Virus record (IMG/VR): IMGVR_UViG_3300042861_001913
Length of the DNA: 64,000 nt
Source of the DNA: a virus
Direction: 5' to 3' (one strand)
In this document: positions 1-64,000 of the stretch, piece after piece
Position numbering within the stretch: the first letter of the stretch is position 1
Layout of the letters: every line of letters starts with the position of its first letter
Program-made: the position numbers and the translations under genes
The notes under the pieces: generated by a model
What the model was told of the DNA's origin: nothing
Database searches by the model: none
The model's input: the letters and a program-made list of their open reading frames with translations, nothing else

Positions 1-2
1 GT

Positions 3-1850
3 GTAGTTAGTACAGTTAATGGTATAGGAACTCCAGTTAGTTATGGTAGCTTCGCGTTAAATAACACTAAGAAGTTATCTGTAACTGTTAATTATCCAAC
101 TAGTGTTAGAAGTAATTATCCTGATGCTCTTATTGCAGGTTCTAGTAAAGGTAAGTTTAATGCAACTAATGTTGTTATCTATATTAAGAATAGTAGTAAT
201 GCCGTATTCGTAACTGAAGTTAACATAACTCCATCTGCTAGTAATGATGTTTATGTACTTAATTATAGTGACTTTACTAGTTCTACATTAGCAACACCAT
301 CTAGTAATTATGGTTTATATACACCATTAAGTGTAACTACTTCAACTCCATCTAACAGTAGTACATTTCCTACTGGTAGTTATGAAGTGTTTGTTGCATT
401 TAAATACACTGGAGTTGTTACAGTTATTGATCATAGTGTTAGTGAGTTATATGAGATAACAAGTAACCTGAGTGAGTTATTCTCAACTAGTGCAACAGTA
501 TGGTATAGCGATAATGGTGTTCCTAGTAGTTTAATTGGTGAAGATGGTTCATATTATCTTAATTATGATAATGCTAATATTTATAAGAAGGTTAATGATA
601 CTTGGAGTTTAGATGGAAATATTAGTGTTATTTCACCTTCATTTACTACTATTGCAGTTAGTGGACAAAGTAATGTAGTTGCAGATCAAACTAATGATAG
701 TTTAACTCTAGTTGCAGGAACTGGTATTACATTAACTACTAATGCCACAACCGATGCTATTACTATTACTGGAACTAGCGTCACTAATACATTTAGTACA
801 ATAACTGTAGCTGGACAATCTGATATAGTTGCTGATAATGGAACTGATACATTAACTATTGCTGCTGGTAGTGGTATTACCTTAACTACAAATTCTGCAA
901 CTGATACATTAACTATCGCAGGAACTGCTGTTAGTAATACATTTAGTACAATTGCAGTTAGTGGTCAATCTGATGTAGTAGCTGATAGTGCTAGTGATAC
1001 TATTACGTTAGTTGCTGGAACTGGAATGACTATTACAACTAACACCACTACAGATACTATTACTTTTGAAAGTAGTGGTGTTAATGTTGATGTTACGCGA
1101 ACTTCTACAATGTCTAATAGTATTGGAACTGGTAGTAAGACGTTTACTTATACTGCTAGTTCTAACTTAGGATGGTTAGTTAGTACGAGATTGCGTGCTG
1201 CGTATGATGTTTCTAACTATATGGAAGGTGTAGTTACTGCTGTTAGTAGTACCTCAGTTACTATTACATCAGATAATGCAGTTGGTAGTGGAACTTATAC
1301 TAGTTGGAACATAACAATAGCTGGAGATAAAGGTTCTACTGGAAGTGCTGGTAGTTTAAATGCCGCATCTGGATTTATATTAACTCCTGTTGGAAGTCCC
1401 ATTACTACATCAACTAACGAAGTTGGTTTCTATGTCGATAGCACTGATAACTTATTTAAAACTAGAGACGTTAATAATGGTACAGTTAGAACATTAGCAT
1501 CATTAAATAGAGTTCAAGCATTTACTCAAACACAATATGCTACACCTGTTATTAATAATTCTGCTACTGGGACAGTAACTTTAGACGGTAGTGCTAGTAA
1601 TGTTTTCATACTAACTCTAACTGGAAACCTGACTCTGACCATGAACAACATTCAAGTTGGAGCAACTTATATCATCTACTTAATTCAAGATGAAACTGGT
1701 AGTAGAACTATTACACTTGATGCTATATTTAAACGATTAACTGGTGATACAACTACAGTTAATACAACAGCTAATAAAGTTAATATGTTAACTGGAGTAG
1801 CTAGATCATCTAGTGCAATTACATTAGCTCCTATATCAGTTGAGGTTTAA
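3..1850 (+). CDS. tail fibre-like structural protein, 5' end lies outside the window
   Basis: The frame of listed ORF 387..1850 stays open with no stop back to nt 3 and has no in-frame ATG upstream, so the GTG at 387 is probably internal. Ser/Thr/Asn/Gly-rich with three 50-aa tandem repeats, typical of phage fibres. Confidence 0.6.
   Translation, partial: VVSTVNGIGTPVSYGSFALNNTKKLSVTVNYPTSVRSNYPDALIAGSSKGKFNATNVVIYIKNSSNAVFVTEVNITPSASNDVYVLNYSDFTSSTLATPSSNYGLYTPLSVTTSTPSNSSTFPTGSYEVFVAFKYTGVVTVIDHSVSELYEITSNLSELFSTSATVWYSDNGVPSSLIGEDGSYYLNYDNANIYKKVNDTWSLDGNISVISPSFTTIAVSGQSNVVADQTNDSLTLVAGTGITLTTNATTDAITITGTSVTNTFSTITVAGQSDIVADNGTDTLTIAAGSGITLTTNSATDTLTIAGTAVSNTFSTIAVSGQSDVVADSASDTITLVAGTGMTITTNTTTDTITFESSGVNVDVTRTSTMSNSIGTGSKTFTYTASSNLGWLVSTRLRAAYDVSNYMEGVVTAVSSTSVTITSDNAVGSGTYTSWNITIAGDKGSTGSAGSLNAASGFILTPVGSPITTSTNEVGFYVDSTDNLFKTRDVNNGTVRTLASLNRVQAFTQTQYATPVINNSATGTVTLDGSASNVFILTLTGNLTLTMNNIQVGATYIIYLIQDETGSRTITLDAIFKRLTGDTTTVNTTANKVNMLTGVARSSSAITLAPISVEV
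642..1067 (+). repeat. three tandem ~150-nt (50-aa) repeats inside the fibre gene
   Basis: FTTIAVSGQSNVVADQTNDSLTLVAGTGITLTTNATTDAITITGTSVTNT / FSTITVAGQSDIVADNGTDTLTIAAGSGITLTTNSATDTLTIAGTAVSNT / FSTIAVSGQSDVVADSASDTITLVAGTGMTITTNTTTDTITF. Confidence 0.85.
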
Positions 1851-1852
1851 TC

Positions 1853-2620
1853 ATGTTTACTTTTCCAGTTGGTTTTTTTAATCCTATTGTTAGTGGTGGT
1901 GTAGATCCTTTTGCCGCAAACGTAGCTCTATTTCTTAAAGGCAATGGCACTAATAATACGAATATTGTTGATAATTCTAGTTTTAATCATTCAATCATGA
2001 ACCAAAACGGAGTAATCAACACAATTAACCCTAAAAAGTATGGTCTTGGTAGTTTGTTTTTTTCGGGTGCTAACCACCTTATTCTAGGTTCTGATTTTGT
2101 GTCTAATTTTGAACCCTTTGCAGGGAGCAAAAAAACTATAGATTCTTTGATCAAAATAACAGAACCAGCGACATATTGGGTATCAGGCATAATCGGGAAT
2201 TATAGAGCTGTAGCGGCTAATGGTCGCTGGCGAATGGGTTATACTACTTCATCTTCATTAATAAATCCAAATCCCACGATATCCCTACACTTCACTTGGA
2301 CTACAAGCCAAGGTACTGAGACTGAAGTAGTTTTTACTCAACCTTATGTAAATGATTTCAATCATTTAGCCGCTTGCATAGATTCTACAATACCTCAAGC
2401 AACTATTATCTATCTTTGCATTAATGGAGTAGTTCAAGCTTTTAACAATAATAACTTTGCAAGTCAAACAACTTTATACAATGCCCATGCCCATACTATT
2501 GGCGGAGGCATGGATTACACAACTGCCATAAAAGCTCATGTAAATGTTTTGAGGCTTACAAAAAACGTCAGGTACACAGCCAACTTTAATGTTGAAACTG
2601 ACACTTACTTGAATGTTTAG
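1853..2620 (+). CDS. LamG/concanavalin-like jelly-roll domain protein (tail accessory?)
   Basis: Starts 3 nt after the fibre stop. ALFLKGNGTNNTNIVDNSSFNHS...GLGSLFFSGANHLILG resembles LamG-type domains common in phage tail proteins (from memory). Confidence 0.45.
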   Translation: MFTFPVGFFNPIVSGGVDPFAANVALFLKGNGTNNTNIVDNSSFNHSIMNQNGVINTINPKKYGLGSLFFSGANHLILGSDFVSNFEPFAGSKKTIDSLIKITEPATYWVSGIIGNYRAVAANGRWRMGYTTSSSLINPNPTISLHFTWTTSQGTETEVVFTQPYVNDFNHLAACIDSTIPQATIIYLCINGVVQAFNNNNFASQTTLYNAHAHTIGGGMDYTTAIKAHVNVLRLTKNVRYTANFNVETDTYLNV

Positions 2621-2657
2621 TTATGAAATTTGCTCAACAACTACTATCTAACTTATT

Positions 2658-3497
2658 ATGAACGAACGTAAATTAATAGATGAAATTAAACGCTTAGTTA
2701 ACAATGATGTAATTATTGGTTACTATAATGGAACTACATTTACTGACGATAATGGTAAAACATACGCTTCCAGCTATTTAGTAACTAATAATTCTCCTAT
2801 TGGTAGAGGATTCATAGTTCCATATGAAGGTAAATGGTTAGTTGTAGTAGCTAATAATAATCAAGAGGTAAGAAAAAATATAATAACTAGTAGAAAGAAG
2901 ATAAGTATTGAAGATAAACCTAAATCTCTTACTATTGATTATTTACTAGCTCATACAAATCTATTTAGGCGGAGTAACACATTTTATACAATTAGAGATA
3001 ACAAATGGAAAAAGTATGAATTACCAGAAACAATACCATTAGAATACTTAAATTATTATATTGATAGTAACTATATTGTTATAAAAAGTGATCAAAAGGA
3101 TAAGAGATTTAATCAATTAACCGTTTTAAAAGATGACGTATTTACAACCTATACATATCCAGAAGAACTTCCTGTATTAAAAACATGGCGCAAAGATGTT
3201 TTTAATACTTATAATGTTATTAATAACAATTATGGTAAATTCTGGGCTACAGTGTATCAAAATAGATTTTACGAGATATTATATGAATTTTCACAATTAA
3301 ATTTCGTTATTGAAGCATTAAGTTTAGAACAATCTATTAATATATATATTGTTAAATGTCGTTTTACTGAGGGTAAAATTACTAGTTGTAGGAAAAAACC
3401 ATTTAAAGTGAAAAGTCCTAAATTAGATACTAATATTATCTCTCCTGAAGAAGTAAACAAACTACTTATTGTTAGCACTTATATTAAATTTCAATGA
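2658..3497 (+). CDS. hypothetical protein (structural module)
   Basis: 279-codon ORF co-oriented with fibre genes in stop-rich AT-rich DNA; no motif recognised. Confidence 0.55.
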   Translation: MNERKLIDEIKRLVNNDVIIGYYNGTTFTDDNGKTYASSYLVTNNSPIGRGFIVPYEGKWLVVVANNNQEVRKNIITSRKKISIEDKPKSLTIDYLLAHTNLFRRSNTFYTIRDNKWKKYELPETIPLEYLNYYIDSNYIVIKSDQKDKRFNQLTVLKDDVFTTYTYPEELPVLKTWRKDVFNTYNVINNNYGKFWATVYQNRFYEILYEFSQLNFVIEALSLEQSINIYIVKCRFTEGKITSCRKKPFKVKSPKLDTNIISPEEVNKLLIVSTYIKFQ

Positions 3498-4735
3498 ATA
3501 ACCATTATCTGTCATCTCAAATAACTGGATTAACTACTAACATTGTTCAAGAGTTAGTAAGTCCACATAAACACACAATCCGCGATTATGAATCCATACT
3601 TCGTAATCCCTGGGCTAAGGAATGCTGTAATATTAAATCACTCAGAGCAACTGTAACTATAGGTGATTATCAGAATAAGAATAAAGAACATCAGGACTTC
3701 ATACTTGATGCTATAGCTAATATGGATGGCACATTATCTGACATAGTAGGACGATTATGTAGTGCTATGCCATTTGGACATAGTAGTGCTGAAATAGCAT
3801 TTAAACCAATACGTTCATTTGGTAAGACTCGCTACACACTGAAGGGAATTAATCTACTCGATCCTAAGAGAGTGCGTTATGCTGGTGCTGCTGGTAAATT
3901 AACTCATATTCGATATAACGATGGGATTCGTGCATTATGGATTCCTTATAACAAGTGTCTTCATATTACTAACGGATTAGTTACTAACTATAACGAACGT
4001 ACTGCTTATGGTGATCCAGAGTGCGAAACAGCCTATCCATACGTCAAACTATACGAGATTATATTCAGTGAAATGGCGGTTAGTGCTAAGACACTTGCGG
4101 TAGGTATATTACTAGGTCGTGCTGATACTGAGAATACTGTTTACTTACAAAATAAAGATGGTAGTCAATACATAGACGTTAGAACTGGTAAACCTGTAGC
4201 TATTAGTGCTGTAGCTAACCTAGCTGAACAGTTTCAGAACCTTGAAACTCACAGTCATATAGTTACCGATAAACGTAATGAAGTTAGTGCCTTACAGATA
4301 CCAGCAGGTGAACAGTTCTGGAATCTCGCAGAATCTATGTTGCGTAAGAATATATTTGCTGCATTTGGTGTACCTAGTATGGTGCTTGACGAAGGTAGTG
4401 GCGGTATTGCAACTGCTACACTCAGTGTTAAACATTTGTCAATTCTAGATAGTACAGTTGAAGCAACAGTTAAGAAGATTAGAGATCAACTGATTGAGAA
4501 AGTTATACGTCCACTTATTATATGGAACTATGGTGTTCAAGATGATTATGGTAGCTTCGCAGTTACTAATGTTAATGATCCGACTCAGGAGAGCGCACAG
4601 ATACAAAACTTCATAACTGCATTTACTACACAAGTAATACCCATGACTGATCTAGAAGCAATGAATAAGTTTCGTGAGTTGATGAAATTATCACCAACTA
4701 CAGAAGTTAGTCAGCCGGAGACTCAAAGCTATTAA
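3494..4735 (+). CDS. putative portal-like structural protein
   Basis: ATGA overlap with the upstream ORF. The segment ...LRKNIFAAFGVPSMVLDEGSGGIATATL... resembles the conserved core of portal proteins (Mu gp29/DUF935-like). Weak, eye-only call. Confidence 0.35.
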   Translation: MNNHYLSSQITGLTTNIVQELVSPHKHTIRDYESILRNPWAKECCNIKSLRATVTIGDYQNKNKEHQDFILDAIANMDGTLSDIVGRLCSAMPFGHSSAEIAFKPIRSFGKTRYTLKGINLLDPKRVRYAGAAGKLTHIRYNDGIRALWIPYNKCLHITNGLVTNYNERTAYGDPECETAYPYVKLYEIIFSEMAVSAKTLAVGILLGRADTENTVYLQNKDGSQYIDVRTGKPVAISAVANLAEQFQNLETHSHIVTDKRNEVSALQIPAGEQFWNLAESMLRKNIFAAFGVPSMVLDEGSGGIATATLSVKHLSILDSTVEATVKKIRDQLIEKVIRPLIIWNYGVQDDYGSFAVTNVNDPTQESAQIQNFITAFTTQVIPMTDLEAMNKFRELMKLSPTTEVSQPETQSY

Positions 4736-4907
4736 CTAAACTTTGCTTCTTACTTAATTTATTATTTAATCGCTCATGTAGATCATTTATAGAATCTTTA
4801 TAAAATTTAAGTTCGTCCTTAAGTGAATCTACTGTATCCTGGGTATCCTGAATATTATACATACTTATAACCTTGTTTAATTGCATATTGAGCAGTTGCA
4901 TAACCAT
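4707..4907 (-). CDS. hypothetical small coiled-coil protein, last gene of the minus-strand array
   Basis: 66-aa ORF convergent with and overlapping the portal-like gene by 29 nt; heptad-like DSLKDELKFYKDSINDLHERL. Confidence 0.35.
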   Translation of the reverse strand: MVMQLLNMQLNKVISMYNIQDTQDTVDSLKDELKFYKDSINDLHERLNNKLSKKQSLVNSFESPAD

Positions 4908-5042
4908 CTAATTCCTTCTATCATGAGTTCCATCTCCTATCAATATAACTCCTTATTCTTTCAAAACTCTGACCAACGTAGAATCTAAGTGCTTCACGTA
5001 ATTGATCAGGAGTTATATTAGGTATTGTTGATATAACCACAT

Positions 5043-5843
5043 TTATAAAATACCAAGAGCTACTAGTTCATTGTATAACACTTCTATATTACATTGATAA
5101 TAAGTATAGTGAGAACCACTTCCACCATAATAGTCATCTTCATGAATTTCACCCATTGAGCAGCTAATCGCATATAACTTCTTATAGGTAAGAAAACTAA
5201 TGGTCGGATCTATGCTAGTAATGAGATTATCAAATGCCTCAAAGTTAGCTAATGGTTCATCTCCATCATAGTATGTAATATCGTCATCCCAACAGTTACC
5301 CCTACTACCACCAGTAGACCAACTATCTGATTTGAGATATGGTTGATTGATAGTACAACCTAAATTATATTTATCAGAGAATACTAACCAATCTGGTTTA
5401 ACTGCAACTTTATGTAACTTCATAGTAGTATTCTCAAATAACAATTTAAGTTCATCTAAGTTAGGTACATCTAGAGTTAATGTCTTAATGCTAAACGCAC
5501 TAGAGATATCACGTCTATTAACATCATTAATTAAACACTGATTACGATTCTCTTCCCAGTAATGTATCTCTATCTCAGTTAACTCTTTATTCTTAACTAG
5601 TGCATTAATAACTAGAGTTAATTGTTCATTAGTGTGAATTAAACCATCAATGATAAATGTATTAGTTATATAACGAATATAGTTATCTAACCTAGTTAAC
5701 TTATTAACTGCATTCTTCTTATAACGTTTAAGTAGATCATCAAAATCAATATGTCTAATAAGTTTATTATTAGATGATTCTAGTTCCTTCGCAAATGTAG
5801 TTTTCCCACTACTCGGCAATCCCATCAATATTAATACTTTCAT
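5043..5843 (-). CDS. P-loop kinase/NTPase domain protein
   Basis: Walker A GLPSSGKTTF at the N-terminus; C-terminal ~130 aa not recognised. Confidence 0.6.
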   Translation of the reverse strand: MKVLILMGLPSSGKTTFAKELESSNNKLIRHIDFDDLLKRYKKNAVNKLTRLDNYIRYITNTFIIDGLIHTNEQLTLVINALVKNKELTEIEIHYWEENRNQCLINDVNRRDISSAFSIKTLTLDVPNLDELKLLFENTTMKLHKVAVKPDWLVFSDKYNLGCTINQPYLKSDSWSTGGSRGNCWDDDITYYDGDEPLANFEAFDNLITSIDPTISFLTYKKLYAISCSMGEIHEDDYYGGSGSHYTYYQCNIEVLYNELVALGIL

Positions 5844-6294
5844 CTTTAATGTATGTAATTACAATAGCTGTTGCATCTGCACTATGAGAACTCGTAAACT
5901 TAGTAGTAGTTCCTAGATACTCATTAACTGAGTTACTAATCATAGCTTTATCAGCTTTACCAGTTCCAGTTACTACTAACTTAATATGTTTAGGAGTGTA
6001 ACTATAAATAGACATGGATTTTAGTCTACTTAATACTTCAAATATACCAATGGCGCGATTTAGGCGTTCTCCATTGTTACCGCGACCTAGAAATACTGGT
6101 GCTTCGTATATCAGAGTATCTGGTGAATGCTCCGTCAATAACTTCTGATATTGGTGATAAATATGAACTAACTTATCGGAATCATCAGGTTGAGTTGCTG
6201 TTATTTCTCCAGTAGAGATAATCTTATTAACATCGGTATCGAATACACAATAACCGATGTTAACAATGCCGGGATCTATGCCAATTAATATCAT
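5809..6294 (-). CDS. ruvC: RuvC-like Holliday junction resolvase
   Basis: MILIGIDPG (Asp), YEAPVF (Glu) and SHSADA (His/Asp) in RuvC order. Confidence 0.75.
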   Translation of the reverse strand: MILIGIDPGIVNIGYCVFDTDVNKIISTGEITATQPDDSDKLVHIYHQYQKLLTEHSPDTLIYEAPVFLGRGNNGERLNRAIGIFEVLSRLKSMSIYSYTPKHIKLVVTGTGKADKAMISNSVNEYLGTTTKFTSSHSADATAIVITYIKDESINIDGIAE

Positions 6295-6311
6295 GATTAT
6301 AGTTAACTTAA

Positions 6312-6803
6312 CTACATCAATAATAACTCTATATTAACTGGAGTGTAGTTAACGCATTCTACAGATACACATTTAAACAACTTAGAGTCGTGTGTAGTTA
6401 TTGAGTTATGAAGATGTCCATGTACATTGATGAAGTTAACTCTACTTACTGGTTTGTGAGTTAGAAGTACATTAGTTAAGTTAACCTCTAGTTCTAACTC
6501 ATTATAGACATCGAGGAAACCAACATTCTTAAACCATGTATTAGTGTGACCTTTATCATGATTGCCACGAATTAGATACTTACTGCCATTTAGTTGATCC
6601 ATTATTAACTTAGTGTCGCGGAATCCAGCAAACGTAACATCACCTAAGTTATATACTATGTCATCATCATTAACTACACTATTCCAATTGCTGATAATTA
6701 CATCGTGCATATCACCAGTAGTTAGAAATGGTCTATTGCAATACTCAATTACCTTATGATGAAATAGATGTAAATCACTAATTACGTAAATCATAATCTG
6801 CAA
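6312..6803 (-). CDS. calcineurin-like metallophosphoesterase
   Basis: SDLHLFH, GDVTF, RGNHD and HGHLH motifs in canonical order. Confidence 0.8.
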   Translation of the reverse strand: MQIMIYVISDLHLFHHKVIEYCNRPFLTTGDMHDVIISNWNSVVNDDDIVYNLGDVTFAGFRDTKLIMDQLNGSKYLIRGNHDKGHTNTWFKNVGFLDVYNELELEVNLTNVLLTHKPVSRVNFINVHGHLHNSITTHDSKLFKCVSVECVNYTPVNIELLLM

Positions 6804-7257
6804 ACGTTATGTTATCTAATTTAACTTGATTAATTAATGTCCAGTTACTCCAATCCAAATTAAGATATCTATCACCATTAACTACATTATAAGTATGAGT
6901 AATAAATAACTTAGTTACATGAGGTAACAGCGTAGCATAGATACTAGATCCACCTATTATCCAGATAGGTTTGTTATATGATCTAGCTACACTGATTGCA
7001 GTATTAATATCACTGATGAAGAATGTCTCAGATTCGTTAGTAGTCAATCCCTTGTCGCGCGTAATGATGATATTAACGCGGTTAGGAAGCTTCCTAGAGC
7101 GTAGATCACCTCTGAAGGTATTAGCTCCCATTATGACTACTCCACCTGTTGTGAGTGCCTTAAAACGCTGCATATCGGCACAGTCATAATTAACTAATTT
7201 GCCGCCATTACCAATGCAGTTATTGAGAGATATATTAGCTATTAGATTCATAATCAA
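6778..7257 (-). CDS. folA: dihydrofolate reductase
   Basis: IGNGGKL...MQRFKALTTGGVVIMGANTF...RVNIIITRD...IWIIGGSSIY is the DHFR motif series. Confidence 0.8.
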   Translation of the reverse strand: MIMNLIANISLNNCIGNGGKLVNYDCADMQRFKALTTGGVVIMGANTFRGDLRSRKLPNRVNIIITRDKGLTTNESETFFISDINTAISVARSYNKPIWIIGGSSIYATLLPHVTKLFITHTYNVVNGDRYLNLDWSNWTLINQVKLDNITFADYDLRN

Positions 7258-8174
7258 TTCCTTTGTCTAGTTATCCACTGTAATATTGTATTAATTTTAG
7301 TATCAGGTTCTACAGCTTTAATTAAATCAGCAATATCTTTATTTGATAAACTTACATTTTCATCATAAATCTGTTTTCTTACCTCTGATTTATTTTTATA
7401 TTCATTAGGATCTACTTGCCATTCAATACTTCCATTTTCTAATTTAAAGATGTAATTTGTTTCATCTATTTGTTCAATGTTATTTTTAATTTGATATAAG
7501 CGTTTAATTTTCTTATTAGGAGATGGTTGATCTAATGCCCAAATAATTTCAGGATATTGAACTATACCACTAAAACCGCGTACCGATCTAGTAGTGTATT
7601 TATTATCCTTAATTTCACTCTTGTTAACTAATTGAGTAAATACAACTGCAATATTATATTTAAGAGCGATAGTAGCAAACCATTGTAGACAAGGTAGAAC
7701 TTGACACGTATTTTCATCAACAATATTAAATCCAGATAACGAATCAACTATTAATAGTTCAATGTTTTCTGATTCAATAATCTTTTCAATTAATTCAATA
7801 TCATCACTAACGTTATATGTAACTATCTCTAGTGGATTTTTAGGTGTAATGTAGTTGTTTCTACTACCACCTAATAAATCAATACGTTTAACGAATGATT
7901 TAATACGACCTTCTGTATCAATAATTAATACTCTACCTGTATCTTTAATTTCATAATCTTCTCTAGGTAAAAATGGTATATTACTAGTTATTGATAAACT
8001 AGCACCAACTAGACACCAACTTTTACCAATACCACCTTCAGCAACTACAGCACTAACACGACCTTTAGGAAATAAACCTCCTATATATTCAACTTCTACA
8101 TTTTCAACTTCAAGATTCATAACAGTGTGTCCTAAACTTGGAATATATAGACTTTCAACAAATACATCATTCAT
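7254..8174 (-). CDS. RecA-superfamily ATPase (AAA_25/KaiC/DnaB-C-like)
   Basis: Walker A AEGGIGKSW and Walker B ELLIVDSLSG. Confidence 0.6.
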   Translation of the reverse strand: MNDVFVESLYIPSLGHTVMNLEVENVEVEYIGGLFPKGRVSAVVAEGGIGKSWCLVGASLSITSNIPFLPREDYEIKDTGRVLIIDTEGRIKSFVKRIDLLGGSRNNYITPKNPLEIVTYNVSDDIELIEKIIESENIELLIVDSLSGFNIVDENTCQVLPCLQWFATIALKYNIAVVFTQLVNKSEIKDNKYTTRSVRGFSGIVQYPEIIWALDQPSPNKKIKRLYQIKNNIEQIDETNYIFKLENGSIEWQVDPNEYKNKSEVRKQIYDENVSLSNKDIADLIKAVEPDTKINTILQWITRQRN

Positions 8175-8271
8175 CTTATTAAGGGTTTATATGTTGTATA
8201 TGATTAATTATAAACTACAACATTGTCAGGGGTGGATAGGAAATGTTGTAAATAAAATAATTAAGTATTAT

Positions 8272-8424
8272 TTAAGATTCATAATCCATAACAATACAGG
8301 TAAGTAAGAAAAAAGGTAGGGCGATTTCAACACTTGTATAATCTGATGCTAAGTATCTATCCGCCACTCCAAACATGAATCCGCCAGTTAGTAATGTGAA
8401 ACTAATCCATCTCAGTTGTTTCAT
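8272..8424 (-). CDS. possible small membrane protein (50 aa, below ORF-track cut-off)
   Basis: Hand-translated MKQLRWISFTLLTGGFMFGVADRYLASDYTSVEIALPFFLLTCIVMDYES fills an otherwise empty 358-nt gap; no clear RBS. Confidence 0.3.
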   Translation of the reverse strand: MKQLRWISFTLLTGGFMFGVADRYLASDYTSVEIALPFFLLTCIVMDYES

Positions 8425-8532
8425 CTGATTAATGTATCCAATCTAATAATTCATTACAAGTAATAACACCGTTACATTGATAAACGTAGTTAAGTTATCT
8501 AAAGTACCACTTAACTTACATCAAGTTATCTA

Positions 8533-8943
8533 TCATAGTGCATTTAATATTGATTCATATGTAACAGGTGTATCATCATCGTCATCATAATCAATATCAC
8601 CAACAAAGTCATCTAATATTTTTTCTAATTCAGCATACATATTATGATATTGATCGTAATCTTTATTATGTTTAGCTGCTTTTAGTAAATCATAGAAACT
8701 AGTGTATTTAGAATTAATAACATAGTCTACATAATCATAAGCCTCACTATCATCATTTAACCATTCTCGTAATTCATCATAACTATAATTATAACTATCG
8801 TAAGTATCGTCATTAGCAATAATATCAAGCATTCTATCATCTGAATCATAGAATGATATATTACTAACTAATTGATAATATAACTCTTGTGCTTTATCAG
8901 TAGATCTACTAGATAAATATGCTGCAAATTCATAAATGTCCAT
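8533..8943 (-). CDS. acidic hypothetical protein with C-terminal YxxILxxL tail
   Basis: D/E/Y-rich; ends ...TYESILNAL; AGAGG RBS upstream. Confidence 0.6.
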   Translation of the reverse strand: MDIYEFAAYLSSRSTDKAQELYYQLVSNISFYDSDDRMLDIIANDDTYDSYNYSYDELREWLNDDSEAYDYVDYVINSKYTSFYDLLKAAKHNKDYDQYHNMYAELEKILDDFVGDIDYDDDDDTPVTYESILNAL

Positions 8944-8964
8944 GTTATTACCTCTAATTAAAAT

Positions 8965-8990
8965 AACCCTAGTTAATGTTAACTAAGGTT
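8965..8990 (-). terminator. hairpin after thyA
   Basis: AACCCTAGTTAA-tg-TTAACTAAGGTT is an imperfect 12-bp inverted repeat. On the minus strand it is followed by ATTTTAATT and then the RBS of the next gene. Confidence 0.4.
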
Positions 8991-9044
8991 ATATGATGTC
9001 TATTTAAGTGATGTTATTTAAGTCGTTCTGCTACGCGAAGTTGA

Positions 9045-10019
9045 TTAATATCCTCCTACCACTGTAATATCACCACGTAATGTTGGATGATGTTGATAAT
9101 CATTAATTACAAAGTCATCAATAACGAAGTCTTGCAAATACCGTTGACCTCTATCTCTAATAGTTAAAGTAGGTAACGTATAGGGAACTCTAGTTAATTG
9201 CTCATTAACTTGTTCAACATGGTCACTATAGATGTGATGATCAGCAGTTGCAATAACTAACTCACCTGGTTCATATCCAGTACATTTAGCATACATAGAT
9301 AGAAGTAGTGCATACTGAGCGATGTTATACGCGCCACCGAGGAATAAATCCCAACTGCGTAGGTATAACATTATACTTAACTTACCATTACTTACATTGA
9401 CTGAGTAGTGAGTATGACAAGCTGGAAGTATTACTGATTCATTACCACATTTATAAGCCATTGAATAAACAGTAGTTGGATTCCAATAACTTACAAGAAA
9501 AGACTTACGATCAGGTGTCTTTTTAATTCCATCAATTACAAATCTAGTTTGATCTAGTGTACTATATCTGTACTCAGAATCTATTTGGGTAGACCAATAA
9601 TGTGTATATTCCCAACTTGTACTATTACTATAATGAAGTGGAATAATTTCGCTAGTAATAACACCATCATCAACTAACTGTTGCCATTGTTTGGTTAACT
9701 CAACTGTATTATCAGCAGTTAACTTAACACCTTTATTACGCCAATACTGTTTAGCACCCCATTCATCCCAGATAGTACACTTAACATTATGTAACTTAAC
9801 TACATCATTGCTACCATCTATAAACCACAACATCTCATTGAATGCTGATTTATAAAATGTACGTTTAGTAGTTAATAGTGGAAATCCATCTGATAGATTA
9901 AATCTAACTAAACCACCAAATCTACTAATAATATATTTGTCATCATGACCATATATATTTTTTCTTACGCCATTATCAATTACATCTTGTAGCAGGTTCA
10001 AAAATTGTTGTTCTGACAT
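9045..10019 (-). CDS. thyA: thymidylate synthase (ThyA family)
   Basis: FNEMLWFIDG, SYWNP, LPACHTHY (catalytic Cys), RSWDLFLGGAYNIAQY (Asn retained, dUMP type) and DHHIYSDH. The ~50-aa insert resembles long ThyA forms. A DHFR gene lies nearby. Confidence 0.8.
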   Translation of the reverse strand: MSEQQFLNLLQDVIDNGVRKNIYGHDDKYIISRFGGLVRFNLSDGFPLLTTKRTFYKSAFNEMLWFIDGSNDVVKLHNVKCTIWDEWGAKQYWRNKGVKLTADNTVELTKQWQQLVDDGVITSEIIPLHYSNSTSWEYTHYWSTQIDSEYRYSTLDQTRFVIDGIKKTPDRKSFLVSYWNPTTVYSMAYKCGNESVILPACHTHYSVNVSNGKLSIMLYLRSWDLFLGGAYNIAQYALLLSMYAKCTGYEPGELVIATADHHIYSDHVEQVNEQLTRVPYTLPTLTIRDRGQRYLQDFVIDDFVINDYQHHPTLRGDITVVGGY

Positions 10020-10765
10020 AATCCAGCTTTCCTTACTTGAATATTATTGTTAATTAAATACTGTAATCCTTCTAACTTAGAGTGTTCATTGAAGTAAACA
10101 ACTCTTCTAATACCTTTATTTACAATTTCTCTAGCACAGTAAATACATGGAGAATAACTAATAAATAAATCATCTCCTGGTGTAGCTAATTGTAATCCTA
10201 TTTCTTCAGCATGATAATATTGACATCCAATAACTTCATTACAGTTAAGTTCAGTTCTTTTAACTACTCCATTACTACCTCGCCCAATAATATTACCATT
10301 ACTAACTAATACTGCACCAACTTGTAATTTACTACAAGCTGATTTAGATTCCGCAATTTTAAGTTGTTTAACTATATCACTAGTATGAACACCTGTAACT
10401 TCAGATAATAATAGTGCATTATTAACAACTCCTAACTTATTAAAGTTATAACTATCTTTAAATAACACAATGTATCTGTCACTATTTAAATACAAATTAA
10501 TGTCATTTAAATTAAAATGATTAACGTTATCTATAGTTACTAATAACTTCGGATATGTTAATTTAAACCATTCAATTAAATCATGTCTTCTCCAATCGTA
10601 AGAAAATAAGGGTCTGTTGATATCTTTATCTTCATTAAGTAATTCATCAGATTGCAATCTAAATATTACTTCAGTTGGATTAACTTCATTAATTGCTTTC
10701 ATTAAAAACAACTTATGATTATCATGTAATACATCAAATCCACCACCTGTTATAAGTGTAACCAT
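9998..10765 (-). CDS. cytidylyltransferase-like domain fused to dCMP deaminase
   Basis: N-terminal GGFDVLHDNH...GVHTSDIV matches the HxGH / ISTT-type nucleotidyltransferase fold. C-terminal HAEE...PCIYCA is the CMP/dCMP deaminase zinc motif. Confidence 0.65.
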   Translation of the reverse strand: MVTLITGGGFDVLHDNHKLFLMKAINEVNPTEVIFRLQSDELLNEDKDINRPLFSYDWRRHDLIEWFKLTYPKLLVTIDNVNHFNLNDINLYLNSDRYIVLFKDSYNFNKLGVVNNALLLSEVTGVHTSDIVKQLKIAESKSACSKLQVGAVLVSNGNIIGRGSNGVVKRTELNCNEVIGCQYYHAEEIGLQLATPGDDLFISYSPCIYCAREIVNKGIRRVVYFNEHSKLEGLQYLINNNIQVRKAGLCQNNNF

Positions 10766-10783
10766 ACTAACTCCTAAATAAAA

Positions 10784-10807
10784 GTGTTAGTTAATATTAA
10801 CTAACAC
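10784..10807 (-). terminator. perfect 24-nt palindromic hairpin with T-run
   Basis: GTGTTAGTTAATATTAACTAACAC, followed on the minus strand by TTTTATTT and then the AGGAG RBS. Confidence 0.55.
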
Positions 10808-10815
10808 TAAATATC

Positions 10816-11475
10816 TTATTTAATTAACTCTTGAAAGTCTACACTATCCCAGATTAATCTAGTAGTACCATAATAATAATCATAGTTATTACTATAGTAG
10901 TTAAACATCTTATTTAATAACTCACTATCTAACTCAGTTAAACCTAACTTAGTTAACGTAGAACGACATAACTTAGTTGCTCTAGTTACATCTTTCTGAT
11001 CATCTACAATTACTTCTACTTCACATAATCCACCGTAACCTGCATTAATATCAACACAGATATTAAACTTATCAGTCTTATATTCACGTCTACATCTACT
11101 CCATTTAGATTGATATGTTAAACCTAGACTTAATAGTATGTTATCTAACTCATGTAATGATTCACCTCTAATTAGTTCTTTCTCTACACGAACTACACCA
11201 TTATCAGCATCTTCAGTATTGTATTTGAAAATTAATAGTGTACCACCTTTATCGTCATATCTAGTTCTAATAGCTAACTTAGATGTAGTTAGTAATTCAT
11301 TCTTAAATGACAGATTTAGTTTATCTGCTAATTTAACAAGACTCTCCTCTGTGTAAGAAAAATAGTGGTTAAGTTGATTGCTATCTACAATATCTACATT
11401 TGGATATAACGTAATGATGCGAGATTTAAGATCATCAACATCACTAACTAATGCTTTAACTTCTACTTCAATCAT
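10816..11475 (-). CDS. CYTH-domain protein (triphosphate tunnel metalloenzyme)
   Basis: N-terminal MIEVEVK (ExExK) and later CEVEV acidic strands. Confidence 0.6.
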   Translation of the reverse strand: MIEVEVKALVSDVDDLKSRIITLYPNVDIVDSNQLNHYFSYTEESLVKLADKLNLSFKNELLTTSKLAIRTRYDDKGGTLLIFKYNTEDADNGVVRVEKELIRGESLHELDNILLSLGLTYQSKWSRCRREYKTDKFNICVDINAGYGGLCEVEVIVDDQKDVTRATKLCRSTLTKLGLTELDSELLNKMFNYYSNNYDYYYGTTRLIWDSVDFQELIK

Positions 11476-11478
11476 TTA

Positions 11479-12006
11479 TCAATTACCTATTACTTGTACT
11501 AAACCGCGATAACTTTGACGTGCATCATTAAGTGCATTATGAATTGGTAACTCATTCTCTAATCGCTCATAATAATCAGGTAAATTACGAGCTAATCTAA
11601 ATGAAGTTACATCTAATAATGGATATGGTGAAAATTCCATTATTGAGTCAAATTCAACCCATGTTTCCAGTGCTAATGTAATGAAGTTAGTTTCAACTGG
11701 AAATGGAACATCTGCAAATAACTTAATGTTAGGATATCTCTTATTTAAATCAATCCAATCATAGATAAAATCCCTAGTTAATTCTTCACTATTAGATTCA
11801 CCTAGATGTGGTGTTACATTAACTTCAATCCAATCTACATCTTTTTTCTTACCTACACGTTTAGCATACTTATAATTAGCTTCAGAATACTTGTATATTT
11901 CCTCAATTACATTACCATTACTATCTCCAATTACAATACCATAACTGAAGGCATCACCATATAAACCCATTGATTCAACATCTAATACCGCAACAATGTA
12001 ACTCAT
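11479..12006 (-). CDS. DEDDh 3'-5' exonuclease
   Basis: LDVES (DxE) and HNALNDA (Hx4D). Confidence 0.6.
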   Translation of the reverse strand: MSYIVAVLDVESMGLYGDAFSYGIVIGDSNGNVIEEIYKYSEANYKYAKRVGKKKDVDWIEVNVTPHLGESNSEELTRDFIYDWIDLNKRYPNIKLFADVPFPVETNFITLALETWVEFDSIMEFSPYPLLDVTSFRLARNLPDYYERLENELPIHNALNDARQSYRGLVQVIGN

Positions 12007-12008
12007 GT

Positions 12009-12251
12009 TTATTTACCTATGTTATCTCTTAATTGTTTACATTGCTTAGTGTAATAGTTATCTGGAAATACACAATTTTCTAATTTAAGATTAACTGTAT
12101 TAACTCTAACTCGACTAAACGTTAATGTAGTAACTACACCTAATATAAATAAGATAACTAATAATAAGTTATTAGGTGTAGTAGGTTTATTAATACTAAG
12201 CTTCTTAATAAACTTAAATGTAGATTCTAAATCATCATCTATTTTACTCAT
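12009..12251 (-). CDS. small membrane protein
   Basis: Single TM segment LLLVILFILGVVTTLTF. Confidence 0.5.
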   Translation of the reverse strand: MSKIDDDLESTFKFIKKLSINKPTTPNNLLLVILFILGVVTTLTFSRVRVNTVNLKLENCVFPDNYYTKQCKQLRDNIGK

Positions 12252-12807
12252 ACAAGTCCTCCACTATTTTTCTTACCTTATCACGTAATTCCTCTATTGT
12301 ACCACTATTATCAATATAATATTGAGTTGGTACGAATGACCAATCATCTAATTTAATGTCCAGGTCAGTTGATTTAGTTTCACCTCTCCCATCTATGTGA
12401 AGTAACACTAACTCATAATCTAGTAACTTCAATAACTCTAACTCCGTTTGGTTGCGACAATCAACTATAGCTACATTACCTATAATAGAGTTAATGACAT
12501 TCTTAGTTGCACCAGGAACTAGATAGTTACCACCTGGATAGAGTGACTTAAATACATGAAAGAAGTTGTACATTAAATCATTGTAGGTAAATGATTCTAA
12601 GTTACCTGTAACTGGATTAACTACAGGTTTAACTCTAAACTCCTTATCATCTAAACTACCTCTATCTAAACCTAACCAATCTTCTAATGGTGTTTTAAAT
12701 GCACGACTAAACTTAACTATAGTTAGAGGAACTAATTCACTCAGTAGTTCAGCTACTGTATCCTTACCTGCATCAGACTTATCAGACCAAACTATAAATA
12801 ACTTCAT
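12244..12807 (-). CDS. deoxynucleoside monophosphate kinase-like (T4 gp1 type)
   Basis: MKLFIVWSDKSDAGKDTVAELL resembles the gp1-type GKD P-loop N-terminus. Confidence 0.55.
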   Translation of the reverse strand: MKLFIVWSDKSDAGKDTVAELLSELVPLTIVKFSRAFKTPLEDWLGLDRGSLDDKEFRVKPVVNPVTGNLESFTYNDLMYNFFHVFKSLYPGGNYLVPGATKNVINSIIGNVAIVDCRNQTELELLKLLDYELVLLHIDGRGETKSTDLDIKLDDWSFVPTQYYIDNSGTIEELRDKVRKIVEDLYE

Positions 12808-12808
12808 T

Positions 12809-13894
12809 ATGCCAACTTTATTAGGACGTATTTTAATTAATCGTCAATTACCAAGCAAAGGTCAATTACTACAGGCTACAGCAAACAGAGCTAAATCTTT
12901 CATTAAAAATCCAATTAATACATTAAAAGAGGGATTAAATACTCATAAAACTGCTAATAATATCGCAAATAATCAAAGCACTATTATTGGTAGAACTTTA
13001 ATCAATCGTCAATTACCCGGTAAACGTGAGATACTTCAATCTGCGGGTAATGCAATTAAATCCGTTGTTAAAAATCCAATTCAAGCAGTTAAATCTGGAT
13101 TAGCTAGAGATAAATTAGCTGTTCAAAAATGGGGATATCATACTGGACAAACTCGCGGACAAACAGCTATTAACCTTGGTAAACATATAGCTAGTGGAGT
13201 TTATAAAGGTGGAGGTAAGGATATGCTAGTTAATACTGGTGGATTAATTGGCAGTATTAAGGGTGCAGCAATCGGCGGTAAAATAGGTTCACTAGCTGGA
13301 GATTGGGCTGGTGCAGCTACAGCACGTAAAGGGTTAGACGATCTTGAAGCTACTCGTAACGCATTTAAGATTCGCAATAACCCTAACTTTCAGAAACAAC
13401 CACTTAACGTTAAAGCTCGCATACTAGCTAAACGCGCATCTGGTTATGCTAAGGCGAATAAGAAGGGATTTAATAGCGAACTTAAACAAGATACTATTGG
13501 TTGGGGTATTGGTAATAGTTCAGCAGATGCACTAGGTAATGTTGCACCAGCAGTACCATTTAAAGGTGCAGCAGTAGCAATGGGAACAACTAAACCTGTA
13601 TATAAGGGTTTTCGTGTTGCTAAGAGAATAGCTACTACTAATACACCTAAGATTGGTAGAGTTAAAGCTCTACGTACTGGCATTACTAAGGGTGCTACAT
13701 CTACTGGTAGAACTCTTCGACGTAATCTAAATCCTGCTAGAGCAGTTAAAACAGGACTTAATAGAGAGAAGACTATGTATAACAGTGTTAATAATAGTCT
13801 ATCTAAATTACCTCGTGTTCCAGCAAGAGTTAGTTTCAATAACTCTTATTTATTATGTGACTTTAATGTATCTACTATTAAATATAGGAGATAG
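12809..13894 (+). CDS. strongly basic repeat/glycine-zipper protein, function unknown
   Basis: 361-codon + strand ORF with no competing minus-strand ORF. K/R/N/G/A-rich. Duplicated unit GR(I/T)LINRQLP...KNPI and GGLIGSIKGAAIGGKIGSLAG. Confidence 0.55.
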   Translation: MPTLLGRILINRQLPSKGQLLQATANRAKSFIKNPINTLKEGLNTHKTANNIANNQSTIIGRTLINRQLPGKREILQSAGNAIKSVVKNPIQAVKSGLARDKLAVQKWGYHTGQTRGQTAINLGKHIASGVYKGGGKDMLVNTGGLIGSIKGAAIGGKIGSLAGDWAGAATARKGLDDLEATRNAFKIRNNPNFQKQPLNVKARILAKRASGYAKANKKGFNSELKQDTIGWGIGNSSADALGNVAPAVPFKGAAVAMGTTKPVYKGFRVAKRIATTNTPKIGRVKALRTGITKGATSTGRTLRRNLNPARAVKTGLNREKTMYNSVNNSLSKLPRVPARVSFNNSYLLCDFNVSTIKYRR

Positions 13895-13976
13895 ATGATG
13901 ATAGGTGCTGCAATTAAAAACGTTAATATTACTGCAACACTATCAATACCTGGAATGTCATTAATTAATAACTCAA

Positions 13977-14162
13977 TTAGTTGTCGTCGCATGGGAACAC
14001 ATCCTTACAATAAGTCCAATTAAGTACATTTTGTTCAATAACTTCTAAATCAGAGTCTATCCATCTGTAATCTATATATTTAGCTAATAGATATATTTTC
14101 TTACCGCTTTCATATTCTATTTGAACTAAACATTCATCAGTTGTATCAGGTAACTTATTCAT
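13977..14162 (-). CDS. hypothetical protein
   Basis: Co-oriented, overlaps the next gene by 8 nt; no motif recognised. Confidence 0.45.
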   Translation of the reverse strand: MNKLPDTTDECLVQIEYESGKKIYLLAKYIDYRWIDSDLEVIEQNVLNWTYCKDVFPCDDN

Positions 14163-14748
14163 CTTGCACTAATCCTCTCTTAATTCCTTCAGTAATACAA
14201 TACTCAGTTATATAGCTGTATTCAGGTAACATCTCATCAATGTACACAGCTATCTTATTTCTAATTGATGAAGCACTAACTTGTTTCCACATCGGTGGAG
14301 CAGTACCATTAACTAGATGAGAATAGACCAGCATACTACCAGCTAATTTATCAATAGCTTTAGCATACTTAGCTTCAATAGTTAACTGGTTCTTAAATTC
14401 ATACCATAGATTAGAATACTCAGCTATGAGAGATGATTCAAGGTAAGAAAAAAGGTTGAGTGCCGCCAATTCCTCTTGAGTATCGTGTTCATCAGTATGG
14501 TCATCAAAGTTTACATCACCCGCATTTATTTCACCTAGATCGTGTACTAGACATAACTTAATGATGTGCAGTAGTTGATCATTAGTTACTCGGTCATCTA
14601 GCATAGTTACACACATCATAACCATAGTAAACGTATGTTCAGCTACATTCTCACGTCTACTACCAGTTACATTCATTATCTGACGTACTGTATCTACTGA
14701 TGCGGCGGATTTGAGGATGAAGTCAATTGTCATAAGTTCCTTTAACAT
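14155..14748 (-). CDS. HD-domain phosphohydrolase (YfbR-like 5'-deoxynucleotidase pattern)
   Basis: EHTFTM (His) and LVHDLGE (HD), followed by downstream Asp. Confidence 0.65.
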   Translation of the reverse strand: MLKELMTIDFILKSAASVDTVRQIMNVTGSRRENVAEHTFTMVMMCVTMLDDRVTNDQLLHIIKLCLVHDLGEINAGDVNFDDHTDEHDTQEELAALNLFSYLESSLIAEYSNLWYEFKNQLTIEAKYAKAIDKLAGSMLVYSHLVNGTAPPMWKQVSASSIRNKIAVYIDEMLPEYSYITEYCITEGIKRGLVQDE

Positions 14749-14834
14749 TACTTGTTATTTCTAACTATTTATGTTTATAATGAAAAAGACAGCGAGTAAA
14801 CTGTCTTATCATTTATATATTGAGTTGATTAACT

Positions 14835-15686
14835 ATGGACATTGTAACACCTGTTAAGTCTGATAATGGAATTACCTTTTATATTTCCAATGATGGTAAA
14901 CAAACAGGAATTAGTATATCAGGATTAGAACGGTTACTAGGGTTAAGTGAAAAGGGGAGTTTATTTTCTGGTAAGAATAAATTAATGGAAGATTGTCAAA
15001 ATGGGACTCCCCGCGAAACAATACCAGAATCTCTACAACCTATATGGGGTAAGGTTTTCAACACCTCCGCGCTAGGATCTGATAATGCAATGATTATCAC
15101 TGAAGAAGCTGCTGTAACAATTATTAGTTATTACGCAATTGAACGTAAAAATATAACAGCTACTAAGTCATTATTTCTTTTTGCTAAACAAGGTTTTAAT
15201 TGTTGGGTTAAAGAAATTACACATTTTACAGTAGAAGAACAAGACAATGAGATATTGCGTACTTTACGCAAACTAGATCAAAATTTAGAAATAGTTAAAA
15301 CTAAAGTAGAAAAACTAGAACGTCTTGATGGTATTACTGTAACTTTATATCCAGGAGCTAAACATATTAATGATGGATTAGCATCAACTAATCAATTAAT
15401 GCTAATAGATGATTGTCTTTATTCTGGTAAAGATTGGTTAACATCTAAAGGTGTTAAATTAACTAGAGGTGGTTATATTAGCTTTGGACATCTAGTAGCT
15501 CAAACCTATAAAACATTAACAGGTAAAAATCCTCAAATTAAATATGTTACTAAACCTCGCAAAAATAAACCTAATAAAACAGTTAAAGTTAAAGAAGGTT
15601 GGGGTTATCGTAATATTGACTTCTATATAATGGAAGCAGCTTATGAGAAGTTTAAAGATAAGATGTTTCCTAATATAGAAGATTAA
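14835..15686 (+). CDS. Bro/antirepressor-like paralogue (isolated + strand gene)
   Basis: The C-terminal LYPG...KGVKLT module is shared with 19892..20674 and 35280..36080. The gene has its own terminator. Confidence 0.5.
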   Translation: MDIVTPVKSDNGITFYISNDGKQTGISISGLERLLGLSEKGSLFSGKNKLMEDCQNGTPRETIPESLQPIWGKVFNTSALGSDNAMIITEEAAVTIISYYAIERKNITATKSLFLFAKQGFNCWVKEITHFTVEEQDNEILRTLRKLDQNLEIVKTKVEKLERLDGITVTLYPGAKHINDGLASTNQLMLIDDCLYSGKDWLTSKGVKLTRGGYISFGHLVAQTYKTLTGKNPQIKYVTKPRKNKPNKTVKVKEGWGYRNIDFYIMEAAYEKFKDKMFPNIED

Positions 15687-15696
15687 ATAACTTATT

Positions 15697-15727
15697 AAGA
15701 GGTGTTAATTACACCTCTTTTTTATTG
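15697..15727. terminator. bidirectional Rho-independent terminator between convergent genes
   Basis: AAGAGGTGT-taatt-ACACCTCTT followed by TTTTATT. Confidence 0.7.
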
Positions 15728-16396
15728 TTAGTTATTAAATAAGTAAACACATCTATCAGTACCAATCGCAACTTCTAGAACTTTATTATCTTCATAATCA
15801 GTTCTATTAGATATTGAACATATCTCCATGTTAGTTGCCGCATGAATTACATCAACTGTTCTAGTTGAATAACTTGGTAATCTATCACTATCTTCAGTTC
15901 TAGTTTCACCAAGTAACTTAGTTAATATACGTTGTATTGATGGTATAACTAACGTTGAATAATCCATCTTAGTATTAGATGAATAGATAATTTGAAACTC
16001 AAGTTGATAGAACTCTTTAAGTCTCATATTACTAACTGTTTTATCTTGTTCAATTCTAAATGACTTACCATGTTGCCATACAACTAGAGGTAATCTAACC
16101 TTACGTTTATTATGTGGATTTAATAAGTGTTCTGCATAGACATAACTACCCATTGTAGTTTCTGGACGTAGAGTTAAGTCATCTAATTGAAATACATCAT
16201 CGCTAGTATAGTTAGCGTTAATTAAATTAGATGGAGTTAATAATGGTGCTTCAACTTGAATTAACTCAAATGCACTATTGGCGGATTTAAGTGTTGTAGT
16301 TAACTCACTTACAATTAGATTCTTAATACTATCGCGTAATAGTATCTCTTCTTGTGACCAGAACATTAAACCATTGACATTATATAGATTCTGCAT
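15728..16396 (-). CDS. minimal class IIa aminoacyl-tRNA synthetase-like catalytic core (GlyRS/HisRS-like), no anticodon-binding domain
   Basis: Motif 1-like ELIQVEAPLLTP, motif 2 LRPETTMG...GKSFRIE...RLKEFYQLEFQ, and motif 3-like AIGTDRCVY. Only 222 aa. Confidence 0.55.
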   Translation of the reverse strand: MQNLYNVNGLMFWSQEEILLRDSIKNLIVSELTTTLKSANSAFELIQVEAPLLTPSNLINANYTSDDVFQLDDLTLRPETTMGSYVYAEHLLNPHNKRKVRLPLVVWQHGKSFRIEQDKTVSNMRLKEFYQLEFQIIYSSNTKMDYSTLVIPSIQRILTKLLGETRTEDSDRLPSYSTRTVDVIHAATNMEICSISNRTDYEDNKVLEVAIGTDRCVYLFNN

Positions 16397-16397
16397 A

Positions 16398-16781
16398 TTA
16401 ATTCTGTATTAACTCTACTAATTGGTGGAAATATTCAACTTGCATAAATAATGTAACAGTTAATTCATAACACTTACCCCACAGTTGACGTGATTTAGTG
16501 TCATCTTCTAATCCATATTGAGTTAGTAGTTCAATATAAGCTAACTCTTCTTTATCAATTAATGTAGGTATATTAAATTCGCGCATTTCAAATACACTAG
16601 TTTTTCTTACCTGTTTATCTTTATCAAATAACCATTCAACACGAACAAACTCTTTATCTGCTATTAATACATCTGCTTCTACAACATTGTATTTTTCATA
16701 GCGAGTAATCTGTTCAGCGTTCAATTCAATTTGATATAGTTTACCTTCGTATTCAAATGTTAAGTTCATATAATTCTCCAA
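16398..16781 (-). CDS. hypothetical protein
   Basis: Co-oriented, tightly packed ORF; no motif recognised. Confidence 0.55.
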   Translation of the reverse strand: MENYMNLTFEYEGKLYQIELNAEQITRYEKYNVVEADVLIADKEFVRVEWLFDKDKQVRKTSVFEMREFNIPTLIDKEELAYIELLTQYGLEDDTKSRQLWGKCYELTVTLFMQVEYFHQLVELIQN

Positions 16782-16827
16782 TTGTGTAAGGTGGCAACAA
16801 CTATTATGTTATTAACCACCTGATTGT

Positions 16828-17481
16828 TTATTTGACTATTTGACCTTGCCAGTATTCTTGACTATCGTAATCACTAGATAACAGTGATTCCATTCTAGTA
16901 GTTAACCAGATAAATGTAGATAATCTATTAAGGAAACCGCCGTAAGCGTTAATTGCAATAATAACTTGTTGTGCATGAATTGGATCATCAACTAACAACT
17001 CCATTAAATTATTAACTACTAACTCATGATTACGCCACGTAGTGAATGCACGTTCTACATCACGTATTCTAATTCTAATTGCATCTAACTTAATGTATTT
17101 AATCTTATTGTGAATAATGAAATCAGATGCTTCTCCTATTTGTTTATCTAACTTAAGTTCATTAACTAACGATTCTAATTCATCATTAAATTCAATAGAT
17201 AAGTTGTGTTTAGTAGAATCACCTTTCATAAAACAGAAACTACTAATACTAAAGCTATTAACTTTAAGCCAGTTGAGTTGTTCAAATAGCTTATTGTATT
17301 TAATATCAAAGGTATTTAATACTTCAGTTATTAAATTATTAAGATGTTCAATTTCACTGTAGATTAAACAACTTGGATCATCTTTACGAACAATATGACC
17401 ATTCATTAAAGGAGATAAACCACGATCTCCATGTCCGTTTTTATATGTGGCAGTTATACGTTTATTCATCTTATCGGACAA
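16828..17481 (-). CDS. PduO-type ATP:cob(I)alamin adenosyltransferase-like protein
   Basis: KNGHGDRGLSPLMNGHIVRKDDPSCLIYSEIEHLNNL parallels TxxGDxGxTxL...R(V)xKDDxR(I)EAYGxxDELN. A later FIIH...IRIRDVER parallels F(I)LPGG...RTVCRRAER. Overlaps nrdJ. Confidence 0.4.
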   Translation of the reverse strand: MSDKMNKRITATYKNGHGDRGLSPLMNGHIVRKDDPSCLIYSEIEHLNNLITEVLNTFDIKYNKLFEQLNWLKVNSFSISSFCFMKGDSTKHNLSIEFNDELESLVNELKLDKQIGEASDFIIHNKIKYIKLDAIRIRIRDVERAFTTWRNHELVVNNLMELLVDDPIHAQQVIIAINAYGGFLNRLSTFIWLTTRMESLLSSDYDSQEYWQGQIVK

Positions 17482-19670
17482 GCTCCTGTTGAACAGCTAC
17501 TATCTAACGATTGTTCTTCATACTTATTCTCAATTTTAGCTAATATTTCGATTAACTCTGTTTCAGTTAACTTAACATTAAATAGATTGTGATATTCGTA
17601 TTCTGTAATTGGTTCATACGGCATTAATGGATATGATGCTTTACCATCGCTAATTGGATCAAATCTAGGTAGAAATGAAACACCTATAATGTCATTCCAA
17701 TTATCATTTATCCAATTTGCGGCAATATCATATTCATCTGGAGCTAATGTAATAGTAGCTGATATGTTATGACCTCTATCAGCATAATTAACTTGAGCTA
17801 ACTTATATCGTTCTAATTGATCTATGGCAGATTCATCAATAGCTCTAATTGTGGTATTAGTTTTAATTGGGAATGTAAAAACCCAAGTAGTACATTCACT
17901 GGCAAATAAACTATCACCTTGATTGTTTTCAGGAACTGGAGTTAATCCTAGATTTAATAATACTCTAGCTAGTGGATCTGTTTTACTAAATCTAACTCGA
18001 CGTAAGTAATAAGGTGAATATGCTCTATGAATACCCGATGAAACAGTAGGTAATTGACTAATAGTACCTTCAGGTTTCATTAACGTAACTCTAGTGCTTC
18101 TATTAATACCAAGATAATTATGATATTCATTTGCAGCATTAATAGCTATTAGTTTAACCCATTTAAAATAGTATTCTTGTTGTTCTGTATCCCATTCTAG
18201 TAGATCAAAAGCATCCATTAAACCAGTCATAGATACACCAAGTAATCTATCTCTCTTCTGAAGTTCATCCCATCTTGGATGCCACTGTGTAGCAGTAGTT
18301 TGACGTGAACCAATTCTAGTAATAAGTTCAATTGTTTTCTTACCTAATTCCCAATTATATTCCCATTTCTTAGTTTTCTTATTAAAATATACGTGAGCTT
18401 TAACGTTCTTAGTTGTGAGATTACATGACTGTCCATCGTCTAAACCCGCTTCGGCACAAGGATTTGTTCCAGCGATAGGTGATTCTGCTAATAAGTTCGC
18501 ATTACCTATAATCCAGAATCCAGGTTCTCCATTTGATTTAATTGATGTCATTACATCTTTAATTTTATCTAATCCAGGATTCTCGTAAAACAATATAGAG
18601 TTGTTTGACATTGATCTAATAGCTCTATACTGAACTTTATCTGGATCATCATATAGGTTCAACTTAGCTGTAATAAAATTATTATCATTAGCATCACCTA
18701 ATCCAATTTCAGCAGTTCTACGAACGCCACCTGACACTACGTTTAATCCAATTGAATTAGCTATATCAAGTACACCAACTGAATCTAATACACCATTACA
18801 ACGTTTAATAATCATTAATATGTTATTAAACATCTCCAATAGAGCTTTATGTCCACTAGCTCTACCACCAAATGTTTTAATTAACGTTCCTTCAGGACGA
18901 ATTAAATTGTAATTAAACGTAATCGTCTTAATATTAGAATAAGTTAATAAGTGTAAGAAACAACGTAGAGCATTACACCAATCTTCTTTACTATCACCAA
19001 TAGTTAACTTAGCGTTAGTGTAAGTAGATAAATCTTCATTAATAAAGTTATCATCATCATTAATAATAGATTTAGGACTTAAATAAATGTAATTAGGATT
19101 AATATCATCTTTAGTTAATACTAAATGACTTCCATCTTCATCATCTTTTAAATAAAAGTAATCATCATGTTTAATTGTAATATCAGGATTAAACTTAGGT
19201 AATTTACTAATGTATTTATTTTCAACACTAAATCCAGTTCCTGCTCCAATTAATAACCAATAGAAGATTTCACTAAATGCACTTAAATTATCAATTACTT
19301 TAAATGTACAATTCCAACTACTACTAGGATCTTTAGTTGTTTGAGGTGTTCCCGCAGTCCATAATGATCTACCACTTGGAAACCCTCGCATATTAAACAT
19401 CATCTCAAATAAAGATTCTGCTTCTTTTTTCTTACTATCATCAGATGAAATATTATCTAATGATAATGAGTATTCAATATTACGAAGAATTGTTTCACAC
19501 CATTTCTCACGTCTATTTAATTCTTTAATAAATCTACTGTAAGTGCGTAAGAAAACAGGTAATCCTAGTTCACCAAAGGGAGGTTCTAATAAAATGTATT
19601 TAGAATAAAAATCCCAAGTAATATATTGGGGCGCAATCAAATTGTAGTAGTCTTTGGTATTAATTGTCAT
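17466..19670 (-). CDS. nrdJ: class II (adenosylcobalamin-dependent) ribonucleotide reductase
   Basis: 734 aa with TNPCAEAG active-site loop and C-terminal CSTGACPIR redox tail. No separate beta-subunit gene seen. Confidence 0.8.
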   Translation of the reverse strand: MTINTKDYYNLIAPQYITWDFYSKYILLEPPFGELGLPVFLRTYSRFIKELNRREKWCETILRNIEYSLSLDNISSDDSKKKEAESLFEMMFNMRGFPSGRSLWTAGTPQTTKDPSSSWNCTFKVIDNLSAFSEIFYWLLIGAGTGFSVENKYISKLPKFNPDITIKHDDYFYLKDDEDGSHLVLTKDDINPNYIYLSPKSIINDDDNFINEDLSTYTNAKLTIGDSKEDWCNALRCFLHLLTYSNIKTITFNYNLIRPEGTLIKTFGGRASGHKALLEMFNNILMIIKRCNGVLDSVGVLDIANSIGLNVVSGGVRRTAEIGLGDANDNNFITAKLNLYDDPDKVQYRAIRSMSNNSILFYENPGLDKIKDVMTSIKSNGEPGFWIIGNANLLAESPIAGTNPCAEAGLDDGQSCNLTTKNVKAHVYFNKKTKKWEYNWELGKKTIELITRIGSRQTTATQWHPRWDELQKRDRLLGVSMTGLMDAFDLLEWDTEQQEYYFKWVKLIAINAANEYHNYLGINRSTRVTLMKPEGTISQLPTVSSGIHRAYSPYYLRRVRFSKTDPLARVLLNLGLTPVPENNQGDSLFASECTTWVFTFPIKTNTTIRAIDESAIDQLERYKLAQVNYADRGHNISATITLAPDEYDIAANWINDNWNDIIGVSFLPRFDPISDGKASYPLMPYEPITEYEYHNLFNVKLTETELIEILAKIENKYEEQSLDSSCSTGACPIR

Positions 19671-19676
19671 AGTTAT

Positions 19677-19901
19677 TTAATCTTCAGTTGTTTCAATTAC
19701 AATAGCTTCTTTCAATTTAATTAATTCAGCAATCAATTTATCTTGAGATTCACATTCAATAAACTCTTCTTTCCAATTTCTTATACGTTTAATTACGAAG
19801 AAATCTTTACTAATAGCAATGATACTTATCCATCCATTAGTAATTAGTAAGTTAACTTCTTCTAGTAATTCTAATGCTTTATCTAACATGATTAATTCCA
19901 T
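19677..19901 (-). CDS. hypothetical protein
   Basis: Co-oriented, tightly packed ORF. Confidence 0.5.
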   Translation of the reverse strand: MELIMLDKALELLEEVNLLITNGWISIIAISKDFFVIKRIRNWKEEFIECESQDKLIAELIKLKEAIVIETTED

Positions 19902-20674
19902 CCAAATATGTATTCAATAGCTAACTTAATTAATGGTATGTGTTTAGCAGTATACAATGAATTACCATTAAGTTTAAATAGTGGTTGTTGTTGTGATAGA
20001 TTAAGCCACGCTGATACGAGTTGTCCCGCTCTTATACGTTGACCTTTATCTAAGTTAATTGCATGATCAAGTAAGTAATCCTTCAATATAAATGATTCTG
20101 TAGTTTCCTCAATTAACTGAAACTCTTGTAATGCTTTATCTAAACCAGGATATAGATTTAATACTTCCTGTAGCGCATTATGTTGATTATTTAATTGAGT
20201 TATTTGTTCATCTTTAACTACATTACTTTCAATTAGATATTTAACTTGATCAGAATAATCAGTTTTAATTTGAGTTACTGATTTAGTTAATTCAGCTATT
20301 GCAGATAATAACACATCTTTAGTATCTGAAACATAATACCCTTGTTTTCTTACACTAGGAAGAATCACCTCAGCTACATAATTTGTAAATGCTTCAGCTT
20401 CAGGTTTATTACTACGGAATGCAATTTTATAAACACCAGGTTCATTTATTAACCAAGTGTTATTAGGTATTTGTACTAGGTCAGGAGTTTCCTGAGATGA
20501 TACATCATCATACTGAGCCTTCCATACGTCACTAATTTTATCTAATGATTGAGAACCTGTCCATGCAATATCTAATGCCTTGAACACATCAGCAGCTACA
20601 AACCAAGGATTGCTATCAATCTCAACTACTCTAACTCGATTATCTTGAAAATTAAACAACTGTAATTCTGACAT
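19892..20674 (-). CDS. Bro-N domain antirepressor-like protein
   Basis: LQLFNFQDNRVRVVEIDSNPWFVAADVFKALDI. Confidence 0.7.
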   Translation of the reverse strand: MSELQLFNFQDNRVRVVEIDSNPWFVAADVFKALDIAWTGSQSLDKISDVWKAQYDDVSSQETPDLVQIPNNTWLINEPGVYKIAFRSNKPEAEAFTNYVAEVILPSVRKQGYYVSDTKDVLLSAIAELTKSVTQIKTDYSDQVKYLIESNVVKDEQITQLNNQHNALQEVLNLYPGLDKALQEFQLIEETTESFILKDYLLDHAINLDKGQRIRAGQLVSAWLNLSQQQPLFKLNGNSLYTAKHIPLIKLAIEYIFGWN

Positions 20675-20748
20675 AAATAAAATCTCTGTAAGGTAAGAAA
20701 AAAAGGATTTAGTATTTAAATTATTATTGATTTCATGTATAAAACATA

Positions 20749-21030
20749 TTATTCACTTAACTTCTTATCTAATTTATTTAACTTACTATCAATAACTACT
20801 TCTAAATCATCATTAGTTATTTCAAGCATCATCATTAACTGATTAAGCATTATCATTACATCAGCTAATTCATTTTTAACTTCATAAATGTCAGATTTAC
20901 CATAACGTAAATGTTGTACTTCTAATGATAACTCAGTTAACTCTTCTACTACTTTAATTAACTGTACATCATTACCCCATTTATCTAATGCTTGTTTACA
21001 TAGAGATAATATTCTTTCTTTAACATCCAT
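20749..21030 (-). CDS. mazG: MazG-like nucleotide pyrophosphohydrolase
   Basis: EELTELSLEV...ELADVMIMLNQL. Confidence 0.6.
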   Translation of the reverse strand: MDVKERILSLCKQALDKWGNDVQLIKVVEELTELSLEVQHLRYGKSDIYEVKNELADVMIMLNQLMMMLEITNDDLEVVIDSKLNKLDKKLSE

Positions 21031-21088
21031 AATTAATGAACTCCAATTAAGGTAATAGAGTCAGGATTTAACTGACTCTTAAACTAAG

Positions 21089-21385
21089 TTATTTAAACAA
21101 CACTAACTTAACTAAACTAAACCAGTTCAAGTAGTATCTATACTTAAACTTAGTATCTGTAGCATTAAGTAACTTAACTAAGTTAAATCCAGTTAAATGA
21201 AACTCAATTAACTCACGTCTAGTTAACTCATTAATAAGTAGATAACTTAACTTGAAGTTAACTAACTTATGTAATAACTCACTATTATTAGTTAATGAAT
21301 ATCTAACATTCCAATCAACGTTATTACCATCACTATCATAGAATAGTGTTGTTGAATTAATGGCGGGATTAAGTGTAACTATCAT
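21089..21385 (-). CDS. hypothetical protein
   Basis: Co-oriented ORF; no motif recognised. Confidence 0.5.
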   Translation of the reverse strand: MIVTLNPAINSTTLFYDSDGNNVDWNVRYSLTNNSELLHKLVNFKLSYLLINELTRRELIEFHLTGFNLVKLLNATDTKFKYRYYLNWFSLVKLVLFK

Positions 21386-21711
21386 ACGCTTGTAATATCT
21401 CCAGTTTCTAAATCAATGTAATGAAATTCACCGTTATACCAATACCAAGTTGATTCAACACAATCACTTTCTAGAAAATCATTTACTTCATTACCAATAT
21501 ACACATTATCTACATATATTTCTAGATAACCATCAGGTGTTGTATATTGATTGTAAATTAAACGATCAATAGATGGGGCTATCTTGTTAAAGTGTTCAAC
21601 TATATGTTCTTTAGTTAAATTACCTAATGTATTAGTATCTTTAAATAAAGATAAAAATGATGTGATAACTGAACCAAAATCATTATCGTGAAATCTAATT
21701 CCTATTTTCAT
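21382..21711 (-). CDS. hypothetical protein
   Basis: ATGA overlap with the downstream ORF. Confidence 0.55.
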   Translation of the reverse strand: MKIGIRFHDNDFGSVITSFLSLFKDTNTLGNLTKEHIVEHFNKIAPSIDRLIYNQYTTPDGYLEIYVDNVYIGNEVNDFLESDCVESTWYWYNGEFHYIDLETGDITSV

Positions 21712-21745
21712 AATAATAGAGCTAGATAAACTAGCTCACTAAGTT

Positions 21746-22327
21746 CTACATTACTGATTTAATTGCAGCTACAATATAAGCTACATCATTATCAGCATAG
21801 CGATATCTTTTATCATAAACCTTATTACCTTTAATGGGTGATCTACCTTTGCTGACGCGATACACAGTTGCAGTACGTCTTGTAACTTGATTAACTTGTA
21901 ATTGAGTTAGCGCGAACCCATTATCACGAATATAGTCTTGTGCAGTTACTGGATCATGAGTTATGTTAGCATCAGTTATTTCAGTGATTCCAAGATGCTC
22001 ATAGCTTGCGCCATCATAACTAGTTAAAGGTAATTCACGTTTAACTCTAAATGATTCTACAATTAATGTATTAACTTCATTCTTATTCTGACGTTTAGTT
22101 AACCCAGTTAATAGTACAGCTTGTTGTTTATTGAATAAATAGTAGATGTTACCACCCTTACCTGTACTCTGTTTAGCTATAGTTACTTTACTTAATTCAC
22201 CATAGAACTCAAACTTAGTTAAGTTAACTCTAACTAACTTACGAACATGATCATGAGTAATATTAAGTGTGTTAGCTAGAACACGACTATCTACAGTTAG
22301 AATACCATTGTTATTAACTAGTTGCAT
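21746..22327 (-). CDS. Rha-family phage regulatory protein
   Basis: ILTVDSRVLANTLNITHDHVRKLVR (pRha-like N-terminus). Confidence 0.55.
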   Translation of the reverse strand: MQLVNNNGILTVDSRVLANTLNITHDHVRKLVRVNLTKFEFYGELSKVTIAKQSTGKGGNIYYLFNKQQAVLLTGLTKRQNKNEVNTLIVESFRVKRELPLTSYDGASYEHLGITEITDANITHDPVTAQDYIRDNGFALTQLQVNQVTRRTATVYRVSKGRSPIKGNKVYDKRYRYADNDVAYIVAAIKSVM

Positions 22328-22398
22328 AACTCTAAATTCCTTGATGTTAGTTGATGTGATGTTAAGTTAGTTTAGTAACATAACTTAGGTTAAGTTAA

Positions 22399-22494
22399 TT
22401 AATCTTGAACTAATCTAATTGCGGCAATAATACTAGATATAAAAGCCTGATCATGATTCCCCTCAACGCCAATTAAAACATATTTCCGACTCAC
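22399..22494 (-). pseudogene. 31-codon remnant of the partner gene of the ATPase (Toprim-like/DUF4276-like N-terminus)
   Basis: Its GTG overlaps the ATPase stop (GTGA). It encodes VSRKYVLIGVEGNHDQAFISSIIAAIRLVQD and stops where AT-rich phage DNA resumes. Confidence 0.45.
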
Positions 22495-23627
22495 CAACGC
22501 ACCTCCTGACCTAATTCTTCTCTTAAACGTCTTAATCTATGTCCATCATGTCTAACTACTTTTGTTTTTCCTTCCTTTGGTTCTAAGCGATAAAGCACTA
22601 AATCTGAATCTGATTCAGTTACTTCTAATAAAGCATCAACAGCTTCCAAACTATGGGTAGTTGCAAATAATTGAACATCCATTTCTGTACACCATTTAAC
22701 TAACCATTGAAAAGAGCTTTGTAAGGCTTCTGTGTGAATCGTTGATTCCAATTCATCAATTAAAAGAATACCACCTTTGACGCTGGCAAGTTTAAGAGCT
22801 ATATGTAATAAGCGACGAATACCATCACCAAAGGTGCTAACCGGTGCAAGTCCTAGTTTTTTATGTTGAATATAAATATTGAATCGAGAACTCATAGATT
22901 CTGGAGGTAACAAAATTTCTATATCAGAAATATTGTTATCCATCTGTTGTAATAATTTCACTACATCTGCCTTAAAATATTGATGTGTTGCTTCTGAAAG
23001 TAATCGAAATTGACCAACTTCTGAACGATGAGATGATGGTGTTACTACAGATGTCCTTAGACTTGGTTCTCTCTTTCCAGATAATCTATAAAAACGTTCA
23101 TCCTCCCATAGCGGAAAATTTGTAGGTTCACCAAGTAAACTTAATTGATAATCATCTAGAGATACCTCTATTTTTAGATTAATTCCCTTCCTAGCTCTCG
23201 GTGTATCTTCATTTTCAATTTCTTCTTCGTTGCTAATATTTCTGATATTGCTTTCCTCCGATAACGATATTTGCTCCATTTCTTCATAGCTTGCTATTAA
23301 CTTCTTTACAGAAAATAAACCAGTGCTAGAAATAAGAATAATAGGTTTATCAGGTTCTACAATAGATGCAGAATTATGTGTAAATAACCACTTTATAGCA
23401 TCCAGTAGACGAATACGATATACTCCAATATCCTGCTCTCGTTGATTTGCTGTACTCAGCCACACTTTAATATCTAATGGATGACAGTAGACAGATAATG
23501 CTTCTAGAACACTAGTTTTCCCTGAGTTGTTAAGACCCACAAGCAGGTTAATCCGTCCGAGATCCTTTAGTTCTAAGTCTCGAAGTCCTCTAAATTGATG
23601 AATTGTGACGGTTTCTAAATTTCTCAT
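22491..23627 (-). CDS. ABC/SMC-type AAA_15/AAA_21-like ATPase (defence-module NTPase type)
   Basis: Walker A GLNNSGKTS, signature-like GDGIRR, Walker B ILLIDELESTIH, and ATTHS. GC-richer than the flanks. Confidence 0.7.
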   Translation of the reverse strand: MRNLETVTIHQFRGLRDLELKDLGRINLLVGLNNSGKTSVLEALSVYCHPLDIKVWLSTANQREQDIGVYRIRLLDAIKWLFTHNSASIVEPDKPIILISSTGLFSVKKLIASYEEMEQISLSEESNIRNISNEEEIENEDTPRARKGINLKIEVSLDDYQLSLLGEPTNFPLWEDERFYRLSGKREPSLRTSVVTPSSHRSEVGQFRLLSEATHQYFKADVVKLLQQMDNNISDIEILLPPESMSSRFNIYIQHKKLGLAPVSTFGDGIRRLLHIALKLASVKGGILLIDELESTIHTEALQSSFQWLVKWCTEMDVQLFATTHSLEAVDALLEVTESDSDLVLYRLEPKEGKTKVVRHDGHRLRRLREELGQEVRW

Positions 23628-23674
23628 AGACTTATTTTAGCTCAAGCTGTATACCATAGATTATTTTTCTTACC

Positions 23675-25114
23675 TTATACGTTATCGTCATTAATTACTA
23701 CTTCATCTTCATCATCTATCAAGCTATCTAAATCTTCAGCAGCTTGTCCAGTAACTGTACTAAATACAGTTCCATCTGGTTCAACAATGTTAATAATCTT
23801 AATATCCATATCGTTAATTAATCCTATTTTAGTTATTTCACGTATTGTTCGATTGATGTAGTGATCATAATTAATGTTGTGGTCATCAGCATCATAATAA
23901 TCATTGAACAATGTTACTACATTACCACTAGCATATACAACTTCTTTCTCACCTTGATACTCGATTGTCTCATATACAGCAGGTATATTAACTCTATCGG
24001 ATACCTTAGTTGTGAAGTTCTTCATACGACCACTAGCGGGATTAATGCGTCGTTCTGTCTCATATACAGCAGGAATTATGATGCGTTCACTAACTAATCT
24101 CTTCTCCCTCTTAGTACCTATAGTGACCTTCTTGAGTATGATATCGCGTCCAGTAGGATTACTCACAAAGAATCTGAGTGTCTTCTGTAACTCAGTTCGT
24201 TCAGTTACTAATCCATCTTCAATTAGATAGGAGTAATTAGTAAACTGACTACCTACTTTCTGACTAATACAGAAGTCATATATGTCCTTGTGACCTCGAA
24301 TAAAGTCATTTGGATGTATTCCTTCTAAATAATATTTCTGCAAGGCTAGAGCTACAATTGGAGCATCAAAGCCCTTAAGAATACCGTTAATTGGAAGATA
24401 CTTACCATTACTGCTAGGTAAATCGTAAGAAAAAAGAGGTTCAAGTGTTGCTCCCTGTGGAACGAAACTACCCTTAATCTTAACTGTACCGTCAGTTTTA
24501 CGCGCTAAATAATTATTGACATCTCGGCGTACATATAAATCATACTCAGCATATTCAAAAGTAAACTTAGTTTCAGTTTCCCATTCCTCAATAATTGACT
24601 TAACTGAATCTACTTCTAACTTATGGATGTACAACAATATACCATCTGTATTAACAGATATGATATTGTGGTTAGCTAAATGTAACCGTTCTATTATCTG
24701 TAATAGAAATAGTTGATTGTTAACAGTTGTTTTGTAAGTACATAACAAATCACTTAAAAGGAAATTAGCGTATCCAAACAAACCAAAACACGAATTGAGC
24801 GATATCTTGAGTCCGTACTCTAATGCAGCATATATTACACTTTCTTTCTTACGTTTCTTATATGCCTTACGATCATTAAGTGCATCAAGTAATGTCTCAA
24901 TAAATAATTCTAAATCTAAGTGTTCTGGTGCAATACCGTAGTTAATAATAGCTGATGGGTAAAATGAGACGATATCCGCATCTAATAATACGTAGTCGTT
25001 TTCAGCTTTGAATATCCCTGGTTTATCAACACTATGTAAACCTCCAAGCCCAAGTTGGATTGTTAAATCACCTATTGTTACGGGTGGTAATTTAAGATCA
25101 AAGTTTTTACTCAT
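23675..25114 (-). CDS. family-B DNA polymerase, polymerase domain ORF
   Basis: DADIVSFYPSAI (motif A), KISLNSCFGLFGY (motif B) and SVNTDGI (motif C variant). Internal IPAVYET duplication. Confidence 0.75.
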   Translation of the reverse strand: MSKNFDLKLPPVTIGDLTIQLGLGGLHSVDKPGIFKAENDYVLLDADIVSFYPSAIINYGIAPEHLDLELFIETLLDALNDRKAYKKRKKESVIYAALEYGLKISLNSCFGLFGYANFLLSDLLCTYKTTVNNQLFLLQIIERLHLANHNIISVNTDGILLYIHKLEVDSVKSIIEEWETETKFTFEYAEYDLYVRRDVNNYLARKTDGTVKIKGSFVPQGATLEPLFSYDLPSSNGKYLPINGILKGFDAPIVALALQKYYLEGIHPNDFIRGHKDIYDFCISQKVGSQFTNYSYLIEDGLVTERTELQKTLRFFVSNPTGRDIILKKVTIGTKREKRLVSERIIIPAVYETERRINPASGRMKNFTTKVSDRVNIPAVYETIEYQGEKEVVYASGNVVTLFNDYYDADDHNINYDHYINRTIREITKIGLINDMDIKIINIVEPDGTVFSTVTGQAAEDLDSLIDDEDEVVINDDNV

Positions 25115-25905
25115 GTTAGCTTTATCTCTTTTAATTGAGTTAGATATTCCTGAAGTTGCGGTGTCTTAAATGTAATAGCTGGATTAATTACATCCTTGAA
25201 ATCAATAGTCTTTCTAACTGTCCTACCATACTTAATCTTCTTAACATCAATATTAGGATTCTTAGCTTTAACTTTATCAACATATAACTTACGGAATAAT
25301 TCCTTACCTATTCCAGAATCACTTAAACTATTTAGATTAAGCTTATAACTCTCACTTAATAACTCACGCATCTCTAGTCGAGGTTTAAGATACTCAAGTA
25401 CCTTATAAGTTATATCAAGATCATTCTTGTTGTAATCAATAAGTAAGTTAAGTTGATCTGGTCTAACTTCATCTAGATAATGTATGGGTAAATCTTGTAT
25501 TCTATGATGTTTAAGATTAACTCCACACATCTTGAGCGACGTGGTGTTAAATCCAGCACGTAGAACTTCTAATACATCGTAAGAAACAAAGGGGAGGTCA
25601 TACCTATATGGATTGCGGTCGCCATTAATTAGAGTTTGTGCAAATTCCCACAATTCTAACTTACTGATATTAGGATGACGTAAAAGATGCACTAATACAG
25701 CATCGTCAAAGTTCCATCCATTGAAGCTAATTAATATAGAATTAGTTGCAATGAAGTTAGCTAAATCGCGCCTATCATCAGTATCGTCATACCATAGATA
25801 AGTCTTATATTCACTAGTTGCAAGTGAATAAGTAGTTAAGCAAAATAGGTTCTTGTATATCTCAATATCATATACATAACCATTGTCATATAATTTCTCT
25901 AACAT
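25111..25905 (-). CDS. family-B DNA polymerase, 3'-5' exonuclease domain ORF
   Basis: YDIEIY (ExoI), NGWNFDDAVL (ExoII) and YNKNDLDITYKV (ExoIII). Its stop overlaps the polymerase ORF start (ATGA). Confidence 0.7.
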   Translation of the reverse strand: MLEKLYDNGYVYDIEIYKNLFCLTTYSLATSEYKTYLWYDDTDDRRDLANFIATNSILISFNGWNFDDAVLVHLLRHPNISKLELWEFAQTLINGDRNPYRYDLPFVSYDVLEVLRAGFNTTSLKMCGVNLKHHRIQDLPIHYLDEVRPDQLNLLIDYNKNDLDITYKVLEYLKPRLEMRELLSESYKLNLNSLSDSGIGKELFRKLYVDKVKAKNPNIDVKKIKYGRTVRKTIDFKDVINPAITFKTPQLQEYLTQLKEIKLT

Positions 25906-26008
25906 ACTAGTCCCATATTATAAAGTTCTTATCTTCGTGATCATAAACCTTACTAAACAACTTAAATTGCGGCGTATCATTAATTGCGCCATCTAATGAA
26001 GTTAAAAC

Positions 26009-26347
26009 TTATGAAGGTTCTACCAACCATATATTATCTACAACTATTGGTGTTTTTAAATGAATGGGAATGTCATCTTCGTCGTCCCATTCATAGTTAA
26101 TTAAAGTAATATTGATATTATCATTCTCAATTACTATGTCATAATATCCATCTAAATCATCATTAATTGAACACGTTAACTTACTATCAATAATGCTGCA
26201 ACAATTAAGTTTGATAAAACTATCATCATCTAACTGTAGTTTAAATAAATCACAGTGTAATTCAACTCTATTGATTGATGTAAGAAAAATAAGTAACTTA
26301 TCAACTACTTCTTTTAATTGTTTAATTATAGACATGGATATTTCCAA
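26009..26347 (-). CDS. hypothetical acidic protein
   Basis: Co-oriented ORF. The true start may be the ATG at 26335 (MSIIKQ...). Confidence 0.5.
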   Translation of the reverse strand: MEISMSIIKQLKEVVDKLLIFLTSINRVELHCDLFKLQLDDDSFIKLNCCSIIDSKLTCSINDDLDGYYDIVIENDNINITLINYEWDDEDDIPIHLKTPIVVDNIWLVEPS

Positions 26348-26484
26348 TTCATGTACTTAACGTAATCATCTTTAGTAACTTCAGTTGTTAATACTAAGTC
26401 ACCTTCTGCAAATTCATTAATGTTATCTCCAGTAATAACACTAATACTATAACTACCATCTTCGTAATCGTATCTAACGTACAT
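26326..26484 (-). CDS. small hypothetical protein (52 aa, below ORF-track cut-off)
   Basis: Hand-translated MYVRYDYEDGSYSISVITGDNINEFAEGDLVLTTEVTKDDYVKYMNWKYPCL, with AGGTGA RBS directly after the terminator. Confidence 0.45.
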   Translation of the reverse strand: MYVRYDYEDGSYSISVITGDNINEFAEGDLVLTTEVTKDDYVKYMNWKYPCL

Positions 26485-26499
26485 AAAGTTTCACCTATG

Positions 26500-26521
26500 A
26501 AAAAGCCCGCGATTAACGGGC
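26500..26521 (-). terminator. Rho-independent terminator
   Basis: Minus strand reads GCCCG-ttaatcg-CGGGC followed by TTTTT, just after the stop of 26548..27066. Confidence 0.7.
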
Positions 26522-26547
26522 TAACTAATTTATGTGATTGATGAGAA

Positions 26548-27066
26548 CTACATCTCTTTTTTCTTACGCAATATAGGTTTTTCAATTAATTGTGTTTCGT
26601 AAATTAAGCTACTATCAATAATCTCAAGTCGTTTACCATTAACAGTAGCATTAATATCATATAACTTTAATACTGCATTACCATCACTAACACGTCCATT
26701 GAGTTTAATAGTTTGATAATTTCTACCATACTGTAATCTAACAATTAGATAGTTATGATTGAGATTCTCAAATATTACCCTACCAATAATGTTAACTACA
26801 TCTAGTTCTACATTAGGTTGATCAATAACTCTACCAATTATAGTGAATGATAGATATGGAGTTTGTGTATCACTCTGATTATAGATAGCTACATTATTAG
26901 TATTAGGTACTAAAATTAGTTCATTGCTTTCAGCCAAGTCTAGTTCATCATTATCTACTAGATATTGTACTTTTTGACTCAGTGTACATGGATAAGTGCT
27001 GCCAAATGCAGTTAGTGTACCGTTACAATAAGTCGCTGTCGTGATTACTCGTGCTTTCTGTTTCAT
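26548..27066 (-). CDS. hypothetical protein
   Basis: Co-oriented ORF; no motif recognised. Confidence 0.55.
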   Translation of the reverse strand: MKQKARVITTATYCNGTLTAFGSTYPCTLSQKVQYLVDNDELDLAESNELILVPNTNNVAIYNQSDTQTPYLSFTIIGRVIDQPNVELDVVNIIGRVIFENLNHNYLIVRLQYGRNYQTIKLNGRVSDGNAVLKLYDINATVNGKRLEIIDSSLIYETQLIEKPILRKKKEM

Positions 27067-28810
27067 ATAGATTCAAGTGTTCCGGTTTAAATGTTCTATC
27101 GGGCATATTGTCTAGTGTAATCATGTGATAACTATTCTCCCTATCTACTTTTCTAAATTCAATGTTGATTACTTTATTTATAATAGCAGGTTCTTCTATA
27201 ACTTGTACAGTATCTCCTACTTTAAATTCACATGGGTTTAGTAATAACACAAGTTTATTACGTTCATCATTAGTTAACTTAGCTTGAACGTCTTTACGCT
27301 CGGTAATAGTAAGTGATTTAACCAGTTCTTTAACTGCATCAACTCCATCATCAATAGCTGCAACTAACTTAACTTTAATTACTTCTAACTCACTTTGATA
27401 TAACGCTGCTACACGTTCTTTCTCTTCAGCTTTATATTTCTTATCTGCCTCAGCTTCTAGATATACAGTCATCCATGATTCTCCACTACTATCAATAGCA
27501 TATATAAATGCTCTGTTATTACCGACATAACGTATGATACCTTCAGTAGATGTCATATCGTTGAGTCGCTTAACTACATCATTACGAGATGCGGCAGTTA
27601 GTTCGACTATATCATTAAGTGTTAACCCATAGACTTTAACCTCAGTATCCTCTACATCAACTTCATCACGCCATTGTTCCCATCGTTCAAATAATAATCG
27701 CAGTATTTGATTCTGTAATTCAATATTCTCAATTGATAATACTGATTCCTTAAGTACCTTAAAGTACCAATAGTTAGCTTCATCTTTCTCGAATAATAAA
27801 CTTAACTTAATAGGTTCACCATCACGAGGTATGGTGTGAACATTAACAGTACCATCATCAGCAGCAAACATACTCCATACACCATCATTAGCGCGAGTTA
27901 AGGCACTAGATCCTGCCACACCATTCATCATACCAGTACGATTATTAGCGTTAGCCATCTTAGTATTATGGTGCAGTAGAAGAATACTGAATCCATGTTC
28001 CTGAGCTAATGATTGTAACTTATAGAGCGCACTTGGTACTTCAGGACTATATTCTGTATAACCTGATACCTTGAGACTAGCCGCTAATGTATCAATAATA
28101 ATAAGATTGATATTCTTCTCTTTAACTATATCTAGTATCTTAGTTTGATCTAATACAATATCTACATTACGAGTTACTATTAACTTCTCACTATTAATGA
28201 GTTCCTTATATAACTCAGGTTCTTCTAACTCAAGTAACTGTAAACCGTGATCATAGATACGATTTATAGTAGTACCATCAATAGGTTCTTCGTTCTCAAT
28301 AAATAGAACATTGCCCGCAGTAGATTCTCTATTGAGAAATGGTGTACCTCTAGCTACAGCAACCGCCGCATGAGTAGCTAAATTAGTTTTCCCTACCTTT
28401 GGACTAGCAACTACCATTATGAGTTGACCAAATTTAAGTAGTCCCTTAAATATCCATTGAGTAGCTTTATCTTTACGTAAGTTAAGTAACTCAGCTAACG
28501 TATAGAGTTTGATCTCTTGTTGCTCTACGCTATATACTTGAATTAACTGTTCAATGTCTTTCTTATCTGTTACAAACTTAGACATCCATTCAGTTAATTG
28601 AGCTTTAATTCTCTTCTGTTTAAGTAATGATTCAGAACTTGTCATTACAGCAATACGTTTACGAAATTCACTTTCTAATAGTGTATTAAAATCAGTTTCT
28701 ATTTCATCTGGTGTTTTATCATAATCAGAACAATCTCGATGAATTACCTCGTCTCTAAGTTGCGGTGTTAGTTCCAACAACATCTGTAAATAAATGTTGT
28801 AATCTTGCAT
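27023..28810 (-). CDS. RepA/DnaB-like replicative helicase (AAA_25 type)
   Basis: Walker A ASPKVGKTNLA, Walker B LIIIDTLAA and LLLHHNTK. Adjacent to the primase. Confidence 0.7.
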   Translation of the reverse strand: MQDYNIYLQMLLELTPQLRDEVIHRDCSDYDKTPDEIETDFNTLLESEFRKRIAVMTSSESLLKQKRIKAQLTEWMSKFVTDKKDIEQLIQVYSVEQQEIKLYTLAELLNLRKDKATQWIFKGLLKFGQLIMVVASPKVGKTNLATHAAVAVARGTPFLNRESTAGNVLFIENEEPIDGTTINRIYDHGLQLLELEEPELYKELINSEKLIVTRNVDIVLDQTKILDIVKEKNINLIIIDTLAASLKVSGYTEYSPEVPSALYKLQSLAQEHGFSILLLHHNTKMANANNRTGMMNGVAGSSALTRANDGVWSMFAADDGTVNVHTIPRDGEPIKLSLLFEKDEANYWYFKVLKESVLSIENIELQNQILRLLFERWEQWRDEVDVEDTEVKVYGLTLNDIVELTAASRNDVVKRLNDMTSTEGIIRYVGNNRAFIYAIDSSGESWMTVYLEAEADKKYKAEEKERVAALYQSELEVIKVKLVAAIDDGVDAVKELVKSLTITERKDVQAKLTNDERNKLVLLLNPCEFKVGDTVQVIEEPAIINKVINIEFRKVDRENSYHMITLDNMPDRTFKPEHLNLYETESTSNHDSDLL

Positions 28811-29588
28811 ATAGAAGTTCCTTTATATTATGTGTACCTACCAAATCAGCTATATCACCACCATCATCAGATGTAACATCATCAAGAGGTACAAGATAAA
28901 ATGGTTTACCAAGTGACCATGCTACATATTTAATTAAGTCAGATTTAACTTTACCGATTTTATCATTATCTGGAAGATAAATAATTCCAGTTATATGAGG
29001 ATTACTTAACTGTGCGAATAGATAATTATTACTCCATCCAAATGAAGGGGGTGATAGTGTTAACCATCCAGTAATTGAACTAACTATATCTGCACATTTC
29101 TCACCTTCAGCAATTAAAACACTACCATTAGTTATGTATCTTTGATTAAATAGACTTGTATTCTTACCTCTACCATATATCCATTGATTACCAACCTTAT
29201 ATTTAGGAAACAATTGCTTACTACCACCACTATCAACTCGTTCAACAATAAATTCATCAGAGTAAGAAAAATAAGTGATGCGGCGATCTCCTATTTGATA
29301 TTGTTTAGCTAACTGATAATGGGGCGGACTAACCATGAGTGCATCAAACTTAGTTATTGTAGGTTGTTTAATAACTAATGTTGATGGCGTAATTATGCCA
29401 CTAGAACTAGATAAACCAAGAGCTGTTCTAATTTGAGCAGTTGAACAATTCTCAGTTACACATAAGTATGCCCAATCTAGTTTCTTATACTTTAATTTGC
29501 CACCACAACTAGGACACTTATAACATATCTCAGTTGCTAATTCACTTAATATTTCTAACTTACAATCAGCTAGATTAAATTTAGGCAT
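28755..29588 (-). CDS. DNA primase (zinc ribbon + Toprim)
   Basis: CYKCPSCGGK...CVTENC zinc ribbon; Toprim AEGEKCAD and LPDNDKIGK. Confidence 0.7.
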   Translation of the reverse strand: MPKFNLADCKLEILSELATEICYKCPSCGGKLKYKKLDWAYLCVTENCSTAQIRTALGLSSSSGIITPSTLVIKQPTITKFDALMVSPPHYQLAKQYQIGDRRITYFSYSDEFIVERVDSGGSKQLFPKYKVGNQWIYGRGKNTSLFNQRYITNGSVLIAEGEKCADIVSSITGWLTLSPPSFGWSNNYLFAQLSNPHITGIIYLPDNDKIGKVKSDLIKYVAWSLGKPFYLVPLDDVTSDDGGDIADLVGTHNIKELLYARLQHLFTDVVGTNTAT

Positions 29589-29589
29589 A

Positions 29590-29796
29590 TTAAATTATGC
29601 AAATATTTAAGTCTATTATGTATTGAGTTAACTCATCAATAGTAAACTCATTAGCATCACCGTCTAATAGCCGTTGATAAACTACTGTCATTTGAGTTTT
29701 TAAATCATCTAGTTTCTCATTATCGTCAAATGAACATTCTGCAAACTCTAAACCAATTAACAATAACGCTTCTAATTGATCTTTACTTATGTGCAT
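29590..29796 (-). CDS. hypothetical protein
   Basis: Co-oriented small acidic ORF. Confidence 0.5.
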   Translation of the reverse strand: MHISKDQLEALLLIGLEFAECSFDDNEKLDDLKTQMTVVYQRLLDGDANEFTIDELTQYIIDLNICII

Positions 29797-30001
29797 GATG
29801 AACTACTCCATGTATTGTTAATCTATGTTCTATATCACCTTTATAATCAATTAGAGTTACTAGAACTTCATCTCCTTCAAGTACCATATCTATAATGTAG
29901 TTATTATATGATGAACTTAATTGAAATAAGTCATACGTCTCATCTTTAATTAACTTAACTAACTTATCTAAATGTTCTTCTAATTCAGGTGTTAATTGCA
30001 T
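29783..30001 (-). CDS. hypothetical protein (start trimmed to ATG at 30001)
   Basis: Listed ORF 29783..30088 overlaps the Thg1 gene by 104 nt. The internal MQLTPELEEHL start leaves a 17-nt overlap. Confidence 0.45.
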   Translation of the reverse strand: MQLTPELEEHLDKLVKLIKDETYDLFQLSSSYNNYIIDMVLEGDEVLVTLIDYKGDIEHRLTIHGVVHHAHK

Positions 30002-30713
30002 AATACTTCTCAATGTAATTTCTATCTTTAGTAAACTCAGGTATTTCATTATCAATAATCCAACTACTTCTAGTTGTATCACCGACATTATAATAACTTT
30101 TAACTACACATCTACCACGTTTATTTGAAGTAGATAAATCATTCCAGTTATAGCCTTGTTGAAAACATAACTCTTGTACTTCACTTGTTTTCTTACCTTG
30201 AAGTTGTTTATGTGGTATTAGAGATTGACCTAGTGTATTAATTGAATTTCTAACTTGATCTTTCTGTCTCCAGATAAAGTAATTACATACATCAGATTCA
30301 GGTATATTAAAACTTCTACTATCAAAATAAGCACGTTTAATATCACCATTCCAAATTAAGTTACTATTAACTGTAAATTCAACACTTGCAATAGCGGCAC
30401 TTATTGATTCTATTTTAGATTGATTATAGTTAAACCATGCTTCACTAGTTATCTCTTTATAGTCATGTAATAGTAAACTTATTTCATCTGATTGAATATA
30501 AGCAACTTGTACATCTTGAATTTCCTCACATAACTTAATAGCTGTTAAATTCATAACATTAATTAAGTTAGCATCAAACTTATTCTTCAATGGTTTAGTG
30601 TATGTATGAAACGCTTTACCATCGAGACGTATGATAACAGGTGTACGTCTAGTTAAATAGTGAGTACATCTACTCTCGTAATAACCTTTAATTCTATCTC
30701 CAAGTGAATCCAT
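29985..30713 (-). CDS. Thg1-like 3'-5' nucleotidyltransferase (tRNA-His guanylyltransferase family)
   Basis: IIRLDGKAFH, AYIQSDEISL, FDSRSFNIPE...YFIWRQKD and LQGKKTSEVQELCF align with Thg1 motifs. Confidence 0.8.
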   Translation of the reverse strand: MDSLGDRIKGYYESRCTHYLTRRTPVIIRLDGKAFHTYTKPLKNKFDANLINVMNLTAIKLCEEIQDVQVAYIQSDEISLLLHDYKEITSEAWFNYNQSKIESISAAIASVEFTVNSNLIWNGDIKRAYFDSRSFNIPESDVCNYFIWRQKDQVRNSINTLGQSLIPHKQLQGKKTSEVQELCFQQGYNWNDLSTSNKRGRCVVKSYYNVGDTTRSSWIIDNEIPEFTKDRNYIEKYYAINT

Positions 30714-30750
30714 AATAGTACAGGGGTTAATTAACCCCTAGTTAAAGTGT

Positions 30751-31188
30751 TTAATTATTAAGTAACTTAGTTATCTCATCTAACTCTAATTGAGTTTTAA
30801 GATCCGCACTCATTAAGTTATTTAGACGTTTCTCTAATGTAGCCAACTCACTCTTCTTCGTACTGATACTTAATCTACTTAATCTAGTTTTAAGATCAAT
30901 TGTCCATTCATTTAATGTGTAACCTAGATAAGTAAACTTATTATCTAAACCTAATATTTCAGTTGCTCTAGTGTGCATAACTTCTTTATTAAGTAAGAAA
31001 ACAAGTATGTCTAGTATTTGTTGTTCATTTGCAGTTTGAATATTAACAATAGCATTAGCATCAACAAACCATTTAAATGCACAATTAGTAACCCAATTAG
31101 GTTTAACTTCAAGTGCCGCGATTTCAGCTTTCTTCTTATTTACGATATCGAGTAATTCTTGAACTTTAATATCAGACATATGTTTCAC
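30751..31188 (-). CDS. hypothetical protein
   Basis: Co-oriented ORF. Confidence 0.55.
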   Translation of the reverse strand: MKHMSDIKVQELLDIVNKKKAEIAALEVKPNWVTNCAFKWFVDANAIVNIQTANEQQILDILVFLLNKEVMHTRATEILGLDNKFTYLGYTLNEWTIDLKTRLSRLSISTKKSELATLEKRLNNLMSADLKTQLELDEITKLLNN

Positions 31189-32198
31189 TATCCTTGAATG
31201 TATTGTTTACCGTTAACTAAATGAACTACTAAATCAGAATAGTTCATTAATAAATCATCTTTAGTTACTGTTATGTATTTATCATGACAACTAACTTCAG
31301 TTGTGTTAACTGCATTGTTACTAACTGTAATTAACTTACAGTAACTTAACACAACGTAATCTGAAATTAATGGAAGATAACCCTGTAGATAATAACCATA
31401 GATATGACCATTAATCTCTTTATATACATAACGTTTATCATTAGTAGGAGTTAATTGAGTTAGAGATACATGACTTATAAGAGATATGTTTTTACTACAG
31501 TTCATTATCTCTAGTAAGTCAACATAGTTATCTACAGGTAACTCACTTAACCTAACTGATAAACTAGTTAATCCAGTTAGAGGAACTAACTTATTATTAT
31601 CATCAATAAACACATATCTCTTAACTAAGTCATAACTAGAATCACACCAGTTGTAATCATACCAATCATACTTACCAAGATAAGTTAAGTTAACTTGCTT
31701 TTTAGTTTGATAGATACATCCAGGTACTAAATCCCGCACACTTATTTTCTTACCTTGAAGAGATGTGAATTGATTGGCAGCTTTATATTCTTCACAGTTA
31801 GCTGGTAGTAATACTAATTTCTTACCATCCCAAGCATAGATAAACTCACCTTCTAACTCTCGCTTATTGCAGTTAGTATTCATTAATATGAATAGTAGAT
31901 TAGATGGTGTTATCTCAAATTCAAATCCTCTATCATCGTATACTCGAATCATTGATCTACCACTTGAATAGTGTGACCAACTATCTCTAGTTACATCCTT
32001 ATTTAGAATGAAACCAGATCGAGGAGTATTATCTAACTCTAATGTAGGGATAGTCGTATCTATCCAACCATTAAATGACTTCTCTTTGCGTAACTTACCA
32101 GTAGCATCATAGTAGATGATATAAGCTAATTGCTTAGTGAAACATTCACTTCTAACTTGAAATCCAACTTTAATCCGCGATGGTATGAATAGCTGCAT
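31188..32198 (-). CDS. hypothetical protein
   Basis: 336-codon co-oriented ORF; no motif recognised. Confidence 0.6.
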   Translation of the reverse strand: MQLFIPSRIKVGFQVRSECFTKQLAYIIYYDATGKLRKEKSFNGWIDTTIPTLELDNTPRSGFILNKDVTRDSWSHYSSGRSMIRVYDDRGFEFEITPSNLLFILMNTNCNKRELEGEFIYAWDGKKLVLLPANCEEYKAANQFTSLQGKKISVRDLVPGCIYQTKKQVNLTYLGKYDWYDYNWCDSSYDLVKRYVFIDDNNKLVPLTGLTSLSVRLSELPVDNYVDLLEIMNCSKNISLISHVSLTQLTPTNDKRYVYKEINGHIYGYYLQGYLPLISDYVVLSYCKLITVSNNAVNTTEVSCHDKYITVTKDDLLMNYSDLVVHLVNGKQYIQG

Positions 32199-32850
32199 TA
32201 TTAACCTCTAAATAATTAACGGAATCTTTTAGACGTAAGAAAAAAGTAGAGATGTGGTTTATTACTTCATCTAAATCGGTAGATACACAACTGTCAATTG
32301 TATTTCCTATTTCGTCATCAATATCAGACATTGAATTAATATATAGTATGAATTTACGATTATCATGAAAATGATAAATTCGTAAATTTATAGATTTGAA
32401 TGAAGTTTTAAATTGAATACAATTAAGTTCATTATTTTCAGTAAACCACGTTAAATTAAACGCACTATCTAACTTATCTTTAATTACAGTTACTTCATCA
32501 TCAGTTATTTTATTTAACTTATCTCTAGTTAACTTAACTGTAGTTCTATGTGATTTGATTACACTAGCTAAATCATTTAGATATTCATCTACTCCATCTA
32601 AATCATGTTGTAGATCGTAATTAACTCGTCTTTCTAATAACTCAAATAAGTTATCACTTTTAAAGTAAGCTACATTATCTTCATCTACTTCAATACTAGT
32701 TGCGGGATTATGTCCTATCTCATTAATCCACATAACACCATTATCTTCAATGGTTAATATTACTTTATCTCCAGGATAGAATGAGTAATCTACATCTTCA
32801 CCTCGACATTCAGGTAAATTACGTAATACTATTGCATTGTAAACTTGCAT
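32170..32850 (-). CDS. hypothetical protein
   Basis: Co-oriented ORF. Confidence 0.55.
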   Translation of the reverse strand: MQVYNAIVLRNLPECRGEDVDYSFYPGDKVILTIEDNGVMWINEIGHNPATSIEVDEDNVAYFKSDNLFELLERRVNYDLQHDLDGVDEYLNDLASVIKSHRTTVKLTRDKLNKITDDEVTVIKDKLDSAFNLTWFTENNELNCIQFKTSFKSINLRIYHFHDNRKFILYINSMSDIDDEIGNTIDSCVSTDLDEVINHISTFFLRLKDSVNYLEVNNAAIHTIAD

Positions 32851-32852
32851 AA

Positions 32853-33320
32853 TTAATTTCCTACAACTACTTCTATTTCATGTAACGTTAAACCACTTAA
32901 TGTCTCAAATTGCTCACGTTTATCATAAGGTAATTTAATGCGGCAACTCATACTTCTACTTCTGTCTGCTAACCTATCATCACCCCATACAATATAACTA
33001 GTTAATTCTCCGTTACATTTAACTAACGCAATTATAAATCGCGCAGACTTATCCTTAGTTAGCGCAATTCTATCTAAGTCATGATAACTAGTTCTATCGA
33101 AGTTAATATTTTCAAGTCCTTTTGATTTAGCTATCTCATATAACTCAGCTAACTTAACTTGTACTTCAATATCATCAAACTTAAGTAATGTAAAGTAGAG
33201 ATTAAATACATAATCTCTAGTTACATCATCTGAATCAATGTAAACGTACTTATCTTGATAGTAGATATTAATGAATGGATTACCTGGATGATTGTGAATG
33301 TATTGGTATGAATATGTCAT
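32853..33320 (-). CDS. hypothetical protein
   Basis: Co-oriented ORF. Confidence 0.55.
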   Translation of the reverse strand: MTYSYQYIHNHPGNPFINIYYQDKYVYIDSDDVTRDYVFNLYFTLLKFDDIEVQVKLAELYEIAKSKGLENINFDRTSYHDLDRIALTKDKSARFIIALVKCNGELTSYIVWGDDRLADRSRSMSCRIKLPYDKREQFETLSGLTLHEIEVVVGN

Positions 33321-33330
33321 GTTACTATTC

Positions 33331-34143
33331 CTATTTAACTAAATCTACTCGTTCTCCTAGAAACCCATATCGTTCAGCTTCAGTTTCCATTTGTTCCCAA
33401 TCGAACTTAGCATTATCATAGTAGCAATTAACTAAGTTCTTCATTTTATCCCAATAGAACATTACAGCATCATCATTAAGATAATAGATAAATGGTGATC
33501 TGCAAGTTTCAGTAACTCCAATAATATATGCGTTACTTACTTCATGAATGCAATTAGTACGTTGATTTATAGCAGCACAATAAGCAGATAATTGTAAGTA
33601 GTACCCAATTAGAGGATAATACTTACCACCATCTTTAGTTTGTGCAACTGGATATTTAGCTCTATTCCAGTTTTTCCAGTCCGCCACTGAATTAGATGAA
33701 GTAATAACCCCACTATCTCTACCAATGAACTTAGTGGTATCTACATTGCCGCACATATCGTATGTACCAGCAAATCCACGTCCAGTAGCTTCATCTACCC
33801 AATATGTCTTCTCTTCAACAGCTATGGGAGTTATGAGATCAAGTACAGGTAGAAACTTATTGAAGAATACATCATCACTTGTTTGAGTTACGCTTGTTTT
33901 CTTACTCTTATAATAATCCTCGATTAATTTATGTACCTCAGTACCACGAGTTGCAGCAGTCTGTGTTATTTTATTAGCTTCAGCTTCACCTACACTAGCA
34001 CGCCATTTAAGTAATCCCTCTTTAGGTTTAGCGTAGTTAATTAATGTAGTAACTGATTTAAATTTCTTAGTTGTTCCATCTAATTGATATGAACGACCTT
34101 CTACTTCATCATTTATTTGAGTTAACATATTAGTCTTATACAT
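33331..34143 (-). CDS. PD-(D/E)XK (Cas4/RecB-like) nuclease
   Basis: GTYDMCG (Asp), VADWKNW (D/ExK-like) and YYLQLSAY (QxxxY). Confidence 0.5.
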   Translation of the reverse strand: MYKTNMLTQINDEVEGRSYQLDGTTKKFKSVTTLINYAKPKEGLLKWRASVGEAEANKITQTAATRGTEVHKLIEDYYKSKKTSVTQTSDDVFFNKFLPVLDLITPIAVEEKTYWVDEATGRGFAGTYDMCGNVDTTKFIGRDSGVITSSNSVADWKNWNRAKYPVAQTKDGGKYYPLIGYYLQLSAYCAAINQRTNCIHEVSNAYIIGVTETCRSPFIYYLNDDAVMFYWDKMKNLVNCYYDNAKFDWEQMETEAERYGFLGERVDLVK

Positions 34144-34169
34144 ATTAAATATAAGACTAATATATCACA

Positions 34170-34508
34170 TTACTTGGATTCTAAATGGAAATTATGAAAT
34201 ATACCAAGACGACCTATATCGTAAGAAACAGAGATGAATGACTTAGTTAATAAATCACCAAATTCACTGTAACTAACTTGATATTCATGTCGTTCATTAG
34301 TATCATCAACAACTACAATAGTGTACTTATCTGAACAACTTTCACCTAGATAGTTACCGCTACCATCGGAGTTAGGTGTACATGATTCCTCATGCCACTT
34401 ATCAACTAGTACACCATTAATATTAGTGTGAGTTAATTCAGATGCGTCAATTGCAGTACAACTAAATACAGTTAATATTACTATTATTAGATTTAGTATT
34501 AGTTGCAT
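34170..34508 (-). CDS. secreted or lipoprotein-like small protein
   Basis: N-terminal hydrophobic signal ending LTVFSC. Confidence 0.5.
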   Translation of the reverse strand: MQLILNLIIVILTVFSCTAIDASELTHTNINGVLVDKWHEESCTPNSDGSGNYLGESCSDKYTIVVVDDTNERHEYQVSYSEFGDLLTKSFISVSYDIGRLGIFHNFHLESK

Positions 34509-34927
34509 TAATAACCACCACTAACATCTTCTTGTTGTTTAGCTACATTAGGCATTACTTTAGCTAGATGAAAGAAGTGATTAACCTTAGTATCTTTATA
34601 TGCTTTACCTTCATATTCGCGTACTCCATTAGTAATCATGCCATGGAATACAACATTATTACCCTTCTTGAATACTAACTTCTCAGATGGTGGTTTCTCA
34701 ATAGCATCTAGAAACTCAGTAGATGCGCCACCGTTATCCCAGATTGTGAGATCATAAAAATCTACAATGTTCTCATAATCACCCGCTTCATTTTTCTTAC
34801 TTCCTGCGTTAGCTGCAATCTTAATCTTTGCAGTACGCTTCTCACCTTTAGGCTCAATAACAATATCTGCTACTAAACGTCCAGCAATTGTAGATTCAGT
34901 ACCAGATAGATAAAATTGATAAGCCAT
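34508..34927 (-). CDS. possible ssDNA-binding (OB-fold) protein
   Basis: Size, position next to recombination genes and an AGRLVADIVIEPKGEKRTAKIKIA beta-rich N-terminus. No acidic tail. Confidence 0.3.
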   Translation of the reverse strand: MAYQFYLSGTESTIAGRLVADIVIEPKGEKRTAKIKIAANAGSKKNEAGDYENIVDFYDLTIWDNGGASTEFLDAIEKPPSEKLVFKKGNNVVFHGMITNGVREYEGKAYKDTKVNHFFHLAKVMPNVAKQQEDVSGGY

Positions 34928-35018
34928 GATTCTTTGTTCCTTATTTAACTTTGTCGTTTGTTGTGCTTAGTCACCCCGCACGATGTTACTTCAACTATAT
35001 TACCACAATAATCTAAAA

Positions 35019-35276
35019 TTACATGGGTCTATAACGATTAGGTCGATAATACTTCTTATACCAAGTTATTAGTGTTGTTTTAACCCACTCACATTCAGTA
35101 GCGTTATTACAGGCAGCTTTACTAGCAGCAAAGTCAATTAACATTGCTTCAGTTATTTCATCAGGTACAAAGTAATGATCACATAATACATCAGCAATGT
35201 ATTTCAATACTGCGGGATTATTATGTTCTGCAACTACACTAAATAGAAAGTATTGAATTGGTAATGTTATCTTCAT
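35019..35276 (-). CDS. hypothetical protein
   Basis: Co-oriented ORF. Confidence 0.5.
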   Translation of the reverse strand: MKITLPIQYFLFSVVAEHNNPAVLKYIADVLCDHYFVPDEITEAMLIDFAASKAACNNATECEWVKTTLITWYKKYYRPNRYRPM

Positions 35277-35279
35277 AAT

Positions 35280-36080
35280 TTAAATATCCAATATAGTTCT
35301 TAATGCACAATCTAGATAATTAACTTGGTTGCCTGTATAAACGTATTGACATTTACTATTACGTGTAGGTTGTCCAAAACTACCACATCTAACAAACTGA
35401 GGAGCGCGTTTACTTAATGTAGTGGCATGAGTTAAGCTAACTCCTTTATGATTAAGATATTCAACTACCGTAAAACTAACATCATCTGAATAATTATGTT
35501 CTAACTCTGCATCAATTACATCTTTAATACCAGGATTATTAGTGTGAGCTTCTTCAATAGCATCTAACTTAGTTGTTCTAGATAATAGTTGTTTATTAGT
35601 TTCTTCTTGTTGTGTTAACTTCTCGTTCATTGAGTTAATCATCTTCATCATTTCAAATAACATCTGATTCTGATTAATGTTATCTAATGTTTGATTATTA
35701 TATTCCTCATCTGATTTAATTACGTTAAATGCTGTATCACATAGACGATTAATAGTTTCTTCTGTACCAGCAGCTAATAACGCTTGAGCTAAGGTATTAC
35801 CTTTATTAGCCCAATATGTCCAGTAAGAAACAATAAGTTTAATAGGTACAGCGTTAAATTTAATACCAGGTCTACTGTCAATTTCAACTTCGACAAGGCT
35901 GGAATCCTTATGTTGTAAAGCTTCTGAGGATTTACCTGCTAAAAATTCGTTAAGGCTTGCAGGACGTTTATTTATTGATAATCCAGCTTGAGTTTGACTA
36001 AGTTTATACGTACCATCAGGAAGCATAAATACTTCTAAATCAACTGAACCGTATTTAATCGTAGTTCTTGTAGCTTTCAT
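35280..36080 (-). CDS. Bro/antirepressor-like paralogue
   Basis: C-terminal NNPGIKD...VVEYLNHKGVSLT module shared with 14835..15686 and 19892..20674. Confidence 0.5.
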   Translation of the reverse strand: MKATRTTIKYGSVDLEVFMLPDGTYKLSQTQAGLSINKRPASLNEFLAGKSSEALQHKDSSLVEVEIDSRPGIKFNAVPIKLIVSYWTYWANKGNTLAQALLAAGTEETINRLCDTAFNVIKSDEEYNNQTLDNINQNQMLFEMMKMINSMNEKLTQQEETNKQLLSRTTKLDAIEEAHTNNPGIKDVIDAELEHNYSDDVSFTVVEYLNHKGVSLTHATTLSKRAPQFVRCGSFGQPTRNSKCQYVYTGNQVNYLDCALRTILDI

Positions 36081-36243
36081 TTGTTTAATTCCTAATTAAT
36101 GTAAATGTGAGACTAGTAAGAAAAATAGACTCCTTGGGAATGGCTGAAATGCCTGTGGTTGTCGCCTCCGCAGAAATGTGGAAGTCTAATTCCTCCACAA
36201 AACCACAATTTAGTAATGCTCTTTTACCTGTAGATTTATCATA

Positions 36244-36360
36244 TCATGATAACCATGTCCAAGCATCTTCAAAATCAATTGGAAATTCTACTTCAGATTC
36301 AAGTAACTGTAATGCTAAATCTTGATTAAATTTAATTCTGTTTTCATCATTTACTTGCAT
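36244..36360 (-). pseudogene. 38-codon ORF that looks like the N-terminus of a longer phage regulator
   Basis: Hand-translated MQVNDENRIKFNQDLALQLLESEVEFPIDFEDAWTWLS, stopping just before a 160-nt non-coding stretch. Its ATG overlaps the end of 36347..36556. Confidence 0.3.
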
Positions 36361-36556
36361 CCCATGTAATATCAGTTGACTTAGCATTACTTATCATTTG
36401 ATTATGCAATTGGGTTATTTCATCACCTATTTTACATATATCGTATTGAAAATTAGTGTCTTTTTCACTATTCCAAACAAGATCAGAAATTACACAATTC
36501 TGTTTGTCTAATAGTTCAAGTATCTTAATTAATATCTCTTGTGTTTCCATGTTCAC
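36347..36556 (-). CDS. hypothetical protein
   Basis: Co-oriented ORF. Confidence 0.5.
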   Translation of the reverse strand: MNMETQEILIKILELLDKQNCVISDLVWNSEKDTNFQYDICKIGDEITQLHNQMISNAKSTDITWDASK

Positions 36557-36701
36557 CTATTACACTAGTTAATTCAATAATGTTCGCGCAATTAACTTAG
36601 TTCCATAGTTAGGAACTAGATATTTAGTAACGTAGTAATAACCACTGTATTAATACAACAGTTATTGCTACGCCGTCATTAATTAGTAACTGATGTTCTA
36701 A

Positions 36702-37121
36702 TTAAATATTGTGTTTCTCCATTTCCCAAACACGGTCATATACAGCTTGTAATTCATCAGGTACATCATTATTATTATTCATAGCCTGAACCCAATTAGA
36801 TAATGTATCTAATGCTTCATACATATCAGTTTGTCGCAATTGATTTAATTGCTCTAATTGATGATTACTTAACAATTGAACAACTCTAACACCTTTTAAC
36901 TTATCAATTAACTTATTATCTATATCATAATTTAGATAATCAGACACTTGTTCACTTAATACATCTAATTCTCCAACTAAACTAGCTAAATGAGATAAGT
37001 ATCTTAACTTATCGTTAGTTGTAGTACCAATTCTATCTACATTAGCTAAGTTAGCAATAGATGTAGCAAACTTAGATATTGCATTTAATGTAACTTCAAG
37101 TTGATTATCGTTCTCTATCAT
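36702..37121 (-). CDS. hypothetical protein
   Basis: Co-oriented ORF; its stop abuts the Pnkp start. Confidence 0.55.
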   Translation of the reverse strand: MIENDNQLEVTLNAISKFATSIANLANVDRIGTTTNDKLRYLSHLASLVGELDVLSEQVSDYLNYDIDNKLIDKLKGVRVVQLLSNHQLEQLNQLRQTDMYEALDTLSNWVQAMNNNNDVPDELQAVYDRVWEMEKHNI

Positions 37122-37969
37122 TAGAAATTAACTCCATGTCCTACGTTAATAGTGAATAGTCCATTATCCCGCCACATTCTTAATACCTGTGGTCTATCAT
37201 CAATTACAGCATGAACATTATAAACATTCTTGATATACGCTTCATATATCTCCTGTTTAACTACACTATCCTTACGTTGATCAAGTTCAGCACGCATATA
37301 CAACGCATCATATCTAATGTTATGTTTATCTAACCAACTAATAGTCTGATCTTTCCAAGTATCCTTACGTCCTGATACTAATACTATTTTCTTACTCGGA
37401 TAATACAACTTATATAACTCATAGACTGGTTCATTAAGTAGGTCATCCTCGCACGTACTAGCATCATAGGGATTACGACCATTAAGTAGACTTAGAGTAC
37501 CGTCAAGGTCAATTATGACGCAATCTGGAAGACCTTCTATTCTAGCTGCACTAGGAGGATCAACATACAGATATTTATCGTACATACCACGAATAACAGC
37601 TTCACCTACTGAGTTAGTTCGAGTTAGATCACGTTTAATGCACTCAGATAGAGGAACGGTAAGAAAACTATTATTGATGATTAATTCAGCTTTACCTTCA
37701 ATTAATGCGGCAATTCTAGTCTTATGCTTTGGACAAAGGTGCGTATTATCAAGTATCACATTATACCCATTACTAAGTGCCTCTAGTATTAGTAATTCCT
37801 CACATTGAATAACAAACTTCTCATTTTTCTTACTGTATACGCCGTTGTCCATCATGGTGCGAATATCGTCTTTATTAATACGCTTCCATCCAGGTACATC
37901 GGTAACTAATTGTATAGCGTATGTAGTTTTACCAGATCCAGGTAAGCCAACTGTCATAATTACTTGCAT
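37121..37969 (-). CDS. polynucleotide 5'-kinase/3'-phosphatase (T4 Pnkp architecture)
   Basis: N-terminal GLPGSGKTTYA kinase P-loop and C-terminal VIIDLDGTL HAD phosphatase motif. Confidence 0.8.
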   Translation of the reverse strand: MQVIMTVGLPGSGKTTYAIQLVTDVPGWKRINKDDIRTMMDNGVYSKKNEKFVIQCEELLILEALSNGYNVILDNTHLCPKHKTRIAALIEGKAELIINNSFLTVPLSECIKRDLTRTNSVGEAVIRGMYDKYLYVDPPSAARIEGLPDCVIIDLDGTLSLLNGRNPYDASTCEDDLLNEPVYELYKLYYPSKKIVLVSGRKDTWKDQTISWLDKHNIRYDALYMRAELDQRKDSVVKQEIYEAYIKNVYNVHAVIDDRPQVLRMWRDNGLFTINVGHGVNF

Positions 37970-39036
37970 AATTTCATCAACTCCTCAAAATTCTTTAACA
38001 ACAACTTAGATAGTGCTTCTTTAACTGACTTACTATGACCATCTCTAATTGAGAATAGGATAACTTTCCATTTGATGTTAGAGATAGCTATTGCAAACTG
38101 TTTCTTATCGGTGATTTTAGCGAACTCATTTAAATCATGTTCAATTAACTCACATAACTTATTGTATTTAGTTAAGTAGTTATTGTAGATGCTACTAAAT
38201 TCATGGAAGTAACTGATAAACTCATTACCTTCACCTGTTCTAACTAACTCTAATATGTCACGTTTGGTAACGCTTGATTTAATCCTATGATATTTAACAT
38301 AATCATCGTGTTTTAATTTAACTCGTTTCCAAGTACACCATTCTACTATTACATAACCTTCATTATGTAATCCATCTAACTTAACTAACTCATCTCTAAC
38401 TTCATCTATAGTTAAACCATATTCAAGATAGTCAACTAACTTAAACGAAGTGAACTTAGGTTGTGCTATCGACTCCTCACGTAATGTAGTTCTATTTCTA
38501 ACTCCAATTAAAGTTAATGAGTTACTACTATGTGATACAACTACTGGATTAAATGGTGTACATAACTCAAACATATACGTATAGTTAACATCAAAGTCAT
38601 CTAATTTATATGATTCTTGCATAAATACAGTCCATGCAAGTTCAGCAAATGTAACACTATAATCAAGTATAGTTCCACCAGCATCAGGAGATCCAGTAGT
38701 TGCAACTAACCATTCATCATTGTAGTAATACATAATGATTAGACTGCCATCTAACTTCTTATAAGCATAAGAGTTATCGAAGTCTATTTCTGCTGCACAT
38801 GATTCACCATAGTTATAGAATCTATCAAATGGATATGCTACAACATTCCAATCATTAGCTTCATCTAATATTAATCCGCGACATTCAGTTACTATTGGAT
38901 GATAATAGGGTGATGTAACATTCCAATAACATAATCCAACTAGATTAGGATATTTAGTATGTCGTCTAACTTGTATTCCTAATTCGGCGGTTAAGTCTTT
39001 TAATGACTTAGTTCGGAGATATTCTTGTACTAGCAT
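37960..39036 (-). CDS. ATP-dependent RNA ligase (T4 Rnl1-like)
   Basis: KKLDGSL (motif I), YMFELC (III), NEGYVIV (IV) and RVKLKHDDY (V). Confidence 0.75.
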   Translation of the reverse strand: MLVQEYLRTKSLKDLTAELGIQVRRHTKYPNLVGLCYWNVTSPYYHPIVTECRGLILDEANDWNVVAYPFDRFYNYGESCAAEIDFDNSYAYKKLDGSLIIMYYYNDEWLVATTGSPDAGGTILDYSVTFAELAWTVFMQESYKLDDFDVNYTYMFELCTPFNPVVVSHSSNSLTLIGVRNRTTLREESIAQPKFTSFKLVDYLEYGLTIDEVRDELVKLDGLHNEGYVIVEWCTWKRVKLKHDDYVKYHRIKSSVTKRDILELVRTGEGNEFISYFHEFSSIYNNYLTKYNKLCELIEHDLNEFAKITDKKQFAIAISNIKWKVILFSIRDGHSKSVKEALSKLLLKNFEELMKLCK

Positions 39037-39221
39037 ATTGGTTGAATAAAGTTATCCCAACTACGATTTATTGAATAATTATCAGCTATATCTTTTAATT
39101 GTCGCTTAGTTTGTTGTCTGATTCTATGACGAATGTTACAAAGACGAGATTGATTGTAATATCTATTATCATTTGGACAACTTCCAAACTTAATTAACAC
39201 GCGTTTATTGTTAATCATCAT
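39030..39221 (-). CDS. small basic hypothetical protein
   Basis: Co-oriented; its ATG lies directly after a terminator T-run. Confidence 0.45.
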   Translation of the reverse strand: MMINNKRVLIKFGSCPNDNRYYNQSRLCNIRHRIRQQTKRQLKDIADNYSINRSWDNFIQPIC

Positions 39222-39249
39222 TAAAAAGTGCAGCTATTACTAACTGCAC
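39222..39249 (-). terminator. Rho-independent terminator-like hairpin
   Basis: Minus strand reads GTGCAG-ttagtaatag-CTGCAC followed by TTTTTAATG. Confidence 0.5.
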
Positions 39250-39257
39250 TAACTAAG

Positions 39258-39500
39258 TTAAATTTCGCTAACTACATCATATCTAGATTTAAAAGAATTG
39301 TATCTTCTAGGTTCTAGATGAAATGATGGTAACTCTATTAATCCACGACATTCATGATAGACATAATTAGGACTTGATTGGCGAGATTCTACAACATGGA
39401 TAACCTTAAATCCCGCATCATAAATTAATATAAGTCTATATGGATTGCCGGATCTATCGTTATTACGACTAATTACTTGATATGCTACAGCATCGTTCAT
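39258..39500 (-). CDS. hypothetical protein
   Basis: Co-oriented ORF. Confidence 0.5.
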   Translation of the reverse strand: MNDAVAYQVISRNNDRSGNPYRLILIYDAGFKVIHVVESRQSSPNYVYHECRGLIELPSFHLEPRRYNSFKSRYDVVSEI

Positions 39501-40327
39501 ACAGGAATCTTCTTAGTTGCAGGTACAACTGGTAATGGATTACTACCTAATGATGTGAATATCTTATCCCAATGTACAGTTAACTCTTTAGTTGTTGGAT
39601 CTAATTCACTAATCACAAATTCACTATTACGTAAATGTTCACTTCTAGCACCAGTAGCAATATTAGATTCATCAGTAAGAAAACTAATTATATTCTGATT
39701 CTTATTTTTCTTACTACGATACATATACCCAATAGCATCGGCGTTAGCTACTGTGTATAATTTAAGACTTCCTGTTAACTGAATATCCTTCACATCTAAC
39801 TCTGTTTTCTCATCAGACGTTACTTTAATGTGACCACTGAGAATAAGAGCTTTACCTGCTAAACCTTTAAATGGTTCAACGATGTCAATAAATGCCCGTC
39901 TAAGTAGACCATAACCAGCACCTTTAGGTAACTCAGTTACATCCTTTCCCGTGAAGTTCTTACCAATAGGCGACTTCTTATACTCGAATGTAGCCTTAGC
40001 AAGAGCAAGTGCTTCAATTGCAGTTAATGTATCAAGTGCAATGTAATCATATATGGGTTTACCAGCTTTAACGTTTTCAGCTTTAATTAACTTAGCTGTT
40101 TCTTCTAATAATGAACCTAAACCAGTACCGCTAGTAGCAACTTCTTTGCGTAAGTTAAGTTTAGTACCATCATAATATTCACTACCATCTTCTAGGTCAA
40201 TAAGTAGACTATTAGGTAATTTAAGTAAATTTGACGACTTACCTATTTTGGTATTACTTAGTAACACTAAAATACGTGGATCTGTATTAGCTGCAACTGT
40301 ACTTGTTCTTGGTAATATTAAAGCCAT
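39497..40327 (-). CDS. Sak4-like / AAA_24 recombination ATPase
   Basis: ILVLLSNTKIGKSS P-loop followed by LLIDLEDG. Confidence 0.45.
   Translation of the reverse strand: MALILPRTSTVAANTDPRILVLLSNTKIGKSSNLLKLPNSLLIDLEDGSEYYDGTKLNLRKEVATSGTGLGSLLEETAKLIKAENVKAGKPIYDYIALDTLTAIEALALAKATFEYKKSPIGKNFTGKDVTELPKGAGYGLLRRAFIDIVEPFKGLAGKALILSGHIKVTSDEKTELDVKDIQLTGSLKLYTVANADAIGYMYRSKKNKNQNIISFLTDESNIATGARSEHLRNSEFVISELDPTTKELTVHWDKIFTSLGSNPLPVVPATKKIPV
39675..39714. repeat. inverted pair of the iterated 9-mer (GTAAGAAAA ... TTTTCTTAC)
   Basis: GTAAGAAAA at 39675-39683 and TTTTCTTAC at 39706-39714, 22 nt apart, inside the Sak4-like gene. Confidence 0.8.
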
Positions 40328-40334
40328 GATAAAT

Positions 40335-40541
40335 CTATCCTAATTGTTCTAAATAAACTGGTTCAACTACGTCATTAATCTTAACTAAAGTACATTTAAC
40401 ATTTAGTGCTAATTGTATTTCAGCTACTTCACCATATAATACCACACTTTCAACAGTAGCTGTAGTATTTAGAAAGTGAACTCTATCGCCTTTAGTTAAG
40501 GTTTGACCATATTCACGTAACACGGTTGTCATTATCCACAT
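40335..40541 (-). CDS. hypothetical protein
   Basis: Co-oriented ORF. Confidence 0.5.
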   Translation of the reverse strand: MWIMTTVLREYGQTLTKGDRVHFLNTTATVESVVLYGEVAEIQLALNVKCTLVKINDVVEPVYLEQLG

Positions 40542-40816
40542 TAGAGTTTCTCCAGTATGTCAAGGTAATTTAATTGAGGTTCATTAGTATCAGGTAACTC
40601 ATTATATATATGCGACCCTACATCTTCAAAATGTCTATCAAAGTCATTTTCTAATTTATCCTCATTGTCTTCTAAATCAGAAAAATCAGCAGATATTGAT
40701 CTAACAATGTAACGATTTATTTGAGCGTGAGTTAATCTATTATCTATTTCCTCAATATTTCCACCATATACATTATGTTCAATCATCCAATCTCTAATAT
40801 CTTTTTTAGTTATCAT
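40541..40816 (-). CDS. small acidic protein, paralogue of 40813..41064, YxxILxxL tail
   Basis: MITKKDIRDWMIEHNVYGG...NYLDILEKL. Confidence 0.6.
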   Translation of the reverse strand: MITKKDIRDWMIEHNVYGGNIEEIDNRLTHAQINRYIVRSISADFSDLEDNEDKLENDFDRHFEDVGSHIYNELPDTNEPQLNYLDILEKL

Positions 40817-41064
40817 AATTTATCCAGTATGTCAAGATAGTTAATAGTAGGTTCACCGTCTGGTAAATTGTTATAAATACTATTTCCGATCTCTCTAAAG
40901 TAAGCATCAAACTTAGATTCCCAATTATCATCAAAGTTACATGATATACTTCTAAGTGTTTTATCACCTTTATCTCTTAGTCGTTTGTCTACTTTTTGAA
41001 CACAATCAACATTATATACATTGTTATTAATCATCCAGTCTCTAACATCTTTCTTAGTAAACAT
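40813..41064 (-). CDS. small acidic protein, paralogue of 40541..40816, YxxILxxL tail
   Basis: MFTKKDVRDWMINNNVYNV...NYLDILDKL. Confidence 0.6.
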   Translation of the reverse strand: MFTKKDVRDWMINNNVYNVDCVQKVDKRLRDKGDKTLRSISCNFDDNWESKFDAYFREIGNSIYNNLPDGEPTINYLDILDKL

Positions 41065-41066
41065 AC

Positions 41067-41339
41067 TTATCTCTCAACAGTTACAGTTAAACCTTCAGCT
41101 ACCAATTGATCTCTACTTAATTCAGCAAACGGTTCGGTATATTCTCCTATTAGAGCTTTACCATTAAGATGAGCATCCATCATAATTTGATAACTCTTAT
41201 CATTACTGAATCTCATAACACTACTTAATATCTCTACTACAACTTCAGCAGGAAATATGCTGTCATCATGTAGAATCAACTTAACCATTGGAGCATTGTT
41301 AACAAATGTAAATGGCTCTCTATCTAATACTGCATTCAT
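41067..41339 (-). CDS. clpS: ClpS-like ATP-dependent Clp protease adaptor
   Basis: VKLILHDDSIFPAEVVVEILSSVMRFSNDKSYQIMMDAHLNGKALIGEY aligns with E. coli ClpS [24 protein letters not shown]...ATQLMLAVHYQGKAICGVF. Confidence 0.7.
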   Translation of the reverse strand: MNAVLDREPFTFVNNAPMVKLILHDDSIFPAEVVVEILSSVMRFSNDKSYQIMMDAHLNGKALIGEYTEPFAELSRDQLVAEGLTVTVER

Positions 41340-41686
41340 GATAAAGTCTCCTCGTAATTGTTTAATGCTACTTGATATACGAATAATGCAGCTATTTGAC
41401 CACGTAATACTGCATTACGATTAATTATCCATTGTTGATAATCAATTTCAATGTAATCTAGAGCAGGATCACTAGATTCTAATCGGAGTTGATGAAGACG
41501 ATGATCTGCATTACGTTGAGCTATTTGTAATTCAATATCTCGAATTAAATACTCACATTTAAGTATGGCAGTTCGGAGTCTACTTAATGTTAGAAATTTA
41601 GGAAACTCTGTCCAATTGATAGTCTTAATGTCTAGAAAGCGAGGGATTTTGATGCGTTGGTCTGTTCCAGTTGTAGTAGTAACCAT
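41336..41686 (-). CDS. hypothetical protein
   Basis: Co-oriented ORF. Confidence 0.5.
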   Translation of the reverse strand: MVTTTTGTDQRIKIPRFLDIKTINWTEFPKFLTLSRLRTAILKCEYLIRDIELQIAQRNADHRLHQLRLESSDPALDYIEIDYQQWIINRNAVLRGQIAALFVYQVALNNYEETLS

Positions 41687-43092
41687 GATATGACAGCCTC
41701 AATTCGTGTTTTAATAGTTGGATATTTGTCAGGTGTCGTGTTGTTGAATGATTTACATTGAACTAATCTCCAATCAGTTATATTATCAGTTCTAGAATAT
41801 TCACCTTGAGTAAATTCACAAGTAAATCTATACTTATCAATCCTAATACTGAAGATGCGGCGATTCTCATTAAGTGAATTAGAATAACCACCTACACAGT
41901 GATTATTGTATCTACCTTCATCTAGTAACTGAAGTGACGTAACTAACTCAATTACTTCACATTCTAGGTAATGTCTATTAATTGGTAATGGAGTTACAAG
42001 TACCTTATTTAATCTAGTTTTAGCAGAGTTAATTTTTTCAGTTATCTTTAACTTAATTAAATCAATACATAGAGAATCCGAATAAAAGTCATTCTCCAAT
42101 ATACCGATAACCCATTTACCTTCAACAGTAACTAGATTCTCAATGAACTTAAATAACTCTAATTGTTTATCTAGATTAAGATACTTAAACCAATTAGTAA
42201 TTCCACAATGTTCATTAGTAAACTTACCTAATCGCGCCAATTGAGTTTTCCAACCTTTTGGAAGAGTAAGAAAATAGGTATCATTAGTTATGCAAGCATT
42301 ACATAACGTGATGTATTTAAGTAACTCTAACCATTGTTCCTTCTGATGCTTCTTAACTCCATTACCATATAGTCGTTGAAATACTATGTTCCAGTGTTTA
42401 TCATTAAATGTTAATGACTTTAACTCAGGTATTACATAATTAGAAATAACTTCAATTGGTTTAGTATCAACTAATTTAAAGTAATTAGATATCAAATTCA
42501 ACTCATCTTCATTAATAAATGATGGTACTTTAATAGCTGTTGGAGCATACCGTGGATTAATATGTGCGATATAACCAACTATCTTATCTACATCTAAATA
42601 AGCATCGGGATATTGACGTTTCTTCTTCAGTAATCTAAATAAAGTAAATTTAGAGGTATTGAAGTTAACTACTTCTATTTGTCGTGTTACTAGAAATGCC
42701 GCAAATTCTGGTCTATATATTAATTGTTTAGTAGCTAGATCAATACCAATCATGCAACAATTAATATCGAATGTGTCAATGATATTAGTTAGTTTACTAT
42801 TAATTGAATAAATATCAACATAGTTAATATTATCAACTCTACTAACATTAAAGATTGTAAAATGCTTATCTTGGTAATATAAGTTTTTAATTTTATGAGT
42901 TGTTCGATAATAGTCACAATTTTCTTGTGTAACTAATCTAAATACATCTATATCACCATACTCTGATTTAAGTCCAGTTACTGCACTATATACAATAGAT
43001 GCAATTGCTCCACCAGCTACAACACCTTCATTTGGTAGTTCTGGTAATTGAGATAGAATAAAGTCACTTGTGATAGTATCTAAAGTCATCAT
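41632..43092 (-). CDS. hypothetical protein with nucleotidyltransferase-like N-terminus and PcfJ-like C-terminus
   Basis: N-terminal AGGAIASIV...GDIDVF (GG...DxD pattern) and C-terminal NNHCVGGYSN...IFSIR. Both are weak eye-only calls. Confidence 0.35.
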   Translation of the reverse strand: MMTLDTITSDFILSQLPELPNEGVVAGGAIASIVYSAVTGLKSEYGDIDVFRLVTQENCDYYRTTHKIKNLYYQDKHFTIFNVSRVDNINYVDIYSINSKLTNIIDTFDINCCMIGIDLATKQLIYRPEFAAFLVTRQIEVVNFNTSKFTLFRLLKKKRQYPDAYLDVDKIVGYIAHINPRYAPTAIKVPSFINEDELNLISNYFKLVDTKPIEVISNYVIPELKSLTFNDKHWNIVFQRLYGNGVKKHQKEQWLELLKYITLCNACITNDTYFLTLPKGWKTQLARLGKFTNEHCGITNWFKYLNLDKQLELFKFIENLVTVEGKWVIGILENDFYSDSLCIDLIKLKITEKINSAKTRLNKVLVTPLPINRHYLECEVIELVTSLQLLDEGRYNNHCVGGYSNSLNENRRIFSIRIDKYRFTCEFTQGEYSRTDNITDWRLVQCKSFNNTTPDKYPTIKTRIEAVISWLLLQLEQTNASKSLAF

Positions 43093-43120
43093 AATTAAAA
43101 TGGGGTAAATTAATTACCCC
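43093..43120 (-). terminator. Rho-independent terminator-like hairpin
   Basis: GGGGTAA-attaa-TTACCCC, followed on the minus strand by ATTTTAATT. Confidence 0.5.
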
Positions 43121-43128
43121 AACTAAGG

Positions 43129-43524
43129 TTACTCTATGTCTAATAAATCATCTACATCTTCTACTACATCTTCTGCAACTGGAACATCAGTTAATTGATT
43201 TACAACTAATGCAAGTGATTCACCTTTAGTTTTCCAATCAACTAAACTACTAATTAACTTCAATAACTCAACATTAGTATAATTAAGTTCCTTAAACTCA
43301 TCAACTATACGTGTTGAAGCATTCATAACTTCAGGATATAATGTGAGTATTGCTGCTAGTATTAATTCAAACTTACTCTTAATGTCAGTACCACATGACT
43401 CAGCATACTTGAGGATACCTGTTTTACTACGTTTAGGAACACCTGCTATTAAGGCTGCTATCTTTTTTCTAGTTTCATCATCCAATCCCAACTCAACCAA
43501 TGAATTTTCTATGTTATTAGCCAC
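43129..43524 (-). CDS. hypothetical protein (start moved to GTG at 43524)
   Basis: The listed ORF starts at the GTG at 43593. An in-frame GTG at 43524 has GGAGAA 7 nt upstream. The alternative start cannot be excluded. Confidence 0.4.
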   Translation of the reverse strand: MANNIENSLVELGLDDETRKKIAALIAGVPKRSKTGILKYAESCGTDIKSKFELILAAILTLYPEVMNASTRIVDEFKELNYTNVELLKLISSLVDWKTKGESLALVVNQLTDVPVAEDVVEDVDDLLDIE

Positions 43525-43864
43525 GATTGATTTCTCCAAAATTATAAGTGATCTTGCGCCTATCCTATCTGCTGCTGTTACGGGAATCGGCACTTATTTT
43601 CTTACCCGTAACAATAATGGTGATAAACTATCTCAACGTGAATACGACTATATAACTCAAGAGCGTAATCGTATTCAAGTATTAATAAATGATGAAATAA
43701 CTCAGATACGTAAAGATAAGGATGAATTACGTACTGAATTGATTGAGATACGTAATAAGTTAACTGAGTTAGAGAAAGTTGAAGATGAATGTCAACTTAA
43801 ACTATATCAGGCTCAAGTTATTATTACTCAACTACGGGATCATAACGCATCTAATATGTCTTGA
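43511..43864 (+). CDS. membrane-anchored coiled-coil protein (TM + heptad repeats)
   Basis: No usable minus-strand ORF covers the gap 43594-43839. The + frame encodes the IISDLAPILSAAVTGIGTYFL TM segment and then a long coiled coil. The first ATG is at 43511. Confidence 0.4.
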   Translation: MLLATIDFSKIISDLAPILSAAVTGIGTYFLTRNNNGDKLSQREYDYITQERNRIQVLINDEITQIRKDKDELRTELIEIRNKLTELEKVEDECQLKLYQAQVIITQLRDHNASNMS

Positions 43865-44118
43865 TAACTAACATTAGATGATGTAACATTATCATCTAAT
43901 AAATCAGCGTATGTTAGATGAAGATAATCCCGTAAATCTTCTCTATACTTATACCTACTCGTCGAAAATATCCATTCGGTACATATCTTATCTAATGTGT
44001 AACGAGATGGATAACGTAATAGCAATTTAGTAAGGAAGTTATATGATGTTTCATCTAACTCAACTAGATACTTCAAATACTGCTCTTTAGTCATCATATT
44101 GACCGATAGAAATAGCAT
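43840..44118 (-). CDS. small protein with YxxILxxL tail
   Basis: Ends ...NVSYQDILDAL. Confidence 0.55.
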   Translation of the reverse strand: MLFLSVNMMTKEQYLKYLVELDETSYNFLTKLLLRYPSRYTLDKICTEWIFSTSRYKYREDLRDYLHLTYADLLDDNVTSSNVSYQDILDAL

Positions 44119-44182
44119 TAAATTGACGAATATTTCTAACTAGATAGTTACGAAAATCTCCACCTTCAAACTTAGTCATAAG

Positions 44183-44689
44183 TTACCAATCATAAGAATC
44201 CTCTGGGTTATTGAAACACCGAAAGATATAATCTTCCTCTGCATCATAACCATTTAAATCCTCATGTATTACTTGACATTCACGGTTATTACCTGAATAC
44301 CACACTTTAACATTTACTACACGTCGCATTTGTAATCGATCATTAATCACATAAATAATTTGTCCAATTTTAGGTATCCAGAACTTATCTGATACATTAA
44401 CCGTTCTACATCTATCTCGCCAACTAACAGCATCAGATTTATTATGATATAACTTTCCTTGAAATTTCCAAGCTGGAACTTCTTCAATGTCACCGAGATT
44501 ATTAGCATAGTAAATATCATTAGTTAGATACTTAGCTATGTTAACTAACTCATTATATTCATTGTAGTTAGCTATCTTGAATGTATTAAGTTTATCAGGA
44601 TCTATCACATCACCTCGTAATAGTCCATTGAATATAATAGCAGCTAACTCAGTATCAACACAACGATCAATAACAGGTCTATAATCCAT
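44183..44689 (-). CDS. hypothetical protein
   Basis: Co-oriented ORF. Confidence 0.55.
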   Translation of the reverse strand: MDYRPVIDRCVDTELAAIIFNGLLRGDVIDPDKLNTFKIANYNEYNELVNIAKYLTNDIYYANNLGDIEEVPAWKFQGKLYHNKSDAVSWRDRCRTVNVSDKFWIPKIGQIIYVINDRLQMRRVVNVKVWYSGNNRECQVIHEDLNGYDAEEDYIFRCFNNPEDSYDW

Positions 44690-45005
44690 AATACACTCCA
44701 GGTTTAGGTAAATCTCTATCAGGTAATCCAGTTATAATTGTAATTATCTCTAAATCAATACTAGGTATATAATTACTTAAATACATAGAATTACATGACT
44801 TAAATGCTGTAAATAAATCAATTTCTCTATTAAAGAACTTATCATCTACAGGTAAGAAAACATAGGATTGATAATCATCTTCTTGTTCTAAACATAATGC
44901 TAGATGTTTAACACCGTTATAATTAACAATTCCCATCATTAAAAAATCATACCATTCAGTATCTAATTGATATAGTAGTTTATTCATTCCAGTAATCGTA
45001 CTCAT
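44679..45005 (-). CDS. hypothetical protein
   Basis: Co-oriented ORF. Confidence 0.5.
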   Translation of the reverse strand: MSTITGMNKLLYQLDTEWYDFLMMGIVNYNGVKHLALCLEQEDDYQSYVFLPVDDKFFNREIDLFTAFKSCNSMYLSNYIPSIDLEIITIITGLPDRDLPKPGVYYGL

Positions 45006-45756
45006 TAATTGCTAATTTAGAAACAGTTTCAACTACAGCCGCCAAATCACACTGGTATAAATTGCTACATGATAGGCTGTTCAACTCAAGTACATGATAA
45101 CTACCATTGGCGAAACATACATCTACTGTATAGATATCATCTGGACACCAAGTTAATTCATTTAATATTGATTGAAGATATTCAATTGCTGCGTTAGATG
45201 TTACATTTGTTTCAATTGGCAGATATTGAGATCCTGCAACGATAGTATTACCAGTAACTACAAATCTCCACTCCAAATCTACTTTTTTAACTGGTGAACT
45301 AATAACTAGTAACTCAGGATGGAGATTCAACTTAATGAACTCATCTCTAGTATAAGTTCCACCATTAAACTCCTTGAATCCAATATCAGGTCGAACAAAT
45401 AATCTATCAGCATACCATCGTCTAATTAACTCAGATCCTGACATCATGGTGTAATTGGTATTCAACATATACTTACCCCAGTAAGCATAATATGTTGAAC
45501 AATTAAAGTTATCACGGTTACAATATGTGCCAGGAATCCATAGTGTGTACTCCACTTCACTACTTACATTAAGTGAACCTCTGAATATAACTGGTTGACT
45601 TAGTAGTTTAGTATATCGTTGATTACGTGCTATATCGTCAACGTAGTAATCATGCTTATAATCAATCTCAATCACATTATGACCTTGTTTTCTTACCTCT
45701 TCAATAAGTTGAACTTCGTTATCAAATATACCATGTTCAATAACCCAAGTGACCAT
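44980..45756 (-). CDS. ATP-grasp-like protein
   Basis: LFVRPDIGFKEFNGGTY...EWRFVV...YHVLELNS resembles the ATP-grasp core strands (weak). Confidence 0.4.
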   Translation of the reverse strand: MVTWVIEHGIFDNEVQLIEEVRKQGHNVIEIDYKHDYYVDDIARNQRYTKLLSQPVIFRGSLNVSSEVEYTLWIPGTYCNRDNFNCSTYYAYWGKYMLNTNYTMMSGSELIRRWYADRLFVRPDIGFKEFNGGTYTRDEFIKLNLHPELLVISSPVKKVDLEWRFVVTGNTIVAGSQYLPIETNVTSNAAIEYLQSILNELTWCPDDIYTVDVCFANGSYHVLELNSLSCSNLYQCDLAAVVETVSKLAINEYDYWNE

Positions 45757-45758
45757 AA

Positions 45759-45950
45759 TTATTCTCCTAATGGATAAATGTCATCTAAAAACACTAACTT
45801 AACCCAATACATATCTAATGTAAAATCCTTAGTTATTGATACTACATCAGCATAAGTACCCCAGAAATAAACATAACCAGTATCTAATAACCTGAGAGCT
45901 TCTGACTCAGTAAGAAAAATAGTTATGGTTCTGATTGATGTAAATATCAT
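45759..45950 (-). CDS. hypothetical protein
   Basis: Co-oriented ORF. Confidence 0.45.
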   Translation of the reverse strand: MIFTSIRTITIFLTESEALRLLDTGYVYFWGTYADVVSITKDFTLDMYWVKLVFLDDIYPLGE

Positions 45951-46195
45951 GAGTTTAAGTAATCATATTCTTCCCAATACTTATCTCTGAATTTATAAAG
46001 TATCTCTAAATTTTCATTACCGTAATCACCTAATGACAACACTCTATTAATAGTATATTGCCAATGATGAGCTTTATCATAATAAGGTGTTATTTTAATG
46101 TGACAGTAACATCCATCAACTGCAACATCATATATCTGATTAGCTAATATCCAAGTGTCACGATGGGCTAATTTAGCTGCATTATGAGAATCCAT
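45947..46195 (-). CDS. hypothetical protein
   Basis: ATGA overlap with the downstream ORF. Confidence 0.5.
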   Translation of the reverse strand: MDSHNAAKLAHRDTWILANQIYDVAVDGCYCHIKITPYYDKAHHWQYTINRVLSLGDYGNENLEILYKFRDKYWEEYDYLNS

Positions 46196-46268
46196 ACAAT
46201 CTTAACTTTCATATTCAACATCATATAACAATCGTATTATCTCTTGTATCTTATTCCACTTAACATCA

Positions 46269-46682
46269 TTACTTAACATATTTAACCTGCTTAATAATGT
46301 AAATAACTACACATAGAATCATTATGGCGGGAATAATATGGATGGCGCGATCTACACACAACTTATTATGTATGTTGACATACTGCCAAGATAGACTAAC
46401 AAATAAACTTGGTATGCCTATATCTATTAGTATCTCAACTATGTGAAGTAGTGATCTGTATAAGCTTGACTTCCGCGAGTTATCGTATTCACGTTGAATC
46501 TCTAACCAGTAATGTTCATCATGTCCTAATAGTATAGCTAGATGTTTAGCTAGATATTCATTAATTGGTTTAACACCTTCAATAGTAAGTAATATGTCTG
46601 ATTCACTATATCCAGTTGATTTAGCTATCTGAGATATAGTTACATTACTATTTATTATTGTTGTTCCAAGTTTATCGTTCAT
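46269..46682 (-). CDS. XRE-like HTH protein with C-terminal TM segments
   Basis: TISQIAKSTGYSESDILLTIEG helix-turn-helix pattern, and hydrophobic IIPAIMILCVVIYII at the C-terminus. Confidence 0.45.
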   Translation of the reverse strand: MNDKLGTTIINSNVTISQIAKSTGYSESDILLTIEGVKPINEYLAKHLAILLGHDEHYWLEIQREYDNSRKSSLYRSLLHIVEILIDIGIPSLFVSLSWQYVNIHNKLCVDRAIHIIPAIMILCVVIYIIKQVKYVK

Positions 46683-46694
46683 TTATTCCTCTAT

Positions 46695-47065
46695 TTAATA
46701 CTTATTTAATAACTGTAAACCTGTACTATCTGCAACTATGTAATTATCTCCTGGTAGCGATAATTCCCAATATGGTAATTCAGTTTCAGTATCAAGAGAA
46801 AACACATCAATTGATTTATTTGTAAATTTAAAGTAAAACTCACAACTACTTCTTTTATAATTAAATCACCATTAATTACTAAATTACTCATCTTAATAAC
46901 TAATTCATATTCACCTCTCATTAAATCACTTAACTTAGGATGAGTATAATTAGTTAAGTTACCGAAATGTAATACAACTACATCACCATAACTATCACTA
47001 ACTTGAGTTAGAGGTTGTCCAATTAACTCAGATGTTAATTCATTAAACTTATCTATTGTAATCAT
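46695..47065 (-). CDS. hypothetical protein with apparent -1 frame break near 46853-46865
   Basis: The tail of listed frame 46736..47065 looks unnatural (LMCFLLILKLNYHIGNYRYQ). The -1 frame reads EFYFKFTNKSIDVFSLDTETELPYWELSLPGDNYIVADSTGLQLLNKY and stops at 46695, 12 nt before the next gene. Confidence 0.4.
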
Positions 47066-47367
47066 GTCAGTCTAAACTCCAGTTGTCTTATCTCATGTTT
47101 AATTGCAGCAATATCTAAATCAATTTGTTTTATAGATTGTTCATTATTTAGTAGTTTAAGTTTAATTGACTTTAGTTTATTCAATTGAAATTTAAGTTTT
47201 TTCAAACCATATTTAATTTCCCAGTCATCACAATACTTTCCCACGTAAGAAACAAATTGATTAGGATAATGCTTTTTACAATCTTTATAAGCTTGATATT
47301 TGCTGTATTTAGCAGGAGAATATTTAACTTCAGATTTATCGTCTATTGCAAATACATATTGAATCAT
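47062..47367 (-). CDS. hypothetical protein (start trimmed to MIQYVFAIDD)
   Basis: The listed N-terminal extension runs through a terminator hairpin. The ATG at 47367 follows it. Confidence 0.5.
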   Translation of the reverse strand: MIQYVFAIDDKSEVKYSPAKYSKYQAYKDCKKHYPNQFVSYVGKYCDDWEIKYGLKKLKFQLNKLKSIKLKLLNNEQSIKQIDLDIAAIKHEIRQLEFRLT

Positions 47368-47375
47368 ATTATTAA

Positions 47376-47392
47376 GCGGGCTATTAACCCGC
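47376..47392 (-). terminator. hairpin after the AAA+ gene
   Basis: Minus strand reads GCGGG-ttaatag-CCCGC followed by TTAATAATATG. Confidence 0.4.
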
Positions 47393-47398
47393 ACTACT

Positions 47399-48544
47399 CT
47401 AAGCTTCTTTAACGAATGGATAATTAAAATCAATACGACCTTCTCTCATAGCTGCAATATCCCATCGTTCAGTTGTATTGCAAGTGAAGATTGTAATGAT
47501 TTGAGGTAAACGAGTTTGTTCAAATGGTGTAATAGCTGTATAGACATTACCATCTAACCAAGATAACATCTTCTCAGTTGCGCCATCATTATTAGATGTC
47601 CGACTTGGAGCTATGTTATCTGCATCATTAACAACTATGGCTATTTTAGATAGGTATGCTGGAGGTGTAAAACTTCTCATACTAGCACTATCCATGTTGA
47701 TGATGATGTAACCTAGTTTAGATAACACTTCCTTACAATAGGAGTTACTCCAACTAGTTTTACCAACACCGGGTTCTCCAGTTAATATTACATTGAGTTT
47801 ATTAATCTCACCTAACTCAAGTTGTTCAACTTTATCATTAATAACATTAGTTAATTCAGCATTATTAACGAAACTACTTAATTCATAGTTAGCATTAGGA
47901 TAACCAATTTGATAATTATCACTTGTTATATAAGCTGCTAAATTAGATGCAGCTTTATCAATGTAACTATGTAATGTAGTTTCATCAGCAAAACTAACTC
48001 TAATACGCGGATTGTCCCCATATTGAGTATGGATAATACACGTTGCGTTATCCCATTTAACTTCGATAGTTCCAACTAAAGTTAACTTAGCAACATCTAC
48101 ATTAACATCATGTGATAGAAATACTCTACGACTATCATCCCATACGTATTGAATAATACTATTAGGTAGACCAAGTAAATTAACTATTCGATAGATAATA
48201 CTTAATTGAAGTAGGTCTAATATGTGAGGTTTATTATTGCTATTATTAACCTTCCCAGTATTACGAGTTGTATCATCTACACTAATGTAGTAGAACCCAC
48301 CTTCATCTTCGATATTACACTTACTAGTTTCAACGATGAACGTATCCCAACTATCAGATACAGTTTCGCTAAATAGAGCAATAATATTAGCTATAGGATG
48401 TCTAGTTACATTGAACAATTCATTACTAACTGTAGATATAAACTTACCTGCATTCCAGAGATTAATGCGCGATATATCAATCTCAGGAGTGAATATTTCC
48501 CAACCTTCAGCTACTAGTTGAGCAATTTCTGTTTGTTTAGACAT
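47399..48544 (-). CDS. classical AAA+ ATPase with N-terminal unknown domain
   Basis: LTGEPGVGKTSW Walker A, IVVNDADN Walker B and REGRIDFNYPF (arginine finger/sensor 2). Confidence 0.7.
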   Translation of the reverse strand: MSKQTEIAQLVAEGWEIFTPEIDISRINLWNAGKFISTVSNELFNVTRHPIANIIALFSETVSDSWDTFIVETSKCNIEDEGGFYYISVDDTTRNTGKVNNSNNKPHILDLLQLSIIYRIVNLLGLPNSIIQYVWDDSRRVFLSHDVNVDVAKLTLVGTIEVKWDNATCIIHTQYGDNPRIRVSFADETTLHSYIDKAASNLAAYITSDNYQIGYPNANYELSSFVNNAELTNVINDKVEQLELGEINKLNVILTGEPGVGKTSWSNSYCKEVLSKLGYIIINMDSASMRSFTPPAYLSKIAIVVNDADNIAPSRTSNNDGATEKMLSWLDGNVYTAITPFEQTRLPQIITIFTCNTTERWDIAAMREGRIDFNYPFVKEA

Positions 48545-48595
48545 TTTAATTCCTTTTTCTTACGTTGTTTAAATAGTGACTTGAATTTGCGTCGT

Positions 48596-48973
48596 CTACT
48601 CATTAATCAATGATTCAAGTTTCTGTTTAGCTTCAACAGTTTTCATTAACTCAGTGTTATAAATATCCATGATCTTACTTGCCCATTCACCTAGAGATCT
48701 TTTACGTATACCATAGTTCATGTGCATATACATAACCTGCTCAACTAATTTCATAGCTAATACTGGACTTTTAATTTGATCTGGAACATCGTTGAGAAAA
48801 TCAAAGAACTGATTATCTTTCATTAACTTATAATCTTTAACTGCCTCCTTACGTGGAAACCAATTATAGTTAGCCATAAATCGAAAGTTATGAATCATTG
48901 CATCAAGACGTTTAAACATATAACACCTATCTGACTTATATACGTCAATTTTACAATTAAGACAATTATACAT
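48596..48973 (-). CDS. hypothetical protein
   Basis: Co-oriented ORF; its stop abuts the vWA gene. Confidence 0.5.
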   Translation of the reverse strand: MYNCLNCKIDVYKSDRCYMFKRLDAMIHNFRFMANYNWFPRKEAVKDYKLMKDNQFFDFLNDVPDQIKSPVLAMKLVEQVMYMHMNYGIRKRSLGEWASKIMDIYNTELMKTVEAKQKLESLINE

Positions 48974-50272
48974 CTAGATTTTCTCTCTATATGTACCACC
49001 ACTCTGAAGACTAATGCGACGGAGATCCGCATTCTTACTATCTAATATGAAACTATGCAATTTAGCTCCTTTAAACATAGACAATGTTATGTTACCAGCA
49101 TAATCATCACCATCATTAACCACTACAAGATGTTTGTCCTTAGCACTTATTTGATTAGGATGTTCAGCAGCTATCTTATCTGCTTGAAGTAATGCCTCAA
49201 CTATACAATTACCAACTTCAGTACCTCCTTCATTAAAACCCTCATTTTTAATAACTGAATTGAAGAAACTACTTATATCAGCATAATCAAATGGGAGAAA
49301 GTAGAATTTATGACAATGTTCCTCAAAGAAAGAGAAGTTGAGCCAACATTCGCCAGCATAAGCACGTTTAACTAGGTTATATATAATCCCCATAGCTTTA
49401 TAGTTCTTATTGGCAGAACGCATAGATGCACTATTATCAACTATTAAGTTAACAAATGGAATCTTGGATTGTTTTTCATACCTTTCATTAACATGACATT
49501 CATTCTCAATGATCCGCGAATTAAGTACATTGCGAGGTAGTATTAACTCTCTCGGTGGTATCTTATGCAGTTCATCAAATCCAGTTATGGGACGACTACG
49601 AACTATATTTCCATTAACTTTACGTATTAATGTAGGAGTTGGTGCAGTAGAAAGCGCAGCTATCTTATTCATAACAGCACTAACACGTAGTATCTCAGTC
49701 CAGGATTTGTCCAATTTAGCAGCACGATTTACGTTATTTACATCATTATTACCAGTTATCTTCATGTCAACTGAATCCATTGACTTAGCTGCTTCTAATT
49801 TCTTCTTAATACTAACTGCTAATTGTTTAGCTCTTCCTCTACTCATGTCTTGATCTTTATCAAGAAACTTTATAGTATTAATAGCTTGTTCGAGGGGACT
49901 ATCTCCTGGAACATCTACACCCATTATTTCTTTAATAAACTCCTGAGTATCAGTTTGAACCTTTACGTCATGTTTATGCCATTCATCTTGAGCCTGACTT
50001 AGCTTGGTTACAGTTCCACCGCTAGGTAACTTATATTCACCATTAGACTCAGTATGTAGATTGCGATAATTAGTATTACTTCTGATATGTTTAAGAGTAG
50101 TTAATTGACCACCACTCCACATATTAGCTAGATCCGTCACTAATTCTTCATCATAATGCGCGACATTCATCTCACTTGTCATTTGACGTATTTCCCTTGG
50201 AAATACAGTGTAATAACTACTTGCTTCTGTTCTAATTGTCATAGTAATAGTGGGGATAATACGTCCCCACAT
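48974..50272 (-). CDS. vWA-domain protein (CobT-like), cassette 1
   Basis: MIDAS IVDNSASM. C-terminal LHSFILDS...SGGTYR is shared with 51466..52611. Confidence 0.6.
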   Translation of the reverse strand: MWGRIIPTITMTIRTEASSYYTVFPREIRQMTSEMNVAHYDEELVTDLANMWSGGQLTTLKHIRSNTNYRNLHTESNGEYKLPSGGTVTKLSQAQDEWHKHDVKVQTDTQEFIKEIMGVDVPGDSPLEQAINTIKFLDKDQDMSRGRAKQLAVSIKKKLEAAKSMDSVDMKITGNNDVNNVNRAAKLDKSWTEILRVSAVMNKIAALSTAPTPTLIRKVNGNIVRSRPITGFDELHKIPPRELILPRNVLNSRIIENECHVNERYEKQSKIPFVNLIVDNSASMRSANKNYKAMGIIYNLVKRAYAGECWLNFSFFEEHCHKFYFLPFDYADISSFFNSVIKNEGFNEGGTEVGNCIVEALLQADKIAAEHPNQISAKDKHLVVVNDGDDYAGNITLSMFKGAKLHSFILDSKNADLRRISLQSGGTYREKI

Positions 50273-50280
50273 AATGTTAA

Positions 50281-51456
50281 TTACTTAATTACTGTTGCAG
50301 ATGCTAATGCAGGAATTTCATTCATAGTTTTTCTAGCTTGATTACCTACCGTGTTAATAAGATCATTTCTCTCTTTAACTAAACTATCTGGAATATTACT
50401 AACGTTAATAATATGACCCTCCATAAGTTGAAGTGAATTAACTAGAGCAAATATAGATACAACATCTTTTTTCGCCTTATATTCATTAATCTTATCAACG
50501 GCTATATCAAAGTGAGTCTTAAATGTATCAAGACTAGATTTAGCATCATTGTAAATCTTCTGTTGTTGTATTTCTTCTTCTAAGTTAGATAGAAGTGATT
50601 GATCCCAACTTGGAAGATAATTGAGTACATTAAGTTGTTCAATAGTAGCAACTGATTTATTACTCAGTAACGCCTGAGACTTAATCATATTAATAGTCCA
50701 CATAAACATACGAGGACTAATAATACGACCTTCATTACCAGATTTCTCAGCTAGAGAACACAGAATACCTTGTAACTCTCTATCTAATTTAACTTCTTCA
50801 CGATAAATACGAGCTTCATCAATCTGAGCAATAGTTAACTTGCTATCATCATTCTTCTTATTACTAATAGCACGAATTAATCTAGAATAATCACTACTAT
50901 CATGACTATCCCATTCATGACGTACAATAATGAAACGTTGAAGAAACGCATCACATGAATTAACTTCAGATGGTGGTAATTCTTCTATACGAACATAAGG
51001 ATTAACGTTAGTTGCTCCAACTAACAACCTATTAATACTCTTAACTACTTCGCCATTAAGTGTTAATTGCTTATTAGTAATTATAGCTTTAAGTACGCTA
51101 AGTGCTTGAAAACTAGCATCTAACATCTCTTCATAAAAGAAGCTATGATTACGTAATATACTAGCTCCTACATTATAGTGAGCTAATGTAATGTCTTCCT
51201 TATCAGTCTTAGTAGTACGAGCTATTGCACCACCTTTAATTAAACTAGCTGTAGTCTCAGGATCACACTCTAACATTGCAGATGATCCATCAATGTTGTC
51301 AAATACAGCTTTAATCATCTCAGTTTTACCGTATCCTCCCTTACCATATAACATAAGAGGAATACCAGATACAACAGCTAATTCCATAGAGTTAGCAAAT
51401 GTAGCGGTGTTAATAAATCCAGCGTTAGATAAAACGTTGTTTAAATTGAATGTCAT
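50281..51456 (-). CDS. MoxR/CobS-like AAA ATPase, cassette 1
   Basis: LYGKGGYGKTEM Walker A, MLECDPETT...IKGGAIART and LLVGATNVNP. Paralogue of 52608..53765. Confidence 0.6.
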   Translation of the reverse strand: MTFNLNNVLSNAGFINTATFANSMELAVVSGIPLMLYGKGGYGKTEMIKAVFDNIDGSSAMLECDPETTASLIKGGAIARTTKTDKEDITLAHYNVGASILRNHSFFYEEMLDASFQALSVLKAIITNKQLTLNGEVVKSINRLLVGATNVNPYVRIEELPPSEVNSCDAFLQRFIIVRHEWDSHDSSDYSRLIRAISNKKNDDSKLTIAQIDEARIYREEVKLDRELQGILCSLAEKSGNEGRIISPRMFMWTINMIKSQALLSNKSVATIEQLNVLNYLPSWDQSLLSNLEEEIQQQKIYNDAKSSLDTFKTHFDIAVDKINEYKAKKDVVSIFALVNSLQLMEGHIINVSNIPDSLVKERNDLINTVGNQARKTMNEIPALASATVIK

Positions 51457-51465
51457 GTGATTCTC

Positions 51466-52611
51466 CTAGATATGATTACGATATGTACCACCACTAGCAA
51501 TAGATAACTTCTGTAAGTTATAATTACTGCTATCTAATATAAAACTATGTAACTTAAATCCATCTAAATCAGGTAGAGTTAAGTTACATTCATCTTGACC
51601 ATCATTAATTACAATTAGTTGTTTATTAGTTGATATTACACCTCTAGACTTACTAATAGCCTCTTTAATACACCTCTGAACATCAGTACCCCCTTTATCA
51701 AATGATGTATGATAGATAGCATTCCAGATACTAGTAACATCTGAATCCTTAGTTACGTGATACCAATCGAAACAAGTTCTCTCAAAGTAAGAAAAAAGTA
51801 GTTCACACTCACCCGATTGGACACGCTTAATTATGTTGAATATGATACCAAGAGCCTTATTCATCTTGTTATCATGTTGCATAGAACCACTAACATCACA
51901 TATTAGCGTTATAAATGAAAGTTTATCCTCCTTCCGATATCGTTCAATAATGTGAGATTCATTATTAATGATGCGATAACTGAGATAATTAACTGGATTA
52001 ATCAACTCAATTGGATTGATTAGATTAAGTTCATCAAATCCGCGTATAGGTCTAGTTTCGCAGTATTCACCAGTAGAATCGGCGATCATAGTATTACTAG
52101 TATCTATGATACCTAACTTATCAAGAGTGTCACTAGCACGTAATACCTCAGCTAATTTATAACTGATTTCACCAGATAGAAGTAACTTCTCATCGGCGGA
52201 TCTACGTCCCAGTGATTTAACAGTTTCCTTAATACTCTTAACCTTTTTTCTTACCTCATGATTATTATTGAATATTGGTAATGTTAATTCACTATTACTA
52301 TTATCATCACCAGTTTCACCATTAGCTAATAACTCAAGTATGTTAAATACTTGTTCTAATGGAGATCCCAATAAACTACTAGCTAATGATGGTACTTTCT
52401 CTAGGAAAGATTGAACATTGACTTCATAATCAATGTTATCTATACACTGTTGCTGCATATATTCAACTGAAGTTAATGTACCTCCAGTTAACATATTAAA
52501 CATATCAGTAACTAAAGTAGGACAATAGTTATAAATGTCGAATTTAGCAGCAACTACATCCATTTCATCAGTAGTTGGAGTAACTGCATCTAGATGTGCG
52601 ATAGTTCTCAT
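51466..52611 (-). CDS. vWA-domain protein (CobT-like), cassette 2
   Basis: MIDAS ICDVSGSM; paralogue of 48974..50272. Confidence 0.6.
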   Translation of the reverse strand: MRTIAHLDAVTPTTDEMDVVAAKFDIYNYCPTLVTDMFNMLTGGTLTSVEYMQQQCIDNIDYEVNVQSFLEKVPSLASSLLGSPLEQVFNILELLANGETGDDNSNSELTLPIFNNNHEVRKKVKSIKETVKSLGRRSADEKLLLSGEISYKLAEVLRASDTLDKLGIIDTSNTMIADSTGEYCETRPIRGFDELNLINPIELINPVNYLSYRIINNESHIIERYRKEDKLSFITLICDVSGSMQHDNKMNKALGIIFNIIKRVQSGECELLFSYFERTCFDWYHVTKDSDVTSIWNAIYHTSFDKGGTDVQRCIKEAISKSRGVISTNKQLIVINDGQDECNLTLPDLDGFKLHSFILDSSNYNLQKLSIASGGTYRNHI

Positions 52612-53765
52612 AGTTGAATTGCAACCATTAAGTTATCTCGTGCAATAGCAACTTCATTTAGAAGTGTGCGAAATTCTAACTTAACTTCATTGTATTTAAC
52701 TTCAGTATCATCATCATACGTAACTGTAGTTAAAAATTTATCATACAATTTACTGATTGATGTGTGACATACAGCATAGTTGTAATAGTTACTAACAGAG
52801 GTATTAAACATACGTCTAGCTGTAACTAATCTACTACTAAAGTTATCTAACTTTTCATTAGATACCTGTCTCAATTCAATCTCCTCAATTGCTTCATCAA
52901 CTTCATCCCAATCAACGCTCCAGTAACTTAGATAATCAATAACTCTGAAATCGCATCTCTCAACTACATTAGACCCACGCAATAATGCAGCACTTTTAAT
53001 TAATCGCACTGTCCATTGAAATGCTCTAGGACTAACAGTATTACCACTATTAGCACTATCTTCAGCTAACTTAGCTAATAGTCGCCATAAGTCAATATTA
53101 AATTCAATTAATTTAACATCATTACGCCATTTATCAATGTCAGTTAACTCAAATTGAACAACTGGTAATTCGTTAACTGATGGATATAATGCAACATAAT
53201 CGTTAGCATTATGAGATTTCCAACCATGTTCAACTATCATGAACCTCTGAAGAAATGCAGCACAACTATTACGTTGATTCTCACGTACTGTAGATGTTAC
53301 AGATGTGGGATTAATGTTAGTCGCACATACTAGAATCTTGCAGTTATTAATGATCTCATCACCATTAATATGTATTTTCTTACCTGTAATCACAGCCTTC
53401 AGGAAACTAAGTGCATTGAAACTCGCATCTAATACTTCTTCTAACATGAAGTAGTCATGCTGTAGTAGCGAATTAGCCACATTGTAATACGCTTCAGTTA
53501 AACTACCACCTTCTTGATTAATGGTTCTTGCAATTGCGCCACCTTTAATAGCAGCACTAGTTGTTTCAGGATCACATTCAAGCATTCCGAAACGTCCATT
53601 GAACAGAGATAATGCACTAATTAACATCTCTGATTTACCATATCCACCTTCACCATGATAGATGATTGGGATGTCAGCTAATACGCTCAACATAAATGTA
53701 TCGGCAAACTCATCTACATTAATAAATCCATCATTCTTGAGCTTATTGATTAAGTTATCTAACAT
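52608..53765 (-). CDS. MoxR/CobS-like AAA ATPase, cassette 2
   Basis: YHGEGGYGKSEM Walker A, MLECDPETT...IKGGAIART and ILVCATNINP. Confidence 0.6.
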   Translation of the reverse strand: MLDNLINKLKNDGFINVDEFADTFMLSVLADIPIIYHGEGGYGKSEMLISALSLFNGRFGMLECDPETTSAAIKGGAIARTINQEGGSLTEAYYNVANSLLQHDYFMLEEVLDASFNALSFLKAVITGKKIHINGDEIINNCKILVCATNINPTSVTSTVRENQRNSCAAFLQRFMIVEHGWKSHNANDYVALYPSVNELPVVQFELTDIDKWRNDVKLIEFNIDLWRLLAKLAEDSANSGNTVSPRAFQWTVRLIKSAALLRGSNVVERCDFRVIDYLSYWSVDWDEVDEAIEEIELRQVSNEKLDNFSSRLVTARRMFNTSVSNYYNYAVCHTSISKLYDKFLTTVTYDDDTEVKYNEVKLEFRTLLNEVAIARDNLMVAIQL

Positions 53766-53827
53766 GGAAACTCCTATTTATTTAATTCTTTGATGCGACG
53801 CATGAATACGGTGTAGTTGCTAAATCT

Positions 53828-54325
53828 TCAAGCCAATCTATAACCTTGATTATATATTGTCGCATATTTAATCACTCCCATATCAGAAAAGTTGTCTATG
53901 AAGCGTTGAATTATCGCAGTATCCTGACTTAGTAAGAAAAAAGAAGAGTAATGCGCCGGATTACGTCCTGGTTGGAGATAATTGGGGTTACTAACACCAT
54001 TAACCTCAGTTCTACCATCTATCCAATTAATACGGCTGCGACACTTAACATGAACATAGGTTTCAAGTTCAGGTACTTGCCAGCATACAGACTCACTGTA
54101 ACCAGCAAATATGATGTTAACACTCTTATCATTCTCATATGTATCAATTGCTTTAATTGCCGCACGACTAGCAGGAATGGGCGGATTACAATATACATTA
54201 CCAGTCCAATCTAATTCATAGCCGCCTGTACCATCAGGAGGAAATGGATCTAAAGTTGCACCTAATGTTGAATTAACTTTATCCCAAATATATGGTGGTG
54301 TATACCAACTACTACTATTAGACAT
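53828..54325 (-). CDS. phage Dam-family (PF05869-like) N6-adenine methyltransferase-like protein with NPPI in place of NPPY
   Basis: SSWYTPPYIWDKV...TLDPFPP...GNVYCNPPI; ~165 aa, as for small phage Dam proteins. Confidence 0.45.
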   Translation of the reverse strand: MSNSSSWYTPPYIWDKVNSTLGATLDPFPPDGTGGYELDWTGNVYCNPPIPASRAAIKAIDTYENDKSVNIIFAGYSESVCWQVPELETYVHVKCRSRINWIDGRTEVNGVSNPNYLQPGRNPAHYSSFFLLSQDTAIIQRFIDNFSDMGVIKYATIYNQGYRLA

Positions 54326-54761
54326 TAATCAAGTACCTCTTAGCTATATGGAACCAGTGTGGACACAAATCACTTAACTTACTCATCAAATACTCAGTTT
54401 GTCCAGGTAGGCATGGTTTAACATCGCGTTTATGAATGCGGCGTTTAACTGTAATTAGTTGTCTTTTTCTAGTTACATAACTGAAATATTTCTTACCTAT
54501 TGAGTTATAGCAAAATCCAAGAACATCGGGTTTAAGTTTAGTTACTGGTATACAAGCTCCCCATTTACCATCTTTAATTAAAATTAAATCACCTCTCTTA
54601 TTTACACCATCGGATTCTATTAGTATCAGATAATCAGGATTACTAATTGCATAATGGAACAACACTGACCAAGTGTAATTCGCAACTAATTTACAGTCAG
54701 TACGTTTACTCTCGTTAATTAATTTTATTAGCTGATTCATAAAGTTCATCAAACTCCTCAT
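54318..54761 (-). CDS. hypothetical protein
   Basis: Co-oriented ORF. Confidence 0.5.
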   Translation of the reverse strand: MRSLMNFMNQLIKLINESKRTDCKLVANYTWSVLFHYAISNPDYLILIESDGVNKRGDLILIKDGKWGACIPVTKLKPDVLGFCYNSIGKKYFSYVTRKRQLITVKRRIHKRDVKPCLPGQTEYLMSKLSDLCPHWFHIAKRYLINV

Positions 54762-55959
54762 TTATGCAATCTAATATATTTTTACTTAATCCTCGATAAT
54801 ACTCTATATCCCATGCTATATAGAAACCACTATGCGTGCTAGTTACACGTAAGATATTATGGTAATAACTTATGAGATAATGTCCATCGTAATGTAGACT
54901 ATAGCTAGTACCACAAAAATATAGTACCGCTTTAACATTATTCTCGTATCTAAATGTTATGTAGTTAGTGCGATAAAAATTATTTTTATCAAACTCACTA
55001 GATTTAGGAAATCCAAATAACTCAATTAACATATTAATGTAACGACGCGTATCACTATCTATCTTACCTCTCCATGGTTTATCTACTACTTCAGGTAAGA
55101 TAAATTCACAATTCTGAGGATTGAATTTAACGTCGGCTAGTGGGTATTGATATGTCTTAGAACTCTTTGATCTCATCTTGTAGGCTTTAGCTAGTAATGA
55201 TTCATTCATTACTAGCTGATAATAATAGGTACTAGTTGACGCTGTATCTTGATAACCGTTAGCCGCTGACGGAATAAATACTGGAATATTTGATCTATGA
55301 TTACAATGTTTGTATACTGGTGTAGATTGTTGCATAGTACCATGCCACCACTCATTTAAGTCATTAAAGTTACTTAATAATATCAGAGCATTACCGTATA
55401 TATTCTCTAACCATAAACCAAATATCTTAGTATGATCAGGATCACTGTACATTATACGTAATTTAGCTCTTGCGGTGAAACCTTTACCATCTACTGACAT
55501 AGATTCTCCAGCTACCCAGAAAAATAGAGTCTTACCTAGATGCTTCATATCTCCATCTATTTTATTCATGCTGGAATTAGCATTATGTTTGGCACGATCA
55601 TCTGTAGCTTGGCATGATGAATAGTAAATCGAATTACCTTGATTGCAACAGGTATCTTCATCACTTACTATACGTGTAGTAGAATTTGTTACTGTAGCTG
55701 ATAATAAATCACTTACATTCTTATTATCTAATCCAATTGATAATAAATACCTACTTAACTTCTTATTACCTATTCTCTTACTGCGCCATTCTTCAGGTGT
55801 TAATCCACGAGCTAATTCTGCTAATTCAGGCTTGTTAAAATTGATAGCGGCTAACGTGAGCATATCTTGGTATAGCATATTTAGTCCTCTAATAATTATT
55901 AATTCAGACTTAGAAAGTTGATAATTGAATATTAATGGGGGAGTATAGAACTCCCACAT
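54715..55959 (-). CDS. hypothetical protein
   Basis: 414-codon co-oriented ORF; no motif recognised. Confidence 0.6.
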   Translation of the reverse strand: MWEFYTPPLIFNYQLSKSELIIIRGLNMLYQDMLTLAAINFNKPELAELARGLTPEEWRSKRIGNKKLSRYLLSIGLDNKNVSDLLSATVTNSTTRIVSDEDTCCNQGNSIYYSSCQATDDRAKHNANSSMNKIDGDMKHLGKTLFFWVAGESMSVDGKGFTARAKLRIMYSDPDHTKIFGLWLENIYGNALILLSNFNDLNEWWHGTMQQSTPVYKHCNHRSNIPVFIPSAANGYQDTASTSTYYYQLVMNESLLAKAYKMRSKSSKTYQYPLADVKFNPQNCEFILPEVVDKPWRGKIDSDTRRYINMLIELFGFPKSSEFDKNNFYRTNYITFRYENNVKAVLYFCGTSYSLHYDGHYLISYYHNILRVTSTHSGFYIAWDIEYYRGLSKNILDCINEEFDELYESANKIN

Positions 55960-55965
55960 AACTAA

Positions 55966-56157
55966 CTATTTCTTGTTAGTGCTAAATAATCCAACCAGAT
56001 ATGAATTAGTTAGTACACATAACCATAAATCAACTTGAGTTGTGATACCAAATGTTAATAACCATTTAGTTATAATAACTTGAAGTAACCATCCTCCTAG
56101 TACAAAAACACTAACTGTTAATACTAACGCACCTACAGCTTGTAATGTTAATTTCAT
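55966..56157 (-). CDS. small multi-TM membrane protein
   Basis: Two to three hydrophobic segments (AVGALVLTVSVFVLGGWLLQVII...). Confidence 0.5.
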   Translation of the reverse strand: MKLTLQAVGALVLTVSVFVLGGWLLQVIITKWLLTFGITTQVDLWLCVLTNSYLVGLFSTNKK

Positions 56158-56167
56158 GAGATTCTCC

Positions 56168-56377
56168 TTATTTAACTACTTCAACTAATTGAACTTCAAC
56201 TAATACTGGTTGGCGCGATTTGTCATTTAGTAATGCTTTTAATACATTACTACTATGATGTTTCATTTTAAAAACACGCGCACTAGATAACTTCTTTGAC
56301 CACCTACCCCATTGTGTTCCTGACGCTCTAGATTGTCGCCAATACTCGCCAGTCAACGAGTCTTTAATTATGTACAT
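56168..56377 (-). CDS. hypothetical protein
   Basis: Co-oriented ORF. Confidence 0.5.
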   Translation of the reverse strand: MYIIKDSLTGEYWRQSRASGTQWGRWSKKLSSARVFKMKHHSSNVLKALLNDKSRQPVLVEVQLVEVVK

Positions 56378-56385
56378 TCAGTTTA

Positions 56386-56649
56386 CTACCAATCATCCAA
56401 CCCCGTAATTCCGACTATCAAATCAACTAATTCATCCTCCGACAACTGGCAGTTAGTTAGTTCAGATTGTTTCAGAATATCATTATCTACAAACCTATGA
56501 AATTTAAAAAGAAGAGTTTCTGCATTTGCAGCACACATTACGTCTTTAAATTCTGTACCATAGTAAATCTTTCCAGTTAAACTCATATCTGAGTTAATAG
56601 TTATATCAGTTAATACGTAACCTTTATATTCGTTCATTTCTAACTCCAA
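56386..56649 (-). CDS. hypothetical protein
   Basis: Co-oriented ORF. Confidence 0.5.
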   Translation of the reverse strand: MELEMNEYKGYVLTDITINSDMSLTGKIYYGTEFKDVMCAANAETLLFKFHRFVDNDILKQSELTNCQLSEDELVDLIVGITGLDDW

Positions 56650-56718
56650 TAACTACAAGTGAACTATTAGTTAATTGAGTTAAGGTACATCAATTAACTA
56701 ATACATAATCTACATCAA

Positions 56719-57006
56719 CTAAACTAATGTGAACTTAGTGAATGTAAGTTTACCATCATTTACATTAGGTACGATAACTTCATCACCTTTAACTAAAGAT
56801 TTAATACCTCGTTTACGCTTACCTATATCAATAGATAACGTATCTTTAATTAACTTAACTTTGCGAGACTTAGTGTAACTCAAGTTAATAGCATTCTCTA
56901 ATTGCTCTCTATTAAGAAGTGCATTAAACTCTTGATATCTTAATGTACAGTTAGCAGGTAGAATGGAAACAATTGCGGCATTTAGATTAAGTGCGAAGTA
57001 AATCAT
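56719..57006 (-). CDS. hypothetical protein
   Basis: Co-oriented ORF. Confidence 0.5.
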   Translation of the reverse strand: MIYFALNLNAAIVSILPANCTLRYQEFNALLNREQLENAINLSYTKSRKVKLIKDTLSIDIGKRKRGIKSLVKGDEVIVPNVNDGKLTFTKFTLV

Positions 57007-57103
57007 GTTATCTCCAGTTAGAATGAGTTAATTGAACAGTAGTTAAATAATGTTAATTAAGTGCATTATAATTGCAACTTAATAAATGAGTTAAAGATGT
57101 TAA

Positions 57104-57268
57104 TCATAACAGATTTAGAATGTCTTTGTATGATGTAGGTTGTTTAACTTGATGTTTGTTTAATTGACGTATAGCAAATCTCCCTAATCTATCAAAAGTG
57201 ACAAAGGTTAAGTTAGTGTTCTCTAAATCAACATCAGGTAAAGTAACTTTAGTAGCCCACTTATTCAT
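57104..57268 (-). CDS. small protein (54 aa, below cut-off) with YxxILxxL tail
   Basis: Hand-translated MNKWATKVTLPDVDLENTNLTFVTFDRLGRFAIRQLNKHQVKQPTSYKDILNLL. Its ATG overlaps the stop of the upstream gene (ATGAATAA). Confidence 0.5.
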   Translation of the reverse strand: MNKWATKVTLPDVDLENTNLTFVTFDRLGRFAIRQLNKHQVKQPTSYKDILNLL

Positions 57269-57533
57269 TTAACTTTCTCCATTGTTCCCAAGCTTCAGGT
57301 AAATATTTTTGTAATGCTTGCCAGTATTCTACTACTTCTGTGTCGGGATAGTAAGTACAAACTTCACAAGCATCTTCATAGTTAAGGAATGTAGTAGCGT
57401 CATTAGGAGAATTACCCCATTCTAAAGTTCCTCTTTTATAATACTTATTTGTTTTAGTATTCTTAACTACATACTTTGAATTTTTAGTCATAGCATAACT
57501 TCTTTTTACAGTTTCAGTTGATTCAATACTCAT
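57261..57533 (-). CDS. hypothetical protein
   Basis: Co-oriented ORF. Confidence 0.5.
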   Translation of the reverse strand: MSIESTETVKRSYAMTKNSKYVVKNTKTNKYYKRGTLEWGNSPNDATTFLNYEDACEVCTYYPDTEVVEYWQALQKYLPEAWEQWRKLNE

Positions 57534-57660
57534 GTAGGTTTTCCTTTACTAATAAGGACTGCCATTTTATACCACTACCGCATATTACACATTGTTCCAT
57601 GTTAAATCCTAAATCCATAGTAGTTACTTAACTTAGTTACCTCGTTAAGTTGAATGTTAA

Positions 57661-57825
57661 TTACACCTTTACTTTCTTGATTGCACGTTTAATTGGTTTA
57701 CTTAATTCAACAGCTTCATCATAAGTTAGAAACTGTTTATCTCCAACTATGAATACTTCACGTAACTCGAATCTATCAACTACAGATGTACCGGGTTTAG
57801 CAGGTCTAGCGAATACGTTACTCAT
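57661..57825 (-). CDS. small hypothetical protein (54 aa, below cut-off)
   Basis: Hand-translated MSNVFARPAKPGTSVVDRFELREVFIVGDKQFLTYDEAVELSKPIKRAIKKVKV, with an AGGAGA RBS. Confidence 0.55.
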   Translation of the reverse strand: MSNVFARPAKPGTSVVDRFELREVFIVGDKQFLTYDEAVELSKPIKRAIKKVKV

Positions 57826-57826
57826 G

Positions 57827-57919
57827 TTATTCTCCTAATATTTTAGAAAGTAAATCAATTACACTGGATAGAAATAATCCAAATAGTGTACCAAGTAAGA
57901 AAATAAATAGTATTGGCAT
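57827..57919 (-). CDS. 30-aa hydrophobic peptide
   Basis: MPILFIFLLGTLFGLFLSSVIDLLSKILGE, with an AGGAGA RBS. Its stop lies 1 nt before the next ATG. Confidence 0.4.
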   Translation of the reverse strand: MPILFIFLLGTLFGLFLSSVIDLLSKILGE

Positions 57920-57929
57920 TGTCAATCTC

Positions 57930-58481
57930 CTAATAAACTAATAGTTCACTATTAAATCGCACTAACTTAAGTAGAGTTAGCAGTTTCCAATCTACAGGAA
58001 ATGACTTGAATCGGAGATCTGTGCGTGATTTAATTTCCATCTGTTTAACCTGTTTCCATTTACGTAACTCCTCAATAACACTATCTTTAATTGGTACATC
58101 TAACCATTTAGATAACTCAATTAATAATTTAAGTGATTCCGTATCAGATGTACATTGAACTACACCTACACTAGATTTATTTCTATGTTGATAAAACGCA
58201 TATTCGCTGGACTTAACTTGAAAACCAAGCCATTGATCATTTCGTTTAACTGCAATGTCTACTTGATATACAGAATCAAGTATGGTGTAATTTTCAACTA
58301 GATACACTTCATCTAATTGAAGTAACTTGAGAATGTTAACTAGATACAACTCTGTTTTCTTACCTTTGTTAACAGCAGCTTTAGTATCGTAATTTGGTCT
58401 AGTAAGTTTAATTTTATCTAGACCATATATCAGATGATCTAGTGTTAACTCGTATGGTTTGTCGGCGATCTTGAAGCTCAT
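57930..58481 (-). CDS. hypothetical protein, possible PD-(D/E)XK-like nuclease (start trimmed)
   Basis: A GAGGA RBS precedes the internal ATG (MSFKIADKPYEL). YQVDIAVKR...FQVKSS is a weak D...(D/E)xK pattern. Confidence 0.35.
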   Translation of the reverse strand: MSFKIADKPYELTLDHLIYGLDKIKLTRPNYDTKAAVNKGKKTELYLVNILKLLQLDEVYLVENYTILDSVYQVDIAVKRNDQWLGFQVKSSEYAFYQHRNKSSVGVVQCTSDTESLKLLIELSKWLDVPIKDSVIEELRKWKQVKQMEIKSRTDLRFKSFPVDWKLLTLLKLVRFNSELLVY

Positions 58482-58561
58482 AACATTGTCCTCTAAATAA
58501 ATTGACCAACAAAGAAAGCGCAACTTAATTGCTGCGCTACCTTAATTGATAATCTATATGG

Positions 58562-58732
58562 TTACTTAAACTTGATATTACTAGTCTCAATCTTCCCCGT
58601 ATGTTCCTCAACTTCAATCTTAGTTTCAGTTACCTTCTCAGGTGGAGTATCTTTATCTGCATAACTACTAGTTGTAGTCTTAACTCCATCTTTAATTACA
58701 ATTTCAATTCCAACTAATCGTTTATCCGACAT
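58562..58732 (-). CDS. small hypothetical protein (56 aa, below cut-off)
   Basis: Hand-translated MSDKRLVGIEIVIKDGVKTTTSSYADKDTPPEKVTETKIEVEEHTGKIETSNIKFK, with an AGGAGA RBS. Confidence 0.5.
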   Translation of the reverse strand: MSDKRLVGIEIVIKDGVKTTTSSYADKDTPPEKVTETKIEVEEHTGKIETSNIKFK

Positions 58733-58854
58733 ACTTATCTCCTAGATAATGTTTAACTAATGTAGTGAACTTTATCTCCAACATTAAATTTACTCATTAT
58801 TCATCTCCTTGTGGTGCTGGTATAGTTGGACTTTCTTCTCCATTACCTCTTTCA

Positions 58855-59202
58855 TCAGGATCTAACTTCATTACGATTCTCCATAGCAAATAATTCATCA
58901 CGAGTTAACTCAACACGATCTAAATCGTTATCATCTACAGTGTCATAGAATAACTTCATAAATTTAGCATTATCAACTTTTAATTTCTCCAATAGCTTAA
59001 GACATTCAGTTATACCTCTAACATAATAGTATTCACCATCAACACGTATTCTGATAGCTATACTTAATATTTTCTTACCATCTTGATCTGTTACTACATT
59101 AATAATTGGTTTCCATGCTGTGTAACGTTTAAGATTAATACCGCCGCATTCAAGTTCAAAATTCTTCATTATACTCCTAATAAGAATCGGTGTGTTCATC
59201 AA
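58855..59202 (-). CDS. hypothetical protein
   Basis: Co-oriented ORF. Confidence 0.5.
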   Translation of the reverse strand: MMNTPILIRSIMKNFELECGGINLKRYTAWKPIINVVTDQDGKKILSIAIRIRVDGEYYYVRGITECLKLLEKLKVDNAKFMKLFYDTVDDNDLDRVELTRDELFAMENRNEVRS

Positions 59203-59238
59203 CTTACTCTTTTTCTTACAATTTGAATGTCTTGTGGT

Positions 59239-59583
59239 TCATACGCTAACATTAATCCTACTATCTGGATATATAACACAAGCACTAAGATAACTACTTA
59301 CGAACTTTACTAAATCCTCATATTTACCCCAACCGTTAGCGGGATTTAACTTCCTGTATTTATCAGGATCACTAATTAATTCAATCAACCCTTCAGCTAG
59401 AGGTTTAATTAACTCACTAGCATTAGTTACTTCTGGATGCCATAAACACTCATACAATCCAGCTAATTCAGCCATTGTATTTAGATTGTGAGTTATGTTA
59501 GCAGTAAACACTTCAGTAGTAGTTACTTCATCAGATACAACTACAACTGGTTCATCTATCGTTAACCAAACATCTAAACTCAT
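59239..59583 (-). CDS. hypothetical protein
   Basis: Co-oriented ORF. Confidence 0.5.
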   Translation of the reverse strand: MSLDVWLTIDEPVVVVSDEVTTTEVFTANITHNLNTMAELAGLYECLWHPEVTNASELIKPLAEGLIELISDPDKYRKLNPANGWGKYEDLVKFVSSYLSACVIYPDSRINVSV

Positions 59584-59749
59584 TCTAATTCCTCCATAAT
59601 TACATCATCGTCATCATCACATGAGAAGAGAAACTCATTATATGATTCCTTGTTAAGTTTAGTTAGAAGAAGACGTGCATCCTCATTGTGTAGTGTGTAC
59701 ATAAACTTAGTTGAACTGTAGTTAAATTACTTAACTACAGTTAGTTATC

Positions 59750-60148
59750 CTATCCTAGTTGTTCCAGCATTTTAATCTTCTCTTCCTTACTTAATTCTTT
59801 AAGTTGTTTAAGGTCATCTTCATGTATTGCTTCTAATAACTGTCGCTTCAGTTGAACCTTATTAGCTAATTTAACTCTAGTTGTTTCACGTTCAACAGCT
59901 TCAAATGTGAGAGTAGCGTAAACATACTTAATTACTTCACGACGTAATTCAAGTTGTTCAGTTAACTGAGATTTAACATCACTTAAACCATCTTCAACTT
60001 GTTCGCGCAATTGACGATTAAGTTCCTTATAAGCTACATCTAAGTCAGGTAACTTACAGTTATATAAGTCTTCAGTAGATATTAATTTACCGTTAACAGA
60101 GTAACGTAATGCTAAACGAACAGACTTTTCAATTAATGTTGCAGTCAT
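59750..60148 (-). CDS. coiled-coil hypothetical protein
   Basis: Heptad-rich, E/K/L-rich. Confidence 0.5.
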   Translation of the reverse strand: MTATLIEKSVRLALRYSVNGKLISTEDLYNCKLPDLDVAYKELNRQLREQVEDGLSDVKSQLTEQLELRREVIKYVYATLTFEAVERETTRVKLANKVQLKRQLLEAIHEDDLKQLKELSKEEKIKMLEQLG

Positions 60149-60210
60149 GAGATTCTCCTAATTGATTGATTAATACACTTTTACTGGATGAGTGTGAACC
60201 ACAGGAACTG

Positions 60211-62196
60211 TTATACCTTAACTCTCATAGTTCTATTACCATTAACTCTAACTACAAAGTTATTACGTAATGTTGAATTAAATCCAACTCCAGATAATTG
60301 GTTACTGCAAGATGGTGTCTTTAACTTATCACCAAGTACATCAAATACCTTACGACTATGCTGAACTAATTCAGACTTAAGATACTCATTAAAGATAGAT
60401 CGAGGATTATCTGAATTAACACATCCTTCTAACATAAAGAGATAGTGTTTTTCACCGATAGCAGTTGTCCAATGATTAGGAGATAAACTAACTAGATTGA
60501 CCTTATGGAATAAATTAGTCTTAATACCCCATATCTCCTTAGATGACACACTAGAACCGCTACTATCAAGTGATTTAACAATAGTAAATCCTTTTAATTT
60601 GTCGAATTTAACAGTAACTACAGGTATTGTCTCTCCACCTCGAAGATTCTTATTATATGCGTAAGAAAAAAGAGTACCATCTATTTCTAATTCAGCAGTA
60701 AATCCGCCATTAGATGTACGAAATGAATAGTTATGAACAAAGTATGTGTATTCACCATCCAGCATTCGGCGGCGATCTATGTGAACTATGTTCTCTACTG
60801 CAACTCCTCTAGGAACGCGTATATCAACGTCCAACGAGCCACCAGTATTTCTACTAACTTTATTATTGTATGCAATCTCACAATAAAGAGGTTCTATACA
60901 ATGAGCATCGAAATCAATAATGTTAGCATTATTATCATTCCATTGAATACTAAACCTACTAACTACATCATCTACACGTCCACCTGCTGCTTTAACTCTC
61001 TCACGCATACTATCAGCATTACCGCCATTGTAAACCCAGCTAAATGAGTTATCCCACTTAAATAATGTAGGTGCTGCACTATCTACAGCAGTTACTAAAC
61101 TAACTAAATTACCACTATGGTGCGATTCAAGTAGTAACTCAACATTAGTAGCACCAGGTAACACATCATTAATAAACTCATCTATGTTAACTTCATCTAA
61201 CTTAACTAATGATTTAGGATTTACAGGAACAGCATCTCTGATGCTATCAAATACATTAGTATTAAGTTTCTGACTACGATTAATAAACAGAGCATTATTA
61301 ATGTTAATATCACTCTCATGACAGAACCTCCTATCTAATGCTGCTTCTAAACCAAGTTCTACAACTAACTTATTAGCTTCCTCTACTTGTTTCTTAGTAG
61401 AGATAACTTGATTAGTTCTCATGTAACTACCGCCAGATACTTTACTCTCGTAAAATCTAATAGCAGCATCTAGATCACGACCATTAGTTAACTCAATTAA
61501 TAAGTCACCTAATGATGTATCATGTAAATCAGTGATGTAAGTATCACAGTTACTCCAACAGTAGTTAACCTTATTAACAGTTAAGTTAGCATACTGTTGT
61601 TGATGACGTAGTAACTCATTTAACTTAGCTTTATTTGATTCACCTCTATATAGTTGATTCTCTGCAATCAATGATAGAAGTGTTTCAGTTGCATCAATAC
61701 TAATGTTATCTAGTATTGAAGTTAATACACTATGTTTAACTCGCTTAAGGTGCATTAATGTATTTTCAGTTAAAAAAGATTGAGTTACTAATGTACTAGG
61801 TAACTCATAATAGAGATGTTGCCATTCTACATCAATAGTTAAACTACGATCTGTACCTAACTTAGATTGTTTAGTTATGAATACATTAGTTATGTTAGAT
61901 TCACTAACTAACTTATCTAATGCAGCTATAACTCCTGCATACATAACGTCATCTACAGTGAAATTCCAAATTGACTTAAGTTGATTGTCTTTAATTGCAA
62001 CTACATTACCATAGTTACGAATAAATGATTTACAACAGTTACAGTTAAATCCTTGACGTTCATCATCAGGAAACGCATTTAAATAAGCATCCCATAACTC
62101 ATTCTTATTAACATCAGTTACATATAACCGAACTTGTTCTTCAATGAGTTTATTGAAGTTACTTTGAAACAATACTTTAAATTCATTAAATTGCAT
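60211..62196 (-). CDS. large hypothetical protein (one of the first large genes of the minus-strand array)
   Basis: 661 codons; N-terminal CNCCKSF Cys cluster; AGGAGA RBS; no family recognised. Confidence 0.6.
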   Translation of the reverse strand: MQFNEFKVLFQSNFNKLIEEQVRLYVTDVNKNELWDAYLNAFPDDERQGFNCNCCKSFIRNYGNVVAIKDNQLKSIWNFTVDDVMYAGVIAALDKLVSESNITNVFITKQSKLGTDRSLTIDVEWQHLYYELPSTLVTQSFLTENTLMHLKRVKHSVLTSILDNISIDATETLLSLIAENQLYRGESNKAKLNELLRHQQQYANLTVNKVNYCWSNCDTYITDLHDTSLGDLLIELTNGRDLDAAIRFYESKVSGGSYMRTNQVISTKKQVEEANKLVVELGLEAALDRRFCHESDININNALFINRSQKLNTNVFDSIRDAVPVNPKSLVKLDEVNIDEFINDVLPGATNVELLLESHHSGNLVSLVTAVDSAAPTLFKWDNSFSWVYNGGNADSMRERVKAAGGRVDDVVSRFSIQWNDNNANIIDFDAHCIEPLYCEIAYNNKVSRNTGGSLDVDIRVPRGVAVENIVHIDRRRMLDGEYTYFVHNYSFRTSNGGFTAELEIDGTLFSYAYNKNLRGGETIPVVTVKFDKLKGFTIVKSLDSSGSSVSSKEIWGIKTNLFHKVNLVSLSPNHWTTAIGEKHYLFMLEGCVNSDNPRSIFNEYLKSELVQHSRKVFDVLGDKLKTPSCSNQLSGVGFNSTLRNNFVVRVNGNRTMRVKV

Positions 62197-62224
62197 AACT
62201 CTAAGTCTCCTAATTGTGTTAACT

Positions 62225-62494
62225 CTAAACTAACTTAATTAACAATGAATAGTTATCACTAAATGTAATAACTATAGTTACATCATCTTCATTAACTATA
62301 GATAAGATAACCTTACCTAAGATATCTGTAAGTGGATAACATCTACTTAACATACCTTTAGATAATGAATAAAACTCATAACTGTAACTTAATGTAGAGT
62401 TAGTTAAGTTAATGAATACTTTATCTTTACTTGCACTAACTCCATCAACAGTATCTCCAATTGCATCATAGTTAACTGCATGATCTAAACTCCT
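62225..62494 (-). CDS. hypothetical ORF with unresolved start
   Basis: An 89-codon open frame reads (...AIGDTVDGVSASKDKVFINLTNSTLSYSYEFYSLSKGMLSRCYPLTDILGKVILSIVNEDDVTIVITFSDNYSLLIKLV) and ends 28 nt before the next gene. The GAGGAG RBS plus ATG at 62481 is in a different frame. Confidence 0.3.
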   Translation of the reverse strand, partial: RSLDHAVNYDAIGDTVDGVSASKDKVFINLTNSTLSYSYEFYSLSKGMLSRCYPLTDILGKVILSIVNEDDVTIVITFSDNYSLLIKLV

Positions 62495-62701
62495 CTAATT
62501 AATGATTACTTACTTAACTCAGTTAACGCTACATAACGTAACTTCATTAACTGAGCATAGAATGGGTTGATCTTACATAGACTTGGAATAGTAACACTAA
62601 ATCCTGCAAACTTAAATGACTTATAATGGACAAGTTACAGGAACTAAAGCAACTATTAATTGAGCTAGTTGTTTCTTACTTAACTAAATATCTCTCTAAT
62701 T

Positions 62702-62727
62702 AAGATACTTAGTATACTAAGATACTT
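62702..62727. promoter_or_regulatory. candidate operator: 14-bp palindrome flanked by a 9-bp direct repeat
   Basis: AAGATACTT at 62702-62710 and 62719-62727. Perfect palindrome CTTAGTATACTAAG at 62708-62721. It lies in the ~0.7-kb non-coding head of the minus-strand array. Confidence 0.25.
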
Positions 62728-62876
62728 CACTAACTCGCCCCTTACACTGTTCTAGGAAATTTAGATAGATCTATCCTAAATACCTAACATTACTACTACT
62801 AGTAGTCTTTTTAACGTTGCGACTTGTTGTTAACTCAGTGCAACTAATTACTTACCATTGATCCTAACTATTGCTA

Positions 62877-63130
62877 GGTGGTGTCACTTGACTTGTCGGG
62901 ACATTACCTGGTATCTCTAGATGTCCGAACATTGTGCAACCGTGATAGTGACCTTCTTTATGTTTTAGCTCTAGAGCCAGGACTTTCACCCTGATCACGG
63001 TGTAGACTACTGGTGTTCTGAGGTGTCTTGATGAGACCCAGTGCCTACGGAATGAGTAAACCCCTTAAACTCATACTCCGCATACCAGCCAATACCGTAA
63101 ACTACGTGACGCAGTATCAAGGGATCTTTC
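62877..63130. other. GC-richer, hairpin-dense non-coding segment at the phage/GC-rich boundary (candidate structured RNA or attachment region)
   Basis: No ORF. Hairpins at 62896-62928 and 63049-63079. A 7-bp closing stem, 62940-46 with 62994-63000, encloses CAGG/CCTG and the palindrome GCTCTAGAGC. Confidence 0.3.
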
Positions 63131-63181
63131 GATATTAGCTAGTAATATCATAACTTAGTTTTTAATAAATTTACAACTAAA

Positions 63182-63994
63182 TTATTTCAATTTACTGCAC
63201 ATAGCACTACATACGACCCGAAAACCGCAGTAGCTGTCACGAATGCCGCGCGAATCCCCATTGCGATACGCAGACCGACAGCCCCCAGCATAGGAGTACC
63301 AAGAACCGCCCCGCAGTACAACGCGTCCTGTTTTGTCACTTAGTTTATCATCACTACTAAACCATGCGCTGCCATCTGCTGGTGCATCTGTATAATTATC
63401 ATGCCAAGGATCTGCACACCATTCCCACACATTTCCGTGCATATCATATAAACCAAAAGGGTTGGCGGGAAATTTTCCAACTTCTGTGGTTTTTTTTCGA
63501 TATTCTCCTTTTTGTCCCTGCCCGTAAGTGTAGTTACCATTATAATTAGCTAAATCTGTAGAAATTGTTTCCCCACAATAAAACGGGGTAGTAGTTCCTC
63601 CACGACAAGCATATTCCCATTCGGCTTCAGTAGGTAAACGATAGGTTTTATTTGCCATTCGGGAAAGTCTGGCACAAAATTCTTGAGCATCATTCCATGA
63701 TACACACTCAACAGGCAGATTATCACCTTTAAAACAAGATGGATCAGATTCTAAATCAATGTTAACCTTTGGTAAGGCAGCCACGACTCGCCATTGTTGT
63801 TGAGTAACTGGATATTTACCCATGAAAAACGGGGGAACAGTAACTTGATGTTGTGGACTTTGAGAAGAATGATAACCTTCCTCATTTTCTGGAGAACCCA
63901 TGATAAAAGTCCCCCCAGGGATAGCCACCATTTCTAGTTGAGTGTCGTTAGCTAAGTCTTCTAATGCCAAATCTTTTATTTCTTCTAAGTTCAT
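63182..63994 (-). CDS. FGE-sulfatase (SUMF1/C-type-lectin fold) domain protein; may extend upstream beyond the window
   Basis: MVAIPGGTFIMGS, YRLPTEAEWEYACRGG, GLYDMHGNVWEWC and VLRGGSW...GFRVV. The frame is still open at nt 64000. GC-richer codon usage. Confidence 0.8.
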   Translation of the reverse strand: MNLEEIKDLALEDLANDTQLEMVAIPGGTFIMGSPENEEGYHSSQSPQHQVTVPPFFMGKYPVTQQQWRVVAALPKVNIDLESDPSCFKGDNLPVECVSWNDAQEFCARLSRMANKTYRLPTEAEWEYACRGGTTTPFYCGETISTDLANYNGNYTYGQGQKGEYRKKTTEVGKFPANPFGLYDMHGNVWEWCADPWHDNYTDAPADGSAWFSSDDKLSDKTGRVVLRGGSWYSYAGGCRSAYRNGDSRGIRDSYCGFRVVCSAMCSKLK

Positions 63995-64000
63995 GAATTT

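Follow-up and report, generated by a model that had tools for sequence, protein, structure and literature searches.

The window, 64 kb from the genome of a large lytic cyanophage, carries a densely iterated 9-mer, GTAAGAAAA, which is a DNA-level signal specific to one lineage of large cyanophages. Purifying selection keeps this word on both strands, even at the cost of amino acid changes (YKY to FSY in the polymerase). Because it is dense on both strands even where it alters the protein, the word is very probably a signal for a virus-encoded DNA enzyme. It is highly likely that a phage-encoded, sequence-specific protein reads it one strand at a time, with a specificity that has drifted between lineages. 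The most likely mechanism, proposed tentatively, is that the word tells the phage's T7-type primase where to start, with the ORF at 28755-29588 as the candidate reader.

Abundance and arrangement of the word

Exact searching gave 23 + strand copies of GTAAGAAAA and 26 of TTTTCTTAC, a total of 49 copies in 64 kb, or about 0.8 per kb and one per 1.3 kb with both strands counted. The original prediction had reported at least 47 copies; the enrichment is real and stronger than it stated, and all of its coordinates were correct, but its list omitted the + copies at 5188 and 10598 and the 8-mer variants at 18953 and 31818. The both-strand expectation was 0.69 copies under a third-order Markov model and 0.46 to 1.37 copies under Markov orders 1 to 3 with word copies masked. 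Genic copies numbered 43, compared with 5.85 ± 2.17 under within-gene synonymous-codon shuffling (maximum of 12 in 300 shuffles) and 1.53 ± 1.29 when codon order was shuffled, a 7- to 28-fold shortfall of the codon-aware nulls. The word was the most over-represented of all 9-mers in the window, and its extensions ranked first at k = 10 to 12. One-mismatch neighbors were at chance level (23 observed versus 18 to 23 expected), the exception being position 9, where C is the sole tolerated alternative (6 copies). Copies are listed with their strand, gene (gene strand in parentheses), and encoded residues.

Exact word copies
2868..2876, +, gene 2658-3497(+), V-R-K-N
5188..5196, +, gene 5043-5843(-), coding strand F-L-T-Y
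7374..7382, -, AAA_25 gene 7254-8174(-), V-R-K-Q
8304..8312, +, small ORF 8272-8424(-), F-F-L-L
9960..9968, -, thymidylate-synthase-like gene 9045-10019(-), V-R-K-N
10598..10606, +, deaminase gene 9998-10765(-), F-S-Y-D
11353..11361, +, CYTH gene 10816-11475(-), F-S-Y-T
11844..11852, -, gene 11479-12006(-), G-K-K-K
12268..12276, -, gene 12244-12807(-), V-R-K-I
14096..14104, -, gene 13977-14162(-), G-K-K-I
14443..14451, +, HD-domain gene 14155-14748(-), F-S-Y-L
16602..16610, -, gene 16398-16781(-), V-R-K-T
18335..18343, -, class II RNR gene 17466-19670(-), G-K-K-T
19427..19435, -, class II RNR gene 17466-19670(-), S-K-K-K
19547..19555, +, class II RNR gene 17466-19670(-), V-F-L-R
20345..20353, -, Bro-N gene 19892-20674(-), V-R-K-Q
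20693..20701, +, intergenic
23665..23673, -, intergenic, gap between ATPase island and polymerase gene
24425..24433, +, DNA polymerase, TTT TCT TAC (F-S-Y), conserved in L009
26280..26288, +, gene 26009-26347(-), F-L-T-S
26559..26567, -, V-R-K-K, conserved in L009
29262..29270, +, primase gene 28755-29588(-), TAT TTT TCT TAC
30188..30196, -, Thg1-like gene 29985-30713(-), G-K-K-T
30993..31001, +, gene 30751-31188(-), V-F-L-L, conserved in L009
31745..31753, -, gene 31188-32198(-), G-K-K-I, conserved in L009
32235..32243, +, gene 32170-32850(-), F-F-L-R, conserved in L009
33897..33905, -, exonuclease gene 33331-34143(-), S-K-K-T
34792..34800, -, gene 34508-34927(-), S-K-K-N
36116..36124, +, intergenic
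37387..37395, -, PNKP gene 37121-37969(-), S-K-K-I
37659..37667, +, PNKP gene 37121-37969(-), F-L-T-V
37825..37833, -, PNKP gene 37121-37969(-), S-K-K-N
39675..39683, +, AAA_24 gene 39497-40327(-), F-L-T-D
39706..39714, -, AAA_24 gene 39497-40327(-), S-K-K-N
42266..42274, +, gene 41632-43092(-), F-L-T-L
43597..43605, -, intergenic according to the gene call used here
44852..44860, +, gene 44679-45005(-), V-F-L-P
45688..45696, -, ATP-grasp gene 44980-45756(-), V-R-K-Q
45910..45918, +, gene 45759-45950(-), F-L-T-E
48555..48563, -, intergenic
51787..51795, +, gene 51466-52611(-), F-S-Y-F
52246..52254, -, gene 51466-52611(-), V-R-K-K
53375..53383, -, gene 52608-53765(-), G-K-K-I
53932..53940, +, Dam-like ORF 53828-54325(-), F-F-L-L
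57895..57903, +, intergenic
58355..58363, -, gene 57930-58523(-), G-K-K-T
59070..59078, -, gene 58855-59202(-), G-K-K-I
59211..59219, -, intergenic
60661..60669, +, 661-aa gene 60211-62196(-), F-S-Y-A

Variants
18953..18961, +, GTAAGAAAC, possible weak copy
25579..25587, +, GTAAGAAAC, conserved in L009 and L236
34221..34229, +, GTAAGAAAC
35823..35831, +, GTAAGAAAC
47245..47253, +, GTAAGAAAC
62671..62679, -, GTAAGAAAC, intergenic
24844..24852, -, GTAAGAAAG, K-K-rich, probably chance, lost in L009
31817..31825, -, GTAAGAAAT, probably chance, lost in L009
54488..54496, -, GTAAGAAAT, probably chance

The 58 8-mers comprised 26 that read GTAAGAAA on the coding strand, in frames 0 and 1 (V-R-K and [GSR]-K-K), 24 that read TTTCTTAC there, in frames 0, 1, and 2 (F-L-T, [FV]-S-Y, and F-L-x), and 8 that were intergenic. 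None of the five stop-free frames lacks a word copy, and both orientations are used; the earlier claim to this effect, with every example given for it, held on tabulation. The logo of the word extends over about 15 bp (not-T, GTAAGAAA, A [49/58], [A/C/T], [A/T], R, R), is strand-asymmetric, and nearly lacks C at +10 to +14. Copies on the same strand are about 2 to 2.6 kb apart and show no polarity relative to transcription. Same-strand copies were spaced more evenly than expected at random (CV, 0.49 and 0.59; P = 0.0006 and 0.003) and orientations alternated more than expected by chance (37 runs versus 25.4; permutation P = 0.0006), in tests that were picked post hoc and for a pattern seen in this clade only and not reproduced in shorter relatives. 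The closest opposite-strand copies are 31 and 120 nt apart; those at 39675 (+) and 39706 (-) form an inverted pair with starts separated by 31 nt.

Conservation in relatives and word-free DNA

Relatives L236, L380, and L241 carry GTAAGAAAA(A) at 0.72 to 0.95 per kb, and the word persists in relatives as distant as 37 to 53% protein identity. A second version, G(G/A)TAGAAAAA, was found in two other lineages, L237 and L323, with 13 and 17 copies of GGTAGAAAAA compared with about 0.15 expected. Across versions, the word is composed of a variable part (GTA/GGT/GAT) followed by a constant AGAAAA. A relative that is 89% identical keeps 6 of 6 full word copies, versus 58% of random 8-mers, and this retention, together with the chance level of one-mismatch neighbors, points to purifying selection on each copy.

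Orthologous codons hold the same word or its one-base-different version. The DNA polymerase has F-S-Y (TTT TCT TAC) in the window, L236, and L241 and Y-K-Y or M-K-L in word-less relatives. Column 129 of the primase reads TAT TTT TCT TAC in the window, ATT TTT TCT ACC in L323, and Y-I-Y-N in others, and at the codons orthologous to the 29262 copy L236 and L380 have the word, where L323 has the other version; column 247 reads GGT AAG AAA AAA in L380 versus GGT AGA AAA AAA in L237 and L323. Each lineage likewise has its own version at exonuclease column 266 (ATT TTT CTT ACT versus AAT TTT TCT ACC). The proposal that the constraint acts on the DNA and not on a protein motif, with the word serving as a recognition signal of the phage, is strongly supported, as codon-aware nulls fail and amino acids are altered to fit.

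The density, all-frame use, and lineage-specific versions of the word recall uptake sequences, for which, as for HIP1 in cyanobacteria, a drive by biased mutation, repair, or gene conversion has been proposed, and cyanobacterial hosts themselves carry the iterated palindrome HIP1. It is nevertheless very unlikely that the word is a functionless by-product of such a drive. A drive opposed by mutation should leave a one-mismatch halo, which was missing; spacing is even, copies lie at the same codons across 37 to 53% protein identity with the version switched in place, and a sequence-specific enzyme would be required for a drive too.

The host is probably Aphanizomenon/Dolichospermum, and recently acquired DNA (host-derived and mobile genes) is without the word.

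22491..23627, -, word-free mobile island, AAA_21/AAA_15 ATPase (Pfam), absent from relative L008
63182..63994, -, word-free host-derived FGE-sulfatase gene (Pfam 1.4e-59), product 80 to 84% identical to Aphanizomenon/Dolichospermum proteins

Exact searching confirmed that the ATPase island (22491-23627) and 62.7-64 kb hold no copies and that the + strand structural genes hold one only, as originally described; the structural genes plus upstream sequence of a near-identical contig contained 2 copies in 9.1 kb versus 7.0 expected (P = 0.03). Neither the likely host's DNA nor an unrelated phage of that host shares the word: cyanobacterial loci (1.30 Mb) contained 9 copies, with 0 in Dolichospermum and Anabaena loci, and the Aphanizomenon phage CL131 (50 kb) contained 1 copy and 70 HIP1. 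The word is therefore phage specified and not host specified.

Possible priming or nicking

The candidate primase gene and the adjoining helicase gene are the following.

28755..29588, -, candidate reader, T7/DnaG-type primase with zinc ribbon and TOPRIM, overlapping the helicase gene
27023..28810, -, DnaB/gp4-like replicative helicase (Pfam AAA_25 3e-25, DnaB_C), no internal word copy in this clade

Alignment of the primase revealed the motifs CPxCG...C-x4-C, EGEK, and PDxD, and the best Foldseek match of its AlphaFold model (pLDDT 83) was T7 gp4 (5ikn_G; E = 3.8e-4), followed by DnaG catalytic domains. The gene adjoins the helicase gene in every word-bearing lineage. Its zinc-ribbon signature is CGG[KS] in 7 of 7 word-bearing lineages and CGDD/CGEN in 2 word-less lineages (Fisher P = 0.028), the word-less side of this correlation being those two lineages only.

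In this proposal, the primase would read 5'-TTTTCTTAC-3' on the template strand (5'-TTTTTCTAYC-3' for the other version) and begin a purine-rich RNA primer there. Start sites of DnaG-type primases are CTG in E. coli and CTA in S. aureus, giving pppAG, and the constant AGAAAA of the word follows a template CT(T/A) triplet, a start site of this kind. The expected product would be pppAGAAAA, if synthesis begins at a 5'-CTT/CTA-3' triplet as it does with DnaG-type enzymes, or else pppGUAAGAAAA. Okazaki fragments would begin at the words, with one start per about 2 to 2.6 kb on each strand, and foreign inserts would be tolerated as longer unprimed stretches. A 9- to 10-nt signal almost never arises by chance, and the genome would therefore have evolved, and would keep, its own evenly spaced two-strand set. 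Even same-strand spacing (2.1 to 2.6 kb), alternating orientations, and the lack of transcription polarity were counted in favor of priming. Against it, the word-less relatives L238 and L239 also encode orthologous primases, and word versions do not follow the primase tree, in which the nearest neighbor of L380 (first version) is L237 (second version; 51%). T7 primase recognizes GTC (PMC2910064), and AtTwinkle primase recognizes (G/C)GGA (PMC5737085). For known DnaG/T7-type primases, 3 to 5 template bases suffice, whereas the candidate here would require 9 to 10 nt. To our knowledge, such a template requirement has no precedent.

Contrary to the original prediction that no described phage word is like this one, 9-mers that are associated with nicks and over-represented in coding DNA are known in the tf/LUZ24-like, T5, and phiKMV groups (PMC3517423, PMC11780129). 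The 46-kb genome of phage tf has 14 copies of TACTRTGMC, all nicked (PMC3517423); Rembedalsseter has 13 copies of WACTRTGAC, a motif also over-represented in 60 relatives of low nucleotide similarity, with 88% of copies in coding DNA (PMC11780129). Nicking is the sole demonstrated function for lineage-conserved, roughly 20-fold-enriched, mostly genic phage 9-mers (PMC3517423, PMC11780129), and the window's word is likewise exact, asymmetric, deeply conserved, and frame indifferent. If each word were the site of a single-strand cut by a phage nickase, as happens in T5, phiKMV-like, and tf/LUZ24-like phages, both strands of packaged DNA would have single-strand interruptions, about 1 per 1.2 kb. 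This is considered unlikely, however, since the described motifs and nicks are confined to one strand, whereas the word here is split 23/26 between alternating strands at a density about 2.5-fold higher (0.77 versus about 0.3 per kb). Opposite-strand copies as close as those found here would make packaged DNA more fragile, the 64-kb window yielded no nickase candidate (HNH or GIY-YIG), and metagenomic contig ends do not fall at the word (a low-power test).

Possible modification, recombination, or protein-binding roles

The Dam-like gene and a basic protein had been suggested as readers; neither suggestion is supported, the former being only a marginal methyltransferase match and the latter without a family match. 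Further candidates were found among four modular paralogues with differing N-terminal DNA-binding domains.

53828..54325, -, "Dam-like" ORF, marginal methyltransferase similarity only (Pfam Dam E = 0.016, below cutoff; phrog_111 5.7e-5)
14835..15686, +, paralogue, 283-aa gene with no word copy, 68% identical to an L323 gene
19892..20674, -, alternative candidate reader, Bro-N DNA-binding protein (Pfam Bro-N 2.8e-18)
21746..22327, -, alternative candidate reader, Rha/antirepressor-like (Pfam Phage_pRha 7.7e-5; phrog anti-repressor)
35280..36080, -, alternative candidate reader, paralogue with shared C-terminal domain

Marking of phage DNA by sequence-specific base modification, whether a hypermodification or methylation by the Dam-like ORF, would be in keeping with the presence of this ORF and with a rich set of nucleotide metabolism genes (long thymidylate-synthase-like protein, dCMP deaminase, DHFR, HD phosphohydrolase, and ATP-grasp). 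Several 6-bp palindromes are wholly avoided in the phage, which is therefore under restriction pressure. Modification targets are normally short and not accumulated, however, and a 9-mer occurring 0.8 times per kb would leave the remainder of the genome unprotected; as the Dam-like motif is also NPPI and not NPPY/F, modification of the word is very unlikely, nearly as much so as a drive.

A Chi-like self-marker, at which a helicase-nuclease or recombination machine of phage or host origin stops degrading and starts recombining, would spare phage DNA while word-free host DNA is destroyed. The original comparison with uptake sequences and Chi was judged fair as regards density and all-frame use. 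Orientations that are equally frequent and each evenly spaced suit a signal met soon from either direction, host and foreign DNA lack the word, and exact copies with lineage-differing versions are expected if the word coevolves with its reader; a recombination module (PD-(D/E)XK exonuclease, AAA_24, SSB-like, and RuvC genes) is present. Such a role is nonetheless doubtful. Bacterial Chi words are 5 to 8 nt long, common to the entire host genome, and co-oriented with replication, whereas this word is not in the host and has no polarity; no RecBCD/AddAB-type helicase-nuclease was found within the 64-kb window, and the exonuclease is also present in word-less relatives.

Binding of the word by a phage Bro-N/Rha/KilAC (antirepressor-like) or nucleoid-type protein that organizes, compacts, shields, or globally regulates the chromosome is about as doubtful. 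A two-domain protein would suit the two-part word, and the Rha/antirepressor-like family occurs in 6 of 7 word-bearing loci and 0 of 2 word-less loci, a correlation drawn from 21-kb pieces per genome and two word-less lineages. Against this reading, phages commonly carry Bro-N/Rha/KilAC-type genes, which are highly mobile, and a double-strand binder leaves the even same-strand spacing and alternating orientation without an obvious reason. Homologues of the Bro-N gene are present in L236, L241, and L323 and absent from the L238 and L239 loci. Two of the four paralogues share a C-terminal domain with L241 and L323 homologues; a third is only marginally similar to one of these, and the Bro-N paralogue is not similar at all. 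The identity of the 14835-15686 gene to its L323 counterpart far exceeds that of the polymerase (43%).

Abundance and anatomy of the iterated word

Exact searching of the window recovered 23 copies of the 9-mer GTAAGAAAA on the top strand and 26 of its complement, TTTTCTTAC, for a total of 49. No other 9-mer in the window was as strongly over-represented (49 versus 0.69 expected under a third-order Markov model, ~70-fold), and longer forms of it headed the over-representation lists at k = 10 to 12. With the real copies masked, 1.37, 0.69, and 0.46 copies were expected under Markov orders 1 to 3; the original prediction had roughly estimated one or two. That prediction, made by eye, had listed 47 copies; every coordinate was correct, and two top-strand copies (5188 and 10598) and two 8-mer variants (18953 and 31818) had been overlooked. 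Gene calls made in the present analysis contained 43 copies, versus 5.85 ± 2.17 after within-gene shuffling of synonymous codons (maximum of 12 in 300 shuffles) and 1.53 ± 1.29 after shuffling of codon order, so that neither codon-aware null model, a control proposed at the outset, reproduced the count. Chance or composition was ruled out as the source of the word by Markov orders 1 to 3 and these two shuffles, and an assembly artefact was ruled out by the presence of the same copies in independent ENA, JGI, Logan, and IMG/VR assemblies.

Copies were found in five frames and both orientations within the window. Among the 58 occurrences of the 8-mer core, 26 read GTAAGAAA on the coding strand (encoding V-R-K or [G/S/R]-K-K), 24 read TTTCTTAC (encoding F-L-T, [F/V]-S-Y, or x-F-L), and 8 were intergenic. 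The five frames, both orientations, and 8 intergenic copies ruled out a protein motif and bear out the earlier claim that the constraint lies on the DNA. A promoter or terminator was ruled out, as 85% of copies were genic and orientations relative to transcription were about equal.

Aligned copies had ~15 informative positions, reading not-T, GTAAGAAA, A (49 of 58; C in 6), [A/C/T], [A/T], R, and R, with C nearly missing at +10 to +14. Flanks were random past ~15 bp. These flanks, together with the finding of substitutions rather than insertions at word sites in codon alignments, ruled out that the word belongs to a longer dispersed repeat or is the footprint of a mobile element. An NtcA-type GTA-N8-TAC site was also ruled out, as the logo lacked TAC at +11 to +13. 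Copies were all-or-none in exactness: the 27 one-mismatch neighbours summed to 23 observed versus 18 to 23 expected, with the sole excess at position 9. The window contained 75 AGAAAA hexamers, 49 of them directly after GTA. Avoidance of near-cognate words was looked for in the window and was not seen.

Same-strand spacing was more even than random (means of 2.6 and 2.1 kb; CV of 0.49 and 0.59; P = 0.0006 and 0.003), and orientations alternated (37 runs versus 25.4 expected; permutation P = 0.0006); both tests were picked post hoc, and the 21-kb pieces of distant relatives were too short to repeat them. The alternation extended along the whole window, while GC skew was monotonic, consistent with the earlier remark that there is no polarity switch. 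The closest pair (39675 to 39714, in the AAA_24 gene) comprised copies in opposite orientations with starts 31 nt apart, GTAAGAAAACTAATTATATTCTGATTCTTATTTTTCTTAC.

Runs of at least four A or T were ~3-fold rarer than composition predicts in the window and its close relative L236 (ratio of 0.36), with ratios of 0.7 to 1.4 in other relatives, including those with the same word. AAAA outside the word occurred 462 times versus 1,688 expected (zero order, window). This depletion in the window clade, comprising the window and its close relatives, is an oddity separate from the word.

Versions of the word in relatives and at orthologous codons

The same word was present at 37 to 53% protein identity in loci L241 and L380, and a second version, G(G/A)TAGAAAAA (also written GGTAGAAAAA or TTTTTCTACC), occurred in both orientations in L237 and L323. 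G..AGAAAA is common to both, and the two bases that follow the first G set them apart; equivalently, one A of TAAG stands instead at the end of the A-run. Together they provide a simple signature for finding this phage group in metagenomes.

Loci compared with the window, with their similarity to it and their word content
L001 to L009 and L231 to L236; at least 87% identity; same word, ~0.7 to 1.3 8-mers/kb (9-mers, 0.95/kb in L236)
L009; 89% nucleotide identity; 6 of 6 full copies kept versus 58% of random 8-mers, the two lost sites being non-A9 variants
L241; polymerase 53%, GC 26%; 16 GTAAGAAAAA in 21 kb
L380; primase ~42 to 46%; 14 GTAAGAAAAA in 21 kb, both orientations
L237, contig in a Scytonema assembly; polymerase 55%; GGTAGAAAAA 13 (~0.15 expected), TAGAAAAA 30 (~2.5 expected)
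L323, 117-kb IMG/VR contig; polymerase 43%; GGTAGAAAAA 17 (~0.15 expected), TAGAAAAA 32 (~2.5 expected)
L238 and L239/L240; polymerase 50% and 48%; no iterated word found
~110 further, more distant polymerase-related loci, including crAss-like phages; no iterated word found

The strongest evidence for a DNA-level signal came from codon alignments of shared replication proteins across the window, L236, L241, L380, L237, L323, L238, and L239. Aligned codons at four columns indicate that sites persist over deep divergence, each lineage writing its own version and the protein sequence yielding to it; no insertions were found at word sites in these alignments. The positional conservation in related phages that the original prediction had raised was seen at these codons and, for 6 of 6 full copies, in L009.

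Word sites in codon alignments of replication proteins
Polymerase column 500; first version in the window, L236, and L241, TTT TCT TAC (F-S-Y); L237 without the word, Y-K-Y; L239, Y-K-Y; L238, M-K-L
Exonuclease column 266; L241 first version, ATT TTT CTT ACT; L237 second version, AAT TTT TCT ACC; others F-K-T, F-T-T, F-T-S
Primase column 129; window, L236, and L380 first version, T TTT TCT TAC; L323 second version, ATT TTT TCT ACC; others Y-I-Y-N, F-K-Y-N, and similar
Primase column 247; L380 first version, GGT AAG AAA AAA; L237 and L323 second version, GGT AGA AAA AAA; others no word

A 283-aa gene (window 14835-15686, top strand) was 68% identical to its counterpart in L323 (17111-17968), though the polymerases were only 43% identical, which suggests from sequence comparison a recent exchange between lineages using different word versions. 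The window gene contained no GTAAGAAA, and one TAGAAAA 7-mer was present in each of the two genes.

The word was rare in cyanobacterial DNA. Eighty cyanobacterial loci (1.30 Mb) contained 9 copies and 729 occurrences of HIP1, the Dolichospermum and Anabaena loci among the sequences searched (28.7 kb, a small sample of the presumed host) contained none, and the unrelated Aphanizomenon phage CL131 (L242; 50 kb) contained 1 copy and 70 HIP1. Sharing of the word with the host, which had been put forward as a check, was therefore not found, and a host-imposed word (uptake, Chi, or HIP-like) was ruled out for the sampled cyanobacteria and phage CL131. HIP1 is, like the word, a very highly iterated short sequence in the same ecological setting; however, it is a GC-rich palindromic octamer common to host and phage, whereas the word is AT-rich, non-palindromic, and phage-only. 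Neither HIP1 (GCGATCGC) nor CGATCG occurred in the window, and HIP1 was entirely missing from the window clade. In L237, 7 HIP1 in 21 kb were found beside the second version of the word, and HIP1 was also abundant in the relative L028.

Other repeated sequences were encountered in the loci compared. L381 contained 8 GGTAGAAAA as well as ribosome-binding-site-like copies of GGAAGAAAA; the latter word was dropped as a third version, as most top-strand copies were ribosome-binding sites just upstream of ATG. Among the matches listed from a 14-mer scan of IMG/VR for unrelated word-bearing phages, most were due to chance. L139 (IMGVR_UViG_3300042866_001844), without protein similarity to the window, contained 8 GTAAGAAA in a 13-kb stretch encoding very basic, lysine/arginine-rich paralogous proteins (MVKQ.KVKSY.RKGK...); these are very lysine-rich, and the copies are therefore largely G-K-K codons. 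The AT-rich DNA of distant crAss-like polymerase relatives from human-gut metagenomes (L256 to L319) contained repeated words rich in GC, such as CCCGTAGAGG; these words are probably terminator-type hairpins unrelated to the present word.

Known iterated words and candidate readers

The evidence shows a phage-specified, strand-asymmetric DNA signal that is under selection and has two versions; its reader, we infer, is a phage protein that acts on one strand at a time. The case is unusually clean for a virus: ~70-fold enrichment on both strands, all-or-none copies, and proteins changed to fit together make the word a strong pointer to a sequence-specific activity in phages of bloom-forming cyanobacteria, and the two versions stand at the same codons in lineages with only ~40 to 55% protein identity. 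Enriched functional words include Chi, USS/DUS, KOPS, and HIP1 in bacteria and nick motifs in phages, and iterated words (Chi, uptake sequences, KOPS, and the T5 and tf nick motifs) have each exposed a DNA machinery. When the literature was searched for the word, the only matches were primers and paramyxovirus gene-end signals, and no earlier description was found of a two-strand, ~1/kb, all-or-none word in a virus or of two versions replacing each other at orthologous codons. There is a real chance that the mechanism behind the word is new, and any reading (priming, two-strand nicks, a phage Chi, or chromosome organisation) would be new.

Uptake sequences (USS and DUS) have a 9- to 10-bp core with weaker flanks, occur at ~1/kb in both orientations and all frames, are rare in acquired DNA, and form dialects differing by one or two bases. 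The present word resembles USS (Haemophilus) and DUS (Neisseria) in its ~1/kb density, both orientations, all frames, and core with weaker flanks; the likening to uptake sequences and Chi in the original prediction was apt as to density. USS and DUS belong, however, to competent bacteria and are read by uptake machinery, whereas the present word is viral and missing from the host sample. A drive that spreads the word without function is scarcely credible: the balance between drive and mutation seen with USS/DUS would leave many near-cognate copies, and there was no one-mismatch excess in the window (23 versus 18 to 23).

Like Chi, the word read by RecBCD or AddAB, the present word is asymmetric, over-represented, read from one direction, and lineage-specific in sequence, and could mark self. 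In contrast, Chi is 5 to 8 nt long, belongs to the host chromosome, and shows a strong co-orientation with replication, whereas the present word has no polarity. No RecBCD/AddAB-type helicase-nuclease was found among the window ORFs (Pfam and PHROGs), the window being part of a ~120-kb genome. A Chi-like self-marker is considered quite unlikely. Binding by Bro/KilAC paralogues is given an equally low probability; the modular Bro-N/Rha/KilAC-like set, of which the window encodes four paralogues, was alone among gene families in being confined to loci with the word (6 of 7 versus 0 of 2, in partial genomes).

The nick-associated motifs of tf/LUZ24-like (TACTRTGMC and WACTRTGAC), T5, and phiKMV-like phages are exact asymmetric 9-mers, phage-specified, enriched well above chance, mostly genic in any frame, and conserved at low nucleotide identity; they occur 4 to 14 times per genome (~0.3/kb), are clustered in part of the genome, and are confined to one strand, which in tf and Rembedalsseter carries every copy (PMC3517423, PMC11780129). 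The claim that no phage word like the present one had been described was accordingly too broad. The present word is likewise exact, asymmetric, enriched, mostly genic regardless of frame, and conserved in relatives, but it differs in its number (49 in 64 kb), its distribution (23 top and 26 bottom, alternating, genome-wide), and its two versions. Nicking at the word, for which these motifs are the sole experimental precedent, is rather unlikely given that the precedent involves one strand only and a lower density; contig ends, used as a proxy for nicks with little power, gave no signal at the word. Base modification is very improbable, as the word has accumulated, whereas a modification target would be expected to be avoided or neutral. 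The Dam-like ORF proposed as a reader had a methyltransferase match below the Pfam threshold (E = 0.016).

A replication module was common to word-bearing and word-less lineages, comprising exonuclease and polymerase halves, a 172-aa protein (26548-27066), a helicase (27023-28810), a 277-aa protein, and a PD-(D/E)XK exonuclease. The 277-aa protein (ORF 28755-29588, bottom strand) is a predicted T7-type primase. It contains the motifs CPxCG…C-x4-C, EGEK, and PDxD, its AlphaFold model was confident (pLDDT 83), and a fold search of PDB (Foldseek) placed T7 gp4 first (E = 3.8e-4), followed by DnaG catalytic domains; a sequence-profile search of the family against PDB matched zinc ribbons only. Its gene adjoins that of an AAA_25/DnaB_C helicase, and the window thus encodes a zinc-ribbon and TOPRIM primase beside a hexameric helicase. 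The zinc ribbon read CGG[K/S] in 7 of 7 word-bearing lineages and CGDD or CGEN in 2 of 2 word-less lineages (Fisher P = 0.028). Word version did not track the tree of the primase, helicase, PD-(D/E)XK exonuclease, or 172-aa protein, L380 (first version) being closest to L237 (second version).

Priming by this predicted primase is tentatively placed first among the mechanisms. It would explain strand asymmetry without polarity towards transcription, the equal use of both strands, an even spacing of ~2 to 2.6 kb per strand (the size of Okazaki fragments), the exactness of copies, and the fact that inserts lacking the word are tolerated; a change in the zinc ribbon could alter the version, and the template would yield a purine-started primer. 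DnaG-type template sites include CTG in Escherichia coli and CTA in Staphylococcus aureus, and known DnaG/T7-type sites are 3 to 5 nt long and occur at chance frequency. We know of no genome with a dedicated, enriched 9- to 10-nt priming word. Further template sites are 5'-GTC-3' for T7 (PMC2910064) and (G/C)GGA for AtTwinkle (PMC5737085). Such sites are strand-specific signals that the enzyme reads on single-stranded DNA. The fit to them lies in the encoded zinc-ribbon and TOPRIM enzyme and in the CT(T/A) triplet followed by template T's within the word, but the word has 9 to 10 invariant bases and is ~70-fold enriched. Against priming also stand the 3- to 5-nt sites used by every known primase of the type and the presence of the same enzyme in word-less relatives.

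In its full form, the priming proposal is possible, if on balance doubtful. A T7-type primase would start primers only at the 9- to 10-nt word, reading the template 5'-…TTTTCT(T/A)…-3' into a purine-started primer, and each genome would therefore have evolved, and would maintain, its own evenly spaced Okazaki start signals on both strands. As the zinc ribbon evolved, this code would drift into different versions, and sites already present would be rewritten where they stand. Such a private priming code, if true, would be the first genome-wide, selected, sequence-defined system of lagging-strand initiation and would discriminate self from non-self DNA at the level of replication.

Gene content, host, and word-free DNA

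Annotation with Pfam and PHROGs identified the window as belonging to a virulent tailed phage. Contigs near-identical to the window were present in many metagenomes, and an 87% relative was found on a 122.7-kb contig; the window is only part of a ~120-kb genome.

Genes and features of the window
Top strand, tail-fibre-like and portal genes
Bottom-strand gene block, RuvC, DHFR, a long thymidylate-synthase-like protein, and dCMP deaminase
Bottom-strand gene block, class II RNR and cobalamin adenosyltransferase
Bottom-strand gene block, split family-B polymerase, DnaB/gp4-like helicase, exonuclease, and AAA_24 protein
Bottom-strand gene block, Thg1-like, PNKP, RNA ligase, ClpS, and ATP-grasp genes
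15728-16396, class-II aminoacyl-tRNA-synthetase-like gene (tRNA-synt_2b), in the window and L002 and missing from L001 and L008
22491-23627, GC-richer island with an AAA_21/AAA_15 (OLD/ABC-like) ATPase, no word copy
23675-25905, split family-B polymerase (exonuclease ORF 25111-25905, polymerase ORF 23675-25114, 4-nt overlap)
29985-30713 and 37121-39036, RNA-repair-type set (Thg1-like 3'-5' nucleotidyltransferase, polynucleotide kinase-phosphatase, T4 Rnl1-like RNA ligase)
60211-62196, 661-aa protein, phrog_1735 (E = 8e-202), no Pfam match
63182-63994, FGE-sulfatase (SUMF1-like), GC-richer, without the word

The host is probably Aphanizomenon/Dolichospermum, because the last gene (FGE-sulfatase) is 80 to 84% identical to proteins of these genera, because restriction-type palindromes are avoided, and because polymerase relatives include HIP1-rich cyanophage contigs. 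AGTACT (83 expected), ATGCAT (59), ACATGT (45), and GAATTC (44) were at 0 in the window, and AGATCT (8 versus 65 expected) and CTTAAG (20 versus 62 expected) were depleted, a deficit that looks like restriction-site avoidance. Several are recognised by enzymes from Anabaena (ATGCAT by AvaIII, CTTAAG by AflII, and ACRYGT by AflIII), in keeping with the host assignment.

Most host homologues of the FGE-sulfatase carry an extra TIR domain, which the phage copy lacks, and the gene (with 62.7 to 64 kb) was probably acquired from the host recently. The ATPase island was precisely missing from L008, a contig otherwise 99.7% identical to the window, and is a mobile gene of the defence or anti-defence type. 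Top-strand structural genes contained fewer copies than expected (2 versus 7.0 over 9.1 kb; P = 0.03). The word-free capture and island and the word-poor structural genes together indicate that the word accrues with time in the phage lineage, and word-free stretches mark recently acquired genes in genomes of this group.

Several genes varied in structure among the loci. Exonuclease and polymerase were fused in L323 (9179-11275; 698 aa), a GIY-YIG gene sat between the polymerase pieces in L236 (8488-11095), and the polymerase region of L009 (7743-9996) carried an insertion without a match in the window. The 661-aa protein aligned along its entire length with proteins of TsarBomba and related Bacillus phages (~40% identity), with tblastn matches in 556 phage records, including Salmonella, Klebsiella, Caulobacter, and Xanthomonas phages. 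Gene 2658-3497, which lies upstream of the portal gene, encoded 279 aa in the window and 438 aa in the near-identical contigs L382 (10806-12122) and L383, an indel polymorphism in a structural gene.

Follow-up and report, generated by a model that had tools for sequence, protein, structure and literature searches.

Genes and features between polB and the Rha-like gene

The window (the whole stretch of 64,000 nucleotides that was analyzed) carries on its minus strand an intact open reading frame (ORF) of 378 amino acids at 22491..23627, which the ORF listing and the sequence identify as an ABC-type ATPase gene. As the original prediction had described, it is located between the TAA stop codon of polB (23675-23677), on its upstream side, and a Rha-like gene at 21746..22327. 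All three genes are co-oriented, and no terminator lies between them; the sole terminator-like site on the ATPase strand (21737..21719) follows the Rha-like gene. The features of the interval and its surroundings are as follows.

23675..25114, minus strand: upstream neighbor, the polymerase-domain ORF of a split family-B-like DNA polymerase (polB; phrog_1252, E value of 4.8e-73)
22433..23670, minus strand: host-derived block of 1,238 bp (MAFFT and blastn comparison with about 30 host loci)
23663..23670, minus strand: left capture junction with an 8-nt microhomology, AGAAAAAT (relatives without the block compared with hosts)
22458..23637, no strand assigned: stretch of 1,180 bp that is absent from the scar-deletion relatives (G001/L016, L082, and L085)
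22491..23627, minus strand: ATPase gene, PDC-M38A/AbiLi-like, AAA_15 and AAA_21 (HMM matches and a 22-sequence family alignment)
22399..22494, minus strand: remnant ORF of 31 codons; codons 1 to 20 are the N terminus of a host DUF3226 gene, and codons 21 to 31 and the stop are phage DNA
22399..22432, minus strand: phage-derived tail beyond the right junction, the 3′ end of an older small ORF (ending in LVQD and the stop)
21746..22327, minus strand: downstream neighbor, a Rha/antirepressor-like gene (Pfam and PHROGs searches)

The Walker A motif (GLNNSGKTS), the Walker B motif (ILLIDELESTIH), and an ATTHS motif were all present in ORF 22491..23627, and the two Pfam families that had been proposed for the protein, AAA_21 and AAA_15, both matched it; PHROGs matches were to families of unknown function only. 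Among the PADLOC models, the best match was PDC-M38A (PDLC04608; E value of 2.8e-73), with residues 1-377 aligned to profile positions 1-366 of 367. The AbiLi model (PDLC02336) matched residues 6-365 with an E value of 3.3e-39. AriA models matched at 2.1e-19, weaker than both PDC-M38A and AbiLi, and the remaining weaker matches were to GajA, PtuA, and Old, with the GajA and Old models aligning with ATPase segments only of the phage protein. Thus, from the earlier assignment to OLD/Gabija-, Septu-, or AbiL-like ATPases, the likeness to AbiL was retained, and OLD, Gabija, and Septu gave way to PDC-M38A. An alignment of 22 family members, the phage copy included, showed K37, D291/E292, and H325 as invariant columns, and the phage ATPase retained every invariant column of this alignment. 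With the Walker A lysine, the Walker B Asp-Glu pair, and the H-loop histidine conserved, the phage protein is predicted to be a catalytically competent ABC ATPase. An AF2 model of it, calculated from 22 sequences, was too poor for a fold search (pLDDT of 55).

The remnant of a DUF3226 partner gene

The ATPase stop codon overlaps, in the form GTGA, a second ORF of 31 codons (VSRKYVLIGVEGNHDQAFISSIIAAIRLVQD) that starts with a GTG at 22494 and whose stop codon ends at 22399, exactly as originally reported. Its codons 1-20 include the invariant Glu of LIGVEG, and the 31-amino-acid product weakly matched the N termini of DUF3226 (E value of 0.033) and PDC-M38B (E value of 0.017), each over the first 20 to 25 profile positions. 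The earlier view that phage DNA resumes where this ORF ends required correction, as host DNA already stops at 22433 and the last 11 codons are phage sequence.

The corresponding full-length host protein (P0121) matched PF11536 (DUF3226) at 3.9e-28 and PDC-M38B at 2.4e-15. In PADLOC searches (E value of ≤0.01), only the PDC-M38B models matched P0121, with no match to AbiLii models. Toprim and AriB/DUF4435 models did not match the host partner either; DUF3226 was the only hit, in Pfam even at an E value of ≤10. An AF2 model of the host DUF3226 protein was obtained with a pLDDT of 80 and a pTM of 0.82, and in this model the invariant residues E11, following beta-1, and D107xD109, following a later strand, were found at strand ends. 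This predicted arrangement appears Toprim-like, the fold assignment itself being unproven. A Foldseek comparison of the model with the PDB gave PH0156 (PDB 2p62) as the sole structural match, and a profile search of PDB sequences found only PH0156/DUF3226 and no Toprim family. The Toprim assignment of DUF3226 was therefore not adopted after these searches and the permissive Pfam search. The original prediction had called the partner Toprim-like or DUF4276 type; the family is DUF3226 instead of DUF4276, and neither HMM searches nor Foldseek gave similarity to Toprim proteins. The 20-codon stub holds just beta-1 and the Glu and thus cannot be a functional effector.

Origin of the block in a host two-gene module

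Homology to the host loci always covered query positions 131-1376, that is, window positions 23670 to 22425/22433 (MAFFT and blastn). Counted from the ATPase ATG, the block begins 43 nt upstream, at about 23670; it takes in these 43 nt of host DNA, the ATPase gene in full, and the first 20 codons and 2 further nt of the DUF3226 partner, the homology ending in partner codon 21 at 22433. Over the whole block, phage and host DNA were 93.6-96.2% identical, and the co-occurring host alleles (L064-L069 and L074-L076) reached 96.1-96.2%. A protein search with the ATPase returned 1,787 homologs; the best 120 of the 1,787 were all cyanobacterial (75-97% identity), and the source names among the homologs included Aphanizomenon flos-aquae, Dolichospermum circinale, Anabaena, and Cuspidothrix. 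About 30 cyanobacterial loci with the ATPase were collected, and the DUF3226 partner came next in every locus that had downstream DNA to inspect. This partner measures 247-269 amino acids in most loci; frameshifts were seen in L046, L053, and L077 and perhaps affect L047 as well. Its start codon is a GTG within a GTGA overlap with the ATPase stop (opening peptide VSRKYVLIGVEG), and its N-terminal peptide, VSRKYVLIGVEGxHDQAF, is near invariant. An intact two-gene donor, a host ATPase followed by a full-length DUF3226 partner with the same N terminus, was thus found, and the homology to about 30 intact host loci upholds the earlier proposal that a two-gene module was captured and its ATPase half kept.

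Both kinds of PADLOC model for PDC-M38, A and B, match the operon of the host donor. Defense-type neighbors of the host loci comprise an MmeI-like restriction-modification enzyme, BrnT, and a Schlafen/AlbA_2 protein. Of 20 species genomes from the host genus, 9 had the module, as scored by its partner gene, and its taxonomic range extends over Nostocales, Pseudanabaena, and Microcystaceae. As judged by homology to these loci, the donor group of the phage is demonstrated to be Aphanizomenon/Dolichospermum and the block to be a piece of host chromosome. Since the phage copy is nested inside the Dolichospermum/Aphanizomenon alleles, the transfer went from host to phage, and the near-identity to co-occurring alleles of these genera provides a host assignment for the phage, an abundant, uncultured freshwater cyanophage of 122 kb. 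The alignments strongly support the view that, of a cellular module of two genes, the phage captured and holds just the ATPase half, and we consider the origin and anatomy of the block as captured host DNA to be nearly certain. Among the INPHARED phages, none was similar by DNA, no ATPase homolog was found by protein search except one partial match of 33%, and no homolog of the partner protein was found; an IMG/VR scan with the ATPase returned this phage only. Identity with cyanophage vB_AphaS-CL131 was rejected on the basis of the GC content (39.7%) and genome size (112.8 kb) of CL131 (PMC6293099).

The microhomology at the left junction (AGAAAAAT) is common to the phage iterated word GTAAGAAAAA (23664..23673), a copy that directly follows the polB stop, and to the host sequence TTTTAGAAAAATAATC. 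With a slash marking the junction, relatives without the block (L017 and L080-L084) all have the iterated word behind the polB stop and read GGTAAGAAAAAT/GGTG, and hosts read AGAAAAAT/AATCTATGG or, in a longer form, TTTTAGAAAAAT/AATC. Illegitimate recombination is suggested by the position of the left junction, within an 8-nt microhomology that is part of the iterated word of the phage. The right junction (22433/22432; CTAG/TATTATT) has little or no microhomology, and the phage tail beyond it, ending in LVQD and the stop, resembles the LIQD end of a small ORF in type-B relatives.

Composition did not serve as proof of foreign origin, as neither GC, GC3, nor word density was distinctive. The original prediction had described the segment as visibly GC richer than its flanks. 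The block has a GC content of 34.9% versus a window mean of 32.0% (standard deviation of 2.2% among same-size windows, 7.6% of which were as high), and the polB flank has 33.6%. The GC3 of the ATPase block (0.20) lies inside the phage range, and the block was therefore not distinct from the phage in sliding-window GC or codon usage. The reported lack of the iterated word carries no weight because it is expected by chance, with about 0.95 copies expected in 1.24 kb (P(0) = 0.39); moreover, one copy sits on the left junction.

Coexisting states of the slot

The comparison of relatives showed that the position between polB and the Rha-like gene is a variable cargo slot. Many close relatives are without the block. 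One of them (L017; polB 89% identical) has a 53-amino-acid ORF in the slot, and type-B contigs (L080-L084) carry other small ORFs. Dozens of contigs, which derive from many samples and different assemblers, contain the block itself, and at least four ATPase-bearing haplotypes share the same two junctions in near-identical backbones. These are represented by the window together with L001-L005 (378 amino acids), by L006-L008 (378 amino acids), by L079 (383 amino acids), and by L070/L072/L073 (386 amino acids). A further group of contigs bears the 1,180-bp scar deletion, which was seen in at least three independent assemblies from different samples (G001/L016, L082, and L085). The scar contigs keep host-derived stubs on both sides in pure phage context, and because these stubs flank the scar, it represents a secondary deletion and not an empty site. 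Thus, ATPase-bearing, scar-deletion, and block-less forms coexist, and the insert is an accessory, dispensable gene in the phage population, yet a widespread one. The small ORFs in block-less relatives, the 1,180-bp scar deletion, and the at least four mosaic haplotypes are new here.

All haplotypes were taken from assemblies of short-read metagenomes, in which nearly identical paths of host and phage can become mixed. Chimeric contigs at the block do exist and could raise the suspicion that the block belongs to the host only and was stitched into the phage contig during assembly. We find this hardly credible, since the same two junctions recur across ENA, JGI, Logan, and NCBI assemblies of different samples, the scar-deletion variant keeps its host-derived stubs away from any host flank, each haplotype recurs in independent assemblies, and variants proximal to the right junction lie within 33 nt of phage-only sequence.

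Apparent exchange between phage and host alleles

In near-identical phage backbones, the block differed about 15 times more than the flanks. The window and L070 had 26 differences in 1,238 positions of the block versus 6 in 4,773 positions of the flanks (P = 3e-13); for L006 and L079, the corresponding counts were 22/1,238 and 8/4,667 (P = 1e-9). The differences in the block were clustered in patches, and both states were usually present among the sampled host alleles. The phage alleles did not group together in the tree (0% of the bootstrap replicates recovered them as monophyletic), had 0 to 1 private bases in comparison to 17 host alleles, and contained stretches of 150-450 nt that were 100% identical to the co-occurring hosts L064/L074. 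The phage allele L079 and the host allele L074 differed at 6 of 1,253 bases. A 5-amino-acid deletion in the window allele was also found in host locus L077 and is thus not a phage adaptation. Given the identical junctions, the most parsimonious reading is a single capture, after which genes of resident hosts repeatedly converted the phage copy. As mosaics of local host alleles, the phage copies appear to undergo continued recombination with the gene of the resident host, and mosaic alleles with 0 to 1 private bases suggest ongoing phage-host gene conversion, as far as can be read from the alignments. The cassette downstream of Rha also varies, which suggests that phage-phage shuffling is layered on the host conversion. 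With only 0 to 1 private substitutions, dN/dS in the phage lineage was not computable.

Two hybrid contigs were recovered. L071 has the host left flank, the block, and then the phage right flank, and L078 has the phage polB, the block, and then the full host partner with the host flank. Both are probably assembly chimeras at the shared repeat but could be true crossover products. These reciprocal hybrids, together with the recombination within the block that the mosaic alleles display, would also fit a portable homology arm, in which 1.24 kb of host-identical DNA serves integration, transduction, or the acquisition of neighboring genes. However, the hybrids are k141 short-read assemblies from samples holding both genomes, where chimeric joins at a 1.2-kb repeat are expected. 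In addition, a search of 301 Nostocaceae genomes gave just one with a relative of the phage polB (63% identity), which shows that the phage is not a common prophage and led us to abandon the prophage idea. We therefore judge a role as homology arm to be very unlikely.

The same population data bear on the view that the block is a recent, accidental pickup by illegitimate recombination that has no function in the phage and is on its way to loss. The ORF would then be intact just because the capture is young and host alleles overwrite the block. The scar deletion and the forms without the block are common, the 0 to 1 private substitutions give no sign of phage-specific evolution, composition and codon use are like those of the flanks, and the different small ORFs in relatives suggest that the slot tolerates arbitrary cargo. 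On the other hand, at least four haplotypes have the block, it recurs in dozens of contigs across many samples and several assemblers, it comprises exactly one complete gene with its upstream region and with the effector gene cut off, and a random host fragment would seldom be the nontoxic half of a defense-type operon. A functionless passenger is the main rival of the decoy reading described below, although we hold it to be rather unlikely.

A possible decoy function of the phage ATPase

In PARIS, the ATPase AriA is both scaffold and sensor; its hexamer holds AriB, binds a phage trigger, and releases the nuclease (PMC11464382). By analogy, a phage ATPase that is host identical and effector-less would enter the host complex or compete with it. 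By sequestering the trigger or the effector, diluting effector-loaded complexes, or rebinding the effector, it would blunt the abortive defense in a manner comparable to an orphan antitoxin. We thus hypothesize that the phage ATPase may act as a subunit-mimic decoy or sponge against the host system, the most likely of the functional readings, to which we assign an even chance of being right. In favor of it, all ATPase motifs and family-invariant residues are intact, the gene has the orientation of polB and Rha with no intervening terminator, and a 1.2-kb piece of host DNA taken at random would rarely coincide exactly with the nontoxic half of a defense-type pair. Several observations argue against it. 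The ATPase is dispensable, as shown by the scar-deletion variant and block-less relatives; the integrity of the ORF may stem merely from conversion by functional host genes; and the lack of phage-specific substitutions means that there is no sign of adaptation in the phage. Since AriA is needed to activate AriB in PARIS, an extra ATPase need not be inhibitory. Moreover, the nuclease nature of the partner is unproven, and PDC-M38 is only a guilt-by-embedding candidate (bioRxiv 10.1101/2024.01.29.577857).

A more specific form of the decoy reading takes the gene conversion into account. Recombination during infections would keep rewriting the phage copy with the local host allele, so that the decoy would update itself and always fit the defense complex of the infected population. 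Counter-defense would then be upheld by gene conversion and not by mutation and selection. We regard this extension as rather doubtful.

The intact catalytic residues, as predicted from the alignment, would also be compatible with an ATPase that is kept for the competitive benefit of the phage. The protein could raise the sensor level of the host system so that superinfecting rivals trigger abortive infection, or, in a variant of this reading, it could act with another phage-encoded effector. PARIS-type systems are often found on phages and satellites as weapons against rivals (PMC11464382 and PMC9122126). However, a tblastn search for a partner-like gene elsewhere in the 64-kb window of the approximately 122-kb phage found none, INPHARED likewise yielded none, and exclusion without an effector would depend wholly on the host copy. 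This use of the ATPase appears quite improbable to us.

If the ATPase blunts the host system, as the decoy reading proposes, the locus would be a natural case in which a phage has acquired the safe half of a PARIS/AbiL-like pair from a bloom-forming cyanobacterium. It would then also give a first indication that PDC-M38 is a genuine antiphage system directed against this phage, with the ATPase as its neutralizing or sensing part. The coexisting insert, scar-deletion, and insert-less forms, together with the apparent allele exchange, constitute a natural experiment that bears on the gain, upkeep, and loss of counter-defense genes.

Comparison with known systems

PDC-M38 consists of an ABC ATPase (A) and a DUF3226 protein (B) and was predicted by genetic embedding (Payne et al. 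2024, bioRxiv 10.1101/2024.01.29.577857); a full-text literature search found no papers on DUF3226 or PDC-M38. The phage ATPase matches the A model end to end (E value of 2.8e-73), and the phage has A plus a 20-codon stub of B and hence no B subunit. The host system is best described as a candidate PDC-M38, as assigned from the model matches, and not as OLD, Gabija, or Septu. In OLD and Gabija GajA, ATPase and Toprim are fused in one chain, whereas the 378-amino-acid phage protein is ATPase only. AbiL (AbiLi ATPase and AbiLii of Lactococcus) and PARIS (AriA and the Toprim nuclease AriB of E. coli) share with the host module the same two-gene logic, an ABC ATPase followed by a small effector, and the host partner resembles theirs in its N-terminal hhhVEG motif and in an ADxD motif. 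The phage ATPase scores as AbiLi (E value of 3.3e-39), but the host partner is unlike AbiLii and matches no AbiLii model. Similarly, the ATPase matches AriA, but the partner is not AriB/DUF4435, and the module is not PARIS. AbiL and an unnamed Nostoc pair have been grouped with PARIS in a review (PMC13064643).

Capture of the safe half of a system has so far mainly involved RNA or enzymatic antitoxins in laboratory models. PhiTE hijacks the ToxI antitoxin of the host toxIN locus by recombination (PMC3475682). As in the present case, that phage recombines in only the nontoxic half of a host abortive-infection system; ToxI, in contrast, is an RNA antitoxin that was laboratory selected and whose escape effect is proven, whereas here a protein ATPase is found in natural populations and its effect is inferred. 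AdfN is an orphan antitoxin-like phage protein against DarTG1 (PMC11825919), and ICP1 carries an antitoxin mimic (PMC11481870). Both are, like the ATPase described here, stand-alone phage homologs of the neutralizing component of a toxin-antitoxin-type defense, but they are diverged enzymes that undo toxin chemistry, whereas the phage ATPase is 96-100% identical to the host gene. Unlike AdfN, it would need to act by subunit mimicry or titration. On the evidence of the alignments, the phage gene is a host-acquired copy of only the non-effector half of a two-part system, as would be expected of a hijacked neutralizer.

The spacer between polB and Rha is a variable cargo slot

The spacer between polB, the split DNA polymerase gene, and the Rha-like gene is a variable cargo slot in otherwise close phages. 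It begins with the phage's iterated word every time, but its contents differ: some of these phages carry the ATPase block of host origin or a scar at this slot, others a 53-aa ORF or different small ORFs.

Coordinates of the polB-Rha spacer
L080:3151-3500, phage relative without the block
L017:6132-6399, phage relative without the block
window 22328-23674, with the block

The DNA polymerase itself is encoded by two ORFs with an ATGA overlap between them (window 23675-25905). In the relative L017 (polymerase locus at L017:2603-6131), two GIY-YIG homing endonuclease ORFs split the polymerase part further, into three pieces.

Polymerase ORFs and their interruptions
window 23675-25905, exonuclease part, 264 aa; polymerase part, 479 aa
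L017:2764-3423, GIY-YIG homing endonuclease ORF
L017:3897-4817, GIY-YIG homing endonuclease ORF

A polB relative with 63% identity was found in one 11.3-Mb Nostocaceae assembly (L087/L088, G124:C247:75143-76546). It matches in two pieces, separated by one in-frame TAG, and may belong to a related phage or prophage.

Another variable cassette was observed downstream of Rha (window about 19892-21745). The first ORF past Rha encodes 109 aa in the window and in the block-carrying phage contig L070, compared to 104 aa in the block-carrying contigs L006 and L079. About 120 differences were counted over the stretch downstream of Rha, while the backbones are elsewhere ~99.9% identical, which points to phage-phage mosaicism in this cassette.

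Variation at the right junction and in the host partner gene

Five sites differ between two phage haplotypes at window 22440-22465. All of them lie no more than 33 nt from the right junction, where host homology ends, and the closest is only 7 nt away. Both states at these sites are present in sampled host alleles, and the five-site combination of the window is that of host loci L043 and L048. Ordinary crossover does not readily account for a conversion tract that stops so near the limit of homology.

In the cyanobacterial hosts, sequence comparison suggests that the DUF3226 partner evolves faster than the ATPase and appears to decay earlier. Between host loci L010 and L064, the partner protein is only ~88% identical, and the ATPase block shows 42 base differences (~3%). 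Three further host loci carry a frameshifted DUF3226 gene next to an intact ATPase.

Host loci with frameshifted DUF3226
L077:4161-4947
L046:4173-4939
L053:4143-4912

Two hybrid contigs, reciprocal to each other, were also recovered.

Hybrid phage-host contigs
L071:1-7161, host-left flank, ATPase, phage-right flank
L078:1-4491, phage polB, ATPase, full host DUF3226 gene, host flank

Both are probably assembly chimeras joined at the common 1.2-kb block; if real, they would represent products of crossover of the phage with the host chromosome.
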